This document shows, in pieces, positions 1 through 64,000 of a stretch of DNA of 64,000 bases. The notes under the pieces are model-generated. The model had not been told where the DNA came from and did not search any database. It saw nothing but the letters and a program-made list of their open reading frames with translations. Made by a program: the position numbers and the translations under genes. The DNA is taken from assembly GCA_965221775.1 (NCBI GenBank), contig CBDCSU010000006.1, positions 2,112,001 to 2,176,000 of the forward strand. The letters are read 5' to 3'. The stretch is from Candidatus Latescibacterota bacterium. GTDB taxonomy: Bacteria; Latescibacterota; UBA2968; UBA8231. Positions within the stretch are counted from its first letter, which is position 1; every line of letters starts with the position of its first letter.

Positions 1-542
1 GGCCAGGGGAAGGTCCGGTCCCCCTCGAAGATGATCTTCTGCCGGAAGGGGTAGTCGTAGTGGACGCAGTAGCCCGGGTAGACCTCGGCGAAGCGCGACA
101 GGATCAGGGCGGCGCGGCGGGCGGGGAGGGGGTCGCCGGTGGCGGCGTGGAGACGCGCCAGATCCAGGGCGCGGCGGGCGAAGTACTCGCGGGCCTCGAA
201 CCAGGCCTTGGCGCGGAAGAAGTGGCGGTAGCCGTCGGCGTCGGCCCAGTAGGGATACTCCTGCACCTGGCCCAGGGGGTTCGTGACCCGCAGGGTATCG
301 CCGTCGGGGTAGGTGTCGTTGGGGTAGCGGATGCCGCAGAACCGGCAGTGGACCTCGCGGGGGCGCTCGATCGTCCAGGCGAGCTGGTTCTCCTGGGTGC
401 CGCCGTCGCAGTTGGGGCAGCCGGTGAAGCGCAGCCCCGCCCGCTCGGGGATCAGGGCGAGCAGCTCCGCCTCCGACAGGGCCAGGACGGGCTGCACGGC
501 CGCTCTCAGCCGGTCGTCCGCGTCTGTGGCGGCTGCCATCAT
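1..542 (-). CDS. N-terminal part of an uncharacterised protein, possibly heparinase II/III or alginate-lyase-like (runs off window start)
   Basis: Manual minus-strand translation from ATG 542 is open to position 1: MMAAATDADDRLRAAV...GCPNCDGG...HCRFCG...AALILSRFAEVYPGY. It has two CxxC pairs and a lyase-like helical segment. Confidence 0.55.
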   Translation of the reverse strand, partial: MMAAATDADDRLRAAVQPVLALSEAELLALIPERAGLRFTGCPNCDGGTQENQLAWTIERPREVHCRFCGIRYPNDTYPDGDTLRVTNPLGQVQEYPYWADADGYRHFFRAKAWFEAREYFARRALDLARLHAATGDPLPARRAALILSRFAEVYPGYCVHYDYPFRQKIIFEGDRTFPW

Positions 543-653
543 CAAGCCGGTCAGGATCGCCGCATGTGATCGGGGGAACCGCATCCGGTGCGGGTAGAAT
601 ACGAAGACGGGGGGCTACCCCGGGGTGCCCGCGGACAGGGTGGGGCGAAGAAG

Positions 654-689
654 GAGGGGGTGCCGGCGATCGATGCCCGGCACCCCCTC
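654..689 (-). terminator. Intrinsic terminator-like hairpin
   Basis: Perfect 13-bp inverted repeat GAGGGGGTGCCGG/CCGGCACCCCCTC with a 10-nt loop, followed on the minus strand by CTTCTT, just after the stop of 703-990. Confidence 0.65.
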
Positions 690-702
690 GGGGAACCACC
701 TC

Positions 703-990
703 TCAGGCGGCCTTGCGGCTATGGCCTCGGCGCATCTCCCACCATGCTTCCCACCACAGGATCGACAAGGCAACTGTCAGGCCGGCCCACTTGCAGAATG
801 CTGGCCACCATGGGCGGGTGGAGACCTCGGTCTCTGGCTGGACCGCGAGAGCGGGTCGATGGGACGGCTCGTCCGAAGCAAGAGTCCAGACTTCCCCTTC
901 ATCGTCGACGCACGCGAATCCAAATCCGTCACCAGCTGGCGGACAGGATTCCTTGACCTCCTCCATGTACTCAGGCATGCGCTTTTCCAT
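703..990 (-). CDS. Small hypothetical membrane protein (95 aa)
   Basis: Acidic N-terminus and a Trp-rich C-terminal TM segment. ATG lies 1 nt after the upstream stop at 992, and a terminator follows. Confidence 0.5.
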   Translation of the reverse strand: MEKRMPEYMEEVKESCPPAGDGFGFACVDDEGEVWTLASDEPSHRPALAVQPETEVSTRPWWPAFCKWAGLTVALSILWWEAWWEMRRGHSRKAA

Positions 991-991
991 T

Positions 992-1271
992 TCAGGCCTC
1001 CATCCTGCGGTCCCGCTCGCAGTCCAAGGCTAGTGCCGCAGCATCAAGGAGGTCGGATCTTCGCCTGCGAGCTGCGATCAGAGCCATTTCGAGGGCCCGA
1101 ACGCGCTCGTCGGCAAGAGCCAACTCATCTTGGGGGAGGATCCTCGGGGGTGTAGAGGACACCGCCCCGATCCGGGTAGTTCCGGGCGGCACGTCGGATG
1201 AGCTGGGCCATGCGCTCCCTGTCGAGCCGAGACTTGCGATGCGAATGGCCTGCTTGATTCCCAAACACCAT
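992..1271 (-). pseudogene. Small hypothetical protein split by an apparent 1-nt indel in a homopolymer
   Basis: GGGAGG RBS before ATG 1271 (MVFGNQ...YTPEDPP). Removing one base of the G5 run at 1132-1136 joins it to QDELALADERVRALEMAL...MEA* ending at 992. Confidence 0.4.
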
Positions 1272-1593
1272 TTCTTGCCTCCCTTGGCAAGGGGGGAACC
1301 CCGTTGCGAGTCGATCCCGCGCCGAGAATGATCGCTCGGACACAAGATATTGTGCCGGGCACGCCTAGAAGATACGCCCAGAGGGGCTTAAGGTCCGACC
1401 TTTTTCTCAAGATCCGTTGCCAGAAAGTCCTCTCCCAAGCGGCCAGGCTCCGTGTCGCCGTGTTGCCGTGTCTGCGCGGACTAACAGCCGAGGTCATCCG
1501 GGCGCCTGAACTGCGAGGGGGCCAGTTCGAGGAGGTATATTCCCTTGCATGGTCTTTGTCGATTCTCCCAACCACCCCCCAGGCACCTGATCC

Positions 1594-2148
1594 ATGTCGA
1601 TCCTCGAGCCACGGACCCGCCCGTTGCGCGACGGAAGCCAGGCCGTGATCCGCTCCGCCCGGCGGGAGGACGCCGAGGCCCTCGTCAGCCTCTACCGGGA
1701 GATCATCGCCGAGGGGCGCTGGACCCTGGCCCGGGCGGACGAGCGGCAGCCCAAGGCCGAGGACGAAGCCGGCGAGATCGACCGGCTCAACGCCGCCGGC
1801 GGCTCCCTCTACCTGGTCGCCTGTGATGGGTCGCGGATCCTGGGCACGGCCCGGGCCGAGGAGGGCGGCTTCCGGCGCACGGCCCACTTCGCCGACGTGC
1901 ACTCCGTCTGGGTCCGCCGGGACCGCCGCGGGGCCGGCGTCGCCGACGCCCTCATGCAAGCCCTGGTCGACTGGGCCCGCGCTTCTCGGCAGATCGAGAA
2001 GCTGGGGCTCTTCGTGTTCTCCACCAGCGAGGCGGCGATCGCTCTCTACAAGAAGCACGGATTCGTCGAGGAGGGCCGCTCCGCCCGGGACATCCGGTTC
2101 GAGGACGGGAGCTACGCCGACACCGTGATCCTCGGGATGCAGCCGTGA
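1594..2148 (+). CDS. GNAT family N-acetyltransferase
   Basis: Motif A (VWVRRDRRGAGVA) and motif B (AIALYKKHGF). Confidence 0.9.
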   Translation: MSILEPRTRPLRDGSQAVIRSARREDAEALVSLYREIIAEGRWTLARADERQPKAEDEAGEIDRLNAAGGSLYLVACDGSRILGTARAEEGGFRRTAHFADVHSVWVRRDRRGAGVADALMQALVDWARASRQIEKLGLFVFSTSEAAIALYKKHGFVEEGRSARDIRFEDGSYADTVILGMQP

Positions 2149-3278
2149 GCTGGCAGGTCGCCGAGCGCGTCACGGTCTACCACGAGGCCGGCATGTACGC
2201 CCTCGCCCCCACGGTGACACGCACCCCCGGCGGGGACCTGCTGGTCAGCTTCCAGCGCGCGCCCCACCTCGGCTACGACCACCACGAGCACCCCCTCTTC
2301 CAGGTCCTGGCCTGCCGCTCCGCCGACGAAGGCCGCACCTGGAGCGAGGCGGCCCTGCTGACCGCCGACCCCAGGGGCGGCGTCATGGACCGCGGCCTGC
2401 ACGCCCTGCCCGACGGCAGCCTGTTCCTGCACGCCTCGTGCAACGAGCTGGTCCCCGCCGAGGGCGAGGGGGTGCACGGCCAGCGCTGGATCTCGCGGCC
2501 GGGAAAGCCCTTCTGGGTGCGCTCCCGCGACGACGGCCGCACCTGGACGGCGCCGCGGCGGTTCCCGCCCCTGCCCGACGCCGTCTGGGGGCACCCCGCC
2601 CAGCACTCCGGCGTCTGCCGCAGCGGTCTGCTGGCTCTGCCCGACGGCCGCCTTCTGCTTCCGAGCAAGGCCACCGACCGGCCGGGCGGCGCCTACCCCT
2701 GCTTCGGCATGCTGCGCGTCTCCCGCGACATGGGCCAGACCTGGGAGTACGGCGGCCGCATCGCCGAGGACGAAGTCGCCCACTTCAGCGAGCCCGCCAT
2801 CCACCGCACGCCGTCGGGGCGCATCCTCGTCCTCTTCCGCTGCCACCCGGGGGCCCTGGGTCCCGGCATCCTCCGCGACCAGGGCTTCGACGGACCCGTG
2901 GCGCAGGATCCCCAGTTCGCCCACCGCCTCCTCGCTCTCGTCGAGTCCGACGACGACGGCGCTACCTGGACGCCCTGGCGCCCGACCCGCATCCACGGCA
3001 GCCCGGCGCACCTGCTCGGCCTGAGGGACGGCCGCATCTTCCTCACCGTCGGCACCCGCTGGGAGGGCCAACGGGGCTGCGCCGGCCGGGTCCTCGACCC
3101 CGAGGGCACGGACCTGGAGACGGCGCCGGAGTTCGTCATCGAGGCGGGCGGGCTCAGCCAGGACTGCGGCTACCCCTGGGCGGTGGAGCGGGAGGACGGC
3201 TCCGTCCTCGTCGTCTACTGGCACCACTACGCCGACGGGCACCGCGGCATCGAGGCCGCCGTCGTCGAGGAGAGTTGA
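2145..3278 (+). CDS. BNR/Asp-box sialidase-like (exo-alpha-sialidase family) protein
   Basis: Asp-boxes SADEGRTW, SRDDGRTW, SRDMGQTW, SDDDGATW; DCGYP motif; GTGA overlap with the upstream gene. Confidence 0.85.
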   Translation: MSWQVAERVTVYHEAGMYALAPTVTRTPGGDLLVSFQRAPHLGYDHHEHPLFQVLACRSADEGRTWSEAALLTADPRGGVMDRGLHALPDGSLFLHASCNELVPAEGEGVHGQRWISRPGKPFWVRSRDDGRTWTAPRRFPPLPDAVWGHPAQHSGVCRSGLLALPDGRLLLPSKATDRPGGAYPCFGMLRVSRDMGQTWEYGGRIAEDEVAHFSEPAIHRTPSGRILVLFRCHPGALGPGILRDQGFDGPVAQDPQFAHRLLALVESDDDGATWTPWRPTRIHGSPAHLLGLRDGRIFLTVGTRWEGQRGCAGRVLDPEGTDLETAPEFVIEAGGLSQDCGYPWAVEREDGSVLVVYWHHYADGHRGIEAAVVEES

Positions 3279-3363
3279 GTCGGCGCGGAGGCCGTCTTCG
3301 CGGCTTCGTTGCGCGCGCCGGATCCCCCGGTCGCGCCCGCTGCACAACGAGAGAGGTCCTGAC

Positions 3364-4200
3364 ATGCAACACCACACGATCCAGTACGAGGTGCTGAACA
3401 ACCACAACCCGGACACGGAGACCGGCGGCGGCTGGGAGGTGGAGGTCCATGCCGCGGCCGAGGAGCTGCAGGCCTTCGCGCGGTGCGGCTACCTGGTGCG
3501 GGAGGGGCTCTTCGAGGGCGAGGCCCTGGGGCGGCTGCGGGACGCCCTCGACCGCCTGGAGCAGCGCGAGCGCGAGAAGCGGGACCGCGCCGCCGCGGGA
3601 AAGCAGAGCTGGGGGTTCATCCCGCGGCACCTGATGGACAAGGACGAGGTCTTTCTGGAGCTGCTGAAGTTCCGGCCCCTGCTGTCGATCGCCCAGGCGA
3701 TGATGGGACCGCTGGTGCGCCTGCGGGGGCTGAGCGCCCGCATCAGCTACCCCGGCCGCGAGCACCCGCACCAGACGCCGTGGCACCAGCACCTGCGCGT
3801 GATCTCCAACCCGCGGCCGCCCTGGTTCTCGCAGCCCCACTGCATCGACTGCCTGGTCTACCTCGACGACCTGAACGACGACACGGGGGCCGTCGCCGTG
3901 GTGCCGGAGTCGCACACCTGGCTGGACCGCGCCTCGCCGCGGACCTATGAACCCGCGGCGGGCGAGGTGGAGCTGCGCGTCAAGGCCGGCGGCGGCGTGC
4001 TCATCCACGGCAACCTCTGGCACCGCGCCCTGCCGACGCTGAGGGCCAAGCGCCGCATGCTGATCCTCAGCTACACGCCGTCGTGGCTGCGGGCCTCGCC
4101 ACACAGCGGTCCGCAGCCGGAGCACGGGTTGACGCGGGGCTTCCTGGAGGAGGCGGACTTCGAGGCGCGGATGCTGCTGGGGGTGGGGGGGTATACGTAA
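3364..4200 (+). CDS. Phytanoyl-CoA dioxygenase (PhyH) family Fe(II)/2OG oxygenase
   Basis: GYLV, TPWHQH, YLDD...GAVAVVPESH, LIHGNLWHRA...RR motifs. Confidence 0.85.
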   Translation: MQHHTIQYEVLNNHNPDTETGGGWEVEVHAAAEELQAFARCGYLVREGLFEGEALGRLRDALDRLEQREREKRDRAAAGKQSWGFIPRHLMDKDEVFLELLKFRPLLSIAQAMMGPLVRLRGLSARISYPGREHPHQTPWHQHLRVISNPRPPWFSQPHCIDCLVYLDDLNDDTGAVAVVPESHTWLDRASPRTYEPAAGEVELRVKAGGGVLIHGNLWHRALPTLRAKRRMLILSYTPSWLRASPHSGPQPEHGLTRGFLEEADFEARMLLGVGGYT

Positions 4201-4205
4201 AGGCG

Positions 4206-6485
4206 GTGACGGCAGGTTCTCCCAAAGTGAGCGTCCTCTCGTTCCTGCAGGACAGGCGGCTCGTCTGGCCGGCATACATCCTCGTGATGTGCCTGTTGTC
4301 GGCGCTCTTCTTCGGCAGCCTGAAGGACCACCTGCTCGATGTCCACGACCACGAGACCTTCCAGGACAACATCGCCATCGGAGAGGACTTCTCCTTCTTC
4401 TTCTCTCCGGAGAAACAACAACCCACCGGCCGCCCGGCTGCCGACTTGGTCAAGTACGTCGCCTACGAGATCGGGGGGAACGATCCGGGCTTCTTCCACC
4501 TCCTCGTGGCCGCCGTCCACACCGTGGCCGCTCTTCTCCTGGCGTACCTGTGCTGGCGACTGGGGATGGGCCCCCGGCTGAGTCTGGCGGGTGGACTGCT
4601 GTTCCTGGTCAACGTCGCGCACTTCCAGGCCGTCCACCACATCTCCGCTCTCGACTATCCCCTCGCCCTGGCCCTGGGTCTGGGAGCCTTGCACTGCTAT
4701 GTGACCTGGATGTCGACCCGGCGTTGGGGCTGGCTGCTGGCGTTCCATCTCGCTTCGGTCATCAGCATCGCGGCTCTTGCCGTCATGGTCTTCCTGTGGC
4801 CGTTCTGTCTCTACCTCTCATGGTCCCGGGGAGAGGAGCTGAAGACCGCGGTCCGTCCCCTTCTTCCTCTACTTGTCCTGATGGCGGCGGCGCTGGTCCT
4901 CATCGTGGCCATCACCCCCGGAGAGACCAACGCCGGGCGGGCGATCGGCCTCTACCTGGAGAGGGGAGCGGCGGACAATCTCCGGAGCATGGGGGAGGTT
5001 CTCCTGTGGTTCTCGAGCCGGCTGCTCACAACCGCTCACTGGCTGCTGGTCCCCCTCTACGAGCTGCAGCCCTGGGAGCTGTATGCGGGGGCCGGGGTGC
5101 TCACCGGTCTGGCGGTGCTTGTGTACTGGAGAGGCTCGCCGGGGTCGTTGTGGTCCGTCTGGGTGCTGCTGTCCCTCGTGCCATTCGTGCCCCTGGCCGA
5201 TGCGGAAGCCATCCTCAACAGGGCATCGGGTCCCTCCCGATACCTGTACCTGGCTACCGCGGGCACTTCTCTTCTGCTGGCCTGGGGCCTGGAGGAGGGG
5301 AGTCGGCGGCTCCTGTCCTGGGGGTGGTACCTGCATGGTGTCCTTCTGGCCAGCATCCTGCTCAGCAGCTACCACTATCTCAAAGAGGCCGAAGCTGTTT
5401 CCCTCTATGCCTCGGGGCGGAACTACATCACCCGCGGCGACGTTGACACGGGGGTCGAGCAATTGAAGCGCGCCATCGACCAGGGCCGTGACGCAATCGA
5501 CCTGGAGGATGCGTACGAACGCTTTTTCTACATGGGCATGGGGAAGGAGGGGCACGAGGCCGTTCTCGACGAGGCCCTGGCGGCGTTTCCGAACAACTTG
5601 GCGTTGAACACCTTGAAGCTGGCACACGACTCGATGAAGCCGGATTCACTGCTTTCGAGTCGCGCCAGGAAGCAGCTCGAGGTCTTGAAAGGCCAGGATG
5701 CGGAAGCATCGATTGAAGTGGGATGGGGAAAGCGAATCGTCCTTAACGACAAGGAGACCATCCAGGCGACCAGGCGCTGGCTCGCCGGTTTCTTCCACAA
5801 CACGGGACACAATCTGGGCACGGGATCAGCGAACCTGGAAGATCTGGAGAGGGCGATCCTCGCCTATCGGCGCGCCCTGGAGTTCGATCCTGACAGAACG
5901 GCGACCTACGAGAACCTCGTCAACGCCCTGGCCTCTGCAGGTCGTGAGACAGAAGCCGTTCTGGCTGCTCTCGAGGCGGTGGAGCGGAATCCGGAAGCTA
6001 CCGGGGGATTGCTCATATCCGCTTCCCTTGGACTGCTGGCCTCCGGGAGAGCGGAGGAAGCGATCGTCCACTGTCATCGGGCCTTGAGGAATGGGTCCAC
6101 CACCGAAGCGCAATCCGAGGCAGTCTTCGAGATCTATGCCGGCATTCTGAAGGGCGACTACGGCGAGGTCAGCATCTCGGCCTGCACCCGCATGGGCATG
6201 GATCTGCTGGACGGCGGACGAGCCGAAGACGCGGCTCAAGCCTTCCGCCAGGCGCTGGACCGGGACGCGGCCAACAGCCAGGCCCACTTCGGTCTGGCGT
6301 TGGCGCTCCTTGCGCAGGGGCAGGTGGAGGAAGCGGGAAGGCTCCATGCCGAGGGGGTGGAGCGGTTCGGCCGGGCCGGGGCGAGAGAATCGGGTGCGGT
6401 GGAGGGCCTCCGGCGCCTCATCGCCCGGGGCATCGAGGTGGAGGCGGCCCAGGAGATACTCGCCACGAACTGGCCGGAACGGTGA
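4206..6485 (+). CDS. TMTC-like multi-pass membrane protein with C-terminal TPRs (copy 1)
   Basis: Many TM helices with GRP...FHLL...H, LFLVNVAHFQAV and SRYLY motifs, then TPRs. Start uncertain (GTG 4206 or 4227). Confidence 0.75.
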   Translation: MTAGSPKVSVLSFLQDRRLVWPAYILVMCLLSALFFGSLKDHLLDVHDHETFQDNIAIGEDFSFFFSPEKQQPTGRPAADLVKYVAYEIGGNDPGFFHLLVAAVHTVAALLLAYLCWRLGMGPRLSLAGGLLFLVNVAHFQAVHHISALDYPLALALGLGALHCYVTWMSTRRWGWLLAFHLASVISIAALAVMVFLWPFCLYLSWSRGEELKTAVRPLLPLLVLMAAALVLIVAITPGETNAGRAIGLYLERGAADNLRSMGEVLLWFSSRLLTTAHWLLVPLYELQPWELYAGAGVLTGLAVLVYWRGSPGSLWSVWVLLSLVPFVPLADAEAILNRASGPSRYLYLATAGTSLLLAWGLEEGSRRLLSWGWYLHGVLLASILLSSYHYLKEAEAVSLYASGRNYITRGDVDTGVEQLKRAIDQGRDAIDLEDAYERFFYMGMGKEGHEAVLDEALAAFPNNLALNTLKLAHDSMKPDSLLSSRARKQLEVLKGQDAEASIEVGWGKRIVLNDKETIQATRRWLAGFFHNTGHNLGTGSANLEDLERAILAYRRALEFDPDRTATYENLVNALASAGRETEAVLAALEAVERNPEATGGLLISASLGLLASGRAEEAIVHCHRALRNGSTTEAQSEAVFEIYAGILKGDYGEVSISACTRMGMDLLDGGRAEDAAQAFRQALDRDAANSQAHFGLALALLAQGQVEEAGRLHAEGVERFGRAGARESGAVEGLRRLIARGIEVEAAQEILATNWPER

Positions 6486-8765
6486 GCATGGGTGAACCAC
6501 TATCGACCGGGCCGGCCTACTCGCGGATTGTGAGCAATCGGCGTCTCCTGTGGCCGGGATACGTCGTGGTGATGTGCGTGGTGTCGGCCCTCTTCTTCGG
6601 CAGCCTGAAGGATCATCTGCTCGACATGGACGACCATGAGGCCTTTCAGGACAACATCGGCATGGCCGAGGATTTCTCGTTCTTCCTCTCCTCGGAGAAG
6701 CAACAGCCTGGCGGGCGCCCGCTCGCGGAGCTGATCAAGCTGGCTGGCTATCTGATCTGGGGCAACGACCCAGGATCGTTCCACTTGCTGGTCGTCGCCC
6801 TTCACACTCTTGCAGCGATCCTCTTGGCGATCTTGTTGTGGCACCAAGGGATGGCACTGCGCACGAGCCTTGTTGGTGGACTGCTCTTCCTGGTCAATGT
6901 GGCCCACTTTCGGGCGGTTCACTGGATAGCGGCTATCGAATTTCCCCTTGCTCTGAGTTGCGGCTTGGGAGCCCTGATCTGCTATCAGCACTTTCTCGAG
7001 GATCGGAGATCCCGGTGGTTGTGGGGGTTCTACGGCGGATTGGTCCTCAGCATTGCGGCTCTCTCGGCGATGGCATTTCTGTGGCCTTTCTGCCTCTACT
7101 GGTCCTGGGCGAGGGAGCATGACATCAGAGCCTCGCTGCGCCCACTCCTGCCCCTGCTCCCTGGTTGTTCTGGAGTTGGTTGTCATTGCCGCTCTCACCC
7201 CCAGAGAGAACAGTACTTGGCGCGCCATTGACCAATTCCTGGAGGGTGATCCCTCCAGTCTCTTTCTTGGCACGGGCCGGCTCTTCCTTTGGCTATTGAG
7301 CCGGCTGCTGACCACCGCACACTGGCGGCCCGTCTCTCTGTATGAATTGGAGCATTGGGAGTTCTATGCCGGTGCCGGCGTGCTTGCAGGTCTCGGAGTA
7401 CTGGTGTACTGGAGCCGACTCCCTGTGTCCGTGTGGTCCGTCTGGATACTGCTCTCGATTCTGCCCTTCCTGCCGCTGAATGACGCGTGGATCATCGGCC
7501 GACCAGAGGGACCTTCGCGCCATCTCTACCCTGCCACGGCCGGTACGTCGCTGTTGCTGGCGTGGGGCCTGGAGGAGGGGAGCCGGCGGCTCCTGTCCTG
7601 GGGGCGCTACCTGTATGGTGTCCTTCTGGCCGGCATCCTGCTCAGCAGCTTCTACTATCTCAAAGAGGCCGAAGCTGTTTCCCTCTATTCCGCGGGCAGG
7701 CACTACATCGCCCGCGGCGACTTCGACACGGGAGTCGAGCAGTTGAAGCGCGCTATCGACCAGGGCCGTGACACCATCGATCTGGAGGATGCGTACAAAC
7801 GCATCTGTTACATGGGCATGGGGAAGGAGGGGGCGGAGGACGTTCTGTACGAAGCCTTGGCGGTCTATCCGGGCAACGTGGGGTTGAACGGCCTCAAACT
7901 GGCTCTCGATTCGATGCAGCCGGATTCTGTTCTCGCGAGTCGGGCCCTGCACCAGCTCAGGCTCCTCAAGGGCAAAGAGGCAACCGTGTCCTTGGAGGTG
8001 AGCAAGGGGAAGCACATCCTCATCGAGGGCCGGGGCGTCATCGAGACGACCAGGCGTGGGATCGCGGGGTTCTTCCACAACACGGGGCAGAATCTGGGCA
8101 CGGGATTGGTAGCCTTGGTAGATCTGGACAGGGCGATCCTCGCGTATCGGCGGGCCCTGGAGTTGGATCCGGACCGCATGGTGACTTACGAAGCCCTCGT
8201 CACGGCGCTGCTGGCTTCTGCAGGACGGGAGCCAGAAGCCGTGCGGGTGGCTGCCCAGGCGGTGGAGCGGAGTCCGGATGCTCCCGCTGGATTGCTCATA
8301 ACAGCTTCCTTTGGGCTGTTGGCCTCGAAGAGAGCAGAGGAAGCGATCGTCCACTGTCATCGGGCCTTGAGCAACGGCTCCGCGACGGAGGTGCAATCGG
8401 GGACGGTCTTCAGGATCTACGGCAAAGTTCTGGACGGGGAGTACGGCGAGGTGAGCAGCGCGTCGGCAACCCGGATGGGCATGGATCTGCTGGACGGCGG
8501 ACGAGGCGAAGAGGCGGCTCAAGCCTTCCGGCAGGCGCTGGACCGGGACGCGGCCAACAGCCAGGCCCACTTCGGTCTGGCGTTGGCGCTCCTTGCGCAG
8601 GGGCAGGTGGAGGAAGGGGAGAGGCTCTATGCCGAGGGCGTGGAGAGGTTCGGCGCGGCGAGGGAGGAGTCCGGCGCTGCGGAAGGTCTCCGGCGCCTCA
8701 TCGCCCGGGGTGTCCAGGCGGAGGCGGCGCGGGCGATACTCGCAACCTATTGGCCGGAACAGTGA
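6482..8765 (+). pseudogene. TMTC-like TPR membrane protein copy 2, frameshifted at ~7160
   Basis: ORFs 6482-7231 and 7053-8765 together align with the full length of copy 1. Codon GTC of copy 1 corresponds to a single C at 7160. Confidence 0.8.
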
Positions 8766-8877
8766 GGCATGGCTCGCCAGCTGCCGGCACGGGATGCAGG
8801 TGGGGACCGGAGCCAATCACGGGCGGGGGGAGTTCGCGGTGGCGAGCGTCTACGCGGCGGCCGGCCCAGGCTGCACC

Positions 8878-10116
8878 TCAGTCCAGCCTCCACCGGCGCA
8901 GGTCGGGCGGGTTCGCCCGTTCCCGCCGCAACTCGTAGTCGTAGATCACCCTTCCCAGCTCGGCCAGGAAGGGGAACCCCACCTCGTCGTACTCGTACTC
9001 CCCGTCGTTGAAGATCCCGTTGTCGTTGACCAGCAGGACCGCGGTCAGGAGGAACTCCACGTTCTCCTCCAGGTCGACGACATAGGCGTTGTCCACCATG
9101 TAGCCGTAGGCCAGACCCACCTTGTTGAAGATCCGCACGTTCGCGGGCATGGGGGCCTTGCTGTCGCCGAAGAGGAAGAACTTCACGTAGCTGTCATAGT
9201 AGACCTCCGGGTCGTACCGGGGGTGGGAACACTCCCGGGGCAGCATGGACATGCATCGGTGGAGGAAGGCGGAGTCGTCGGCCCTCAGGTCAAAGCGCCG
9301 GTGGGCGGGCAGGGTCTCGGGGAAGAGGGCGGCTACCAGCAGCTCCTGCAGCACTTCCACCGACATGTAGTTCGATCCGGCGAAGTCCTTCGGCGCCTCC
9401 ACCAGCTCGCCGCCGCGGATGTATCCCTTTCCCTTGAGGATCGGAGCGGGAGAGCGCCAGGTGTGGGGATTCACCAGCATGGGCTGGCGGTGGAGGAGCT
9501 GGTCTCCCCGGTAGAAGGTGAAGGGATTGGTGCGGCGGTTCTCGTCGGCGGATCTGGCCACGGCCAGGCGGTGGGTCAAGCGCGTGTCGTGGTATCTCTT
9601 CTCCCACAGGCCCTCGTTCATGCGCTGCTGGCCGAGGAACTCGTAGAGGCGGTTGTAGGCGTCGTTGTCGCTGACGGCGAAGAGCTTGCGGATGTAGTGG
9701 GCGATGGTGGGCCGCCCGCCGGGGGCGGTGGAGTCCTGGCGCACTGAAGTCTGGCGGCTGTAGGCGCTGTCGATGAGGACCGCCTCGTCCCGGGAGAGTC
9801 CGAGGCGGTTCAGCTTCTCCAGGGCCAGCAGGGCACCGGCCAGCTTGATGGCGCTGGCGGGGTAGAAGTAGGCGCCGGGATCGACCCGGTAGCGATGGCG
9901 GGTGAAACGGGGACGGTTGTCGGCGCCGCGGTCGATCTGCGTGTAGAGGATCTGCAGCTCGTGGCGCTCGGCGTCGGCCAGCACGGGCGCGCAGACGGGA
10001 TTCGCGCGCAGCAACGAGTCGATCAAGGCGGTCCCTTCCGCCGGCGCGGCACCGAAGCAGGCCAGCAGAAAGCCGGCGGTCGCCGCGAGGCGCGCAGTCG
10101 ACAGGAGGGTTGGCAA
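8878..10116 (-). CDS. Secreted class A beta-lactamase-like serine hydrolase
   Basis: Signal peptide; SxxK (ASAIK), SDN and KVG motifs. Confidence 0.8.
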   Translation of the reverse strand: MPTLLSTARLAATAGFLLACFGAAPAEGTALIDSLLRANPVCAPVLADAERHELQILYTQIDRGADNRPRFTRHRYRVDPGAYFYPASAIKLAGALLALEKLNRLGLSRDEAVLIDSAYSRQTSVRQDSTAPGGRPTIAHYIRKLFAVSDNDAYNRLYEFLGQQRMNEGLWEKRYHDTRLTHRLAVARSADENRRTNPFTFYRGDQLLHRQPMLVNPHTWRSPAPILKGKGYIRGGELVEAPKDFAGSNYMSVEVLQELLVAALFPETLPAHRRFDLRADDSAFLHRCMSMLPRECSHPRYDPEVYYDSYVKFFLFGDSKAPMPANVRIFNKVGLAYGYMVDNAYVVDLEENVEFLLTAVLLVNDNGIFNDGEYEYDEVGFPFLAELGRVIYDYELRRERANPPDLRRWRLD

Positions 10117-10160
10117 GGGAGGCCGGTGATGACCGGGATCAGCGAGGCCGGCTCACGTTC

Positions 10161-10346
10161 CTACTGCAATTCCCAGATCTGCACGTTGTGCAGGGGCAGG
10201 TCGAAGGGGTGCTCCCCGTACTCCAGGACCGGTATCCCCTCGGTGTCCGTCCTGACCACGACGTGCAGCCGGTGGGGGGAGACGCCGGTGTCCACGCGCT
10301 GGAGGAACTGCCACTGGTCACCCTCGTGGGAGGTGATTCGCATCAT
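10161..10346 (-). CDS. Small hypothetical protein (61 aa)
   Basis: MMRITSHEGDQWQFLQRV...WELQ, with GC3-rich codon usage in the gap between two genes. Confidence 0.45.
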   Translation of the reverse strand: MMRITSHEGDQWQFLQRVDTGVSPHRLHVVVRTDTEGIPVLEYGEHPFDLPLHNVQIWELQ

Positions 10347-10602
10347 GGTCCACTCGATCGGAGGCCTGGTCGGTGTGCGGCGGGCCGGGGGGCAGGGTGA
10401 AGCTCTCGCCGATGGTGGAGGTGGAGTTCGGGTTCGTGTGGGCCACGAGGACCCAGGTGCCGGAAAAGCAAGGGCCACTCCGAAGAGCGGCCCTTGAGCC
10501 GACAGCACGCTGCCGGCGGGTACCTGCGGGAGGAATCTACAGGCGATCCCCGGGCCGGCAAGTCATGGTCGGCGGCCTCGGTCGCCGCAACGCCTCCTCG
10601 GC

Positions 10603-11337
10603 TCAGAGCCCCCGTTCCTGGATGATGTTCTCGGTCACCACGCGGCCGTCGAAGAGGTGGATGATGCGGTGGGCGTGGTCGGCGTAGGCCGGCGAGTGGG
10701 TGACCATGACGATGGTCGTGTCGGACTCGTTCAGCTCCGTGAGCATGGCCATCACCTCGTCGCCGTGGCGGGAGTCGAGGTTGCCCGTGGGCTCGTCGGC
10801 CAGGATCAGCCGGGGCTTGGCGACGACGGCGCGGGCCACCGCCACCCGCTGCTGCTGGCCGCCGGAGAGCTGCTGCGGGAAGTGCTTCTCCCGGTGGGCG
10901 ATCTGCACCTGGTCGAGGGCCTCGGCGACGCGTTGCCGCCGCTCGCCGGCGGGCAGGCCCAGGTAGAGCAGGGGCAGCTCCACGTTCTCGTAGACGGTGA
11001 GCTCGTCGATGAGGTTGAAGCTCTGGAAGACGAAGCCGATCGTCCCCTTGCGCAGGTTGGCGCGGTTGCGCTCGGAGTACGAGGCCACCTCCTCCCCGCA
11101 CAGCCAGTACTCCCCCTCCGTCGGGTTGTCGAGCAGGCCGAGGAGGTTCAGCAGCGTCGACTTGCCGCATCCCGAGGGCCCCATGATGGCCACGAACTCG
11201 CCCTCGTGGATCTCGATGTTGACGTTGTCCAGGGCCGTGGTCTCCACCTCCTCGGTGGTGAAGAGCTTGCGCAACCCCTGGGTCCGGATCAGGGACTCCC
11301 TGTCGTTCCCGTTGCCGTTGGTCCTCTCGTCGGTCAT
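10603..11337 (-). CDS. ABC transporter ATP-binding protein (LolD/MacB-type)
   Basis: [32 protein letters not shown] motifs. Confidence 0.95.
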
Positions 11338-11374
11338 CGCCTGTTCTCCCTCTGTATGGGTTTGGTTCCGTGTG

Positions 11375-12721
11375 TCACTTGAGGACGAGGACGTCCATGT
11401 CCTCGCCGAAGCTCTCGTAGCCGGAGGTGATGACCCGCTCGCCCGGCTGCAGTCCCTCCAGCACCTCGTAGACCTTGGGGTTCTGGCGGCCGAGGCGGAT
11501 GTCCCGCCTCACGGCGCGGTCGCCGGAGGGCTCGAGCACGTAGGCCCAGTGTCCGCCGGTGGCTTGGTAGAACCCGCCCCGGGCGACCTGGGTGGCCTCC
11601 TCGAGATCCCCCAGCTCCAGGCGGATCTGCAGGGTCTGGCCGCGGCGGATGCCCTCCGGCGCGTCGCCCTCGAAGACCAGGTCGACCTCGAAGCGGCCCT
11701 CCTCCACCTCCGGGTAGACCTTGCGGATCACCAGGCCGAGGGGCTGGCCGTCGTGGTCGAGCTGGCCGCGCTGGCCGCGGTCGACGCGGGCGATGTAGTG
11801 CTCGTCGATGGCGGCCTCGACCTTGAAGCCGTCGAGGATGTCGATCTTGCCCAGGCGCGTGCCCGACCCCTTGCTCTCGCCGATCTCGGCGGCGAGGGCG
11901 GTGAGTTGCCCGGAGACCGGGGCGCGCACGGTGAGGTCGTCGAGGCGCCGGCGGATGATCTCCAGGTTGCGCTCCATGCGCTCCACCGCCGCCCGGGCCT
12001 GCACCACCCGGTCCACGGCCAGCAGCGAGTCCTGGCGGTGGGTCTCGCGGGTGAGGGCGAGCTTGCGGGCGTTGTACTCGTAGTTGTCGCGCAGCTTCTC
12101 GTAGTCCTGCAGGGGCATGATCGCCGCCAGGTCCTCCCGCGACAGGGAGGAGTAGCGCTCGAAGTTGCGGCGGTCGATCTGCGCCCGGTACTCGATCTCC
12201 ATGAGGCGCTGCCGGGAGCCGAGCAGGTCCTGCTCCATGGAGAGGCGGTTGCTGTGCAGCTCCTCGATCTTGCGCTCCAGCCCCGACTCCTGCTGCAGCA
12301 CGTGCAGCTCGAGCTCGGGATTGGCCAGGCGCAGAAGGGGGTCGCCTTCCGTCACGTTGGCCCCTTCCTCGACGAAGAGGCGCTGAACCTGGCCGCTCTC
12401 GAGGGCGTCGAGGTAGACGGTGCGGATGGGCAGCACCGTGCCGCGGACGGGGGTGTACTCCTGGAAGGGGCCGTGCACGACCTCGGAGATCGTCAGCCGG
12501 TCGCGGTCGACGTTGAGCTTGCGCACGCCGCTGTCCTTGAGCAGCCCCCAGGCGGCGAAGACTACGAAGAGCCCGGCGCCGGCGGCCCCGGCGATCCTGC
12601 GCGGGGGCCACCTCCGCCTGCTTATCTTCCTGTCCATGGCGGCGCCGCTGCCGGTGCTGCCTTCGGCGGTGCCGCCATCGACGAGGGCCGAAGCGATGGG
12701 TATCTGAACGGTTGTGGGCAT
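11375..12721 (-). CDS. Efflux periplasmic adaptor / membrane fusion protein (HlyD/MacA family)
   Basis: N-terminal TM, lipoyl motifs (GQVQRLFVEEG, VRAPVSG), coiled-coil hairpin, GLQPGERVI. AGGAGA RBS before ATG 12721; alternative start 12637. Confidence 0.92.
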   Translation of the reverse strand: MPTTVQIPIASALVDGGTAEGSTGSGAAMDRKISRRRWPPRRIAGAAGAGLFVVFAAWGLLKDSGVRKLNVDRDRLTISEVVHGPFQEYTPVRGTVLPIRTVYLDALESGQVQRLFVEEGANVTEGDPLLRLANPELELHVLQQESGLERKIEELHSNRLSMEQDLLGSRQRLMEIEYRAQIDRRNFERYSSLSREDLAAIMPLQDYEKLRDNYEYNARKLALTRETHRQDSLLAVDRVVQARAAVERMERNLEIIRRRLDDLTVRAPVSGQLTALAAEIGESKGSGTRLGKIDILDGFKVEAAIDEHYIARVDRGQRGQLDHDGQPLGLVIRKVYPEVEEGRFEVDLVFEGDAPEGIRRGQTLQIRLELGDLEEATQVARGGFYQATGGHWAYVLEPSGDRAVRRDIRLGRQNPKVYEVLEGLQPGERVITSGYESFGEDMDVLVLK

Positions 12722-12764
12722 GATGCTTGCAGTTTCTCCTGTTGCACGCTCTGCGATCGCAGAC

Positions 12765-12780
12765 CGCAAGATGCATGCCA
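12765..12780 (-). promoter_or_regulatory. sigma54 (-24/-12) promoter of the adaptor-ATPase operon
   Basis: Minus strand TGGCATGCATCTTGCG has exact GG-N10-GC spacing. Confidence 0.8.
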
Positions 12781-12847
12781 TTTCCCCCAAGATACTGGAG
12801 CGCAACAGGATGAGCACTTTTGGCCCGAACCGCCCGAGAGACGGAGG

Positions 12848-12885
12848 TGCACGCCGGCGATACACGCGGTGTCCGTTGGCGTACA
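12848..12885. promoter_or_regulatory. Putative bEBP enhancer (UAS), tandem sites
   Basis: TGCACGCCGGCGATACA-cgcgg-TGTCCGTTGGCGTACA contains TGT-N10-ACA and matches 48273-48309. Confidence 0.65.
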
Positions 12886-12898
12886 CCGGGAGGCTGTC

Positions 12899-14284
12899 AT
12901 GAGGCCCGCCGCCGAGCCCAGGGTCCTGGTCGTCGACGACGATCCGGACGTCCTCGTCGCCGCCCGGCTGCTGCTCAAGCAGGAGGGCTACCGGGTCCGC
13001 ACCGAGGCCGACCCCCACGTGATCCCCGCGGTGCTGCGCGACGATGCGCCCGACATCGTGCTCCTGGACATGAACTACAGCCAGGACGCGGCCTCGGGCC
13101 GCGAGGGGTTCTACTGGCTGCAGCAGATCCGCCAGCTGGACCCCGAGGCGGTGGTCATCCCCATCACCGCGTACGGCGACGTGGAGATGGCGGTGCGCGC
13201 CGTCCGCGAGGGGGCGGTGGACTTCGTCCTCAAGCCGTGGCAGAACGAGAAGCTGCTGGCCACCCTGTCGGCGGCGGCGCAGCTGCGCCGCTCGCGGTCG
13301 GAGGCCCGGGGCCTGCGCTCGCGCCAGGACCAGCTGGCCGCCGACCTCGACCAGCCCTTCGTCGACATCATCGGCGACTCGCCGCCCATGCGCGAGATCT
13401 TCGACACCATCGCCAAGGTCTCCGCCACCGACGCCAACGTCCTCATCCTCGGCGAGAACGGCTCCGGCAAGGAGCTGGTGGCCCGCGAGATCCACCGCCG
13501 CTCGGCGCGCGCCGGCGAGGTCTTCATCTCCGTCGACATGGGCGCCGTCTCCGAGAGCCTCTTCGACAGCGAGCTCTTCGGCCACGTGAAGGGCGCCTTC
13601 ACCGACGCGCGCTCGGACCGCGCCGGCCGCTTCGAGGTCGCCTCGGGCGGCACCCTGTTCCTCGACGAGATCGGCAACCTGCCGCTGCCGCTGCAGGCCA
13701 AGCTGCTCACCTGCCTGCAGAGCCGCGAGGTGGTGCGCGTCGGCTCGAACAAGCCGGTCCCCATCGACGTGCGCCTCCTGTGCGCCACCAACATGCCGGT
13801 GTACGACATGGTCGGCGAGGGAGGCTTCCGCCAGGACCTGCTCTACCGCATCAACACGATCGAGGTGCGCATCCCGCCCCTGCGCGAGCGCCCCGGCGAC
13901 ATCGAGGCCCTGGTGGACCACTACCTCGACCAGTACGGGAAGAAGTACGGCCGCCCGGTGCGCGGCCTCTCCCGCGGCGCCCTGGAGAAGCTGCGCGCCT
14001 ACGCCTGGCCGGGGAACGTGCGCGAGCTGCAGCACGCCGTGGAGCGCGCCGTCATCATGGCCGAGGGACCCCGGCTGGAGGCCGACGACTTCCTGCTCAC
14101 CGCGCCCGGACCGGCCCCCGCGGGGGAGGCGGAGAGCTTCGACAGCTACAACCTCGAGGACGTGGAGCGGGTGGTCATCGAGCGCGTCCTGCGCAAGCAC
14201 CAGGGCAACGTCAGCCACGCCGCCCGCGAGCTGGGCCTGACGCGCACCTCCCTCTACCGGAGGATGGAGAAGTATGGCCTCTGA
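12899..14284 (+). CDS. sigma54-dependent NtrC-family response regulator (REC-AAA+-Fis HTH)
   Basis: VVDDD, LLDMN, KPW, GENGSGKE, ELFGHVKGAFTDA, FLDEIG, WPGNVREL and a C-terminal HTH. Confidence 0.95.
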   Translation: MRPAAEPRVLVVDDDPDVLVAARLLLKQEGYRVRTEADPHVIPAVLRDDAPDIVLLDMNYSQDAASGREGFYWLQQIRQLDPEAVVIPITAYGDVEMAVRAVREGAVDFVLKPWQNEKLLATLSAAAQLRRSRSEARGLRSRQDQLAADLDQPFVDIIGDSPPMREIFDTIAKVSATDANVLILGENGSGKELVAREIHRRSARAGEVFISVDMGAVSESLFDSELFGHVKGAFTDARSDRAGRFEVASGGTLFLDEIGNLPLPLQAKLLTCLQSREVVRVGSNKPVPIDVRLLCATNMPVYDMVGEGGFRQDLLYRINTIEVRIPPLRERPGDIEALVDHYLDQYGKKYGRPVRGLSRGALEKLRAYAWPGNVRELQHAVERAVIMAEGPRLEADDFLLTAPGPAPAGEAESFDSYNLEDVERVVIERVLRKHQGNVSHAARELGLTRTSLYRRMEKYGL

Positions 14285-15632
14285 CCGGCCGCGGAGCCGG
14301 CGATCGGTGTTCGGCAACTTCCGCGCGCAGGTGGTGCTGCGCGTCCTGCTCCTGGGCCTCTCCCTGATGCTCCTGCCGCTGTCGCTGCGGAACCTCGACT
14401 ACCCGGCGGTCCCCCTGGTCATCGGGGTCCTCGCGGCCTTCCAGGTGTGGTCGCTGATCCGCTTCGTGGACCGCACCAACCGCGACCTGGCGCGCTTCTT
14501 CCAGGCCGTGCGCTACTCCGACTTCTCCCAGACCTACGTCACCGGCGGCCTCGGGTCGTCCTTCGACGAGCTGAAGCGCTCCTTCAACGAGGTCCTCGAC
14601 GCCTTCCGGGCGACCCGCGCCGAGAAGGAGGAGCAGGCCCTCTACCTGCAGATGGTGGTGCAGCACATCGGCGTCGGCCTCGTCGCCTTCGACCGCCAGG
14701 GCGAGGTGTCGCTGATCAACAACGCCGCCAAGCGTCTGCTGCGGGTCAACCGCCTCGCCAACATCTCCGACCTCGAGTCGCGGGGCCCCGGCCTGGCGCA
14801 GACCCTGACCACCCTGGGCCCGCGCCGGAAGGCCCTGCTGCGCCTGGAGGAGGACGGCGAGGTCCGCCAGCTGGCCTGCTTCGCCGCCCTGTTCCGCACG
14901 GGGGAGGAGGAGCACCGCCTCGTCTCGCTCCACGACATCCAGTCCGAGCTGGAGGAGCAGGAGATGGAGGCCTGGCAGCGGCTGATCCGGGTGCTCACGC
15001 ACGAGATCATGAACTCGATCACGCCCATCGCCTCATTGTCCGCCACCGCCGAAGGGCTGCTGCAGCAGGAGACCATCGCCGGGGAGGACGTGAGCGACGT
15101 GCGCACCGCCGTGCACACGATCCAGCGCCGGTCGCAGGGTCTGCTGCAGTTCGTCGACGCCTACCGCGACCTCACGCGGGTGCCGGCCCCCGACTTCCAG
15201 ATCACCCCGGTGAGCGGCCTCTTCGAGCGCGTGACCCAGCTCATGGCCCACCAGTTCGAGGAGGCGGGGGTGGAGCTCGTCCACGCCGTCGACCCGCCCT
15301 CCCTGGAGGTGACCGCCGACCCCGGGCAGGTGGAGCAGGTGCTCATCAACCTGCTGCGCAACGCCTGCGACGCCGCCGGGGGGCGCGACGGGGCGCGGGT
15401 GGAGCTGACCGCCTCCATGGACCGGGACCGCGTCGTCATCGACGTCGCCGACAACGGGACCGGCATCGTCGAGGAGGCCCTGGACAAGCTCTTCATCCCC
15501 TTCTTCACCACCAAGCAGGACGGCTCGGGGATCGGCCTGAGCCTGTGCCGGCAGATCATGCGCCTGCACCGGGGCACGATCTCGGCGCGGTCCGAACCGG
15601 GGGTGCGGACGGAGTTCTCCTTGAGGTTCTGA
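14274..15632 (+). CDS. Membrane sensor histidine kinase
   Basis: Two TMs, PAS-like region, H-box LTHEIMNS, N-box NLLRNA, DNGTG, FFTTK, GSGIGL. Confidence 0.95.
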   Translation: MASDRPRSRRSVFGNFRAQVVLRVLLLGLSLMLLPLSLRNLDYPAVPLVIGVLAAFQVWSLIRFVDRTNRDLARFFQAVRYSDFSQTYVTGGLGSSFDELKRSFNEVLDAFRATRAEKEEQALYLQMVVQHIGVGLVAFDRQGEVSLINNAAKRLLRVNRLANISDLESRGPGLAQTLTTLGPRRKALLRLEEDGEVRQLACFAALFRTGEEEHRLVSLHDIQSELEEQEMEAWQRLIRVLTHEIMNSITPIASLSATAEGLLQQETIAGEDVSDVRTAVHTIQRRSQGLLQFVDAYRDLTRVPAPDFQITPVSGLFERVTQLMAHQFEEAGVELVHAVDPPSLEVTADPGQVEQVLINLLRNACDAAGGRDGARVELTASMDRDRVVIDVADNGTGIVEEALDKLFIPFFTTKQDGSGIGLSLCRQIMRLHRGTISARSEPGVRTEFSLRF

Positions 15633-15649
15633 TACGTTGCCATAAACGG

Positions 15650-16021
15650 GCTTTCGTCCGCCGCCACGTCACCCTTCGGCTGCAGCACCACGACCAGGCT
15701 TCGCTGCTGGCGGGCAAGCTGCACGCCGTCCTGCAGCGGCCCTGGCCCAAGGGCCGCGACTTCTACGACCTGATGTGGTACCTGAGCGATCCCGAGTGGC
15801 CGGCGCCCAACCTGGTCCTGCTCGACAACGCGCTGCGGCAGAGCGGATGGGAGGGGGATCTTCCGACCCGGCACACCTGGCGGGGTATCGTCCGCCGCCG
15901 GCTGCAGTCGGCAGACTGGGATCGCCTGAAGGCCGACGTGGGCCCCTTCCTCGAGCCGGGGGCCGACCTTGAGCTGATGACCCGGGAGAATCTGGAGCTG
16001 GCCCTTGGCGCGGGGCCCTGA
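15650..16021 (+). pseudogene. 5'-truncated AbiEii/AbiGii-family nucleotidyltransferase toxin fragment
   Basis: Frame reads SLLAGKLHAVLQRPWPKGRDFYDLMWYL...DVGPFL. There is no start codon or N-terminal half; it begins right after the kinase stop. Confidence 0.7.
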
Positions 16022-16142
16022 CGGCCTCGGTCTGCTGGTGGCGCAGGGATCCTGCTTGCGCCGGGTGCGCCCGGGCCGCCCCCGCCCCGGCTTGACGATG
16101 TCCATGTTCGCGCCTAACTCGGACCCGAGGAGGGAACCCGCC

Positions 16143-17405
16143 ATGGGCTTCGAGACGGCACGAGGGACGGCTGAGGGGATCACCGGCCGAGCGATCCTGT
16201 CCACCTTGACGATTTCGCTGCTGCCATTGGTTTCGTGCGGCGTCAACGAGGTGACCATTCGCATAGAGGGAGGCGACGGGAACAAGGTCCGGCTGGACGC
16301 CAGCGAGGTTCGGCCCGGATTCAACCGCGTCGTCGACGCGGGGTCCGTTTCCTTCGGAGATGTCGAGGAAGGGGCCTACGCCATCCACGTCGTGACGAGC
16401 CAGCGGCTGATGAGCGACAGCCTGAAGGTGGCGGCGGCGCCCCTCACGGGCGTTCGCAGCTATGGGTTGACGGTCACCATCCCCGGCGGCCACAACGGCG
16501 GCTATCAGCCCCAGGGAACCATCCTCTACACGGCCACGCCGGCGGCGGTGCTGGACTGGGATCTCTACACCATCCCCGCCGCCGGCGGGGAACCGACCCG
16601 CCTCACCGACACGCCCGAGTTCGAGCAGTACCCCGCATGGTCCGCCGACGGCCGGGAGATCGCCTTCGCCCGCGGCCACGTGACAACCAACATCGACATC
16701 TACGTGATGGCGGCGGAGGGCGGCGGCGAGCGCCGCCTCACCGAGCACCCCGAGCGGGACGAACAGCCGGCCTGGTCCCCCGACGGCGGCACCATCGCCT
16801 TCCTCAGCCATCGCGACGGCGACGTGGCGATCTGGCTCATGGACCCGGACGGCGGCAACAAGCGCAAGCTGGCGCTGGGACGGGAGCCGGCGTGGTCTCC
16901 GGACGGAAACCACATCGCCTTCACCTCCGGGCAGTACGACGGCAATGACGAGATCTACCTCATCGACGCCGATGGCTCCAACCTCCGGCGCCTCACCACG
17001 GACTCCCACTACGACTGGCACGCGGCCTGGTCTCCCGAAGGCCGCCGCCTGGCCTTCAACTCCGAACGTTTCGGGGGCGAGGAACTGATGCTGGCCGATG
17101 TCGAGAGCGGGAGGCAGGTGCGCGTCACGGTGGCCAAGCACACCTTCGAGCAGGACCCCGTCTGGTCACCGGACGGCCGGGCCCTGGCCTACCAGGGGAA
17201 GATGAACTTCCGGGAAGACGGCACCCTGGACGTGCACTTCAGCAACTGGACCGGCAAGCACACCCCCCAGGGCGCCTTCGACATCTTCATCGTGTCCCCC
17301 GTCGGCTTCGATTGGGATCACGTCGAGGAGCGCCCGGTCATGCCGGTCAATCTCACCAACACCCCCGACCGGGAGGAACGGTCGCCCAGGTGGCGTCCCT
17401 TCTGA
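16143..17405 (+). CDS. TolB-like PD40 beta-propeller lipoprotein
   Basis: Lipobox LVSC and five PAWSPDG-type repeats; GAGG RBS. Confidence 0.85.
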   Translation: MGFETARGTAEGITGRAILSTLTISLLPLVSCGVNEVTIRIEGGDGNKVRLDASEVRPGFNRVVDAGSVSFGDVEEGAYAIHVVTSQRLMSDSLKVAAAPLTGVRSYGLTVTIPGGHNGGYQPQGTILYTATPAAVLDWDLYTIPAAGGEPTRLTDTPEFEQYPAWSADGREIAFARGHVTTNIDIYVMAAEGGGERRLTEHPERDEQPAWSPDGGTIAFLSHRDGDVAIWLMDPDGGNKRKLALGREPAWSPDGNHIAFTSGQYDGNDEIYLIDADGSNLRRLTTDSHYDWHAAWSPEGRRLAFNSERFGGEELMLADVESGRQVRVTVAKHTFEQDPVWSPDGRALAYQGKMNFREDGTLDVHFSNWTGKHTPQGAFDIFIVSPVGFDWDHVEERPVMPVNLTNTPDREERSPRWRPF

Positions 17406-17409
17406 TCTG

Positions 17410-17613
17410 TCAGGACCGGGATCCGCAAGATGGGTCCGCATCGAGGGTTCCTCGCTCCCGCCGCTTCCTTGCCCAAGGTGTCTCCACGCCGTACTTCCGG
17501 CACAGCCGCCCGAAGCTGCGCAGGGTGATTCCGAGGGCGGCGCAAGCCTCCGTGTTGGTCGGGTACATGCGGGCGGCTCGCTCGATGGTCGCCTTGTCGA
17601 ATCCCCGATTCAC
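17410..17613 (-). CDS. Small putative helix-turn-helix protein (67 aa)
   Basis: VNRGFDKATIERAARMYPTNTEACAALGITLRSFGRLCRKYGVETP resembles a Fis-like HTH; purine-rich RBS before GTG 17613. Confidence 0.6.
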   Translation of the reverse strand: MNRGFDKATIERAARMYPTNTEACAALGITLRSFGRLCRKYGVETPWARKRRERGTLDADPSCGSRS

Positions 17614-17764
17614 CCCTTCCCCCCTTCTGGTGAAGGATGAAGGCCGGGCCAATCCCGGCGACTGGGACGAGGACCGTACAGCAACCCCCGTGCCTTCGGT
17701 CACGAAGGCACGCCGCAGGAGAAGGAGATGATGAGCCGTGGGAGTGTACCGTGTGGATGTGGCC

Positions 17765-17803
17765 GGATCCGCCACCGCCGGGGCGGGATCCGCCACCGCC
17801 GGG
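17765..17803. repeat. Tandem direct repeat (GGATCCGCCACCGCCGGG x2, period 21)
   Basis: Seen directly in the intergenic sequence. Confidence 0.8.
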
Positions 17804-17899
17804 CGGAAGGTGCAGGAAGGCGAGCGGGCTGGCCACCAGCATCAGGCGCGCCAACTCTCCGGCCAGGAGCCGGCCGATCTCGGCTCCCGTGCCCCTCAG

Positions 17900-19327
17900 T
17901 CACAACAACTCACCCCCGGCTCCGCGCCGGCCCTGAATGATGTTGTGACCAACGGTGAAGCAGAGCTCGCTCGCCGGGATGAAGTTCAGCGAGACTCCTC
18001 CCCGGGTTACAGTCGACCTGACAGTCCGTGAAGTAACCCACGCCTGCGTCAGGCCGTTGGCGTGGCAGAAAGCCACCAGGGGGTCGAGTTCCTCCGGTCG
18101 GGTCGGATACCGGTCGGACCATTTCACCTCAACGGCCCAGATCGGCTCTTGGGCCGCGTTGAGCCGTACCATGTCGACTTCACCGTTCCTCCAACGCCCG
18201 TAGAAGAGCTGCGCATCTTCGTCGTGGAAGTACTGTGAGAAGACCGCCGTTTCAGCCAGTGCGCCCAGCTCCGGCGCCTCGGGTGCCACCGGCGCGAAGA
18301 GCGCGGCCCGCATCGATGGGTTGGTCAGGTAGACCTTGAACCGGCGCGCTCTGCGAAACCGGCGTGCCGATTCATCTATCCGGTGGACCGCCCTTATCAG
18401 GAAGGCTGCCTCCAGGTACTCGACGTAGCGCTTGATCGTGTTCTTCGCGACACCTGAGCTGGTCGATAGATCCTGGAGAGACAACTCGCCGGCGGTGTTG
18501 AAAGCGAGCGTCGTGAAGAGCCTGTTGAGTTCCGGGACGTCACTGATTCCATACAGACTCGGCAAGTCTCTCAGCAGGACCTTGTCGATGATATCCCCCT
18601 TTATGAACCGCGACGGGTTGGCCTGTATCGCCTCCGAGAACACGACCTCGGGATATCCTCCGTAGTTGAGGTAGTGGAGAAAGTGGTCATTGAGGCGAGG
18701 GAGATCTTCAGCCTGAAACAGCGGCCGTCCCTGCACCTCTCGCTCCTTCAGGAGATCGCCCTCTCCCAACAGGTCGAGGTACTCGTGGAAGGTCAGTGGA
18801 GGGAGCAGGAAGTCAGTGAACCTTCCGGCTCCGGACTCCAGACTCTTCAGGCTCAGCGCCGCGGCGGCGGAGCCTGAGACGATGAGCTTGAGGGACGGCT
18901 CGCGATCGACCAGCGCCTTGAGATGGACCTCCCACTCCTTGAGATACTGCACCTCGTCGAAAAAGACATAGGCGGTCTGGCCTCGATCCGCGTCGGCGGC
19001 TTGACGATAGAGGTCGATGAGCGCTTCGAGTCCCAGATCGTTGTAGAGCGGGTGGTCGACCGAGACATACGCTATCTGTTTGGCGGCGACACCTTGGTCG
19101 AGCAGGGCCCCGATGGCGTGGTGAATGAGCACCGTTTTCCCGACCCGCCGGGGTCCCATGAGGACAACGGCCCGTCGCACCTCGAGTTCGGTGATCAGTG
19201 GAAAGAAGAGAGCGAAATAGGCGCGGGGCCTGAGTGTAGCGAGTTCATCGCCGATGCCCTGCCCTGCCCACCACGGATTCTCGGCTCGGATCCGTTCGCG
19301 CAGCTGCCCGGGGTCTATCTGCCGCAT
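17900..19327 (-). CDS. AAA+ superfamily ATPase (AAA_14 + DUF4143 type)
   Basis: GPRRVGKT, FFDEVQ, VSGS, GRF, GGYPE and a C-terminal EVD...AVEVKW nuclease-like motif. Confidence 0.9.
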   Translation of the reverse strand: MRQIDPGQLRERIRAENPWWAGQGIGDELATLRPRAYFALFFPLITELEVRRAVVLMGPRRVGKTVLIHHAIGALLDQGVAAKQIAYVSVDHPLYNDLGLEALIDLYRQAADADRGQTAYVFFDEVQYLKEWEVHLKALVDREPSLKLIVSGSAAAALSLKSLESGAGRFTDFLLPPLTFHEYLDLLGEGDLLKEREVQGRPLFQAEDLPRLNDHFLHYLNYGGYPEVVFSEAIQANPSRFIKGDIIDKVLLRDLPSLYGISDVPELNRLFTTLAFNTAGELSLQDLSTSSGVAKNTIKRYVEYLEAAFLIRAVHRIDESARRFRRARRFKVYLTNPSMRAALFAPVAPEAPELGALAETAVFSQYFHDEDAQLFYGRWRNGEVDMVRLNAAQEPIWAVEVKWSDRYPTRPEELDPLVAFCHANGLTQAWVTSRTVRSTVTRGGVSLNFIPASELCFTVGHNIIQGRRGAGGELL

Positions 19328-19798
19328 GAGTTACTCGGGGAAATAGAGTCAGAGCATTGACGCTAACGGAATATGGATGACATCTCGGATAGAGTCAATG
19401 GCCTGATCTTATTTCTCCGTCGAGCCATAACCGAGTGCGGCACAAGGCGTTGCCAACAACAGACAGTGACCTCCTCGCTGCTCAACGCCTGGACGCAGCA
19501 GCAGGTCCGCCGGGCGAGGTCCTCGGCCTGGCCGGCGATACCGTGCGGTTCATGCTGCGTCGCCAGTCGTTCAGCGCGGCGGTTCCCAGCCAGCGTGGCT
19601 GACAAGCGACACGGGGTTGTCCACCTGCAGCATGCGGGCCACGGCTTCTACTTGGATTGCTTCGCTCTGAAGGCGGGTGCCGAGCACGCAGGCGTCGTCA
19701 GGCGGGCACCTTGCTTCCCCGCGTGACAGATAGCTCTTGAGCATGGACTACTCCAGCGAGGGCCGAGCCAGGCGAGCTCGTCTCTCCTGGTGGCCGAC

Positions 19799-22246
19799 CT
19801 ACTCGTATCTCAACGCATCCGCCGGATTGGTCCGGGCCACCAGCCAGGTCTGGCCGCTGACGGTTCCCAGGGCGACGACGAGTACCCCGACCCCCGCCAG
19901 GGCGAACCAGCCCGGGCCCTGGTCGATCCGGTAAGCGTAGAAGGCGAGCCAGTGATCGAGGACGAAGAAGGCCAGGGGCCAGGCAATGACGTTGGCCGCA
20001 ACTACGAGCCATCCGAACTGGTGGGACATGAGCAGCACGACATTGGCGGTGGTCGCCCCGAGGACCTTGCGGATGCCGATTTCCCTGGTGCGGCGAGCAG
20101 CGGCGAGGCCGGCGAGTCCGACGAGTCCCATGCAGGAGATGGCCAGGGCGCATGCGCTCATCCACTTCATGACGATGCCGACGCGCCGCTCGGTTGCGTA
20201 CAGCGATACGAAGGTCTCGTCGAGGAAGCTCAGGCTCTTCAGTTCGTACTCGGGCAGCATTCGGTTCCACAGCGTCCTGACCTCCTCCACCGCCGCCGAC
20301 AGGTTCCGGCTGTCGACTCGAAACAGGATTTGATCGAACCGGTCGTGTCGCGTTGACCCGGGCATGACCGTTGTCAGAAGGGCCGGCCCTACGGTGTGGT
20401 GCATGTCTTCGTAGTGGAAGTCCGCGACGACGCCTATGACCGGGATGGGCTGATCCAGAAAGGGGGGAACCGACAAAGTGCGGCCGACCGGATCCTCCGG
20501 TCCCAGCAGGCGAGCCGCGGTCTCGTTCACCAGGATGCCGGGCGACGGACCCTGCAGGCCCCGAGTGAATCCTGTCCCGGAGAGGATCTCGACTCCCATG
20601 ACGTGAGGGAGATCCGGAGTTACACGAAAGGGCTTGATCTCGAACGTTCTCTCACCGAGCCGGAATGGTCTGGGGTACTGGCCGCCCGTGCCGGGGGCGG
20701 CCGAAATGCCTGCCACCCCCTCGACCAGTCCCGGCCGTGACTCGATCTCGCTGGCGAGGCGTTCGATCTGCAGAGGATCGAGGGCGTCTTTGGAGCGAGC
20801 CAGTACCACTCGCTCGCCGTCGAACCCCAGGTTTGTTTTCATGAAGTCGAGCTGCCGCGTCATGGTGATCGTCACTACTACCAGGAAGGTCGACATGACG
20901 AACTGCAGGACGATCAGACCCCGGCCGATGCGGCCCCGACCGAGCTGTGGCGCACTTCCGCCAAGGGCCCGGATGGGGTGGTGTCGCGAGATGACGTGGG
21001 CCGGGTACAGGCCGGAGAGCAGGCCGACGGTCAGAGTCAGGGTCAGGGCACCGGCCCCGGTCTCGAGGGACAGCCACTCCAGATCGAGTTGACGATTCAC
21101 GACCTGGTTGAAGGTGGGCAGCAGTACTTCGGCCAGGGCCATGCCCCCGACAACGGCGATCAGGCTCACGACGACGGCCTCGGCCAGGAACTGGCTGGCG
21201 AGTTGGGGGCGGGTGGCGCCGATCACCTTGCGCATGCCGATTTCGAGGGTGCGCGAGATGGCGCGGCTCAGGGCGAGGTTGACGAAGTTGATGGCGGCGA
21301 CCAGGAGAACGAGGGCGGCCAGCCCTGCCAGCAGGTAGCAGTGCGCCGCGGTACCGGAGCCGATGCCGATGGGTGACCCGATTTCCTGAGCGAAGCGGGC
21401 CCCAATGAAGGGTTGCAGCTTGGGGCGGGCCTTCGTGGCCGGGCTTTGGTAGTGGTCGGCCAGGGGTGCCAGCCGCGCTTCCATCTCCGCAGGTGCCACT
21501 CCCTCTTCGAGTTCGATGAACAGGCCGTTAGTACCGTTTCTGCTAACGATGTAGTTGTCGTCATGCACAAGCTGCAATTCCTCGACCGCCGACGAGGGTA
21601 CGAGCACGTCCAGAGGTAGAAGAGAAGGCCCTGGAAGTGGAGCCAGAACTCCCGTGATCGTGCGATCCACCTCGATCTGCGTCTTCTCAGGTGGAAACGG
21701 TCCGAAGCTGTGGGAGACGCGCACCCGGATGCGGATGCGCTCCCCCAGCATGGCGTGGACTGGTACATCGGGGCCGAAGTACTTCCGTGCCGTCTCGTGG
21801 TCCAGCACAACGCTGTGGGGAGCTTCGAGTGCTGTCGCCGCATCGCCCGCGGCCAGCGGCAGGGTGAACATGCTGAGGAAGGCCGGATCGACGGCGAGGA
21901 CCATCTTCGGGAAGGCCGCGTCGCCGTAAGAGACCCTGGCGTATGTCCTGTGCATGAGGACCGACTCGTGGATGCCGGCGACTGTGGTACGTAACGGCTC
22001 GGCCAGCCTGGGGCGCACTATCGTGTCCCTGTCGGATCCGGAATCGGGCTCCAGGTCTTCGAAGTAGACGGCGAAAATCCGCTCTCCCTTTTGGTGCCAG
22101 GTGTCGAAGGAGGTCTCGTGGCGTACGAAGAGCAGGCAGAGGATGGTCACGGCGAGTGCCGCGGACAGTCCGACTACGTTGATCAGTGTAATCCCCCTGT
22201 TGCGGGCCAGTACGCGCAGTGCGGTGATCAGATTGCTCTTCCACAT
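19799..22246 (-). CDS. MacB/FtsX-type ABC permease (array member 11 in transcription order)
   Basis: Duplicated PCD+FtsX architecture; INFVNL, two EIG(M/I)RKV(I/L)GA motifs, NPADALRYE end. Confidence 0.93.
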   Translation of the reverse strand: MWKSNLITALRVLARNRGITLINVVGLSAALAVTILCLLFVRHETSFDTWHQKGERIFAVYFEDLEPDSGSDRDTIVRPRLAEPLRTTVAGIHESVLMHRTYARVSYGDAAFPKMVLAVDPAFLSMFTLPLAAGDAATALEAPHSVVLDHETARKYFGPDVPVHAMLGERIRIRVRVSHSFGPFPPEKTQIEVDRTITGVLAPLPGPSLLPLDVLVPSSAVEELQLVHDDNYIVSRNGTNGLFIELEEGVAPAEMEARLAPLADHYQSPATKARPKLQPFIGARFAQEIGSPIGIGSGTAAHCYLLAGLAALVLLVAAINFVNLALSRAISRTLEIGMRKVIGATRPQLASQFLAEAVVVSLIAVVGGMALAEVLLPTFNQVVNRQLDLEWLSLETGAGALTLTLTVGLLSGLYPAHVISRHHPIRALGGSAPQLGRGRIGRGLIVLQFVMSTFLVVVTITMTRQLDFMKTNLGFDGERVVLARSKDALDPLQIERLASEIESRPGLVEGVAGISAAPGTGGQYPRPFRLGERTFEIKPFRVTPDLPHVMGVEILSGTGFTRGLQGPSPGILVNETAARLLGPEDPVGRTLSVPPFLDQPIPVIGVVADFHYEDMHHTVGPALLTTVMPGSTRHDRFDQILFRVDSRNLSAAVEEVRTLWNRMLPEYELKSLSFLDETFVSLYATERRVGIVMKWMSACALAISCMGLVGLAGLAAARRTREIGIRKVLGATTANVVLLMSHQFGWLVVAANVIAWPLAFFVLDHWLAFYAYRIDQGPGWFALAGVGVLVVALGTVSGQTWLVARTNPADALRYE

Positions 22247-22337
22247 AGTTCTGTCTCACGCCTTTTCGTTGGGCATCGGAGGAAGGGTCAGCAGCTGACG
22301 GGACGCTGCCTCGACAGGGTCACGGTGCATGGGATTC

Positions 22338-24803
22338 TCACTCGTACCGCAACGCCCGTACCGGATCCGCCCGCGCCGCCCGCCAGGCTTGGTGGCAGGA
22401 GCTGACCAGGACCGCCGCCAGCGCGATCGCCGCCCCGGCGGCGAAGTGCCAGGGCGACAGGTCGATGCGGAAGGCGAAGCCGTCGAGCCAGTCGCGCATC
22501 CACCACCAGGCGAGGGGGCTGGCCGCCGCGGCACCGAGGAGGCCGAGCCAGGCGAACTCGCGGGCCATGAGGGCGGTGAGGCCGACGACGGTGGCGCCGA
22601 GGGCCTTGCGGATGCCGATCTCCTTGGTGCGGCGGCCGACGGCGAGGGCGGTGAGGGCGAAGGCGCCGAGGGCGGAGATGAGGACGGCGCCGGCGGCGGC
22701 CCAGGTGATGACGCGGCGCCAGCGCAGCTCGTCGCGGTAGGCGGCCTCCAGGTCCTGCTGCAGGAAGGAGAAATGGAAGTCGGCGTGGTCGACGATCCCG
22801 GTCCAACTCTCCTCCATGTAGCGAATGACCTCCTGCAGGTCCCCCGGCTTGATGCGCACGAGCATGAGATCGGCTTCGTACACGTCCGGCCCCAGGATGG
22901 GGTTGAGGAGCAGCAGGCCCGGCGGGCCCTCCTCGTAGCCCGACTCGAAGGTGAAGTCCTTGACCACGCCGATGATCCGGAACTGTCCCCGGGACTGGCG
23001 TTTCGAGCGCGATGGGCGCACCAACTCGATCGTCTCTCCCAGGGGGTCGGCGAGTCCCAGACGCGCCGCGGCGCTCTCGGATATGAGGGCGAGATGCGAC
23101 TTGTCTCCCTGGTCCACCGAGAAGTCGTGGCCGCCTAACAGCTCCAGGTTCATGGTCTGCACGAAATGGTGGTCCACCGTGTAGTGACGGACCTTCGTCT
23201 CGCGCCCGTCCGCCACGGCCAGGTGGTCGGTCCGGTGCGGCTCCTGCAGGAAGTCATCCTCCACCAAGGTCACCGAGGCGACCCGATGGTGCTGCAGAAA
23301 AGCCTCCACGAGGGCGGGATGATCGGGGTACATGTCGTGGAGGGCATCCGCGTGCACGGCGATGACCCGCTCCTGGTCCATGCCCACGTCGCGCGCCATG
23401 ACGTGCTCGAGCTGGTGGTACATGACCACCGTGCAGGTGATCAGGCCCGCGGAGATGGCCAGCTGCACACAGACGAGGGCGCGGCTGAACCGCGCCGTGC
23501 CGGCCATCGACACGCTTCTCCGGATCGCGCTCAGGGGCGCCAGCCGGGACAGGACGAGGGCCGGATACCAGCCGGCCCCCAGGCTGACGAGGAGCAGCAG
23601 GGCCGCCAGTGCGGCGAGCATGCCCGGCTCGGACAGACCGAGGGTGAGATCCTGGGAGAAGGTGGCGTTGAAGGCCGGCAGCAACAGCCACGCCAGCCCG
23701 CACCCGGCACCGAGCCCGAGGACGGCGAGCACCGAGGACTCGCCGATGAACTGGCGGATCAACTGCTCCCGTCCGGCGCCCACGGCCTTGCGCACGCCCA
23801 CCTCGGGAGCGCGTTGGGAGGCCCGGCCGATGGCCAGGTTGACGAAGTTGATGCATCCCATCAGCAGGACCGCGAGGGCGATGCCGCCGAGCACGTAGGA
23901 GACGTACGGGTCCCTCGGCTCCACCACGCCGTGTCCGACCCATCGCAGCAGGCCCGTGTCCGAGCGCAGGTCTGTGAGGGGCTGCAGATGGAAGAGGGAG
24001 AAGTCCCCGGGCATCTCCCCTCCCCCGGCGGGGAGCAGGTTGCGCGTCATCTGCGCGAGGGCGGGCTCCACGTCGGCGGGTTCGGCGCCGTCCGCGAGCA
24101 GGACATAGGCATTGCAGGAGCCTTCCCACGCGTCCGGGGCGTCGTGGAAGAGCAGGTCCGTGTTGGCGAAGGGCAGCAGCATGTTGAAGCGGATCGACGA
24201 GGTGCGCGGGACCGGCGCGGCCACTCCCGTGATGGTGAAGTCCTCCACATCGGCCGTGGCCAGTGAAGCGATCGACAGGCTCTGCCCCAGAGGATCAGCG
24301 TCGCCGAAGAGGCGCAGAGCCATCTCGTGACCCAGGACGACGGAGTTGCGCCCGGCCAGGGCCGTGGAGGCGTCCCCCCGCAGCAGGGGGAAGTCGAAGA
24401 CCTCGAAGAACGAGGGATCGACGAGGAGGAACTCCTCGTCCCGGGACTCGCCCGCGTAGGTCGTGCGCACGACGCGGTCGTCCCTGTCGCTGCCCCTCGC
24501 GGCGCTGAGACGGACGGCGCGTTCCACGTGGGGGGAGAGAGCCTCCAGCTCCGGAGCGAAGGCGAACTGGATCGCATCGGCCGTGCGCGCCGGCCCCCCT
24601 TCGGGTCCCTGGGCCAGAGAGACGACGCGGTAGATCCGGTCCCCCTTGCCGTGGAAGCGGTCGAAGGACCACTCCTGGGAGGCGAAACGCCAGGCGAGCA
24701 GGCAGAAGGCGAGGCCCAGGCCGAGACCGGCGAGGTTGATGGCCGTGTGCAGACGGTGGCGCATCAGGTTGCGCACGGCGATGACCAGGTAGTTTCGCAG
24801 CAT
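22338..24803 (-). CDS. MacB/FtsX-type ABC permease (member 10)
   Basis: MLRNYL start, CINFVNL, EVGVRKAVGA, EIGIRKALGA, DPVRALRYE. Confidence 0.93.
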   Translation of the reverse strand: MLRNYLVIAVRNLMRHRLHTAINLAGLGLGLAFCLLAWRFASQEWSFDRFHGKGDRIYRVVSLAQGPEGGPARTADAIQFAFAPELEALSPHVERAVRLSAARGSDRDDRVVRTTYAGESRDEEFLLVDPSFFEVFDFPLLRGDASTALAGRNSVVLGHEMALRLFGDADPLGQSLSIASLATADVEDFTITGVAAPVPRTSSIRFNMLLPFANTDLLFHDAPDAWEGSCNAYVLLADGAEPADVEPALAQMTRNLLPAGGGEMPGDFSLFHLQPLTDLRSDTGLLRWVGHGVVEPRDPYVSYVLGGIALAVLLMGCINFVNLAIGRASQRAPEVGVRKAVGAGREQLIRQFIGESSVLAVLGLGAGCGLAWLLLPAFNATFSQDLTLGLSEPGMLAALAALLLLVSLGAGWYPALVLSRLAPLSAIRRSVSMAGTARFSRALVCVQLAISAGLITCTVVMYHQLEHVMARDVGMDQERVIAVHADALHDMYPDHPALVEAFLQHHRVASVTLVEDDFLQEPHRTDHLAVADGRETKVRHYTVDHHFVQTMNLELLGGHDFSVDQGDKSHLALISESAAARLGLADPLGETIELVRPSRSKRQSRGQFRIIGVVKDFTFESGYEEGPPGLLLLNPILGPDVYEADLMLVRIKPGDLQEVIRYMEESWTGIVDHADFHFSFLQQDLEAAYRDELRWRRVITWAAAGAVLISALGAFALTALAVGRRTKEIGIRKALGATVVGLTALMAREFAWLGLLGAAAASPLAWWWMRDWLDGFAFRIDLSPWHFAAGAAIALAAVLVSSCHQAWRAARADPVRALRYE
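22341..22772. repeat. Near-identical ~430-bp 3' tract shared with 27279-27710
   Basis: Direct comparison shows only scattered mismatches. Confidence 0.9.
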
Positions 24804-24812
24804 CTCAGTTCC

Positions 24813-27260
24813 TCACTCGTACCGCAGACTCTGCGCCGGTGGGCGCAGGGCCGCTCCAGCCGATGCCAGGGCGACGAGCAGCAGGGTCAGTGTCATCACG
24901 GCCCCGGTGGACAGGGGGAAGACCCACGGAGCCAGGTCGACTCGATAGGGGAAGTTGTCGAGCCAGGTCCGCAACGCCATGTAGCTCAGGGGCCAGCTCA
25001 GGAGGGTGGCAAGGCCGAGGAGGGCCGTCGATTCCGCCGCCATGAGCCGGACGACCTGGGGGACCGTTGCGCCCAGCACCTTGCGGATCCCGATCTCCTT
25101 GGTGCGCCGGGAAACCGCCATGGTCACCTGACCCAGGAGGCCCAGGCAGGTGATGACGACCACGAAACCGGCGGACAGACCGATGATCCTCGTCCAGCGT
25201 TCTTCGTCCCTGTACTGGGCTTCCAGGTTGGCGTCGAGGAAGGACCACTCGAAGGGATCTTCGGGAGCCGCCCGGTTCCAGGCCTCGCGGAGCTCGCCGA
25301 GCACCTGCCTTGCGCTCCCCGGACGGATGCGCACGAAGACATGGTACAATCCGTGATAGGCCGGGTTCTGGGTCAGGAAGAGCGGCTGGATCCCACGGTG
25401 CATGGAGTCGAAGTGGAAGTCTCGCACGACACCGATCACCGTCGGTTGCGGCTCGTTGTTGATCGTCGAGACGGGCAGGGTGCGTCCTGTCGGATCGGTC
25501 CATCCCAGCAGGTCCGCGAAGTGTTCGTTGATGATGGCCACCCCCTCGGCGTCCGCTGCGCGTCCCTCGTCGAAGTTCCTTCCCGTCACCAGCTCCATCC
25601 CGAGCGTGGGCAGGTAGCCTGGATCGACGCGGATCACCCGGATGGGGGTATGAGCCGATGCGTCGGCCTTCTTCAGCCCCACCGATTGACTCCCGCTGGT
25701 GAAGGAGCGGTCACTCGCCCCTGTGCTCACCACGGAGCTCAGCCCCCCGGCCGCGTCCTGGAAACGCCTTGCCGTATCCTCGCCCGGCACCGGCACGACC
25801 AGCACCTGCTCGCTGTCGAAGCCCAGTTCCCCGGTGCGCATGAAATCCCACTGGCGCATCACCATCACCGCACCGACGATCAGCCCCACCGCCAGCCCGT
25901 ACTGAACCACCAGCATGGACTGCATGAACCTCCGGCGCCGCGGCCTGCCCCCGCGCCCCTTCAACACCGCCACCGCCGGAGGCCGGGACAGGACCATCGC
26001 CGGGTACCAGCCGGCGGCCACTCCCGTGACGAGGAGGATGGCGAGCAGGAAGAGGGGACCTCGCCAGCCCTCCAGTTGCGACATGGACAGGGGTTTCTCG
26101 ACCAGCGCGGCGAAAGCGGGCAAGGCCGAGGCGGCCGCGGCCGCTCCGCAAAGAGCCGCGCCGAGCACCAGCAGCAGGGCCTCGCCCCAGAACTGCCGCA
26201 TCAACTGCTTCCGGCGTCCCCCCAGGACCTTGCGGACACCCACTTCCAGGGCACGGCCTGCCGACACGCCGATGGTCAGGGTGATGAAATTGATGCACGC
26301 CACCAGCAGCACGACCAGCCCCATCCCCGACAACATCCAGGCGTAGGTCGAGTTTCCCAGCACGAGGTAGTGGCTGTCGACCTCACGGTCGAAGTGGACC
26401 TTCGAGAGAGGCTGCAGGTTGACGGCATACGCCCCCAGACGCTCGTCGGTCAGCCGGGCCCTCAGTTGCCTCCGAGCCTCGGACAGGACTTCGGGCGGCG
26501 CGGAGGCCGGCCATCCGCTCTGAATGAACGACATGAGTTGCGTTCGAATCAGCGCGGTCAATGCCTCCTCGACGTCCCGGACACGGGTCTCCTCCCCGAG
26601 TTCGACGAAGATCGAGGTCTCTCCCACGTTGTTCCTGTCGACGAAGTAGCCTCCGCGATTCTCATGTGAGACGAGGTAGTCGAAGCGCAGGCTCGAGGCC
26701 GGCGGCACGTCCTCGGCGACGCCCGTGACGATGTGGTCCCTTCCCTTGACGGAGATGGTGCGGCCCATGACTTCGGCGAGTCCCGCTCCATGCTCGCCGA
26801 AGAGTCGCGCCGCTGCAGTCCTGCTGATCACGACCGCATCCGGACTCTCCACTGCCGTACGAGGATCACCGTGGAGGAGGGGAAAGCTGAAAACCTCGAG
26901 AAAGTCGGGGCTCACGAGTCCGATCTGCTCGTCCAGCACCGAGTCTTCCCAGCGCACGCGCGCCGTGGAGCGAATGAAGGCCGCCACCGCCTCCACACCG
27001 GCTGCACTCTCCGCAACGGCGTGCGTCATGGCACCGGGGAAGAGCGTGCCGGTCTCTCTCTCCTTCGCGTCCTGGAGGAGAAGCCTGTAGACCCGGTCGC
27101 CCTTCTCGTGAAAGGCGTCGTGGCGCAACTCGTGGTCCACGTACAGGTAGATCAACGTGCAGCCGGCGATGCCGATGCAGAGCCCGAAGAGGTTGATGAG
27201 ACTGTGGCTCTTATGCCGCCGCAGCGTTCGGAGGGCGATGAGCAGGTAGATGCGCAGCAT
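24813..27260 (-). CDS. MacB/FtsX-type ABC permease (member 9)
   Basis: Same family motifs (ACINF, EVGVRKVLG, EIGIRKVLGA, SLRYE). Confidence 0.93.
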   Translation of the reverse strand: MLRIYLLIALRTLRRHKSHSLINLFGLCIGIAGCTLIYLYVDHELRHDAFHEKGDRVYRLLLQDAKERETGTLFPGAMTHAVAESAAGVEAVAAFIRSTARVRWEDSVLDEQIGLVSPDFLEVFSFPLLHGDPRTAVESPDAVVISRTAAARLFGEHGAGLAEVMGRTISVKGRDHIVTGVAEDVPPASSLRFDYLVSHENRGGYFVDRNNVGETSIFVELGEETRVRDVEEALTALIRTQLMSFIQSGWPASAPPEVLSEARRQLRARLTDERLGAYAVNLQPLSKVHFDREVDSHYLVLGNSTYAWMLSGMGLVVLLVACINFITLTIGVSAGRALEVGVRKVLGGRRKQLMRQFWGEALLLVLGAALCGAAAAASALPAFAALVEKPLSMSQLEGWRGPLFLLAILLVTGVAAGWYPAMVLSRPPAVAVLKGRGGRPRRRRFMQSMLVVQYGLAVGLIVGAVMVMRQWDFMRTGELGFDSEQVLVVPVPGEDTARRFQDAAGGLSSVVSTGASDRSFTSGSQSVGLKKADASAHTPIRVIRVDPGYLPTLGMELVTGRNFDEGRAADAEGVAIINEHFADLLGWTDPTGRTLPVSTINNEPQPTVIGVVRDFHFDSMHRGIQPLFLTQNPAYHGLYHVFVRIRPGSARQVLGELREAWNRAAPEDPFEWSFLDANLEAQYRDEERWTRIIGLSAGFVVVITCLGLLGQVTMAVSRRTKEIGIRKVLGATVPQVVRLMAAESTALLGLATLLSWPLSYMALRTWLDNFPYRVDLAPWVFPLSTGAVMTLTLLLVALASAGAALRPPAQSLRYE

Positions 27261-27275
27261 ATCGGATCCTTTCCC

Positions 27276-29741
27276 TTACTCGTACCGCAACGCCCGCACC
27301 GGGTCTGCCCGCGCCGCCCGCCAGGCCTGGTGGCAGGAGCTGACCAGGACCGCCGCCAGCGCGATCGCCGCCCCGGCGGCGAAGTGCCAGGGCGACAGGT
27401 CGATGCGGAAGGCGAAGCCGTCGAGCCAGTCGCGCATCCACCACCAGGCGAGGGGGCTGGCCGCCGCGGCGCCGAGGAGGCCGAGCCAGGCGAACTCGCG
27501 GGCCATGAGGGCGGTGAGGCCGACGACGGTGGCGCCGAGGGCCTTGCGGATGCCGATCTCCTTGGTGCGGCGGCCGACGGCGAGGGCGGTGAGGGCGAAG
27601 GCGCCGAGTGTGGAGATGAGGACGGCGCCGGCGGCGGCCCAGGTGATGACGCGGCGCCAGCGCAGCTCGTCGCGGTAGGCCGCCTCCAGGTCCTGCTGCA
27701 GGAAGGAGAAGTCGAAGTCGGAGTAGTTGACGACGCCGTTCCAGGCCTGCCGCAGGTGTTGCAGGACCTCCTGCAGGTCGCCCGGCTTGACGCGCACGAG
27801 CATCAGCTCGCCTTCGCCGGGCAGGCCGGGATGGAGGGCCAGCAGCCCGGGCGGGCTCTCCTCGTAGCCGGACTCGAAGGTGAAGTCCTTGACCACGCCG
27901 ACGATGCGGTAGTGGCCCCGGGACTTGCGGCCCGAGGGAGAGACGCGCATCAGCTCCACCGTCTCGCCGATGGGATCGGCGAGTCCGAGGCGGGAGACGG
28001 AACTCTCGGAGATGAGGACCACGCTCTCCTTGTCGCCCTTGGCGGGCGAGAAGTCCCGGCCGCGGGTCACCTCCAGGCCCATGGTCTTCACGAACTGGTG
28101 GTCGACCATGAACCGGCGGACCTTCGCCTCGCGGCCCTCCGGGGTCGCGGCCCGGTAGTCGGAGGGATACTCGTCGCGCAGGAAATCGTCGTCCGACAGG
28201 GAGATGGAGGCGATGCGGTGGTGGTTCAGCATGGGTTCCACGAGCCGGATCTGATCGGGGTTGTTGACGGGCTCCGTGTGGACGGCGATGACGCGCTCCT
28301 GGTCGAGCCCCATGTCGCGGGCCATGACGTGGTCGAGCTGGTGGTACATGATCAGGGTGCAGGTGATGAGGGCCACGGAGATGGCCAGCTGCACGCCCAC
28401 GAGGACGCGGCTGATGCGGGTGATCCCGGCCGTGGACAGGCTGCGCCGGATGGCGCTCATCGGCGCCAGGCGGGAGAGGACGAGGGCGGGATACCAGCCG
28501 GCCCCGAGGCTGACGAGCACCAGCAACGCAACCAGCGCGCCCAGCGTTCCCGGCTGGGTCAGCCCCAGGGACAGCTCCTGCGAGAAGGTGGCGTTGAAGG
28601 CGGGCAGGAGCAGCGACGCCAGGGCGCACCCGGCGCCCAGCCCGAGGACGGAGAGCACCGCCGCCTCGCCGACGAATTGCCGCATCAGGTGCCCTCGTCC
28701 GGCGCCGACGGCCTTGCGCACGCCCACCTCCGCCGCCCGCAGCGACGCCCGGCCGATGGCGAGGTTGACGAAGTTGATGCACCCCATGAGCAGGACCGCC
28801 AGGGCGATGCTGCCGAGGATGTAGGAGACGTAGGGGTCCCTCGGCTCGACGACGCCGTGTCCCACCCATCGCAGCAGACCCGTGTCGGAGCGCAGGCCGG
28901 TGAGCGGCTGCAGGCGGTAGGGCGAGGTATCCTCCGGGAAGTCGGCGGGAAGGTCGTCCTCGTGGAGCCGCAGCCAGGTCCGGCCGAGCTGGGCGAGGGC
29001 CGGCGCCAGGTCGGCGGGGTCGGCCCCGGGCTTGAGGAGGACGTAGGCGTTGCAGGTGCCTTCCCACTCGTCCGGGGAGTCCATGAAGAGGAACTCCGAG
29101 TTGTCGAGGGGAAGGAGCATGTTGAACTGGATCGACGAGGTGCGCGGCACGGGGGCCGCCACGCCGGTGATGGTGAAGTCCTCGGCCTTCCCCCAGTCCG
29201 GGGAGACCAGGGAGAGGCTCTGCCCCAGCGGATCGGCCTCGCCGAAGAGGCGTTGAGCCATCTCGTGGCCCAGGACCACGGAGTTGCGCTCCGTCAGCGC
29301 CGTGGCCGCGTCTCCCCGCAGCAGGGGGAAGTCGAAGACCTCGAAGAAGGCGGGATCGACGAGCAGGATCTCCTCGTCGCTGGAGGCGCCGGCGAAGGTG
29401 GTGCGCACAACGCGGTCGCTCTTGTCGCTCCCCTCCCCCGAGCTGAGGCGGACGGTGCGCTCCACGAGGGGGGAGAGGGCCTCCAGCTCGGGGGCGAAGG
29501 CCAGCTCGATCATGTCGGCCGAGGCGACCCGCCCCATCTCCGGCAGGGTGATCTCCATGTAGACGCGGTAGATCCGGTCCCCCTTGCCGTGGAAGCGGTC
29601 GAAGGACCACTCCTGGGAGGCGAAGCGCCAGGCGAGGAGGCAGAAGGCCATGCCCAGGCCGAGACCGGCGAGGTTGATGGCCGTGTGCAGGCGGTGGCGC
29701 ATCAGGTTGCGCCAGGCGATGATCCAATGGTTGCGCAGCAT
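27276..29741 (-). CDS. MacB/FtsX-type ABC permease (member 8)
   Basis: Start MLRNHWIIAWRNL at 29741 with AAAGGAG RBS; close paralog of 22338-24803. Confidence 0.93.
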   Translation of the reverse strand: MLRNHWIIAWRNLMRHRLHTAINLAGLGLGMAFCLLAWRFASQEWSFDRFHGKGDRIYRVYMEITLPEMGRVASADMIELAFAPELEALSPLVERTVRLSSGEGSDKSDRVVRTTFAGASSDEEILLVDPAFFEVFDFPLLRGDAATALTERNSVVLGHEMAQRLFGEADPLGQSLSLVSPDWGKAEDFTITGVAAPVPRTSSIQFNMLLPLDNSEFLFMDSPDEWEGTCNAYVLLKPGADPADLAPALAQLGRTWLRLHEDDLPADFPEDTSPYRLQPLTGLRSDTGLLRWVGHGVVEPRDPYVSYILGSIALAVLLMGCINFVNLAIGRASLRAAEVGVRKAVGAGRGHLMRQFVGEAAVLSVLGLGAGCALASLLLPAFNATFSQELSLGLTQPGTLGALVALLVLVSLGAGWYPALVLSRLAPMSAIRRSLSTAGITRISRVLVGVQLAISVALITCTLIMYHQLDHVMARDMGLDQERVIAVHTEPVNNPDQIRLVEPMLNHHRIASISLSDDDFLRDEYPSDYRAATPEGREAKVRRFMVDHQFVKTMGLEVTRGRDFSPAKGDKESVVLISESSVSRLGLADPIGETVELMRVSPSGRKSRGHYRIVGVVKDFTFESGYEESPPGLLALHPGLPGEGELMLVRVKPGDLQEVLQHLRQAWNGVVNYSDFDFSFLQQDLEAAYRDELRWRRVITWAAAGAVLISTLGAFALTALAVGRRTKEIGIRKALGATVVGLTALMAREFAWLGLLGAAAASPLAWWWMRDWLDGFAFRIDLSPWHFAAGAAIALAAVLVSSCHQAWRAARADPVRALRYE

Positions 29742-29743
29742 GG

Positions 29744-30607
29744 CTATTCTCCTTTGACGAATACCAGTACGCCCCAGTAGTCCGGTTCGTGGAAGGAACC
29801 CGAGGTGGGAGAGACCCCCCACCCGCTGGCTACATCCCCGTCCTTGTATCCGATGATGCCTCCTTCTGCATCGACCAGAGTCTTCCTCACTCCCCGGCCT
29901 TGATCGAAGCGGTTGAAGTTGGCCTTCCACCTGTCGCCGGGCTCAGGCGGGATCGCCTGTTCGCCCAGCACGTCCCTCGCGTTCACCTCGTGGGTGACGT
30001 CATCCCTCTCCCAACTCAACTCCAGGGCCTTCCTGCCCAGGCCGCTCCAGGGAAGGAACAGCTCCACCGTCCACCACTCGTCCCGGTCCGACCGATCCGT
30101 GAGGGTGCCCTCCGCGTAGATGGCGTTCGTGAGATCGGGATCCCAGTCGGTAGTGAAGTTCGTGCCGCCGGCTTCGGGGATGAGGAGGTCCCTCCTCGCG
30201 CTGCGGGGATTGATCGCCACCTGGAGGTAGTTCGTGCCGTCCATGTCCGGGTCGAGGAACAGCTCCACGGTGTCGTCGGTGTACACCGGCCCGTCCCGCT
30301 CGGTGACCTCGGCCTGGATGTGGGCGTCCAGGCAGTGGTACAGGACCATCAACCCCTTGTCGTTCCACAGGGCCTTCACCCGCGTGCTCACCGAGTCGGT
30401 CGCCATCAGGCCGGTGTAGTGCCGGTCGGTGAGGTCGATGGCCGGCGCCAAGGCCCAGCTCTTCTCGTGGGCATGTCCGTCCAGGGTCATCTCCTCCCCG
30501 GTGAATCGGACCTCGTAGGAGAGTCCGGCCGGGTCGGCCGCGGCGGCGGGCAGGACGGCGAGCAACACCAGCACTGCCATGGAGCAACGAGCGAGAGGAC
30601 TCGTCAT
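29744..30607 (-). CDS. Secreted CBM9-like / DOMON-like carbohydrate-binding protein
   Basis: Signal peptide; LDG...E.SW, VKALWN, DDTVELFLDP, WTVELFLPW, GDRWKANFNR, FHEPDYWG; GGAGG RBS. Confidence 0.8.
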   Translation of the reverse strand: MTSPLARCSMAVLVLLAVLPAAAADPAGLSYEVRFTGEEMTLDGHAHEKSWALAPAIDLTDRHYTGLMATDSVSTRVKALWNDKGLMVLYHCLDAHIQAEVTERDGPVYTDDTVELFLDPDMDGTNYLQVAINPRSARRDLLIPEAGGTNFTTDWDPDLTNAIYAEGTLTDRSDRDEWWTVELFLPWSGLGRKALELSWERDDVTHEVNARDVLGEQAIPPEPGDRWKANFNRFDQGRGVRKTLVDAEGGIIGYKDGDVASGWGVSPTSGSFHEPDYWGVLVFVKGE

Positions 30608-30656
30608 GTCGGGGACCTCCGATCTGGACACGGGCACACCTCCGGGTTGATACCAG

Positions 30657-33083
30657 CTACTCCCCCAGTCGTATGTGGTCTATAGGGTTGCTGACCGCCA
30701 CCCTCGCCGAATGGAATGCTACCGGAACGAAGGCGACGGCCACTCCCAGCAGGATCGCAGCCGCGAGAAACTGGGACCAGATATCCACGCGGTAAGCGAA
30801 ACTCTGGAGCCATGTCGACATGCTGTAGTACACGAGAGGCAGTGCAATCAGGTTTCCGACCAGAGCCAATTCCCCGAACTCTCGTACCAACATGAACACA
30901 ACGCGTCCCGTGGAGGCACCGACCACCTTGCGGATGCCGATCTCTCCCTTGCGGCTCTCGGCCCGGTACGATGCCAGACCGAACAAACCCAGGCACGCAG
31001 TGAGCATGGCAAACCCCGCCAGAAGCCCAAAGATGCGGACGTCTTGAGCATCCTGGCGATACAGGTCATCCAGCTCGTCCTCGAGAAATGCGTACGAGAA
31101 GTCGCCCCCAATGGCTGCCACCTTCTCCCACTTCTCTTTGACCAGAGCTATCGTCTCCGGCAACGACTCTTCATCATGCAGCTTGATGAATGTCTTGTTC
31201 ACCGTACTGGCGGGAATCGACTCCGAGTGCCTTACCAGCACCATAGGCCGCACTTCTGCGTGAAGTGTGTGCCAATGGAAGTCCTTGACAACACCGATGA
31301 CTTGTGCCTTGCGATTCTCCTTCCAGAAGGGGAACTCAACCGCCTTGCCGATAGGATCCGCCCATCCCCACTCCCGGGCGGCCCTCTCGTTTATCAGGAC
31401 AGATGACTCGGCAAACTTGCGGCTCTCGGAGGATCCGGACCCGGGGAGGGCCCTCAGATCCATCAACTCCACAAAGTCTCCGTCCACAAACAGCAGATCA
31501 CAGTCAATTGGCTCGGGAGCACTTCCGCCTCCGACACATCTCTTAACTCCCGCCGGAGCCTGCCGCGCCGGGCTGCTGGAGACACCCGTTACGCCGGCAA
31601 TCCGCGGGCTCTCCAGGAGTTCACTCTTGAACAGCCCCAGGTTCCATGGGTTGATCCCTCCCTCGACGACCAGAATCTTGTCCGCTTCGAATCCGAGGTC
31701 CCTCTTCCCGAGGTAGGCCACTTGATCGTACGCCACACCGGCCGTTCCGATGAATGCGGTGGCCAAACCGAATTGCAGCACTGTCATGATCTTGCGCATC
31801 CGACTTTGACTGGCACCGCCAAAGTGGCGGCCCCTCATACTCTCCACTACTCTCAAGCGCGCGAGCATGAGAGATGGGTAGGAACTCGAGACGGCCCCAA
31901 CCAGCAATGCAACTCCAAACATGACCATCCATGTTTCCCAATTGGCGTAGACCCCGGGCCTGAATTTCTCACCAACTACCGCGTTGACGAACGGTACGAG
32001 TGACTCCGCCAAGGGAAAGGCCAAGACCAGCGCTGCCGTTGAGTGGAGGGTTGCCTCGCAATAGAACTGCAGGATCAACGAGCGACGTTCAGCCCCGATG
32101 GCCTTGCGCAGGCCGACTTCCCTCGCACGTCCAATCCCCTGAACGGTGGATATGTTGATGAAGTTGAGGCATCCTATCAGCAAAATGACAGACGCGATGC
32201 CTCCATACCTGTACAGATCACCCAAGGTGCGGGTTGTCTCCCAATCGCCCTCGAGGTGAGAGGGCAGGTGGACCTTGGCCAGCGGCTGAAGGTCCACATT
32301 GCACGTAATGGCCTCTCTGCCTCCGCCGCGGCCAAATTCCTGACACTCGTGGTTGGTCAGTTGCAGCTTGTCTCTTGCTCCGGCAGCGTCAACTCCACTT
32401 GGAAGCACCACGTACAAATGCGCTCGTAGAAGATCGAAGTGACTTGCGCGAAGACCTTCCTGCTCCCGAGAAAAGAGAAAATCAAAGTCGAGATGGGAAT
32501 TGGGCGGGAAGTCTTCGACAACTCCTGAAACAACGGCCCCTATGCCGTACTCGTACGGAAGGTGTATCTCCTGGCCAAGGGGATCGACCTCACCAAAGTA
32601 CCTGGCCGCAGTACTCTCGGTGATTACAACCCGCCCCTTGCCCTCCAAGGCCGTCTCCGGATTCCCCTTTAGCAGAGAGAAGCTGAAGACATCGAAGAAG
32701 TCACCGTCGATGGCTATGAATCTGGATGGCTCTTCGAGGAAACGGTCGCGTCCACTGGTTACCACCACCTCCTCGGAGAGGGCGAACCTGAAGAGCCCTA
32801 CGCTGGACTCAAATTCCGGATACCTGCTACGGAGAGCCCCCATCATGGCAAGCCTGATGGCGCCAAGATTCCGCTCGGACTCACCGTTGCGCACTTTCAG
32901 AGTCACCCTGAAAGTGCGGTCGGCCTTCTCGTGGAAGCGATCATAGCTCAACTCATGGCGGATCAGGTCCACGACCATGGTGCAGGTAGCCATGCCCACG
33001 GCGAGTCCGAGTATGGCAATGAGTGAATAGAGCTTGCGGCGGGACATGTTCCGCCACGCCACTGTCAAGTAGCTGAGTAGCAT
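30657..33083 (-). CDS. MacB/FtsX-type ABC permease (member 7)
   Basis: Family motifs (GCLNFINI, EVGLRKAIGA, EIGIRKVVGAS); visibly lower GC than its neighbours. Confidence 0.93.
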   Translation of the reverse strand: MLLSYLTVAWRNMSRRKLYSLIAILGLAVGMATCTMVVDLIRHELSYDRFHEKADRTFRVTLKVRNGESERNLGAIRLAMMGALRSRYPEFESSVGLFRFALSEEVVVTSGRDRFLEEPSRFIAIDGDFFDVFSFSLLKGNPETALEGKGRVVITESTAARYFGEVDPLGQEIHLPYEYGIGAVVSGVVEDFPPNSHLDFDFLFSREQEGLRASHFDLLRAHLYVVLPSGVDAAGARDKLQLTNHECQEFGRGGGREAITCNVDLQPLAKVHLPSHLEGDWETTRTLGDLYRYGGIASVILLIGCLNFINISTVQGIGRAREVGLRKAIGAERRSLILQFYCEATLHSTAALVLAFPLAESLVPFVNAVVGEKFRPGVYANWETWMVMFGVALLVGAVSSSYPSLMLARLRVVESMRGRHFGGASQSRMRKIMTVLQFGLATAFIGTAGVAYDQVAYLGKRDLGFEADKILVVEGGINPWNLGLFKSELLESPRIAGVTGVSSSPARQAPAGVKRCVGGGSAPEPIDCDLLFVDGDFVELMDLRALPGSGSSESRKFAESSVLINERAAREWGWADPIGKAVEFPFWKENRKAQVIGVVKDFHWHTLHAEVRPMVLVRHSESIPASTVNKTFIKLHDEESLPETIALVKEKWEKVAAIGGDFSYAFLEDELDDLYRQDAQDVRIFGLLAGFAMLTACLGLFGLASYRAESRKGEIGIRKVVGASTGRVVFMLVREFGELALVGNLIALPLVYYSMSTWLQSFAYRVDIWSQFLAAAILLGVAVAFVPVAFHSARVAVSNPIDHIRLGE

Positions 33084-33100
33084 CGCTCAAAACCTCCAGG

Positions 33101-33766
33101 TCACTGGGGCGAGACCTTGCCGTCCAGCAGATGCACCACCCGGCTGCCGTAGCCGGCGTTCTTCTCCGAGTGCGTCACCTGCACGATCGTCGTGCCCTCA
33201 CCGTTCAGCTCCCGCAGCATGGCCATCACCTCCTCCCCCTGCCGGGAGTTGAGGTTGCCCGTGGGCTCGTCGGCCAGGATCAGGCTCGGCTGGCCGATGA
33301 GGGCGCGGGCGACGCCGACGCGCTGCTGCTCGCCGCCGGAGAGCTGGTGCGGGAAGAGGTCTTTCTTGGCCACCATCTGGAAGCGGTCGAGCAACTCGCT
33401 CACCCGCGCCTTGCGCTCGGAGCCCTTCACCTTCTGGTAGAGGAGGGGCATCTCCAGGTTCTCGAAGACCGTCTGCTCGTCGATGAGGTGGTAGGCCTGG
33501 AAGACGAAGCCGATGTGCCGCCGGTGCACCTCGGTGCGCTCCTTCTCCCCCATGCCGCTCACCTCCTCGCCGAGGAAGCGGTAGGTGCCGGCCGTCGGCT
33601 CGTCGAGCATGCCCATGATGTGGAGCAGGGTCGACTTGCCGGCGCCGCTAGGCCCCATGATGGAGACGAACTCGCCCTTCTCCACCTTCAGGTGCACGTG
33701 GCGCAGGACGTAGGTCTTGAGGGAACCGCTCTGGTGGTACTTCTCGATGTCGTTCATCTCGATCAT
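33101..33766 (-). CDS. ABC transporter ATP-binding protein (LolD/MacB-type)
   Basis: [31 protein letters not shown] motifs. Confidence 0.95.
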
Positions 33767-33785
33767 GGTGGTCTCCTCTTGGCGG

Positions 33786-36137
33786 TTACTTCGTGTGCAG
33801 GGTCCTTGCGGGGTTGGTCAGGGCAGCTCGCATGGCCTGGCCGCCAACCGTCAGCCCGGCGATGACGAAACAGAAGGCGCCCGAGACCATGAACAGGGGT
33901 ACGCCGACTTCCACGCGATAGACAAAGTCCTGCAGCCAGTGGTCGGCCAAGCCGTAAGCGACCGGCACGCTGAGGAGGAAGGCGATGGCAACGGGCTTGG
34001 CGAAGTCGCCCAGCAGCATGGCGGTGATGCGGCCGGGGGAGGCACCGAACACCTTGCGGATGCCGACTTCCCTGGTGCGTGCTTGAGCGGCGTGAGCGGC
34101 CAGACCGAAGAGCCCTACCAGGGCGACGGCGATGGTCAAAGAGAGGAGGAGGGTGAGAGCGCGTCCCACCTTCAGTTCATCGGAGTAGAAGTGCGCCGTC
34201 ACTTCTTCGAGGGATTGACGCCGGATGGGGGGATCCGGTACGGCGGCCGCCCACTTGTCGTCGATCACTTGGAGGGCTTCTTGGAGATGCCCGGGGCGCA
34301 CTCGCACGATAAGGTTACCCACCTCACGGTCAATCTGTCTCATGACCAGTGGTTCTATCTTGTAGCGGGGACCGAGGAAGTGGAAGTCCTCGATCACCCC
34401 AACGACGCGCCGACCAGGGACATGGGGTATCGTCCCTCCCAGGGGCTGTTCCAATTCCCACCTGCGAACGGCGGTCTCATTTATCACGACCGCTTTGGCG
34501 TCGGCCGGCTCGTCGGTCAGGGGACGTCCCTGGACCATGCGCAATCCCGTGATCTCAACGAAGTCGCCATCTACTGCATTGTACCAGTAGCGGATCCTCA
34601 TTCCCCCTTCTACTGGTATAGACCTTAGTGCCCCACCAAACACTGATTCAGAGAGACTGACCGCGGCGATACGGCTGTCTTGAAGCAACTCAGCTTTGAA
34701 AGCGCGGGCCCGGTCTGCGGTCAGGCCGCCCTCATGGGGATTGCTGATGATGACAGCCTGTTCCGGTTCCAGTCCCAGGACGGAGTTCTCGCGGAACATG
34801 CTCTGGATGAAGCTGACCTGGTGCCATATCAGCAGCGTCATCGTCATCAACGTCGCAGTCACGGTGAATTGCGCCAGTATCAGACCCTGGCGCAGGCGGG
34901 CGCCGCCGATGCGGCCCCCGCGCTCCAGGACCGCCGGCTGAGAGCATGCCACGACCCAGGCCGGGTAGGCGCCCGCCGCCAGTCCGACCGCTGTCGCCAG
35001 CGCCGCAGCCCCGGCGCAGGTCGAGAGAGTCCAGCTGGATGACCATTCAAGGTCGATGCTTCCGATCGCCGGCAGGAACGGAGTCACAGTTTCTGCAATG
35101 GCAACCCCAAAGAGCGTGGCCCCGACGCTGAGCAGTACCGACTCGCACAGGAGTTGGCGAACAAGCTGGCCGCGATGGGCGCCGAGGGCCTTGCGGATGC
35201 CTGTTTCTTGCAGCCGTCCCTGGGCACGCGCAGTCGCCAGGTTCACGTAGTTGAACCCGGCGATCGTCAGGAGCACCATGGCCAGGGTGGCGAACAAAGC
35301 GAGGTGCATGGGGTTGCCACTCGGGCCGGCGTAGGTGGGAGACTCCGTGTCGAAGTGGATCGATTTGAGGGGCTGCAGGGCGTAGGAATCGGTAGCTTGG
35401 TGACGTCCCCCGGATTCCCGGACGATGCCGGGAATGCGCTCAGCTACCGTAGCGGCATCTGCATTGAAGTGGAGCTGTACGAAGGTTTCGTAGGCCGAAA
35501 ATACCCAGGGCCTGGCGTTAGCTTCCCGGAGAGGGCTTTCCTTGTTCAGGGTTGTCAAGGAGAGCAGTGCCGAGAACTGGAGCAATGAGGTAGGAGGTGG
35601 CTTTCCTACGATGCCGGTAACGATACAGTCGAAGTCTTCGTTGTAGCGGATGACCTGGCCCATGGGATCGTCCTCTCCGAATAGCCGCCGGGCCAGTGGT
35701 TCGGTCAGCACCATGCCGTAGGGGCGCGACAAAGCGGTCTTGGAGTCGCCGCGCAGGAGCGTCAGACTGAACACTTCGAACACGCTGGATTCTGTCCAGA
35801 GAGTCCTCTCCTGTATTCCGCTCTGTTCGCCAACCCTGAACAGACGCGGCCTAGCCGGGTAAAAGCGGACTGTCTCCTCGACTTCGGGCACTTGCTCCTT
35901 GAGGGCCGACCCAAGAGGCAACGGAAAAATCCACCCCGTCTGGTCAGATTCGTTCAGTATGCGGTATAGTTGGTCCTTCTTCTCGTGGAAATCGCCCACC
36001 GAGAGCTGGTAGGCCGCCAGCTGGATGACCAGCAGGCAGAGGGCCAGGCCGACGGCCAGGCCGAAGAGGTTGATCGCCGCGTAGCCGCGCTCCCGCCAGA
36101 GGTGGCGGATGGCCGTTGTCAGGTAGCTTCTCAGCAT
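33786..36137 (-). CDS. MacB/FtsX-type ABC permease (member 6)
   Basis: Family motifs; ends NPARTLHTK. Confidence 0.93.
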   Translation of the reverse strand: MLRSYLTTAIRHLWRERGYAAINLFGLAVGLALCLLVIQLAAYQLSVGDFHEKKDQLYRILNESDQTGWIFPLPLGSALKEQVPEVEETVRFYPARPRLFRVGEQSGIQERTLWTESSVFEVFSLTLLRGDSKTALSRPYGMVLTEPLARRLFGEDDPMGQVIRYNEDFDCIVTGIVGKPPPTSLLQFSALLSLTTLNKESPLREANARPWVFSAYETFVQLHFNADAATVAERIPGIVRESGGRHQATDSYALQPLKSIHFDTESPTYAGPSGNPMHLALFATLAMVLLTIAGFNYVNLATARAQGRLQETGIRKALGAHRGQLVRQLLCESVLLSVGATLFGVAIAETVTPFLPAIGSIDLEWSSSWTLSTCAGAAALATAVGLAAGAYPAWVVACSQPAVLERGGRIGGARLRQGLILAQFTVTATLMTMTLLIWHQVSFIQSMFRENSVLGLEPEQAVIISNPHEGGLTADRARAFKAELLQDSRIAAVSLSESVFGGALRSIPVEGGMRIRYWYNAVDGDFVEITGLRMVQGRPLTDEPADAKAVVINETAVRRWELEQPLGGTIPHVPGRRVVGVIEDFHFLGPRYKIEPLVMRQIDREVGNLIVRVRPGHLQEALQVIDDKWAAAVPDPPIRRQSLEEVTAHFYSDELKVGRALTLLLSLTIAVALVGLFGLAAHAAQARTREVGIRKVFGASPGRITAMLLGDFAKPVAIAFLLSVPVAYGLADHWLQDFVYRVEVGVPLFMVSGAFCFVIAGLTVGGQAMRAALTNPARTLHTK

Positions 36138-36168
36138 GCTGGTCCTTTCGGGGCGGGATCCGCCCGCC
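36138..36168 (-). repeat. Conserved intergenic hairpin+RBS spacer, copy 1
   Basis: GGCGGGCGGATCCCGCCCCGAAAGGACCAGC between stop and ATG. Confidence 0.9.
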
Positions 36169-38592
<2,424 letters not shown>

Positions 38593-38621
38593 GCTCGTCC
38601 TTTCGGGCGGGATCCGCCCGT
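38593..38621 (-). repeat. Conserved intergenic spacer, copy 2
   Basis: ACGGGCGGATCCCGCCCGAAAGGACGAGC. Confidence 0.9.
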
Positions 38622-40964
<2,343 letters not shown>

Positions 40965-40994
40965 GCTCGTCCTTTCGGGGCCGGGTCCGCCCGT
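40965..40994 (-). repeat. Conserved intergenic spacer, copy 3
   Basis: ACGGGCGGACCCGGCCCCGAAAGGACGAGC. Confidence 0.9.
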
Positions 40995-43361
40995 CTACCG
41001 CGTGTGCAGAGTCCTCACCGGGTTGGTCAGGGCAGCTCGCACAGCTTGGCCGCCCACCGTCAGCCCGGCGATGACGAAAGAGAGAGCGGCCGACACCATG
41101 AACAGGGCCACGCCGATCTCCACGCGATAGGCAAAGTCCTGCAGCCAGTGGTCGGCCAAGCCGTAAGCAATGGGCACGCTGAGGAGGAAGGCGATGGCAA
41201 CGGGTTTGGCGAAGTCGCCCAGCAGCATGGCTGTGACGCGCCCGGGGGAGGCACCGAAGACCTTGCGGATGCCGATCTCCCTGGTTCGTGCTTGAGCGGC
41301 GTGCGCGGCCAGACCGAAGAGTCCTACCGAGGCTACGGCGATGGTCAGAGAAAGGAGGAGGGCGAGCGCGCGTCCCACCTTCAGTTCATCGGAGTAGAAC
41401 TTCGCCGCCATTTCTTCGAGGGAGTATCGCCGGATGGGGCGGTACGGTGCGGCGGCTGCCCACTTGTCGTCGATCACTTCGAGGGCTTCTCCGAGATGCC
41501 CCGGGCGTACCCGCACGATAATGACACCCACCCAATCGGCAATCTGTCCCATGACCAGTGGTTCTATCCTCTTGCGCGGACCGTGGAAGTGGAAGTCCTC
41601 GATCACCCCCACAACTCGCGCTTGGCCGCGGTAACCGGGAATCGTCTCTCCCAGGGGTTCTTCCAACTCCAGCTTGCGCACGGCGGTCTCATTGATGACG
41701 ACGGCCCTGGCGTCCGCCGGCTCGTCGGTCAGTGGGCGTCCCTTGACCATGCGCAATCCCATGACTTCAACGAAGTCGCCATCTGCTTCATACACGTTGG
41801 CGATCAATGCCCCATCGGGATCCCAATAGCTCCGTCCCGAGCCCTGACCAGGTACTGTCATGGAGAGACTCACCCCGGCGACACGGCTGTCCTGAAGCAA
41901 CTCAGCTTTGAGAGCTCGGGCCTGGTCGGCGGTCAGCCCGCCATCACGGGGGTTGTAGACGACGACAACCTGTTCCGGCTCCAACCCGAGGACGGAGTTC
42001 TCTCGGAGCAGGTCCTGGATGAAACTGACTTGGTGCCAGATCAGCAGGGTCATCGTCATCAACGTCGCCGTAACGGTGAACTGCGCCACTACCAGACCCC
42101 GGCGCAGGCGCGCTCCTCCGATGCGCCCCCCGCGCTCCAGGACCGCCGGCTGAAAGCGTGCCACGACCCACGCCGGGTAGGCACCCGCTGCCAGCCCGAC
42201 CGCTATCGCCAGCAACGCTGCCCCGGCGCAAGTCGAGAGAGTCCAGCGGGGTGACCACTCAAAGTCGACTTCCCCAATCGCAGGCAGGAACGGAATCACG
42301 GTTTGTGCGATGGCAACGCCAAGGAACGTGGCCCCGATGCTCAGCAATACCGACTCTCCCAGGAGTTGGCGAATGAGCTGGGCGCGATGGGCGCCGAGGG
42401 CCTTGCGGATGCCTATCTCCTGCAGCCGTCCTTCCGCGCGCGCTGTCGCCAGGTTCACGTAGTTGAACCCGGCGATCGTCAGGAGCACCATGGCCAGGGT
42501 GGCGAACAGAGCGAGGTGCATTGGGTTGCCACTCGGGCCGAGGCTGTTGCCAGACTCCGTGTCGAAGTAGATCGATTCCAGAGGTTGCAGGGCGTAGGAT
42601 TCGTCAGCTTCGGGCAACCCCTTGGCTTCCTGAACGACATCCGAAATGCGCTCGGCTACCGTAGCGGGATCTGCACCGGGATTCAGCTGCACGAAGGTCA
42701 AGTAGGCCGAATAGTTCCAGCCCAACTGCCGTGCCCCCCTCTCTTTGTCAACAGTGGCCAGGGAGAGCAGTGCCGGGAACTGGAGCAATGAGTTGGAGGG
42801 CGGCTGGCCGAGGATGCCGGTGACCTCGCAATCGAAGGCTTCGTTGTAGCGGATGACCTGGCCCATGGGATCGTCCTCTCCAAACAGCCGCTGGGCCAAG
42901 GGTTCGGTCAGCACCATTGTGTAGGGGCGCGACAAAGCGGTCTTCGGGTCGCCGCGCAGGAGGGGCAAGCTGAACACATCGAAGACGCTGGATTCCGCCG
43001 AAAGAGGCTTCACACGAATCCCACTCTTGTCTCCGACTCTGAGCAGGCGCGGCAAGCTCGACTGGAATTGGACTGTTTCCTCGACTTCCGGCACTTGCTC
43101 CTTCAGGGCCGGCGCAAGAGGCAGCGGCATACTTGAAGAGATCCGGGCATCCCGATGCGCATCAGGCTCTTTCTGTACCAGTATGCGGTACAGTCGGTCT
43201 TTCTTCTCGTGGAAGTCGCCCACGGAGACTTGGTAGGCGGCCAACTGGATGACCAGCAGGCAGAGGGCCAGGCCGAGGGCCAGCCCGAAGAAATTGATCG
43301 CGGCGTAGCCGCGCTCTCGCCACAGGTGGCGGAAGGCGGTGGTCAGATAGTTTGTCAGCAT
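40995..43361 (-). CDS. MacB/FtsX-type ABC permease (member 3)
   Basis: Family motifs; ends NPVRTLHTR. Confidence 0.93.
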   Translation of the reverse strand: MLTNYLTTAFRHLWRERGYAAINFFGLALGLALCLLVIQLAAYQVSVGDFHEKKDRLYRILVQKEPDAHRDARISSSMPLPLAPALKEQVPEVEETVQFQSSLPRLLRVGDKSGIRVKPLSAESSVFDVFSLPLLRGDPKTALSRPYTMVLTEPLAQRLFGEDDPMGQVIRYNEAFDCEVTGILGQPPSNSLLQFPALLSLATVDKERGARQLGWNYSAYLTFVQLNPGADPATVAERISDVVQEAKGLPEADESYALQPLESIYFDTESGNSLGPSGNPMHLALFATLAMVLLTIAGFNYVNLATARAEGRLQEIGIRKALGAHRAQLIRQLLGESVLLSIGATFLGVAIAQTVIPFLPAIGEVDFEWSPRWTLSTCAGAALLAIAVGLAAGAYPAWVVARFQPAVLERGGRIGGARLRRGLVVAQFTVTATLMTMTLLIWHQVSFIQDLLRENSVLGLEPEQVVVVYNPRDGGLTADQARALKAELLQDSRVAGVSLSMTVPGQGSGRSYWDPDGALIANVYEADGDFVEVMGLRMVKGRPLTDEPADARAVVINETAVRKLELEEPLGETIPGYRGQARVVGVIEDFHFHGPRKRIEPLVMGQIADWVGVIIVRVRPGHLGEALEVIDDKWAAAAPYRPIRRYSLEEMAAKFYSDELKVGRALALLLSLTIAVASVGLFGLAAHAAQARTREIGIRKVFGASPGRVTAMLLGDFAKPVAIAFLLSVPIAYGLADHWLQDFAYRVEIGVALFMVSAALSFVIAGLTVGGQAVRAALTNPVRTLHTR

Positions 43362-43391
43362 GCTCGTCCTTTCGGGGCGGGATCCGCCCGT
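43362..43391 (-). repeat. Conserved intergenic spacer, copy 4
   Basis: ACGGGCGGATCCCGCCCCGAAAGGACGAGC. Confidence 0.9.
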
Positions 43392-45728
43392 CTACTCCGT
43401 GCGCAGTGTATCCACCGGGTTGGTCAGGGCCGCCCGCATCGCCTGGTGTCCCACCGTCAGTCCGGCGATGAGGAAGGACAGCGCTCCCGAGACCACGAAG
43501 AGGCCCACCCCCATCTCCACGCGATATGCGAAGTCGTGGAGCCACTGGTTGCCGAGCCACCAGGCGACCGGCACGCTGAGGACGAAGGCGAGGGCCACGG
43601 GCCGGGCGAAGTCGCGCAGCATCATGGCGGTGAGGCCGCCGGCAGAGGCGCCGAAGACCTTGCGCACGGCGATCTCGCGGGTGCGCTCGTGGGCGGCGTG
43701 GGCGGCCATGCCGAAGAGCCCCACGGCGGCGACGGCGATGGCCAGGACGAGGAACGCCGTGAGGGCGCGGCCCACCATCAGCTCTTCGGAGTAGAGTTTG
43801 CCGGCGACTTCCTCGAGGGAGTGGCGCTGGATGGGGCGGTACGGGGCGAGGGCGGCCCACCTTTCGTCGATGACCGCGAGGGCTTCTTCGAGATGCCCGG
43901 GTTGGACCCGAACGATGATGACGCCGGCCCATCCATAGAGTTGTTCCATGACCAGCGGCTCCACCTCGCTTCGCGGACCGTCGAAGTGGAAGTCCTCGAC
44001 CACGCCCACGACGCGCCTCTCGCCAAGGGTGGGGATCGTCTGGCCCAGTGGCTCCTCCAGTCCCATCACCCTGGCGGCGGTCTCGTTGATGACGAGGGCC
44101 TCGGCGTCGGCGGGTGCGTCGGTAAGGGCCCGTCCCCGGACCATGCGCAGGCCCATGATCGGGACGAAGTCGGCATCTACCTGGTACATCCAGATCGTCC
44201 GTCCTTCCGCCATGTGCGATGCTCTGGTGCCCTCGCCCGGTACCGTCATGGCCAGACTCGCCGCGGCGATGCGGCTGTCCTGAAGCAACTCCGTCTTGAA
44301 GGCCCGGGCCTGATCCATGGTGAGGCCGCGGTTTCGAACCACCACCACCTGTTCCGGCTCGGACCCAAGGATGGAGTCCTCGCGGAGGAGGTTGTCCACG
44401 TAGGTGAGTTGGTGCCACATGAGCAGCGTCATCGACAGCAACGCCGTGGTGGCCGTGAACTGGGTCACCACCAGGCCCCGGCGCAGGCGCGCACCTCCCA
44501 GGCGGCTTCTGCCCAGGTTGGCCGTCGGCTGCATGCGCGCCACGACCCAGGCCGGATACGCCCCCGCCACCACTCCGACCGCCACTGCCAGCACCGCGCC
44601 CCCGACGCAGGTAAAGAGCGACCAGGGCAAGGTGGGCAGGTCGAAGGCGGATCCCGCGATGACGTGCATGAGCCGGAGCAGGACCCCTGTCAGGACAGCT
44701 CCCAGGATCGTCGCCGCCGTGCTCATCAGCACCGACTCGCTCAGCAGCTGGCGGATGAGCTGGCCGCGATGGGCGCCGAGGGCCTTGCGCACGCCGATCT
44801 CGTGAATGCGTCTCCCCGCCCGGGCCGTAGCCAGGTTCACGTAGTTGACGCCGGCGATGGTGAGGATCACCACGGCGAGGATGGCGCTCAGGGCGAGGTA
44901 CATGGGATTGCCGCTCGGGCCGATGGTGCTGGACGCCTCCGTGTCGAAGTAGACCGACTTCAGGGGCTGCAGGACGTAGGAATCGGTCACTTCGGGCCAC
45001 CCCGATGCTTCCTTGACGATGCCGGGAATGCGCGCAGCCGCGGCCACCGCGTCGGCACCGGGCGTCAACTGCACGAAGGTCCGGAAGCCCGAGGCACTCC
45101 ATCCGGACTCCATCATCGGATTCACCTCGTACTGCGTGGCGAAGGAGATCAGCGCCGAGAACTGGAGCAGGGAACTGGAGGGCACCCGGCCGGCGATGCC
45201 CGTGATCTCGTAGTCGGACTCTCCCACGTTGACGACCTGCCCCATGGGATCGCTCTCGCCGAAAAGCCGGCGGGCCAGGGGCTCGGTGAGCACGATGGTG
45301 AAGGGACGCGACAAGGCCGTCCCGGGATCGCCGCGCAGGAGGGGGAGGCTGAACATGTCGAAGACGCCGGCCTCGGCGCCGCCGACCGTCTCGTATATCC
45401 CCTCCTTGTCACCGACCCTGAGCAATCGCGGGTAGCTCCAGCCGAAGCGCACCGCCGCCTCGACCTCGGGCAACTGCTCCTCGAGGGTTGGGCCCAGGGG
45501 CACGTGCATCCCCGACGTGAACCCGGCGTCCTGGGCATCCGACCTCAACACGCGGAAGACCCGGTCCTTCTTGTCGTGGAAGTCGCCCACGGAGAGCTGA
45601 TACGCCGCCAACTGGATGACCAGCAGGCAGAGGGCCAGGCCGACGGCCAAGCCGAAGAGGTTGATCGCCGCGTAGCCGCGCTCGCGCCACAGATGGCGGA
45701 GGGCGGTGGTCAGGTAGCTTCTGAGCAT
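43392..45728 (-). CDS. MacB/FtsX-type ABC permease (member 2)
   Basis: Start MLRSYLTTAL at 45728 by homology and RBS; ends NPVDTLRTE. Confidence 0.93.
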   Translation of the reverse strand: MLRSYLTTALRHLWRERGYAAINLFGLAVGLALCLLVIQLAAYQLSVGDFHDKKDRVFRVLRSDAQDAGFTSGMHVPLGPTLEEQLPEVEAAVRFGWSYPRLLRVGDKEGIYETVGGAEAGVFDMFSLPLLRGDPGTALSRPFTIVLTEPLARRLFGESDPMGQVVNVGESDYEITGIAGRVPSSSLLQFSALISFATQYEVNPMMESGWSASGFRTFVQLTPGADAVAAAARIPGIVKEASGWPEVTDSYVLQPLKSVYFDTEASSTIGPSGNPMYLALSAILAVVILTIAGVNYVNLATARAGRRIHEIGVRKALGAHRGQLIRQLLSESVLMSTAATILGAVLTGVLLRLMHVIAGSAFDLPTLPWSLFTCVGGAVLAVAVGVVAGAYPAWVVARMQPTANLGRSRLGGARLRRGLVVTQFTATTALLSMTLLMWHQLTYVDNLLREDSILGSEPEQVVVVRNRGLTMDQARAFKTELLQDSRIAAASLAMTVPGEGTRASHMAEGRTIWMYQVDADFVPIMGLRMVRGRALTDAPADAEALVINETAARVMGLEEPLGQTIPTLGERRVVGVVEDFHFDGPRSEVEPLVMEQLYGWAGVIIVRVQPGHLEEALAVIDERWAALAPYRPIQRHSLEEVAGKLYSEELMVGRALTAFLVLAIAVAAVGLFGMAAHAAHERTREIAVRKVFGASAGGLTAMMLRDFARPVALAFVLSVPVAWWLGNQWLHDFAYRVEMGVGLFVVSGALSFLIAGLTVGHQAMRAALTNPVDTLRTE

Positions 45729-45757
45729 GCGTGTCCTTTCGTGGCGGGATCCGCCGC
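45729..45757 (-). repeat. Conserved intergenic spacer, copy 5
   Basis: GCGGCGGATCCCGCCACGAAAGGACACGC. Confidence 0.85.
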
Positions 45758-48118
45758 CTACTCCGTGCGCAGCGTCTTCACCGGATTGGTCATGGAAGCC
45801 CGGATCGCCTGCTGGCTCACCGTCAGGCCGGCGACGAGGAAGGAGAGGGCGCCCGAGGTCAGGAACAGACCCACGCCGACCTCCACGTGGTAGGCGTAGT
45901 TCTGCAGCCACAGGCCGCCGAGCCACCAGGCGATGGGGATGCTGAGGAGGAAGGCGAGGCCCACGGGCTTGGCGAAGTCGCGCAGCATCATCGCCGTGAG
46001 GCCGGCGACGGAGGCGCCGAAGACCTTGCGCACGCCGATCTCGCGGGTGCGGTTCTGGGCCGTGTGGGCGGCCATGCCGAAGAGGCCCACGAGGGCCACG
46101 GCGATGGCGAAGGAGAGGAAGACGGTGAGGGCGCGGCCCATGAGCAGCTCCTCCATGTAGAGGCCGGCGAAGACCTCCTCGAGGGGCATGCGCTCGATGG
46201 GCCGGTGGGGGGAGAGGTCCGCCCACTTCGCGTCGATCAGCTCGTTGACCTCGTCGAGGTGCCCGGGCCGGGCGCGCACGGAGATTGGGCCGACGTTGGA
46301 GACGGGGGCCATGAGCAGGGGCTCCACCTTCTTGTGGGGGCCGTCGAAGTGGAAGTCCTCGACGACGCCCACGACGCGCAGGTCCCGGCCCATGTAGCCG
46401 GTGATCGCCTTGCCCAGGGGATCCTCCCACCCCATCCTGCGCACGGCGGTCTCGTTGATCACCGCGGCCCGGTCGTCGGAGGGATCATCGGTGAGGGCGC
46501 GGCCCCGGCTCATGCGCAGGCCCAGCATCGCGAAGAAGTCGCCGTCCACCCCGTAGGTCCTCACCTGCACCTTGGCCGCGTCCTCCCCCTGTACTTCGTA
46601 CCAGGTCCTGCTGAGGTTGCCGGGCAACGTCTCGGAGAGGCTGACCAGGGCGACCCGGCTGTCCTGGAGCAGCTCGGACTTGAGGACCCGGGTCTGCTCC
46701 AGCGTCAGTCCCTGGTTGCGGATGACCGTCACCTGCTCCGGCTCGAACCCGAGGGAGGAGTCGCGGCGGAGCAGGTCCTGCACGTAGTCGACCTGGCTCC
46801 AGATGAGCAGGGTCATCGTCATCATGGCGGCGGTGATGGTGAACTGTCCCACCACCAGGACCTGGCGCAGGCGGGCGCCGCCGGAGCGGCGGCGGCGGAC
46901 CACGGCGGCCGGCTGGAAGCGCGCCACCAGCCAGGCCGGGTAGGCGCCGGCCGCCAGTCCGACCCCGAGGGCCAGGGCCGCGGCCCCGGCGGCGGCGGGG
47001 ATCGTCCAGCGCATGAAGGGCAGACCGATGTCCATTCCCGTGATCAGGGCGGGGAGGCGCACCAGGATCTGGGTCGCGGCGGCGCCCAGGAGCGTCGCCA
47101 CGGCGCTGAGCACCACCGACTCGCACAGGAGCTGGCGGATGAGCTGTCCGCGCTGGGCGCCGAGGGACTTGCGCACGCCGATCTCGTGGGTGCGCCGGTC
47201 GGCCCTCGCCGTGGACAGGTTCACGTAGTTGACCCCGGCGATGGCCAGGATCACCGCCGCCAGCACGGCGCAGATCGCCAGGTACAGGGGGTTGCCGCTG
47301 GGACCGAGGTTGTTGGGCACCTCCGAGTCGAAGCGGATCGACTTCAGCGGCTGCAGCTTGTAGGCGCGACCCTCCTCCTCCGGCATACCCGTGAGTTCCT
47401 CGGCCATGGCGGGCAGGCGCGCGGCGATGGCGGCCGGGTCGGCGCCGGGGCCCAGCTGCACGTAGGTGATGAAGGCCCTGCTGCTCCTCGACCCCATCAT
47501 GGCGCGGCTCTCCTCGTACATGGTGGCGAAGGAGAGGAGCGCGGTGAAGTCGAGGAGGGAGTTCGGTGGCGGTTGAGCGACGATGCCCGTGACCTCGCAG
47601 TCGTACTCCTCGTCGACGCGGATCAACTGCCCCATGGGGTCGTCGTCGCCGAAGAGGCGGCGGGCCAGGGGCTCGGTGAGGACCATGGTGTAGGGGCGGG
47701 TCAGGGCCGTCTCCGGGTCGCCCCGCAGCAGGGGGAAGCCGAAGACCTGGAGGACGCCGTCCTCCGCCATCAGCACCCAGTCGGAGAGCGACTCCTTGCC
47801 GGCGAGCCGGAGCTGCGTCGGCCACCTCCCTCGGAAGCGGACCGCTTCCTCCACCTGGGGCAGCTGATCCTCGAGGGCCGGGCCCATGTGGATGGGCAGA
47901 CTCGTGTTGAACCCGCCGCCGCGCCACGCGGGACCCAGGACGCGGTAGACGCGGTCCCCGTTCTCGTGGAAGGTCCCCACGGACAGCTGGTGGGAGGTGA
48001 ACTGGATGATCAGCAGGCAGAGGGAGAAGCCGAGGGCGAGTCCGAAGACGTTGATCGCCGCGTACCCGCGTTCCCTCCACAGCAGGCGAAGCGCCGTTGT
48101 CAGGTAGTGAGCCAGCAT
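45758..48118 (-). CDS. MacB/FtsX-type ABC permease (member 1, first in operon)
   Basis: Start MLAHYLTTAL at 48118 with GAGGAAAGGGA RBS; ends NPVKTLRTE. Confidence 0.93.
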   Translation of the reverse strand: MLAHYLTTALRLLWRERGYAAINVFGLALGFSLCLLIIQFTSHQLSVGTFHENGDRVYRVLGPAWRGGGFNTSLPIHMGPALEDQLPQVEEAVRFRGRWPTQLRLAGKESLSDWVLMAEDGVLQVFGFPLLRGDPETALTRPYTMVLTEPLARRLFGDDDPMGQLIRVDEEYDCEVTGIVAQPPPNSLLDFTALLSFATMYEESRAMMGSRSSRAFITYVQLGPGADPAAIAARLPAMAEELTGMPEEEGRAYKLQPLKSIRFDSEVPNNLGPSGNPLYLAICAVLAAVILAIAGVNYVNLSTARADRRTHEIGVRKSLGAQRGQLIRQLLCESVVLSAVATLLGAAATQILVRLPALITGMDIGLPFMRWTIPAAAGAAALALGVGLAAGAYPAWLVARFQPAAVVRRRRSGGARLRQVLVVGQFTITAAMMTMTLLIWSQVDYVQDLLRRDSSLGFEPEQVTVIRNQGLTLEQTRVLKSELLQDSRVALVSLSETLPGNLSRTWYEVQGEDAAKVQVRTYGVDGDFFAMLGLRMSRGRALTDDPSDDRAAVINETAVRRMGWEDPLGKAITGYMGRDLRVVGVVEDFHFDGPHKKVEPLLMAPVSNVGPISVRARPGHLDEVNELIDAKWADLSPHRPIERMPLEEVFAGLYMEELLMGRALTVFLSFAIAVALVGLFGMAAHTAQNRTREIGVRKVFGASVAGLTAMMLRDFAKPVGLAFLLSIPIAWWLGGLWLQNYAYHVEVGVGLFLTSGALSFLVAGLTVSQQAIRASMTNPVKTLRTE

Positions 48119-48190
48119 GATCGTTCCCTTTCCTCTTCCTGGTTTCCGTCCGGGCCCGCCGATCGGCGGATAGCCCTCACCCGACCTTTT

Positions 48191-48206
48191 AGCAACAACC
48201 GCGCCA
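48191..48206 (-). promoter_or_regulatory. sigma54 (-24/-12) promoter of the permease array
   Basis: Minus strand TGGCGCGGTTGTTGCT has exact GG-N10-GC spacing. Confidence 0.75.
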
Positions 48207-48272
48207 CGGTGCGTTACTCTTTCTCCGGGAACCAGTTGCGGCGATCTGTCCCGAATCGGCCGGCGGACTGGA

Positions 48273-48309
48273 TGGCCGCTGGCGATACAGAAGTGTCCAC
48301 AGACGGACA
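48273..48309. promoter_or_regulatory. Putative bEBP enhancer (UAS), tandem sites
   Basis: TGGCCGCTGGCGATACA-gaag-TGTCCACAGACGGACA contains the palindrome TGTCC-N6-GGACA and matches 12848-12885. Confidence 0.65.
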
Positions 48310-48454
48310 TCTGGGGGCTGACAGCTCCGCACCTCGGCCCCGAGTGCCGTGCCTCCTGCCGGCCGGCCCTGGAGGCGGCAAGTGGAGGCGGGGTGTCGCA
48401 GGCCCTGCCGGGCGCGGTTGCCAGCCGGCGGGCGCAGCCGCAGCTTTGGTCCCC

Positions 48455-48661
48455 ATGCTCGAGTTCGGGGTCGTCCTCTACGCCATCCTCGTCCTGCTCG
48501 TCGCCATGTTCCTGCGCCGGGCCTGGGGCCGCAGCTTCGACGACGTCCTCGACCGGTCGGAGGCCGAGCACCACCAGGTCCACGGCGTCCATTCCCGGCA
48601 CCCCCTCGGCGGCACCTGGAAGCAGTTCCGGCAGTGGATGAAGGAGGAGGAGGAGCGATGA
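48455..48661 (+). CDS. Small single-pass membrane protein (68 aa)
   Basis: MLEFGVVLYAILVLLVAMFLRRAW..., with a His-rich tail and ATGA coupling to the next gene. Confidence 0.65.
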   Translation: MLEFGVVLYAILVLLVAMFLRRAWGRSFDDVLDRSEAEHHQVHGVHSRHPLGGTWKQFRQWMKEEEER

Positions 48662-49419
48662 AGGTCACCGTCTTCGGCGCCGCCGGCTGGGCCGGCCGCG
48701 CCATGCTGGCCAACCTGAAGGGCCGCCACGAGATACGCGCCGTCGACTACGGTCCCGGCGCCTGGGACTCCCTGCGCGACGTCGACGGCGACTGGGACGG
48801 CGAGACGGTGCACGCCGACATCCGCGACTACGACGCCGTCCACGCAGCCGTGGAGGGCTCAGACGCCGTGATCCACGCGGCCGTGTACAGCGCCCGCAGC
48901 GGCGACGGCGGCTACGGACCGGCCAACGACCAGTCCTACCTGGTCAACCTGAAGGGTCTCTACAACGTGCTGGAGGCGTCACACCTGCTGGAGGTGGGCC
49001 GCATCGTCCACATCGGCTCGTGCCACGTGGAGCACCCCAAGGGCGTGTTCTTCGACAGCGAGGTGCGCCGCCCCGACGGCAGCCTGTACGCCGTCCACAA
49101 GCGGCTGCAGGAGGAGATGTGCCGGCAGATGCACGAGGCCTTCGGCATGTCCATCGTCGTCCTGCGGCCGTGCTACATCGTCGACAGCCGCCTCGGGATC
49201 GGGAAGTCCCGCTACGACCTCCGCGGCCGCTGGAACACCGGCTGGGTCTGCCGCCACGACCTGGCCGAGGCCTGCCGCCTCGCCGTCGAGCGCGAGGGGC
49301 TGGAGCTGGAGGTGCTCAACATGGCCGGCGCCGAGGAGGCCGACGCGTTCTGCAACCGCCGCTGCGGCATGGAGGTGCTGGGCCTGGAGTACCGGGGGGA
49401 CCTGGACCAGTACCGCTGA
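48658..49419 (+). CDS. NAD-dependent epimerase/dehydratase (extended SDR)
   Basis: VFGAAGWAG, VIHAA and YAVHK (YxxxK); AGGAG RBS. Confidence 0.9.
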   Translation: MKVTVFGAAGWAGRAMLANLKGRHEIRAVDYGPGAWDSLRDVDGDWDGETVHADIRDYDAVHAAVEGSDAVIHAAVYSARSGDGGYGPANDQSYLVNLKGLYNVLEASHLLEVGRIVHIGSCHVEHPKGVFFDSEVRRPDGSLYAVHKRLQEEMCRQMHEAFGMSIVVLRPCYIVDSRLGIGKSRYDLRGRWNTGWVCRHDLAEACRLAVEREGLELEVLNMAGAEEADAFCNRRCGMEVLGLEYRGDLDQYR

Positions 49420-49640
49420 GGGCGGGATCCCGCGGCGACTGCGTTTGCAGGATCATCGCCGGTGACCGGAGGCCGCCGGGGATCCCCATGGGCCGTTGCC
49501 CGCCGAGGAACGGTGACGGTGATGCCAGGGGCCACCGCCTCGCCCCGGCGAATCCCGCCCGGCCTTCACCCCGGATCGCCGGGAGCCTTGCGCACGCCGA
49601 TCTCACGGGTCCGCCGGTCGGCCCGGAAGCTGAGAGTCAC

Positions 49641-51122
49641 ATGCCGTCACCGCCCGAACGCCCCAACCTCGTCTTCGTGCTCCCCGACCGGCAGCGCCGC
49701 GACACCCTGGCCTGCTACGGCAACGACTGGATCCAGGTCCCGCGCCTGAACCGGCTGGCCGGGGAGAGCCTGGTCTTCGACAACTGCTACGTCACCCAGG
49801 CGGTCTGCTGCCCGTCGCGGGCCTCCATCCTGTGCGGGCTCTACCCGGTGGACGCCGGCATGCCCGTGAACCGTCACATCCTGCCAAGCCGCGTGCCGAC
49901 CATCGCCGAGATGCTCCCCGGCGGCTACCACACCGGCTACATCGGCAAGTGGCACCTGGGGGACGAGATCCAGGCGCAGCACGGCTTCGACGAGTGGATC
50001 GGATGCTTCGACCACTGGTGGCCGGAGTACACCAGCGAGGCGCTGAAGAAGCAGCTCTCGCCCTACCACCACTGGCTCCTCGAGCACGGCTTCGAGCCGG
50101 ACGCCCCGCATCCGGCGGGAGCCATGTTCTCCGACGACTTCCGCGCCGGCCTGCCCGTCGAGTACCAGATGGCCACCTGGCTCGGCCGGCAGTCGGCCGG
50201 GTTCATCGAGCGCAACGCCGGGCGGCCCTTCGTCCTCTACGTCAGCTCCAAGGAGCCGCACCCGCCCTTCACCAGCCCCTGGGACGGCCTCTACGACCCC
50301 GAGAGCCTGCCCGTGGACGAGACCTTCCGCGTCCACCCGGAGGGACACTCCCTGTTCAACCGCATCCGGGCCGAGTTCTGGATGCAGGCGGTGCACGACG
50401 GCGGCTTCGACCTGGGCACCGATTCGGGGTGCCGGCGGATGCGCGCCAACTACTACGGCTGCGTGTCGCTGGTGGACGGCATGGTGGGCAGCATCCTCGA
50501 CGCCATCGACAGGGCCGGGCTGCGGGACGACACCATCGTCGTGTTCACCAGCGACCACGGCGAGATGGTCGGCACCCACGGCCACGTGGAGATGCGCTCT
50601 CCGTACGAGGAGTCGGCGCGGGTGCCGTTGCTGGTGCGCGCCCCGTGGCTGCACGAGGGCCAGCGCCGCATCGGCGGCAACTTCAGCCAGATCGACTTCG
50701 TGCCCACCCTGCTCGACCTGCTCGGCCAGGGCGTGCCCGAGGGCCTGCCCGGGGCCAGCCGGGCAGCGGTGATCCGCGGTGAAGCCGATCTGAGCGGTGA
50801 GGACGTGGTCATCCAGCACAACGGCGTCGGCGACCGCGACCTGACTTCGGCGGCCGAGTCGCACACCATGCCGGCGGAGCGCGTGCGCCAGCTCAATCTG
50901 CTCAAGACCGCGCCGTGGCGCAGCGTGGTCACCGCCGACCGCTGGAAGCTGACCTTGTGCGCCGCCGATCAGGGCGAGCTGTTCGACCTGAACACGGACC
51001 CGGCGGAGACCACCAACCTCTTCGACCGGCCCGAGCACCGCGACCGCGTGCGCTGGATGGCGGCGCGCCTGCGGCTGTGGCAGCAGCAGGTCGGGGACAG
51101 GGCGCCCCTGCCGGGTGTGTAG
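49641..51122 (+). CDS. Sulfatase (Cys-type, formylglycine-dependent)
   Basis: PNLVFVLPD, CCPSRAS (CxPxR), GYHTGYIGKWHLG, FTSDHG. Confidence 0.92.
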   Translation: MPSPPERPNLVFVLPDRQRRDTLACYGNDWIQVPRLNRLAGESLVFDNCYVTQAVCCPSRASILCGLYPVDAGMPVNRHILPSRVPTIAEMLPGGYHTGYIGKWHLGDEIQAQHGFDEWIGCFDHWWPEYTSEALKKQLSPYHHWLLEHGFEPDAPHPAGAMFSDDFRAGLPVEYQMATWLGRQSAGFIERNAGRPFVLYVSSKEPHPPFTSPWDGLYDPESLPVDETFRVHPEGHSLFNRIRAEFWMQAVHDGGFDLGTDSGCRRMRANYYGCVSLVDGMVGSILDAIDRAGLRDDTIVVFTSDHGEMVGTHGHVEMRSPYEESARVPLLVRAPWLHEGQRRIGGNFSQIDFVPTLLDLLGQGVPEGLPGASRAAVIRGEADLSGEDVVIQHNGVGDRDLTSAAESHTMPAERVRQLNLLKTAPWRSVVTADRWKLTLCAADQGELFDLNTDPAETTNLFDRPEHRDRVRWMAARLRLWQQQVGDRAPLPGV

Positions 51123-51347
51123 GACCCGCTGACGGCGCATTGCCCGCGGGCGCGCGGCAGCGAGGGCCTGGCCCGCGCCGGTACAAGGCGCCGGGATTCC
51201 TTCCTTCTACCTGGAACAGCTCCAACTGAGCGCTGCGGCGCCGGGGACGCTCGAGGGCCGAGGCGCGACAGCTGGCCACCGGGGGCTCGCCCTGGCGGAG
51301 TCTCGCCAGGACTTCACCCGGGGCGCCGGGGATGCCCCCCTATCTAT

Positions 51348-54300
51348 CTAGAAGAGCTCGAGTTGGGCGCCGCGCCGCCGGGGGCCGGGCCCGGCGCCTT
51401 CGTGGGCGAGCAGCTCCGGAGGCAGGTCGGCCAGGAACGGCGACGGCGGCAGGCTCGCCCGCTGTCCGCGGACAATCCGCTGCCGCGACCGGGTGAGGAT
51501 CAGCCGATCGCGGGCGCGAGTGAGGGCCACGAAGAGCAGGCGCCGCTCCTCCTCCAGGTCGGTGGCGCCGTCCCCGTCGCGCAACGGCACGAGGCCGTCC
51601 TCCACGCCGCAGAGGATCACCACCGGAAACTCCAGGCCCTTGGCGGCGTGCATCGTCATCAGGGCCACGGCCTGCGCGGCCGGCCGGCCGTCGCGGCGGG
51701 TCACGTCGCCTTCGCGGCCCAGCAGCAGGGTGTCGAGCAGCTCCCCCATGGAGGCGGCCCCGGCGGCAACGCCGACCAGTTGCTCGAAGGCGGGGGTGGC
51801 TTCCACGCCGAGGTCCTCCTGCCAGACGCGCAGCACCTTGTCCGGGGGCTCGTTCTCGGCGCGGCGGGCGTACCCGGCGGCGGCGCGGCGCAGGGCCTCC
51901 ACCCGGGCCGCGGCCTTGGTGGGGAGCCCGCCGACGGCGGCCTCGAGCTCGCCCGCTGAGCCGATGGCCTCCGACAGCCGCCCCAGGGCCGCGTCGCCGG
52001 CGTCGAAGGGACCGTTGCGCAGGGCCTCCAGCAGGCGCAGGGGGCGCTCGGGCTCCAAGGCGTAGCGGAAGAAGGCCACCGCGTCCCGGGCGCCCCGCTC
52101 CTCCAGGAACCGCCGCGGACCGGAGACGGAGTACGGCAGGCCCTCGGTGAGGAAGCACTCCTCCAGGGCCGCGGCCTGGCGGCCGGTGCGGAAGAGGACG
52201 GCCACGTCGTCGAAGGCGTAGTTCCCGGGCTCGGGGGTGCCGCTGGCCTGGTCGGTGGCCACCATGTCGGTGCCGCCCACCAGCTCCTGCACGGCGCGAA
52301 CCACGGCGATCGCCTCCGCCTGCTCGCTGCCGGCCTCGACGAGGCGGATGCTCGGTCCGGGGGGAGTTGCGTCGGCGTCGCTGCCTGGGGCTGGCCCATG
52401 GCCGCCGATCACCGCTCGGGAAGCCGCGCCGCCGTCGCTGACGTCAGCCGCGGGGCTGCCGCCCGCGATCACCGCCCGGGAGGCGGCCACCACGCCCGGG
52501 GCGCTGCGGTAGTTGCGCTTTAGCCGGTGCACCGAGAGGGCCGGGTAGTCCTGCCCCAGGCGGTCGAAGAACCCCGGGTCGGCGCCGCGGAACCCGTAGA
52601 TCGCCTGGTCCGGATCGCCGATGACGAAGAGGCCCTCGCCGGAGCCGGCCAGCCGCCGCACCAGCTCGTACTGGACCGCGTTGACGTCCTGGAACTCGTC
52701 GACGAGCAGGTAGTCGTGGCTGTCCGCAGCCCGGCGGCCCACCGCCTCGTCCCCGCGCAGCAGTTCCAGCAGGTCGAGGAGGAGATCGTCGTAGTCGCGG
52801 GCGTTGCAGGCAGCCAGGCGCTCCTGGTAGGCGGCGTAGGCGGCGGCGAGGGGTTCGCCGGACAGCTCCTCCGGACGCAGGCCGTCCGCCTTCCAGCGGG
52901 AGATGCGGTCGCGGGCATCGCGGGCCGTTGTCCGGGCCGGGGCCGTCCCTTTGCGGGCGAGCACGTCGCGCAGCAGGCCGAGGGACTCGGCCTCGTCCAC
53001 CACCAGCGGCGGTTCGGCGCCGGTGAGCCCGGTGGTCCAGCCGATGGCCAGCCGATGGAAGGTGCCCACGCGCACGGCGGCGGCGTGCGCGCCCAGCAGA
53101 TCCTCCAGGCGCTCGGCCATCTCCCGGGCCGCCCGCTGCGTGAAGGTGACGGCGGCGATGCGCTCCGGCGGGCACGCCCGTTCCCGCACCATCCAGGCGA
53201 TCCGCCGAGTCAGGGTCCTCGTCTTGCCGGAGCCGGGGCCGGCGATCACGGCCACCGGGCCGGCGGCCTTCACCGCCTCCCTCTGGTCGTCGTCCAGATC
53301 CTCCAGGGCCTTCTCTTCGGTGGCCTCCTCCGCGGCCTCGAGCAGCGCGTCCAGGCGCGGCGTCCCGTCAACGGGCTCCAGGGCAATGCGCTCCACCACG
53401 TGTGCGGCGTCCAGGGCCTCCGCATCGACGGGCGGGGCAGCGGACGGCGCGACCGCCCCGGTGTCGACGGCGGCGGGCTCCGGGGCGATGCGCTTCACCA
53501 CGTCGGCGGCGTCCACGGCTGCCGCGTCGACCGCCCCCTCATCAACGGCCGCGCCGCCTGAGGGAGCCGCGGCGCTCGGCGCCGTCGCGGCCATGCTGAA
53601 CAGCCGGCCCTGGCCCTCCAAGTCTCGGCGCTCCTCGTCGGTGAAGACCTGGATCACCCCGTACTCGCCGTCGTACCCGGGCTCGATGGCGACGCGGCCC
53701 TCGCGCATGCGGCGCACGCCCTCGGCCACCAGGGGCTCTCCGCAGGCGGCGATGCGCTCCGGGTCCACGGCGCGCAGCACGGACAGCTCCGGGCCGAGCT
53801 GCTCCAGCAGGTGCCGGTGGATGCCCTGCACCCTCTTACTCTTCGGTCCCACGCCGATGCAGGAGCCGATCACCTCGTCGAGGGCGATGAGGTACTCGAA
53901 GGGCCGCTCCACGGGGGGCACCTCCTCCTCGCCGCGGTCGGCGAGGCTCTCGACCCGGTGCAGGACCCCCACGGTGAGCTTGCGCCCGCACTCCGGGCAC
54001 AGGCCGCCGGCGGCCCTGGTCTCGGCCGGCTTCCAGTGGACCCCGCACTTGCGGTGGCCGTCGTAGTGGTACTTCCCCTCCTCGGGGTAGAACTCGATGG
54101 TGCCGGTGAAGCGGGACGGGTCGCGCGAGCGCAGCGCCTCGAAGAGACCGGTGTAGGAGAGATCCGTGTCGAAGCAGGTCGCCTCGCGGCCGAGGCGGGA
54201 GGGGGAGTGGGCGTCGGAGTTGGAGACCACGGCGTAGCGGTCGAGGGCGGACAACCGGCTGTTCATCGGCGGGTCGGAGGAGAGGCCGGTCTCGACGGCG

Positions 54301-54890
54301 AAGATGTGGGGCAGCAGGTCGTCGAAGCACTCCTCGAGGCTGTCGAAGCCGGAGCTGGCGCCGAGGACAGCGAAGTGGGGCGTCCAGATGTGGGCGGGGA
54401 TGAACAGCACCCGGGGATCGACCTCGAGGCAGATATCGAGCAGATCGCGGCTGTCGAGGCCGAGGATGGGGCGCCCGTCCGAGCCGAGGTTGCCGATCGC
54501 CGAGAGCCGCCGGTTGAGGTCGTCCACGGCGTCGAAGCCGGGCAGGCAGACGACGTTGTGGACCTTGCGGGTGCGTCCGCCCCGCTTGTAGATCGAGCTG
54601 ATCTCCACGGTCAGCAGGAAGCGCACCTCGCCCCGGCACGATCGCGGGACCTGCCCGTCGACGGGTTTGGCGAGGTCGGGCCGAAGCCGGAACAGCCCCT
54701 CCTCCGCCGGCTCCAGCTTCTCCTTCAGCTCCGCCAGCCACTCCGGGTGCGTGAAGTCGGCGGTGCCGACGACGCCGATCCCCTTCAGCTGCGACCACTT
54801 GTGCAGATTCTCGGGGTTCAGGTCGCGGCTGGTGGCCCGCGACCAGCGCGAGTGCAGGTGGATGTCGGCGACGAATTCCATTCGAGGCAT
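51348..54890 (-). CDS. Endonuclease Q-family (PHP) domain fused to UvrD/REP helicase
   Basis: ADIHLHSRWS, GTADFTHP, PAHIWTP, SNSDAHS, GKYHYDGHRKC...CPECG; then AGPGSGKT, VDEFQD, GDPDQAIYGFRGA, TMHAAKGLEF, EERRLLFVALTRA. Confidence 0.92.
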   Translation of the reverse strand: MPRMEFVADIHLHSRWSRATSRDLNPENLHKWSQLKGIGVVGTADFTHPEWLAELKEKLEPAEEGLFRLRPDLAKPVDGQVPRSCRGEVRFLLTVEISSIYKRGGRTRKVHNVVCLPGFDAVDDLNRRLSAIGNLGSDGRPILGLDSRDLLDICLEVDPRVLFIPAHIWTPHFAVLGASSGFDSLEECFDDLLPHIFAVETGLSSDPPMNSRLSALDRYAVVSNSDAHSPSRLGREATCFDTDLSYTGLFEALRSRDPSRFTGTIEFYPEEGKYHYDGHRKCGVHWKPAETRAAGGLCPECGRKLTVGVLHRVESLADRGEEEVPPVERPFEYLIALDEVIGSCIGVGPKSKRVQGIHRHLLEQLGPELSVLRAVDPERIAACGEPLVAEGVRRMREGRVAIEPGYDGEYGVIQVFTDEERRDLEGQGRLFSMAATAPSAAAPSGGAAVDEGAVDAAAVDAADVVKRIAPEPAAVDTGAVAPSAAPPVDAEALDAAHVVERIALEPVDGTPRLDALLEAAEEATEEKALEDLDDDQREAVKAAGPVAVIAGPGSGKTRTLTRRIAWMVRERACPPERIAAVTFTQRAAREMAERLEDLLGAHAAAVRVGTFHRLAIGWTTGLTGAEPPLVVDEAESLGLLRDVLARKGTAPARTTARDARDRISRWKADGLRPEELSGEPLAAAYAAYQERLAACNARDYDDLLLDLLELLRGDEAVGRRAADSHDYLLVDEFQDVNAVQYELVRRLAGSGEGLFVIGDPDQAIYGFRGADPGFFDRLGQDYPALSVHRLKRNYRSAPGVVAASRAVIAGGSPAADVSDGGAASRAVIGGHGPAPGSDADATPPGPSIRLVEAGSEQAEAIAVVRAVQELVGGTDMVATDQASGTPEPGNYAFDDVAVLFRTGRQAAALEECFLTEGLPYSVSGPRRFLEERGARDAVAFFRYALEPERPLRLLEALRNGPFDAGDAALGRLSEAIGSAGELEAAVGGLPTKAAARVEALRRAAAGYARRAENEPPDKVLRVWQEDLGVEATPAFEQLVGVAAGAASMGELLDTLLLGREGDVTRRDGRPAAQAVALMTMHAAKGLEFPVVILCGVEDGLVPLRDGDGATDLEEERRLLFVALTRARDRLILTRSRQRIVRGQRASLPPSPFLADLPPELLAHEGAGPGPRRRGAQLELF

Positions 54891-54946
54891 GGGGGAAGGG
54901 ACGGAAATATACCGCCCCGGTTCCTCGGGCGCGTGCGCCAGCGGGC

Positions 54947-55861
54947 TCAGGCCCGGCGCGGCTCGGCCGTCCGCGGCGCCGTCTGCGACACGGCGATGCC
55001 GGCGGCCACGAGGGCCATGCTGCCGACCACCGCCGGAGTCGGCGCCTCGTCCAGGATCCACATGCTCAGCGCCACGCCCACGGCGGGGGTGACGAAGCCG
55101 TACACGCCGAGGCGGCCGGCGCTGTGGCGGGTCAGCAGGTGGACGAGGATGATGAAGCAGGCCCCGGCCACCACGACCCCCTGGTAGAGCACGCCCAGGA
55201 CCGCCCCCGCCTTCCAGGCGTACCCCGAAGTCCCTTCGAGGAGGAGGCTCAGGCCCGCGAAGACGGGCACGCTCAGCAGGGCCTGCCAGAACAGGACCTT
55301 GTAGGGATGGAGGCCCGAGACGAGGCGCTTGATCACCACCTGGCGCAGGCCCAGCAGGGAGGCGCTGAGCAGGACCACGGCGTCGCCCAGGAGGTAGGCG
55401 GTGGAGCGCCAGGAGAGGCTCTCGGCGAACATCCAGAGGATGCCGGCGAAGGAGAGGACCATGCCGAGCACCATGCGGGGCGCGAGCCGGTCTCCGGGGA
55501 TCAGCAGGTGGGAGAAGGCGGCGGTGAAGAAGGGATAGGCGGAGATCACCACGATGGCGCGGCTCGAAGTGGTGTGGTCGGAGCCGATGTTGAGGGCGGC
55601 GATCTGGGCGACGAAGAGCAGGGTGAGGCCGAGGAGGGGGCGCAACTGCCCCGGAGCCAGGTGCACCGGCTCCCGGGTGACGGCGGCGGCGATGGCGACC
55701 ACCGCCCAGCCGATGGCGAAGCGGGCGGCGCCGAGGGCCAGGGGCGGCAGGCCCTCCAGGCCGGCCTCGATGGCGACCTGGTTGCCGCCCCAGAGGACGG
55801 CGGTCAGCAGCGCCAGGGAGGCGGCGCCGGGACCGATGTGGTCGATGCGGTAGCCGGCCAA
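54947..55861 (-). CDS. DMT/EamA family transporter
   Basis: About ten TMs in two repeats; LWGGN, RF, LLGD and P...E motifs. Confidence 0.9.
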   Translation of the reverse strand: MAGYRIDHIGPGAASLALLTAVLWGGNQVAIEAGLEGLPPLALGAARFAIGWAVVAIAAAVTREPVHLAPGQLRPLLGLTLLFVAQIAALNIGSDHTTSSRAIVVISAYPFFTAAFSHLLIPGDRLAPRMVLGMVLSFAGILWMFAESLSWRSTAYLLGDAVVLLSASLLGLRQVVIKRLVSGLHPYKVLFWQALLSVPVFAGLSLLLEGTSGYAWKAGAVLGVLYQGVVVAGACFIILVHLLTRHSAGRLGVYGFVTPAVGVALSMWILDEAPTPAVVGSMALVAAGIAVSQTAPRTAEPRRA

Positions 55862-55871
55862 ACGGGCCCGG

Positions 55872-56531
55872 CTACTCGATCGTGGCGCTCAGGATGGCGT
55901 CGAGATTCGGGAAGTTCTTGTCGAGGAAGGCGTCGCCCTCCGCGCCGATGCGCTGCTGGTTGGAGGCCGGCGTGCTGCCGTACTCGGCGTTGAAGGACTC
56001 CACCACCTCCATGCCCTCCACGACCCGGCCGAAGGGGGAGAATCCCTGACTATCGAGGCCGGCATTGTTCTTGTAGTTGATGAAGAGTTGGGTGGTGCGC
56101 GTGTTCGGCCCGGCCATGGCGAAGGTGATGGTGCCGGCCTCGTTGCTGGTCATCACCGGGTCGTCGGGGATGCGGGCCTGGTGCCACACCTTGTTGAGGG
56201 CCGGGTCGCCGCTCATCCCCCACTGCACCACGAATCCCGGGATGACGCGGAAGAGCTTGGTTCCGTTGTAGTAGCCGTTGCGCACGAGGTTGTAGAACCG
56301 GTCGCTGCCGCGCGGCGCCAGCTTCCGCTCCACCTCGACCACGAACGTCCCCTTGGTGGTCTCGAACCTCGCCCGGAAGGTAGTCGGCGCCTCCTGTGTC
56401 ATCTCCGCGCCCGCCGGGTCCATCAGCACCTCCATGTCGTCTCCCATCGATCCCTCCTCCTCCGGGGTTCCGCAGGCGGTAAGGCCCGCCAGCGCCGCAG
56501 CGGCAATCGCTGCCATCCGTCTCATCTTCAT
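55872..56531 (-). CDS. Cyclophilin-type peptidyl-prolyl isomerase lipoprotein
   Basis: Lipobox LTAC; FRVIPGFVVQWG, TQLFIN, FGRVVEGM. Confidence 0.92.
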   Translation of the reverse strand: MKMRRMAAIAAAALAGLTACGTPEEEGSMGDDMEVLMDPAGAEMTQEAPTTFRARFETTKGTFVVEVERKLAPRGSDRFYNLVRNGYYNGTKLFRVIPGFVVQWGMSGDPALNKVWHQARIPDDPVMTSNEAGTITFAMAGPNTRTTQLFINYKNNAGLDSQGFSPFGRVVEGMEVVESFNAEYGSTPASNQQRIGAEGDAFLDKNFPNLDAILSATIE

Positions 56532-56557
56532 CGTCTCCTCTTCCTTGTCACTTGCGG

Positions 56558-58825
56558 TTACAGCTGCCGGACCGCCGCCGCCAGCGCCCGCCGGGTGATG
56601 CCGAAGTGCCCCCAGGTCTCCATGTGTCCGTCGGAAGGGGCCGTCGTCGGATCGGTGATCCCCACGTGGGCCGCGGGCAGGCCCGCGTCGGCCGCCTTGG
56701 ACGCCACCAGACCCGCGAAGCCGCGCACGCCGGTCTGGGGCGTGCCGATGAATCCGTCCTCCACGGTGACGACCCCGCCGGGGTAGGGGGCCAGCAGTCT
56801 CTCCAGCTCGCGCTCGGACAGCGGCAAGCCGTTGACGATGTGCACGTCGGTGGGCAGACCCTGCCGGCCCAGGGCCTCCGCCGCCTCACCGGCGAGGAAG
56901 GCCGGCGCCCCGAAGGCGAGGATCGCCCGCTCGGCGCCCTCGTTACGGCGGTACGCTGTGACCGCCTCCCACGGGTCCGCCGCTTCCCACAGCGGCCCGG
57001 AGCCGTCCTGCTTCTCCAGCACCGGCAGGTTGTCCCGCGGAATGCCGATGACGTGACCGCCGTAGTGGGCGGCGAGATCGGCCACGGCGAGGAAGGCGGC
57101 GCGGGCGTCGGCGGGCGCGTAGAACCGGTGCAGGTAGGGCAGGTAGGTGAGCCCCACGTTGATCCAGTCCAGGCCCCAGCCGGAGAAGTGGTCGCGGCCG
57201 GTGCAGGCGCCCACGTGGGAGAGGTGGAAGGTGACGTTGAGTCCCTCGTTGACGCCGCTGAGGTTGCGCTGGTAGCGCCACATGTCGAAGCCCTCGCGGG
57301 CGATGCCCTCGAAGAAGGCGGCGAAGGTGGAGACCACGTTCAGCTGGGGCTCGCGGGAGCTGACGGCGAGGCCGTCGGCGATCAGGCACGCGGCCTGCTC
57401 CTCGATGCTCATCTCGAAGGCGTGGTCCGGCGCCAGCAGGGCCCTGGCCTTGCCGAGCTTGGTCGAGGCGTCGAGGTCGCAGCTGACCACGAACATCGCC
57501 TCCGGATGGGCGGCGGCGACGGCGGCGTACCCGGCCTCGGAGCCGTTGCGGGGGCTCACCCTCTCCCCCGTGGACGGCAGATCGGCGGCCGACCGCTGGT
57601 CGTCCGTCAGCGCGAGGTTGGGGCTGCCGGGCGCCGGCCGGGCGCGGGTGACGACCTCGCGGGGCGCCCTCCTGCGCAGCCGGCCGAGGGCGGCGCTCTG
57701 GTCCCCGGTGGTCTGGAACATCGGCCCCGCCAGGACCTCGGCCTCGTCGCGGTCCTTCATGTGTCCGTCGTGGTGGCCCTCGCCGCCGGGCAGGTCGTTC
57801 ACCAGGAAGAGGCACTCCACCATGGGGCCGTCGTCGCGGAAGCTCATGAGCGACCCGGGGACCCACACGGGGCGGTCCATGGAGACGCCGTTGGCCGCGG
57901 CCATCGCCTCGACCCGCTCGGTGACGCCGTAGCGCTCGCCGAACCAGCGCAGGTCGACGATGCCGTGGTCCTCGTGAGAGCGGTAGCCGGTGGGGTAGAT
58001 CAGGTTCGGCGTGCCTTCCTGCGCCAGGCGCCAGCCCTCGCGGTAAGCGTCGAAGAGGGCGGCGGAGTCGTGGAGGGTGGGGATCTCGAGGATGCGCACG
58101 CCGAGGGACTCGATGATCGGCCGCGGGTCCTTGTCCATGATCGACCGGGTGGCGCCGGAGAGCTGGATGCCGTTGCGGTGCATGACGAAGGTGACCGGCG
58201 CGCGGCCCACGTCGGCGCCGTTGAAGCCGTTGAGGGCCTGCCCCGAGACCCAGCCGGCGTCGCCGCAGTGGGCCACGACCCAGGCGCCGTCGTCGCGCCG
58301 CGCCCCCTTGCCGAGGGCCATGCCGACGGCGGCGGGGATCATGACGCCGAGGCGCCCGCCGTTGAGCTGGGTGCCGCCGGGGAGCCAGGAGACGTGGCCG
58401 GGCAGGTCGAGGCCGCGGCGGAAGTCGTCGACCACGGCGTCGTCGTCGATGAACCCGTAAGCGGCCAGGGCCGCGTAGTAGCCGACGCTCGTGTGGGCGT
58501 GCTCGATGGTGTAGTCGACGCGCTCGTAGTCGGTGACGGCCAGGGTGAGGGTGAGGGCGGGGATCAGCTCGAGGCCGCCGCCGAGGTGGTCCAGCTCGCC
58601 GATGGCGGCCAGCGAGGCCAGCGACCGGATGGCGGTGCGCGCCGCCTCGATCTGCAGTCCCTCCAGGGCGTCGACCTGCACGCCGGCCAGCTCCTTCGCC
58701 GATGCGATGTCGACGGTCAGGGGCAGGACGGTGGAGTCGACGCTGTGGCCGAGGTAGCGGGTGCCGGACAGGAGCTTCCGGTTGCGGCGGGCCTGGCCGG
58801 AGACGGCGGCCTGGATGCTGTTCAT
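56558..58825 (-). CDS. Transketolase-like ThDP-dependent enzyme (divergent)
   Basis: HLGG, LPGH, GDAG...NGIQL, DLDAST, IEEQ, STFAAF motifs. Confidence 0.8.
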   Translation of the reverse strand: MNSIQAAVSGQARRNRKLLSGTRYLGHSVDSTVLPLTVDIASAKELAGVQVDALEGLQIEAARTAIRSLASLAAIGELDHLGGGLELIPALTLTLAVTDYERVDYTIEHAHTSVGYYAALAAYGFIDDDAVVDDFRRGLDLPGHVSWLPGGTQLNGGRLGVMIPAAVGMALGKGARRDDGAWVVAHCGDAGWVSGQALNGFNGADVGRAPVTFVMHRNGIQLSGATRSIMDKDPRPIIESLGVRILEIPTLHDSAALFDAYREGWRLAQEGTPNLIYPTGYRSHEDHGIVDLRWFGERYGVTERVEAMAAANGVSMDRPVWVPGSLMSFRDDGPMVECLFLVNDLPGGEGHHDGHMKDRDEAEVLAGPMFQTTGDQSAALGRLRRRAPREVVTRARPAPGSPNLALTDDQRSAADLPSTGERVSPRNGSEAGYAAVAAAHPEAMFVVSCDLDASTKLGKARALLAPDHAFEMSIEEQAACLIADGLAVSSREPQLNVVSTFAAFFEGIAREGFDMWRYQRNLSGVNEGLNVTFHLSHVGACTGRDHFSGWGLDWINVGLTYLPYLHRFYAPADARAAFLAVADLAAHYGGHVIGIPRDNLPVLEKQDGSGPLWEAADPWEAVTAYRRNEGAERAILAFGAPAFLAGEAAEALGRQGLPTDVHIVNGLPLSERELERLLAPYPGGVVTVEDGFIGTPQTGVRGFAGLVASKAADAGLPAAHVGITDPTTAPSDGHMETWGHFGITRRALAAAVRQL

Positions 58826-58902
58826 GTTCTCTTCCTGCTGGGGGAGCCGGGGGGCGCCTTAGGGTACCGCCGGTCCGCCCCCCCGGCAAGCAGCGGGCCG
58901 GG

Positions 58903-59949
58903 TCACTCCCCCTCCCAGTACCCCACCGCGTCGGCCTTGCGGAACCTCCCGGCTCGCAGGCCCACCTTGCCCGAGTCGGGGTACTCGCACACGTCGTGGT
59001 CCAGCCGTTCTCCGAGCGCCAGCAGCACGCAGTCGCCGGAACTCTCGTTGGTGAACTTGTGCGCCCCCGCCGGCCCCGGCGGGAAGGCGATGCAGGCCCC
59101 GGCGCGCACCGGCCAGGAGCCGCGGTCCGTGCGCATCGTGCACTCGCCCTCCAGGACGACGAACAACTCCTCCGCGTAGTGGTGCAGGTGGTATGGACAG
59201 ATCGACTGCCCCGGCGGCCGGCGGATCAACTGGTATCCCAGCCTGCGGGCGCCCACGAGAGGATCCAGGTCCTTGTGATCCCAGCGGTATCCCTCCCGAT
59301 CGAGGCCGCGGACCCACGGCAGATCGTCGGGGTAGATGTGGTTGATGTGGATGTCGTTGCGCGCCTCCAGGCAGCGCAGCAGCTGCTCGCGGGCCCCGGT
59401 GACGAGGGAGTGCCCGTCGCCGACCAGCATGGCGTCGAACCGGAGGGCGAGCAGCTTGCGGCACTCCAGGGCGGCTTCGGGCGCGTCGTCGAGCTTCTCG
59501 TCGGCCAGCAGGCTCAGCCGTCCCACGGGCGCGCCCACCACCAGATCCCCCGCCAGGACCACCTCCCGCTCGGGCCAGTACACGGCGATCTCGCCCGGGC
59601 TCTTGCCGTGCTCCAGGGGCACGGCTTCCAGACCGGGGAGGATCTCCCCCTCGCCGACGGCGCGGTCGACACTCACGCCCAGAGTGTCCGCGTCGGCCTC
59701 GTGGGCGATCACCCGCGCGCCGGTGAGTTCCCGGAAGGCGCCGGCCTCGCGCTCGTGGTCGCGGTTGGTGAGCACGATCCACGCCGCCCCTCCCAGCCGC
59801 TCGAGCTGGGCCAGGTCGGACTCGATCATCGGCACTGGATCGAAGAGGACGTTCCCCTCCTCCCGCACCCACAGATGGCCGTTGAAGTCGATCTGCCGGT
59901 CCTCATTGAAGACGGACCAGCAGTACACATCGGGAAAGACCTGCTTCAT
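58903..59949 (-). CDS. MBL-fold domain fused to a C-terminal cupin
   Basis: LFDP, LTNRDH, HGKSPG, AGD, VGDG; cupin YHLH...EE...VLEG...AH...YPDSGK; GGAGG RBS before ATG 59949. Confidence 0.8.
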   Translation of the reverse strand: MKQVFPDVYCWSVFNEDRQIDFNGHLWVREEGNVLFDPVPMIESDLAQLERLGGAAWIVLTNRDHEREAGAFRELTGARVIAHEADADTLGVSVDRAVGEGEILPGLEAVPLEHGKSPGEIAVYWPEREVVLAGDLVVGAPVGRLSLLADEKLDDAPEAALECRKLLALRFDAMLVGDGHSLVTGAREQLLRCLEARNDIHINHIYPDDLPWVRGLDREGYRWDHKDLDPLVGARRLGYQLIRRPPGQSICPYHLHHYAEELFVVLEGECTMRTDRGSWPVRAGACIAFPPGPAGAHKFTNESSGDCVLLALGERLDHDVCEYPDSGKVGLRAGRFRKADAVGYWEGE

Positions 59950-60041
59950 GGGGGCAACCTCCTGGTCAGGTGATGGGCCGGAGGCAATCTCTCCGACCTC
60001 GTTGGGGGCCTTTGACAGGGCGAACAGGTGGGGCGACAACG

Positions 60042-60211
60042 CCCAACCCGTTCAACCCGTCCCGACGATTCTCTTGGGTCAGGTGGTCGTACTCTTGTCG
60101 TGGGACGCGACCGACGATACCGGACACGGCGTGTCGTCGGGGATTTGCTGCTACCGGCTTCAGGCGGGCGAATCGTTTCAGGCCGTCAAGAAGATGCTGC
60201 TACTCAGGTAG
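60042..60211 (+). pseudogene. Relic FlgD-Ig / T9SS-like C-terminal sorting domain
   Basis: PNPFNPS, then in a shifted frame GQVV...WDATDDTGHGVSSGICCYRLQAG...VKKMLLLR*. Confidence 0.7.
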
Positions 60212-60277
60212 CCGGTGCCGGAGTCTTCAGGCGGTGCGCCTGATGTCGGGTCGCCCGCAGGTAGGGAGCATGTGCCA

Positions 60278-60622
60278 TCAGCCGTGCGCCGGTGCGCCGC
60301 GGGCGTCCGCTTCTGACTCGAGCGCCGCTTCGGCACGCAGCTTCAGGCCCAGCGCGCCGACGACCCTGAGGACGGTTTCGAAGGTCGGATTGCGGTCCCC
60401 GGAGAGCGCCTTGTAGAGGCTCTCGCGCGAAAGGCCGGCCTCCGTCGCCACCTGCGCCATTCCCCGCGCGCGAGCGATGTCGCCGAGAGCCTTGGCTACG
60501 AACGCGGCATCGCCCTCCGCCTCCTCGATGGAGGCTTCCAGATACGCGGCCATTTCCTCGCGAGTGCGAAGGTGCTCAGCAACGTCGTAGGGCATTGTAG
60601 CGGTCTTCGCCATGGTCTTCAC
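60278..60622 (-). CDS. Addiction module antidote protein (HigA-like HTH antitoxin)
   Basis: YDVAEHL, ALGDIARARGM, GLSRESLYKALSGDRNPTFET. Confidence 0.92.
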   Translation of the reverse strand: MKTMAKTATMPYDVAEHLRTREEMAAYLEASIEEAEGDAAFVAKALGDIARARGMAQVATEAGLSRESLYKALSGDRNPTFETVLRVVGALGLKLRAEAALESEADARGAPAHG

Positions 60623-60913
60623 CTACAGGTTTCTCGCCAGCCGCAGGGCCGTGTCGATGTCGTCGCTCTGGGTGCGCTTGTCGCCGCCCGCGAGCAGTAC
60701 GACGACTGTGCGATCCTGCCTCTTGAAATACACCCGGTAGCCCGGTCCGTAGTCGATTCGGATCTCCGAAACGCCTTCGCCCACGGGCCTCACGTCGCCC
60801 GGGTTGCCCGCCGCCAGCCGCTCGACCCGAACGAGCACCCGGGCGCGAGCGCGGACATCCCTCAAGCCGTCGAGCCAGCTAGCATAGACCTCCGTCCTGC
60901 GGACTTCCAGCAC
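60623..60913 (-). CDS. RelE/ParE family addiction module toxin
   Basis: GNPGDVRPVGEGVSEIRIDYGPGYRVYF, LLAGGDKRTQ. Confidence 0.92.
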   Translation of the reverse strand: MLEVRRTEVYASWLDGLRDVRARARVLVRVERLAAGNPGDVRPVGEGVSEIRIDYGPGYRVYFKRQDRTVVVLLAGGDKRTQSDDIDTALRLARNL

Positions 60914-60919
60914 CCGCCC

Positions 60920-60949
60920 AAAGTAGCCGACAGGCTACACCGCTGTCAA
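60920..60949 (-). promoter_or_regulatory. sigma70 promoter of the TA operon with overlapping palindromic operator
   Basis: TTGACA-N18-TACTTT, with GTAGCC-N4-GGCTAC at 60923-60938. Confidence 0.8.
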
Positions 60950-61163
60950 TTCCCTCCTGGACGTCTCAGTGCCCAGACGGTGCTGCGGTGCTACGAGCAG
61001 GCCGACGAAGGACTCCGCCGTTGGGACCGTCTCCTGGGCGCGCATCAAGGCCGCCCTGCAGTAGAGGCCCTCCCGGCCCGCAAGCCTGGAGCCGCGTCCC
61101 CCGCGGCTCTATCTTGAGGCCCCTCGCCCTCGCAGCGCCGGATCAACCAGAAGGCACCCGCCC

Positions 61164-62366
61164 TTGAGCGCCGACCGCAGACCGAAGATCGCCGCCGTGG
61201 TCACGGAGTACCGCAAGTTCTCCCACGGCCAGCACATCGTCGACCGCTTCCTGGAGGGCTACGGCTGGAACGGGCGCCACCACCACCCGCCAATGGACCT
61301 GGTCTCCCTCTATGTCGATCAGCACCCGGAGGGCGACCTCACGCCGGACCGCCTCGCCCGGTTCCCCGAGGTCCGAGGGGTGCCCACCATCGCCGACGCT
61401 CTCACCCTGGGCGGGTCCGACCTGGCCGTCGACGGGGTGCTGCTCGTCGGCGAGCACGGCCAGTACGGCCGCAACGAGAAGGGCCAGCAGCTCTACCCCC
61501 GGTACGAGTTCTTCCAGCAGATCGTCTCCGTGTACCGCACCACCGGCCGCTCGGCGCCGGTCTTCAACGACAAGCATCTCTCCTGGAACTGGGACTGGGC
61601 CCGACAGATGTACGACCAGTCCGTGGAGTTGGGCTTCGCCTTCATGGCCGGCTCGTCCCTGCCCGTCACCTGGCGCACGCCCTCCCTGGAGATGCCCCTC
61701 GGGGCGCGGGTGGAGGAGGCGGTCTGCGTCTGCTACGGCGGCGTCGACAGCTACGACTTCCACGGTCTGGAGACGTTGCAGTGCATGGTCGAGCGCCGGG
61801 AGGGGGGCGAGCACGGCGTCGTCGGGCTGCAGGCGTACCGCGACGAGCGGTTCTGGCAGGCCCATCACGACGGGGTGTGGTCGAGGGAGCTGTTCGAGTC
61901 GGCCCTGAGCCGCAGCCACACCCTTTCCCAGCCGCGTCCGGGATTCAACGACGTGCTGCCGAACATCGACGAGTTGAAGCAGCTCTGCGAGAGCCCCGTG
62001 GCCTACGTCTACGAGCACGCCGACGGCCTGCGCTGCGCCATGCTGTTGATGGGCGGCCTCGTGCAGGACTTCAACTTCGCCGGGCGGCTGGCGGGCGAGG
62101 ACCGGCCCCTGTCGACGCAGATGTACCTGCCCATGCCGCCGGCCCGCACCTCGCTCGCCAACTTTTTCAGCCCCCAGGTGAACAACGTGGAGCGCATGTT
62201 CCTCACCGGGGAGGCCTCCTACCCGGTGGAGCGTACCCTGATGACGACGGGACTGACGGCGGCGGGAGTCGACAGCCTTCACCAGGAACAGGCGCGCCTG
62301 GAGACGCCGCACCTGGCCGAGGTGACCTACCAGCCGAACCCCGAGTCCACCTTCTGGCGCACGTGA
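61164..62366 (+). CDS. Uncharacterised Gfo/Idh/MocA-like oxidoreductase-fold protein (paralog 1)
   Basis: VDGVLLVGEHG, VFNDKH, MAGSSLP, YDFH and PVERTL motifs. Confidence 0.75.
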   Translation: MSADRRPKIAAVVTEYRKFSHGQHIVDRFLEGYGWNGRHHHPPMDLVSLYVDQHPEGDLTPDRLARFPEVRGVPTIADALTLGGSDLAVDGVLLVGEHGQYGRNEKGQQLYPRYEFFQQIVSVYRTTGRSAPVFNDKHLSWNWDWARQMYDQSVELGFAFMAGSSLPVTWRTPSLEMPLGARVEEAVCVCYGGVDSYDFHGLETLQCMVERREGGEHGVVGLQAYRDERFWQAHHDGVWSRELFESALSRSHTLSQPRPGFNDVLPNIDELKQLCESPVAYVYEHADGLRCAMLLMGGLVQDFNFAGRLAGEDRPLSTQMYLPMPPARTSLANFFSPQVNNVERMFLTGEASYPVERTLMTTGLTAAGVDSLHQEQARLETPHLAEVTYQPNPESTFWRT

Positions 62367-62374
62367 GGACGGAG

Positions 62375-63565
62375 ATGCCCGACGACCGCGAAATGAGGCT
62401 GGCGGTGGTGGCCACCATCTACCGCTACCTGTCCCACGCCCAGCACTTCGCCGACCGCTTTCTCGTGGGTTACCCGTACGAGGGCGAGTGGCGGCGGTCG
62501 CCCGGGCGGATCGTGTCGCTCTTCGTCGATCAGAGTCCCGAGGGCGATCAGGCCGTGGACCGGGGGCGGGAGTTCGGCTTCGAGGTCTACCCAACGGTGG
62601 CCGAGGCCCTGCGCTGCGGCGGCGGCGAGTTGGCCGTGGACGGCGTGCTGCTCATCGGCGAGCACGGGGAGTACCCGGACAACGAGTTGGGGCAGAAGCT
62701 CTACCCGAGGTACGAGCTGTTCAAGGAGTGCGTTGCCGTCTTCGAGGCCGACGGGCGGGCGGTGCCGGTCTACAACGACAAGCACCTCTCCTACAGCTTC
62801 GACTATGCCCGGGAGATGGTGGACGACGGGCGCCGCCTTGGCTTCCCCATCCTGGCCGGGTCGTCGCTGCCGGTTACATGGAGGCTCCCGGACCTGGAGC
62901 TTCCGTACGGCACCGGCATCGAGGAGGCGCTGATGATCGGCGTCGGCGGCTCCGACGCCATGGACTACCACGCTCTCGAGGCGATGCAGTGCATGATCGA
63001 GCGCCGCCGGGGCGGCGAGACCGGCGTCGCCGCGGTGCAGATGATCGAGGGGGACGAGGTCTGGGAGGCCGGCCGCGAGGGCCGCTGGTCGATGCGGCTG
63101 CTGGAGGCGGCCCTGTCGCGCTCGGACAGCCCCCGGGGCGCGACGCTGGAGGACGGCCGCACCCAGGACCTGCTCGCCTCGGGCGAGATCGAGCGCCTCG
63201 TCGAGGCACCCGCCGCCTATCTGCTGGAGTTCCGCGACGGCCTGCGGGCGACGCTGCTGATGGTCAACGGCGCCGTGGGCGACTACTGCTTCGCCGCGCG
63301 CCTGGAGGGGGAGGCCGACCCGGTGTCGTGCCAGTTCCTGCTGACGCCGACGCCGAACGTCACCTACTCGGCCTGCCTGGTGGCCAAGATCGACGAGATG
63401 CTGGCCACCGGGGCGGCGCCCTTCCCGGCGGAACGGACGCTGATCGTCTGCGGGATTCTGGAGAGCTGCCTGCGCTCCCGGCACGCGGGAAACCGGCGCC
63501 TGGAGACGCCCCACCTCGACGTCGAGTACCTCGCCCCCGAGGCCTCCCACCACGCCCACAGGTAG
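62375..63565 (+). CDS. Uncharacterised Gfo/Idh/MocA-like oxidoreductase-fold protein (paralog 2)
   Basis: Full-length homology to 61164-62366; start MPDDREMRLAVV. Confidence 0.75.
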   Translation: MPDDREMRLAVVATIYRYLSHAQHFADRFLVGYPYEGEWRRSPGRIVSLFVDQSPEGDQAVDRGREFGFEVYPTVAEALRCGGGELAVDGVLLIGEHGEYPDNELGQKLYPRYELFKECVAVFEADGRAVPVYNDKHLSYSFDYAREMVDDGRRLGFPILAGSSLPVTWRLPDLELPYGTGIEEALMIGVGGSDAMDYHALEAMQCMIERRRGGETGVAAVQMIEGDEVWEAGREGRWSMRLLEAALSRSDSPRGATLEDGRTQDLLASGEIERLVEAPAAYLLEFRDGLRATLLMVNGAVGDYCFAARLEGEADPVSCQFLLTPTPNVTYSACLVAKIDEMLATGAAPFPAERTLIVCGILESCLRSRHAGNRRLETPHLDVEYLAPEASHHAHR

Positions 63566-63685
63566 GCGGGCGCGCCGCCAAGGCGCGCCGCTCGCGTTCA
63601 TCGGGGGCCTGGCGCCACGAGGCGCCCTGTAGCGCCCCGGCCGCTGACTCCGCCGCCGGCCGCGTATCCCGCCGCCAGGCGCGGG

Positions 63686-64000
63686 TTACACGTCCGCCTG
63701 CGTCCAGTCTCCGTCGATCAGGCGCCAGACGCCGCCGGGGTTCTCGTCGCGCAGCTCCACCGGCAGGCGGTGGGGGCGCACCTCGTCGTAGCAGCAGAGC
63801 ATGGCGAAGCGCAGCATGGAGGCGGGAATTCCGACGGCGGTGAAGCCGGGGTGTCCCGTGGCCGGGTACGGTCCGCCGTGGTTCATGGAGGGCACCACCG
63901 CCACGCCGGTGGGCATCTTGTCGTTGAGGAGGCGCCCCACCCGCCGCCGCAGGGCCGGCGCGATGCGCTCGTAGGCGTCGTCGTCGGAGCCGCCCGTGTC
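63686..64000 (-). CDS. C-terminus of an aldehyde dehydrogenase (alpha-ketoglutaric semialdehyde DH-like); starts beyond the window
   Basis: GRLL...PTGVAVVPSMNHGGPYPAT...FTAVG...LRF. Confidence 0.85.
   Translation of the reverse strand, partial: DTGGSDDDAYERIAPALRRRVGRLLNDKMPTGVAVVPSMNHGGPYPATGHPGFTAVGIPASMLRFAMLCCYDEVRPHRLPVELRDENPGGVWRLIDGDWTQADV

Follow-up and report, generated by a model that had tools for sequence, protein, structure and literature searches.

The window, a 64,000-nucleotide stretch of Candidatus Latescibacterota DNA, likely carries a conserved, sigma-54-dependent export system of the type VII (MacB-family) ABC kind, in rearranged form and divided into two transcription units. 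The underlying system is widespread and uncharacterised. The two units, an adaptor-ATPase operon and a 28-kb permease array, lie about 35 kb apart. Comparison gives good support for their being one regulon under the neighbouring NtrC-type activator, as the initial annotation had proposed in placing both under a single two-component system: the enhancer-promoter module is unique in the genome, its spacing is fixed in 12/12 promoters, and it is kept in G006 and in Flavobacteriaceae. The first unit and its regulatory genes are:

10603..11337, minus strand: ATPase1, a stand-alone ABC ATPase of MacB/LolD type, encoded after the adaptor in the same operon (PF00005, E 1.4e-36)
11375..12721, minus strand: periplasmic adaptor (HlyD/MacA-type membrane-fusion protein), 448 aa
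12765..12780, minus strand: sigma-54 -24/-12 promoter of the adaptor-ATPase1 operon, reading TGGCATGCATCTTGCG
12847..12886, no strand assigned: enhancer of the adaptor promoter (proximal dyad 12847-12864, distal dyad 12869-12886)
12899..14284, plus strand: NtrC-family sigma-54 activator (receiver, AAA+ and Fis-type HTH)
14274..15632, plus strand: sensor histidine kinase (two N-terminal membrane helices, PAS, HisKA and HATPase_c)

The adaptor matched HlyD_3 (E 3e-13), HlyD_D23 and a biotin-lipoyl-like domain, and its translation shows a hydrophobic anchor at the N-terminus. Orthologs at E<=1e-100 were found in 21 of 41 related genomes (G000 counted). A long open reading frame at 11334-12776 on the minus strand was also considered as the adaptor and rejected, being an Arg/Pro-rich shadow frame with no family match even at E 10. 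ATPase1 has an intact Walker A, Q-loop, LSGGQ, Walker B-E and H-loop, and its orthologs in relatives also come after the adaptor. The second MacB/LolD-type ATPase, ATPase2, lies inside the array and is 52% identical to ATPase1 (221 and 244 aa, respectively); its catalytic motifs are all intact, with LSGGEQQ and NLNS variants common to the G011 ortholog. The two ATPase genes are in tandem in G011 and G035, and ATPase1 was the sole ATPase seen in the 20-kb G019 locus. The count of one adaptor and two ATPases given at first was the one found, with the adaptor of HlyD type and both ATPases of MacB/LolD type. A degenerate ATP site, which would point to the two ATPases being an obligate heterodimer, was looked for; both proteins have full catalytic motifs, and therefore give no support either way.

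An NtrC-family activator and a kinase divergent from the adaptor had been claimed, and both were identified by their domains. The activator matched Response_reg, Sigma54_activat (E 1.7e-63), AAA_lid_14 and HTH_8, and fell under every named NCBIfam equivalog cut-off, the best being that of the PEP-CTERM regulator (402.8 vs 502.6 bits). Unlike in NtrC-type activators, where GAFTGA is expected, its translated loop reads GAFTDA, a family-specific variant shared by 7/7 examined orthologs from both phyla. The two membrane helices of the kinase are, from hydropathy alone, joined by a loop of about 5 residues; on the same basis this N-terminal topology, together with a juxtamembrane motif, is repeated in 6/6 orthologs examined, three of which are from Flavobacteriaceae. 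The genome also has rpoN (Sigma54_DBD 206.8 bits, E 5.1e-61; 508-aa open frame, G000:C5:573778-574254).

The control region of the second unit comprises:

48191..48206, minus strand: sigma-54 -24/-12 promoter of the permease array, reading TGGCGCGGTTGTTGCT
48272..48310, no strand assigned: enhancer of the array promoter (proximal dyad 48272-48289, distal dyad 48293-48310)

Sigma-54 promoters had been assigned to 12765-12780 and 48191-48206, and a box was found at each place. In both promoters the GG and GC elements are 10 nt apart, fit the TGGCAC-N5-TTGCW consensus and stand ahead of the gene start, with a box-to-start-codon distance of 43 nt for the adaptor promoter and 72 nt for the array promoter. 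Transcription is predicted to start about 12 nt past the GC element, near 12754 for the adaptor operon (leader of about 33 nt) and near 48180 for the array (leader of about 62 nt). The adaptor promoter box is unchanged in 5/5 same-genus genomes holding the adaptor, and is kept as TGGCATACATCTTGCT in G019 and TGGCCCAATTATTGCA in G011; the array promoter box is unchanged in G007 and G006, with TGGCACGGTTGTTGCA in its place in G011. The TGGC-N7-TTGC core alone was not enriched in the window (4 vs 2.03 expected, with 20/100 shuffles reaching 4), and at this chance level the core was dropped as stand-alone evidence. A further sigma-54 box, lacking an enhancer, lies inside the array gene P02 (23695-23681).

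Upstream of each promoter is a tandem dyad, TGT(C/A)C-N6-G(G/T)ACAC-N3/4-TGTATC-N6-GnnCA. Its dyads are centred at about -101 and -123 at the adaptor promoter, where the enhancer ends 12 nt short of the activator start codon, and at about -100 and -121 at the array promoter. The near-identical element CGC(C/T)GGCGATACA...GTGTCC-N6-G(T/G)ACA described in the initial annotation is present on the plus strand at both sites, and the distances of 90 and 88 bp given for its TGT-N10-ACA box agree when the start of the box is measured from the promoter edge. Enhancer-binding proteins of the NtrC family act from dyad sites about 80-150 bp ahead of their target promoters. NifA/NtrC-type promoters have a TGT-N10-ACA dyad about 100-120 bp from GG-N10-GC and a receiver-AAA+-HTH activator; the dyad position, promoter type and activator architecture found here match this pattern. 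The genome-wide scan for the enhancer and -24/-12 pair that had been recommended found the module at these two sites only. Across the 5.36-Mb genome there are exactly two copies each of GATACA-N3/4-GTGTCC and GTGTCC-N6-G[GT]ACA[CT], all of them at these enhancers. The genome has 397 TGTATC sites, and a 9/9 distal dyad together with a sigma-54 box 83/84 bp downstream is confined to these two; the next best distal dyad scored 7 and has no sigma-54 box.

The same annotation had staked its proposal in part on conservation of the motifs in related genomes. They are conserved there with fixed spacing: TGTATC lies 82-84 bp from the -24 TGG in 12/12 orthologous promoters from four genera, namely the adaptor promoters of 8 genomes and the array promoters of 4. 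The half-sites are retained in the array enhancers of G007, G006 and G011, the N6 spacers vary, and the DNA between enhancer and promoter diverges among orthologs from GC-rich to AT-rich. G006 still keeps the enhancer-promoter module, with about 3 Mb separating its array from the adaptor. Since parts up to about 3 Mb apart keep the module, we argue that co-expression, not adjacency, is the selected trait.

In the sister genus g17 the junction motif was found 81 times across 12/12 genomes, vs 3 control matches. In G035, the one g17 genome examined, it lies mostly ahead of dispersed permease genes. Nine sites in G035 have the full tandem dyad, eight of them with TGGCAC/CGGCAC-N5-TTGC at the right distance, and the genes behind the nine are the adaptor, five permeases, an ATPase and two without assignment. 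G037 (95% complete, 280 contigs) gave no adaptor ortholog by this query (best E 2.2e-9), despite nine junction motifs. Marine Flavobacteriaceae have the same cassette in an unsplit form, with kinase and activator divergent from TolC-adaptor-ATPase1-permeases(-ATPase2). In 30 of 34 flavobacterial loci, activator and kinase run divergently from the operon; the adaptor is followed by ATPase1 in 33, permeases come next in 30, and ATPase2 closes the permease array in 4; tandem dyads with a sigma-54 box at exactly 80 bp were found in 16/34. L044, the one flavobacterial locus tested for it, has an OEP/TolC gene as the first of the operon. Adaptor, ATPase1, ATPase2 and permeases are found in a single operon in relatives, and the unsplit flavobacterial operon appears to be the ancestor-like form.

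These comparisons bear on whether the upstream element might lack any regulatory role, as a chance match or the leftover of a promoter segment that was duplicated. Such an origin would agree with the lack of enrichment of the -24/-12 core in the window, but we consider it highly improbable, given that the composite is restricted to two genomic sites, that the spacing is fixed across four genera while the flanks diverge, that g17 shows so large an excess over control matches, and that the same cassette occurs in another phylum. Comparison brings this explanation close to refuted.

The array consists of the following genes, P01 to P11 being permeases with two MacB_PCD and two FtsX each:

19799-22246, minus strand: permease P01
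22338-24803, minus strand: permease P02
24813-27260, minus strand: permease P03
27276-29741, minus strand: permease P04
29744..30637, minus strand: secreted CBM9-like protein, 2 nt upstream of P04 (CBM9_1, E 2.3e-11)
30657..33083, minus strand: permease P05
33101..33766, minus strand: ATPase2, second MacB/LolD-type ABC ATPase (PF00005, E 1.7e-34)
33786-36137, minus strand: permease P06
36169-38592, minus strand: permease P07
38622-40964, minus strand: permease P08
40995-43361, minus strand: permease P09
43392-45728, minus strand: permease P10
45758-48118, minus strand: permease P11

Eleven permeases without an adaptor had been described, and 11/11 were intact, with duplicated MacB_PCD and FtsX; the description of the array as permeases and no adaptor stood in this respect and fell short in another, the array also holding the secreted CBM9-like gene. 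The product of this gene has a signal-peptide-like N-terminus. The gene is at the same array position in G006 and G007 (80-81% identity) and was found in the window's own genus alone (G002, G006 and G007). Gaps of 2-91 nt run throughout the array, which would be read as a single transcript, and a scan of 17500-34000 for terminator-like and sigma-70 sites found none above shuffled background. P01-P04 are deep paralogs, 27-35% identical except for P02/P04 at 76%, with gaps of 9-91 nt; their orthologs in G011 and G019 are 62-72% identical. P06-P11 are 56-79% identical, with gaps of 29-31 nt and a nearest G011 ortholog of only about 30%. Judged by comparison, P06-P11 are a younger expansion than P01-P04.

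The age difference raises the alternative that only a few ancient permeases (the P01, P02/P04 and P03 lineages) are functional, P06-P11 being a recent amplification in flux with redundant or decaying copies. The high identity within P06-P11 and their want of a close G011 ortholog would fit, as would the array content: it varies between G000, G006 and G007, and there are split or fragmentary copies as well as a single in-frame TGA in G007. We nevertheless find it quite unlikely. All eleven window copies span the full length and match MacB_PCD and FtsX twice each, and divergence among the eleven is concentrated in the periplasmic segments, with the coupling-helix regions conserved; as weak evidence, short RNA-library contigs match P03. 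Coupling-helix conservation was also tried as a sign of a shared ATPase and rejected; the motif is conserved across the whole superfamily and is therefore no proof of one.

For the RNA check, three RNA-library runs and one DNA run were compared with 10500-30499. Contigs of run X19 cover P03 at 25360-25731 and 26414-26807 with zero differences, and short near-identical contigs of the same run lie over ATPase1 (10603-10867 and 10958-11274), the PD40 gene and the CBM9-like gene. Run X18 gave contigs 94-96% identical, one of them spanning 12434-13020. These matches are assembled contigs of depth 2.6-8 with possible DNA carry-over, show no starts, strand or co-expression, and were set aside as expression evidence.

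An AlphaFold2 model of P11 (pLDDT 79.8, pTM 0.71) has two periplasmic domains and eight membrane helices (4+4) at residues 17-45, 277-318, 323-352, 373-399, 412-450, 646-689, 704-738 and 749-775. Its best whole-chain fold match is E. coli YbbP in YbbAP (9ge6_A; E 2e-19, TM 0.59, 14% identity), followed by MacB and LolCDE; by sequence profile, the best full-length match is MacB, with MacB chains at E 1e-21 to 1e-23. Two ATPase subunits serve each permease in YbbAP, and YbbP is a single polypeptide with 10 helices (4+2+4) and two periplasmic domains that works without an adaptor (PMC12646458, available excerpt). The permeases found here resemble YbbAP-TesA (PDB 9ge6) in that one chain carries two periplasmic domains as well as two coupling helices, which would bind two ATPase subunits. 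They differ in the 8 helices of the P11 model against 10 in YbbP, and the partner of YbbAP is a periplasmic hydrolase, with a single ATPase species.

We propose that the NtrC-type activator, phosphorylated by a kinase with almost no external loop, would bind the tandem dyad about 100 and about 122 bp upstream of the two -24/-12 promoters. The two units would then be switched on jointly, one giving the adaptor and ATPase1, the other 11 eight-helix permeases, ATPase2 and the secreted CBM9-like protein. Each permease, an internally duplicated pseudo-dimer, should take two ATPase subunits; joined to the common adaptor and to an outer-membrane duct whose gene lies elsewhere, it would become a separate pump. 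Which compounds a given pump handles would depend on its variable periplasmic domains, the likely substrates being various amphipathic or peptide toxins or compounds embedded in the membrane. We infer that one adaptor and two ATPases are common to all eleven permeases from the part counts, the unsplit operon in relatives, the analogy with MacAB-TolC and YbbAP, and the presence of the enhancer on no other gene.

Alternatively, the two units could be co-regulated but not belong to one machine. The array permeases with ATPase2 only would then be adaptor-free, YbbAP-like extractors, passing compounds from the membrane on to partners in the periplasm, the CBM9-like protein for instance, and some other permease would use the adaptor and ATPase1. 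YbbAP is the best whole-chain fold match and has a periplasmic enzyme as partner and no adaptor (PMC12646458, available excerpt); the array has its own ATPase and secreted protein, and TolC is not linked. We think separate machines unlikely, however, since the adaptor operon lacks any permease, relatives join adaptor, ATPase1, ATPase2 and permeases in one operon (TolC-headed in the flavobacterial locus tested), and the CBM9-like gene is confined to the window's genus.

A shared exporter, which we prefer, raises the matter of the outer-membrane duct. The genome has about 11 OEP-family genes (22 domain matches). No OEP/TolC gene lies within the window, and the search for a TolC with the same upstream element, suggested in the initial annotation, found the enhancer on none of the roughly 11 genes genome-wide. 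There being no duct gene in either unit or with the enhancer, a tripartite pump would therefore need an unlinked, differently regulated TolC. MacAB-TolC, with E. coli, A. baumannii and A. actinomycetemcomitans as reference organisms, is similar in its MacB_PCD and FtsX permease fold, MacB/LolD-type ATPase and HlyD-type adaptor, and a TolC gene heads the orthologous operon at the flavobacterial locus tested. In contrast to MacAB-TolC, the ATPases here are separate (244 and 221 aa), not fused as in E. coli MacB; the permease is a single-chain duplicated pseudo-dimer with 8 helices, whereas E. coli MacB is a homodimer; the permeases come in eleven alternatives and the ATPases in two types, with no linked TolC; and the adaptor is in a separate operon sharing the enhancer, though in the same operon in relatives. 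The regulator named for MacAB is PhoPQ (PMC5985334, available excerpt), and the present system would be under sigma-54 and a cognate activator of NtrC type. Cut-offs for the darobactin exporter DarBCD were missed both by the ATPases (263 bits for ATPase1, whose best NCBIfam match is DarD, and 251 for the other, vs 375 for DarD) and by the permeases (43-64 vs 700 for DarB).

Duplicated MacB-like ('ADOP') permeases are among the most expanded unknown-role genes in Bacteroidota, Acidobacteriota and related phyla. An ADOP (TIGR03434) is a duplicated permease without an adjacent ABC ATPase gene, and these permeases are termed 'orphans' because many have none. The likeness to ADOP first suggested holds for the duplicated permeases in a large array but not for family membership, as 11/11 score 227-292.4 bits against a TIGR03434 cut-off of 622.3. 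Unlike ADOP, moreover, the permeases here are not orphans: ATPase2 is in the array, and the adaptor and ATPase1 are tied to it by the shared enhancer. Dyadobacter genomes have 28-33 ADOP copies (PMC11573002, available excerpt), and genomic island 43 of Psychroflexus torquis, 42 kb in length, has ten paralogs and ATP-binding transporters, is highly translated and is given no known role (PMC3914696, available excerpt). A broader reading, which we offer only tentatively and hold to be doubtful, is that duplicated 'orphan' permeases are swappable heads of one modular type VII ABC exporter, in which one adaptor and two distinct ATPases serve 11 eight-helix permeases here and dozens in sister genera, with a single sigma-54 enhancer linking all of them in trans. 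In this reading the two ATPases might pair as a heterodimer that matches the asymmetric N- and C-halves of the permease, and the kinase, having almost no external loop, might read pump activity or membrane state, like Bce-type flux sensors, rather than a periplasmic ligand.

A published study has already linked FtsX-type permeases to sigma-54. COG0577/COG1136 ABC antimicrobial-peptide-type permeases and ATPases are enriched among predicted sigma-54 targets in that paper, which claims the first such link and, in its available excerpt, names no cognate activator, enhancer, fixed spacing or split or dispersed regulon (PMC12316311). Our literature search found no publication on the activator, the enhancer or the split regulon, and a term search within PMC3162934 gave no match. 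In the Bce-type resistance modules of Firmicutes, a type VII permease co-evolves with a two-component system in which the kinase combines two membrane helices with a minimal external loop, and BceB has 10 helices and one extracellular domain (PMC5985334, available excerpt). The present system is like BceAB-BceRS in its type VII ABC permease and in a kinase with two membrane helices and minimal external loop; it is unlike it in that the regulator is a sigma-54 activator, the permease has 8 helices and two periplasmic domains, and an adaptor is present.

The locus and its relatives offer a testable wiring diagram, in which one two-component sigma-54 activator and an enhancer with fixed 80-84 bp spacing are joined to one adaptor, two ATPases and many permease genes, clustered or dispersed. 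Regulon members can be listed from the enhancer motif in any genome with the system, and cultured Flavobacteriaceae with the same cassette open the inducing signal and the substrates to experiment. The genome of the window holds other FtsX-type permeases outside the array. At G000:C6:299.5-312 kb it also encodes a paralog of the activator (42% identity) that is accompanied by a similar site, TGTTC-N6-GGACAC, and cross-talk is therefore possible.

The window carries a predicted export system of the MacB family, probably controlled by a classical sigma-54 enhancer, and the value of its locus lies in being a clear example of such a system with the parts split. The features are as follows, P01 to P11 being the eleven array permeases and ATPase2 the ATPase inside the array:

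10603-11337, minus strand: ATPase1, adaptor operon
11375-12721, minus strand: adaptor, 448 aa, HlyD_3 match (E 3e-13)
12780-12765, minus strand: -24/-12 box of the adaptor operon, TGGCATGCATCTTGCG
12899-14284, plus strand: NtrC-type activator with receiver, AAA+ with GAFTDA loop, and HTH_8
14274-15632, plus strand: kinase, same strand as the activator
48118 down to 19799, minus strand: permease array, in the order P11-P10-P09-P08-P07-P06-ATPase2-P05-CBM9-like-P04-P03-P02-P01
29744-30637, minus strand: CBM9-like gene with signal peptide, inside the array, 2 nt before P04
48206-48191, minus strand: -24/-12 box of the permease array, TGGCGCGGTTGTTGCT

Both sigma-54 boxes lie on the minus strand where the initial annotation had placed them, and its upstream elements were found at 12847-12886 and 48272-48310, with 90 and 88 bp from the start of the TGT-N10-ACA box to the promoter edge. 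The activator and kinase, on the plus strand, are divergent from the minus-strand adaptor, as it had also described. Transcription is predicted to start about 12 nt beyond the GC of each box, near 12754 and 48180. The window has four copies of the TGGC-N7-TTGC core where 2.03 are expected, and 20 of 100 shuffles contained at least four; the core -24/-12 box is without significance by itself. The composite is significant. GATACA-N3/4-GTGTCC has exactly two occurrences genome-wide, as does GTGTCC-N6-G[GT]ACA[CT], and for both motifs these lie at the two promoters. In a genome-wide scan for the element plus box, the same two were the only ones of 397 TGTATC sites to combine a distal dyad scoring 9/9 and a sigma-54 box 83/84 bp away; the next best dyad scored 7 and had no box. 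The adaptor-promoter enhancer stops 12 nt upstream of the activator start codon, and the activator, once bound there, probably also acts on its own operon. A further sigma-54 core, TGGCGTGGCTGTTGC, lies within P02 (23681-23695, minus strand) without an enhancer and is probably a chance match. A long ORF at 11334-12776, overlapping the adaptor promoter, was rejected as an Arg/Pro-rich shadow frame.

Adaptor orthologs (E<=1e-100) were found in 21 of 41 related genomes, the window's own (G000) counted, and in 5 of the 10 genomes of the genus. Comparison of the adaptor promoters of G000, G004, G002, G007, G006, G019, G011 and G035 and the array promoters of G000, G007, G006 and G011 revealed a conserved element, TGT(C/A)C-N6-G(G/T)ACAC-N3/4-TGTATC-N6-GnnCA, with 82-84 bp from TGTATC to the -24 TGG in all 12 promoters, while the N6 spacers vary freely, as does the stretch from enhancer to promoter, even between GC-rich and AT-rich genomes. 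The dyad-to-box offset of the G006 array is 103 bp, identical to that of G007. With the element unique to both promoters and the spacing fixed among relatives, the co-regulation of adaptor operon and array claimed in the initial annotation is strongly supported by comparison.

G007 shares the window's gene order. In G006, about 3 Mb separate the array (C1:3435204-3446603) from the adaptor (C1:475839-477200), and the module is kept at the array. G011 has kinase and activator, divergently three permeases and a receiver gene, then a second enhancer-promoter followed by adaptor, ATPase1, ATPase2 and three permeases. The sister genus (g17) has the system dispersed: GGACAC-N3-TGTATC was found 81 times across all 12 of its genomes, compared with 3 for the reversed control. 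G035 has the full tandem dyad at nine sites, and at eight of them TGGCAC or CGGCAC-N5-TTGC lies where expected; the nine sites precede the adaptor gene, five permease genes, one ATPase1-like gene and two genes outside the query set. In G037 an adaptor ortholog was not found with this adaptor query despite nine motif sites, which counts against this reading. A single-domain receiver gene with its own enhancer and sigma-54 promoter, the third in G007, lies between array and kinase there (locus L033, 4900-5700); receiver-like matches occur at the corresponding place in G002 and G004, and the receiver-like gene of G011 lies between the first permease block and the adaptor promoter. G000 lacks this segment (window 17400-19800) and has an AAA_14/DUF4143 ATPase gene (17900-19327) in its place.

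The next closest adaptors (37-46% identity) are from 34 loci of marine Bacteroidota, mostly labelled Flavobacteriaceae, where the system is unsplit: kinase and activator are divergent from TolC, adaptor, ATPase1, one to five or more permeases and ATPase2. The activator is upstream in 30 of the 34 loci, the other four being short contigs with the adaptor near the contig end; ATPase1 follows the adaptor in 33, permeases come next in 30, and ATPase2 ends the array in four. In L044, the single locus tested, the 1.4-kb gene before the adaptor encodes an OEP/TolC protein (E 2.4e-47). Tandem TGT-N10/11-ACA dyads, the second starting with TGTAT, were found in 16/34 loci with a TGGCA(C/T)-N5-T box exactly 80 bp downstream; by regex, two more have the dyads without the box and 16 have no match, several of these being without upstream sequence. 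Judged from these motifs, the cis module is of the same kind as that of the window. The sigma-54-contacting loop of the activator reads GAFTDA, not GAFTGA (13580-13600; residues about 230-236), and is kept in orthologs from both phyla; GAFTDA is present in 3 of 13 activator-like loops matched by regex in the G000 genome.

All 11 permeases of the array are intact, at lengths of 778-821 aa, and in every one the MacB_PCD and FtsX stretches are each present twice. Intergenic gaps are 2-91 nt, and a scan of 17500-34000 found no excess of terminator-like sites over shuffled background. Pairwise identity is 56-79% within P06-P11, 76% for P02/P04 and 27-35% for the remaining pairs. The N-terminal helix and both coupling-helix regions (REIGxRKxxGA) are the most conserved, and conservation falls in parts of the periplasmic domains. 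The ADOP model (TIGR03434) matches at 227-292 bits, below its cut-off of 622.3 bits; the sequence profile matches MacB chains (E 1e-21 to 1e-23). An AlphaFold2 model of P11 (pLDDT 79.8, pTM 0.71) has eight long helices in the membrane and a pair of periplasmic domains. Over the whole chain it matches E. coli YbbP of YbbAP best (9ge6_A, E 2e-19, TM 0.59), with MacB, LolCDE and BceAB ranked later. The CBM9-like gene keeps its place within the array in G006 and G007; the window's genome has five paralogs of it elsewhere, and its product may partner the permeases in the periplasm.

A tblastn search with the array permeases found related permeases of the G000 genome only in the array and in one paralogous locus; further FtsX-domain genes are present, several adjoining an ABC ATPase match. 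The paralogous locus (C6:299500-312200; L002: 3445-16144) is a one-cluster system of adaptor, ATPase (54% identity to ATPase1), some six MacB_PCD+FtsX permeases of the single-module type, NtrC-type activator (C6:309.5-310.8 kb; 42% identity to the window's activator) and kinase. It lies behind TGGCACGGGATTTGTT, and the tandem TGTCC-N6-GGAAA / TGTTC-N6-GGACAC sites 68 bp upstream make cross-talk with the window's regulon possible.

In the proposed mechanism, the kinase would phosphorylate the activator, which would assemble on the tandem dyads and lead to sigma-54 open complexes at both promoters; rpoN was found in the genome. Adaptor, permeases and the two ATPases would then be produced together. 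By analogy with YbbAP and MacAB-TolC, the adaptor and a pair of ATPase subunits would join each permease, which would use an unlinked TolC. In YbbAP, each fused permease is described as pairing with two ATPase subunits (PMC12646458). Fused permeases are accompanied by two conserved ATPase lineages and the single-module paralogous locus by one only, which suggests an ATPase1-ATPase2 heterodimer; at the G019 locus ATPase1 alone was seen. A combinatorial pump built from shared parts and many permeases, as first proposed, is what we would reasonably infer. The kinases of the window and of the Bacteroidota loci have a predicted N-terminus of the same kind, two helices with a minimal loop. Bce modules are described as having intramembrane-sensing kinases of similar topology (PMC5985334), so the kinase may plausibly take its signal through the pump or the membrane.

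A 42-kb ADOP array of ten paralogs with ATP-binding transporters, highly translated and of unknown role, is reported from Psychroflexus torquis (PMC3914696), and high ADOP copy numbers from Dyadobacter (PMC11573002). In a 2025 study, sigma-54 promoters were predicted upstream of ABC permease and ATPase genes (COG0577/COG1136), which its authors claim as the first such link (PMC12316311). Our literature search found no paper naming the activator, the enhancer or its fixed spacing, or a regulon that is split or dispersed.

The window is C6:2112001-2176000 of the G000 genome, which belongs to an uncultured bacterium and comprises 5.36 Mb in 6 contigs (70% G+C). Its close relatives are metagenome-assembled genomes with record labels of Latescibacterota or Gemmatimonadaceae, and at least half of the sampled words of 10500-20400 were present in DNA runs labelled sponge or marine metagenome.

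A PD40/TolB-like beta-propeller gene (16005-17405, plus strand) follows the kinase by 372 nt on the same strand and adjoins it in G007 too (92% DNA identity). Just downstream of ATPase1 is an indel (10156-10463) of about 300 nt in G000 versus about 20 nt in G007; the 115-aa ORF within it (10161-10508) had no family match. A UvrD-type helicase (51348-55061, minus strand) has a 1237-aa open frame with helicase domains beginning at residue about 590; its long N-terminal part had no family match and may partly be a frame artefact. A toxin-antitoxin-like pair, a Gp49/DUF891-type gene then an HI1420-type HTH antidote, is located at 60278-60913 (minus strand).

What the first reader, a model, noticed from the sequence alone, without database searches (positions are those of the whole stretch)
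33786..48118. Antibody-like pattern: conserved framework with three hypervariable periplasmic loops across six tandem permeases
Seen: TM and framework segments are near-identical, while three loops differ in sequence and length. VR1 after YRIL/FRVL: NESDQTGWIF / TRGEGPHAFSTKSM / GPDFWGGPQYSGSM / VQKEPDAHRDARISSSM / RSDAQDAGFTSGM / GPAWRGGGFNTSL. VR2 lies between FSALLS and TFVQL, with a ~20-aa insertion in member 5 (~37885-37990). VR3 lies between VSLS and DGDF. Variable tracts are visibly more AT-rich (e.g. 34575-34655). Inferred: diversifying selection on substrate-, toxin- or phage-contacting surfaces, giving a specificity repertoire.
Basis: partly seen in the sequence, partly recalled or inferred. 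Interest (0 to 1): 0.75.

Follow-up and report, generated by a model that had tools for sequence, protein, structure and literature searches.

The report
Recombining efflux permease array, variable loops
A bacterium found in sponge metagenomes carries six side-by-side copies of a MacB-type transporter gene that have recombined and differ mostly in a few periplasmic loops; in some lineages these loops show a statistical signal of selection for change, so the copies likely handle different, still unidentified cargoes.

Summary
Six tandem genes encode duplicated MacB/FtsX (type VII ABC) permeases, 57-80% identical; 'near-identical framework' overstates 61-87% identity in the membrane part. The three loops, the member-5 insertion and the low GC are real. 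There are five variable stretches, not three. The array starts at a conserved sigma-54 site and runs on through an ATPase and five more distant paralogues; an adaptor, second ATPase and sigma-54 two-component pair lie nearby. Member 5 is a chimera, and loop alleles occur in reshuffled combinations in relatives. Pooled dN/dS is 0.77 in the loops against 0.18-0.29 elsewhere. Site models find dN/dS>1 in the M3/M5/M6 lineage and in one clade of relatives, mainly in VR3 and its symmetry mate VR1b. They find none in the M1, M2/M4 or P8/P10 groups, or in the six alone once the loops get their own rate. The same positions vary across the whole family and match published insertion hotspots of the fold. 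M3's loops are nearly identical in other sponge samples, and no reverse transcriptase was found, so 'antibody-like' is only an analogy. Verdict: a birth-and-death repertoire with episodic loop selection; cargo unknown.

The parts
48192..48206 (-). sigma-54 (-24/-12) promoter-like box, 88 nt before the M1 start
   Evidence: identical 15-mer at -88/-89 in 4 of 4 genomes checked; pattern background 0.002 per 200 nt in this genome
45758..48118 (-). M1, duplicated MacB/FtsX permease, 786 aa; conserved first gene (91% to orthologues), loops under purifying selection
43392..45728 (-). M2, A-type permease, 778 aa
40995..43361 (-). M3, B-type permease, 788 aa; reference for numbering; folded at pLDDT 90
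43125..43178 (-). M3 VR1 (aa 62-79): hairpin between Porter beta1 and alpha1; aligns with the MacB F320 loop
42999..43064 (-).
42702..42758 (-). M3 VR2 (aa 202-220): helix and loop at the Sabre/Porter-beta3 junction
41784..41861 (-). M3 VR3 (aa 501-526): hairpin at the second Porter/Sabre junction; strongest dN/dS>1 signal
41619..41651 (-).
38622..40964 (-). M4, A-type permease, 780 aa
36169..38592 (-). M5, 807 aa, chimera: B-type 5' part, A-type 3' part, break near M3 aa 640 (about nt 36620)
37876..37995 (-). M5 VR2 with an insertion of about 20 aa
33786..36137 (-). M6, B-type permease, 783 aa
43362..43391 (-). one of five similar ~30-nt spacers between the six genes: GC-rich hairpin, then a Shine-Dalgarno-like stretch
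33101..33766 (-). ABC ATPase 2 (LolD/DarD-like)
30657..33083 (-). P7, distant paralogous permease (28-30% to M1-M6)
29744..30637 (-). CBM9-like exported protein within the array
19799..29741 (-). P8-P11, four more duplicated permeases (29-34% to M1-M6; P8/P10 76% to each other)
12905..15632 (+). sigma-54-dependent response regulator and histidine kinase
12766..12780 (-). sigma-54 promoter-like box before the adaptor gene, at the same place in 10 related loci
11375..12634 (-). periplasmic adaptor (membrane fusion protein; TIGR01730 over cut-off, DarC-like below cut-off)
10603..11337 (-). ABC ATPase 1

Best explanation
The six genes are tandem, recombining copies of a duplicated MacB-type (type VII ABC) permease that likely act as interchangeable cargo-recognition subunits of one envelope export pump, and their variable loops likely set which cargo each copy handles. 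Shown: the family and fold, the array, the chimera, the raised dN/dS in the loops, and the conserved linkage to an adaptor, two ATPases and a sigma-54 two-component pair. Inferred from the MacAB-TolC mechanism: each permease would pair with a shared ATPase dimer and the single adaptor, plus one of the genome's TolC-type channels, and use ATP-driven closing of its two periplasmic domains to expel amphipathic peptides or similar compounds picked up at the periplasmic face. Inferred from sequence: unequal crossing-over or gene conversion in conserved stretches adds, removes and remixes copies over evolutionary time; young copies go through bursts of positive selection at the Porter/Sabre junction hairpins, and established copies are then conserved.
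For: Two MacB_PCD and two FtsX domains in each protein scanned; best whole-length fold match YbbP, Z 24.7, rmsd 9.6 over 643 residues. Adaptor then ATPase 1 stand at the head of the permease array in 12 related loci. Conserved sigma-54 boxes. M5 break: chi-square 103-115, 0 of 1000 permutations reaching it. Four-gamete patterns among loop alleles of 120 homologues: 3 for VR2/VR3, 2 for VR1/VR3. Pooled dN/dS over 17 independent pairs: loops 0.77, rest of the periplasmic domains 0.29, membrane domain 0.18, with dS similar at 0.22-0.25. Sabre core controls LRT 0-0.9. VR1 aligns with E. coli MacB Y315/F320 (counted by hand; PMC8277102 section 55).
Against: The loops vary across the whole family: smoothed entropy correlation 0.74-0.76 with 119 distant homologues, and they match published insertion hotspots (PMC8277102). 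No positive selection in M1-like (13 genes), M2/M4-like (7) or P8/P10 (10) groups. The six alone give LRT 11.5 but 0.0-0.1. All 46 genes, gap-free columns only, give LRT 3.1. VR1 and VR2 singly are not significant. Neutral loops on shuffled, 2.5-fold older trees gave M2a LRT 8-57 with omega 2.1-3.8 (real 134; the null fits were under-converged, so these are low estimates). In B-lineage pairs synonymous divergence is also 1.6-3 times higher in the loops, and other moderately variable stretches give LRT 8.2 there. The distant Q and P11 control groups also gave M2a signal (LRT 59 and 10). The PHI test had no control family. No cargo, expression or 3D contact data.
Confidence: 0.5

Rival explanations
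1. Relaxed constraint plus concerted evolution: the loops are the fold's tolerant insertion sites and drift, while gene conversion keeps the framework young and GC-rich. The copies are largely redundant.
For: Family-wide variability at the same sites; pooled loop dN/dS at or below about 1; higher synonymous divergence and lower GC4 in B-lineage loops; false positives in neutral-plus-recombination simulations.
Against: omega>1 survives loop-specific trees and rates in two separate clades; loops of established orthologues are conserved at omega 0.3-0.45; M3 loop alleles are shared across sponge studies.
Confidence: 0.27
2. The loops are docking sites for different periplasmic protein partners or protein cargoes, as YbbP holds TesA and LolC holds LolA. 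Each copy activates or hands on its own partner.
For: YbbP is the best whole-length fold match and binds TesA between its two periplasmic domains (PMC12646458 passages). Exported-protein genes sit inside the arrays: CBM9-like here; a 409-aa repeat protein and an Omp85-like barrel in relatives.
Against: No partner gene per permease: six permeases follow each other without one. A MacA-like adaptor is linked, which points to a tripartite pump.
Confidence: 0.13
3. The loops change to escape an attacker (a bacteriocin, toxin or phage DNA-entry protein) that uses the inner-membrane permease as a receptor.
For: Site-specific omega>1 on periplasm-exposed hairpins.
Against: Escape predicts allele turnover at one locus rather than many co-expressed copies, each a target; M3 loops are nearly invariant among samples from different studies.
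Confidence: 0.07
4. A programmed diversification system (retroelement or shufflon) rewrites the loops, as in antibodies.
For: Only the pattern of conserved framework and variable loops.
Against: No PF00078 match in the 96.8% complete genome, with the control ringing in 3 of 14 genomes; no recombinase among the 31 window ORFs scanned; loop dS near background in the pooled pairs; stable alleles across samples.
Confidence: 0.02

Closest known systems
ADOP-family and darobactin DarB-type duplicated MacB/FtsX permeases (TIGR03434, NF038008); P. gingivalis permease domain 3IS6
   Same: Full-length profile match, same two-domain repeat, multi-copy expansions (102 copies in one acidobacterial genome, PMC10564751 passage; 8-37 matches in 9 genomes of another family of this class). 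The ATPase and adaptor score best on DarD and DarC. 3IS6 is the closest solved domain (Z 22.4, rmsd 3.0).
   Different: Scores are far below the curated cut-offs (227-275 bits against 622; 43-65 against 700). The copies are young (57-80%), tandem, recombining, linked to an adaptor and ATPases, and under a sigma-54 pair.
MacAB-TolC tripartite pump
   Same: Porter/Sabre periplasmic fold, adaptor plus LolD-type ATPase; VR1 aligns with the F320 substrate loop.
   Different: Two permease halves fused and asymmetric, ATPase separate, up to 11 permeases per adaptor, no TolC gene found at the locus.
E. coli YbbAP-TesA
   Same: Best whole-length fold match; fused permease with two periplasmic domains and a separate ATPase.
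   Different: 14% identity; single copy; works with a hydrolase, not an adaptor.
Staphylococcus aureus esaG and streptococcal tipC immunity-gene arrays (PMC9484751, abstract read)
   Same: Tandem non-identical paralogues that recombine through conserved blocks, with gain and loss of copies. This is what the array works like in evolution.
   Different: Unrelated proteins; those neutralise known polymorphic toxins, whereas no cognate ligand is known here.

Membership tests
Type VII ABC (MacB/FtsX) permease, fused two-domain form | Two MacB_PCD and two FtsX domains in one ~800-aa chain | tested here: met
   for M1, M3, M6, P7, P9-P11; for M3 and M5
Type VII ABC (MacB/FtsX) permease, fused two-domain form | Porter/Sabre periplasmic fold on stalk helices | tested here: met
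   model pLDDT 90; YbbP Z 24.7, 3IS6 Z 22.4, MacB Z 18.1
Type VII ABC (MacB/FtsX) permease, fused two-domain form | Separately encoded LolD/MacB-type ATPase | tested here: met
   33101-33766 and 10603-11337
ADOP family (TIGR03434) | Score above curated cut-off of 622.3 bits | tested here: not met
   227-275 bits for M1, M3, M6
Darobactin exporter DarBCD | Scores above cut-offs for DarB, DarC, DarD | tested here: not met
   43-65/700, 152/450, 251/375
MacAB-TolC-like tripartite pump | Linked periplasmic adaptor | tested here: met
   TIGR01730 119 bits over 94.9; at the head of the array in 12 related loci
MacAB-TolC-like tripartite pump | Cognate TolC-type channel | tested here: inconclusive
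   22 PF02321 domain matches (about 11 genes) elsewhere in the genome, none in the window
MacAB-TolC-like tripartite pump | ATP-driven efflux of a substrate | not testable with these tools
   needs bench work
Recombining tandem-paralogue repertoire (esaG-like) | Intergenic recombination through conserved blocks and variable copy number | tested here: met
   M5 chimera and PHI at the floor of 300 permutations; array make-up differs among relatives
Recombining tandem-paralogue repertoire (esaG-like) | Copies recognise different variants of a ligand | not testable with these tools
   no ligand identified
Diversity-generating retroelement target | Reverse transcriptase in the genome and hypervariable target among strains | tested here: not met
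   PF00078 not found in G000, 96.8% complete; M3 loops near-invariant in other samples

The most novel reading that the evidence does not exclude
A sigma-54-induced, combinatorial defence repertoire: up to eleven permeases plug into one ATPase-adaptor-TolC pump, each presenting a paratope-like patch of four or five loops at the Porter/Sabre junctions. Recombination reshuffles the loops and positive selection tunes them against the peptides and natural products of the sponge microbiome, making type VII ABC permeases an evolvable receptor scaffold.
Probability: 0.25. Interest if true: 0.72.

Novelty: new variant of a known kind. Interest (0 to 1): 0.45.

Why it matters
Fused MacB-type permeases are a very large family with almost no known cargoes: 17,309 clusters at 50% identity match M3 at E<=1e-30. 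The 2021 review read here says their binding sites are still uncharacterised (PMC8277102 section 55). This array offers natural near-isogenic variants, a natural chimera and a short list of fast-evolving residues, so it turns the question of what sets specificity in type VII ABC transporters into loop-swap experiments. If the copies are cargo-specific, it would also suggest how a sponge-associated bacterium copes with a chemically defended habitat. If the loops only drift, it is an ordinary paralogue expansion.

Tried and rejected
Programmed hypermutation: rejected. A local mutation hotspot: pooled loop dS 0.25 against 0.22-0.23, rejected in general though B-lineage loops are higher. Assembly artefact: unlikely, since similar arrays occur in other genomes and contigs of other runs match single members at 99% or more. 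Plain M1a/M2a on all 46 genes (LRT 187, 17 sites, 15 in the five loops) was not taken at face value after one search showed false positives. A FUBAR-like grid gave 15 of 87 loop sites against 4 of 670 others at P>0.9, but only 3 of 37 against 5 of 605 after removing gap-adjacent columns. 3D mapping of the loops: no coordinates are returned, so only secondary structure and alignments were used. No RNA holder listed. Three look-ups of earlier findings returned nothing. The Atlas look-up for the 409-aa neighbour gave no answer. No complex prediction was run. Ten paper searches listed no paper on this array or on loop selection in this family; the library lacks most subscription papers, and no supplements were read.

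Full report
What is there. Six intact minus-strand genes, M1 (45758-48118) to M6 (33786-36137), encode 778-807-aa proteins 57-80% identical. M1, M3 and M6 were scanned and each has two MacB_PCD and two FtsX domains. They match TIGR03434 over their length but below its cut-off. A model of M3 from 137 sequences has pLDDT 90 and matches YbbP, the P. gingivalis domain 3IS6 and MacB. The array goes on through an ATPase, P7, a CBM9-like gene and P8-P11. Eleven of the genome's 12 such permeases lie in it. About 7 kb further lie a sigma-54 response regulator and kinase and, divergently, an adaptor and a second ATPase. In 12 related loci adaptor and ATPase 1 stand at the head of a permease array, so the two parts here are likely one rearranged system. 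A sigma-54 box sits 88 nt before M1, identical in 4 of 4 genomes checked, and another before the adaptor at the same place in 10 related loci. Of the 19 named records with 61-79% relatives, 16 are titled Latescibacterota or Latescibacteria and 3 Gemmatimonadota or Gemmatimonadaceae. Of the ten runs holding 0.38 or more of the words, four from three studies are labelled sponge metagenome and six carry coded organism names.

The observation. The loops, the member-5 insertion and the low GC are real. The framework is conserved but not near-identical (membrane domain 61-87%). Five stretches vary, not three. VR1b is the first-half equivalent of VR3. On the model's secondary structure VR1 is a hairpin between Porter beta1 and alpha1; VR1b and VR3 are hairpins where the Sabre leaves beta2; VR2 precedes beta3. 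A review names these two places as the insertion hotspots of the Porter module (PMC8277102 passages). [quoted passage not shown] In the profile alignment E. coli MacB Y315 falls at the start of VR1 and F320 inside it (hand count); the review lists both among residues of a plausible erythromycin site facing the inter-domain interface (section 55). The same positions are the most variable among 119 distant homologues (smoothed rho 0.74-0.76), so the pattern's location is a family trait.

Recombination. M2 and M4 form one type (A), M3, M5 and M6 another (B). M5 is B-like up to about M3 residue 640 and A-like after it; the order A, B/A, B fits one unequal crossover, though conversion of the 3' end fits too. 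PHI-type tests were at the floor of 300 permutations for all five sets, without a control family. Among 120 homologues, 35, 34 and 32 loop alleles form 64 combinations, with 3 four-gamete patterns for VR2/VR3, 2 for VR1/VR3 and none for VR1/VR2, VR1/VR1b or VR3/VR4. Array length and make-up differ among relatives, with M1 first in all three same-genus arrays whose start was seen.

Selection. I used 46 full-length genes from the window and 20 fetched stretches; partial, frameshifted or insertion-split genes, and two loci repeating arrays already in the set, were left out. One B gene has a few out-of-frame last codons. The codon models are my own code, with nucleotide trees rescaled per segment and no multi-nucleotide changes. 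Pooled over 17 pairs, dN/dS is 0.77 in the loops (VR3 1.02), 0.29 in the rest of the periplasmic domains and 0.18 in the membrane domain. M2a beats M1a on all 46. By group the signal is strong in the B lineage (LRT 128, 13 of 84 loop sites) and in 12 A-type genes of other relatives (54), present in the distant Q and P11 groups (59, 10), weak in the six alone (11.5), and absent in M1-like, M2/M4-like and P8/P10 groups. Neutral loops on shuffled older trees produced LRT 8-57 in 5 simulations, so M2a alone is not proof. Giving the loops their own trees, rate and composition, the B lineage (LRT 25-27; 9 nulls 0-1.9) and the other relatives (37-40) keep omega>1; the six alone, M1-like and M2/M4-like groups do not. 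Per loop, VR3 is significant in both clades (30, 13.5), VR1b in B (24), VR4 in the other relatives (11), VR1 and VR2 in neither.

Time scale. In runs X6, X7 and X10 long contig pieces across M3's loops differ by 0-5 bases; one X5 contig has two replacements and two silent changes in VR1, and low-depth X5 contigs differ more over VR2 and VR3. Of five listed differences in M1's VR3, four are silent (only the 40 best-supported of 1844 rows were shown). Contigs drop rare variants. No reverse transcriptase was found. Diversification is therefore evolutionary, not programmed.

Mechanism and comparison. The best reading is a sigma-54-controlled MacAB-TolC-like exporter with interchangeable permeases whose loops likely set cargo range, evolving by birth, death and recombination as esaG arrays do (PMC9484751 abstract). 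Mechanotransmission and the fused architecture are from PMC5985334 passages. A link of sigma-54 to this permease class is already reported for Bacteroidia and others (PMC12316311 passages), and large expansions are known (PMC10564751 passage). PMC3174227 (passages) tested paralogue selection in an acidobacterium without naming this family in the passages seen. The preprint 10.1101/2020.09.24.301986 (passages) ties MacB/FtsX fusions to envelope-stress regulators. PMC12646458 (passages) supports the protein-partner rival. Cargo, assembly and expression are untested.

Verdict. Real, richer than described, and partly as interpreted: a new variant of a known kind. Interest 0.45.

Noticed in passing
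L013 5209-10316 (two genes of 851 and 838 aa); two genes of 866 and 885 aa in L011: In two same-genus genes printed in full, a 55-70-aa low-complexity insertion sits at a sixth site, between Porter alpha2 and beta4 (about M3 aa 250). The two L011 genes are similarly long; their insertion site was not printed.
   Followed up: partly
L025:8700-9929: A 409-aa exported-looking protein with internal repeats sits inside the permease arrays of 9 related loci, with no convincing Pfam or NCBIfam hit; it resembles DUF4097/Toastrack repeats by eye only (recalled, untested). Not found in the window's genome.
   Followed up: partly
L025:17283-18533: A 416-aa Omp85-like barrel gene lies within the arrays of 4 related loci; a 44% homologue is elsewhere in the window's genome. 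It could be an outer-membrane partner.
   Followed up: partly
window 19799-48118: Third-position GC tracks evolutionary rate across the array: M1 and P8 (0.96) have 91-96% orthologues; M3, M6 and P7 (0.70-0.76) have 76-83%.
   Followed up: partly
window 43362-43391 and the four other spacers: A conserved GC-rich hairpin follows each stop codon just before the next ribosome site; the motif search found it only in this array in the genome, 4 matches at up to 3 mismatches.
   Followed up: partly
window 41793 (runs X5, X10): Loose contig ends read as a VR3 allele absent from the six but present in homologues P0073 and P0082, so those samples hold further array members or a related species.
   Followed up: no
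window 51348-55061: A 1237-aa ORF with a UvrD/REP helicase C-terminal part and a long N-terminal part that looks like a PHP-type phosphoesterase by eye; Pfam hit only the helicase.
   Followed up: no
window 17900-19327: AAA_14 + DUF4143 ATPase gene sits between the permease array and the regulator pair and was not found in the related loci searched.
   Followed up: no
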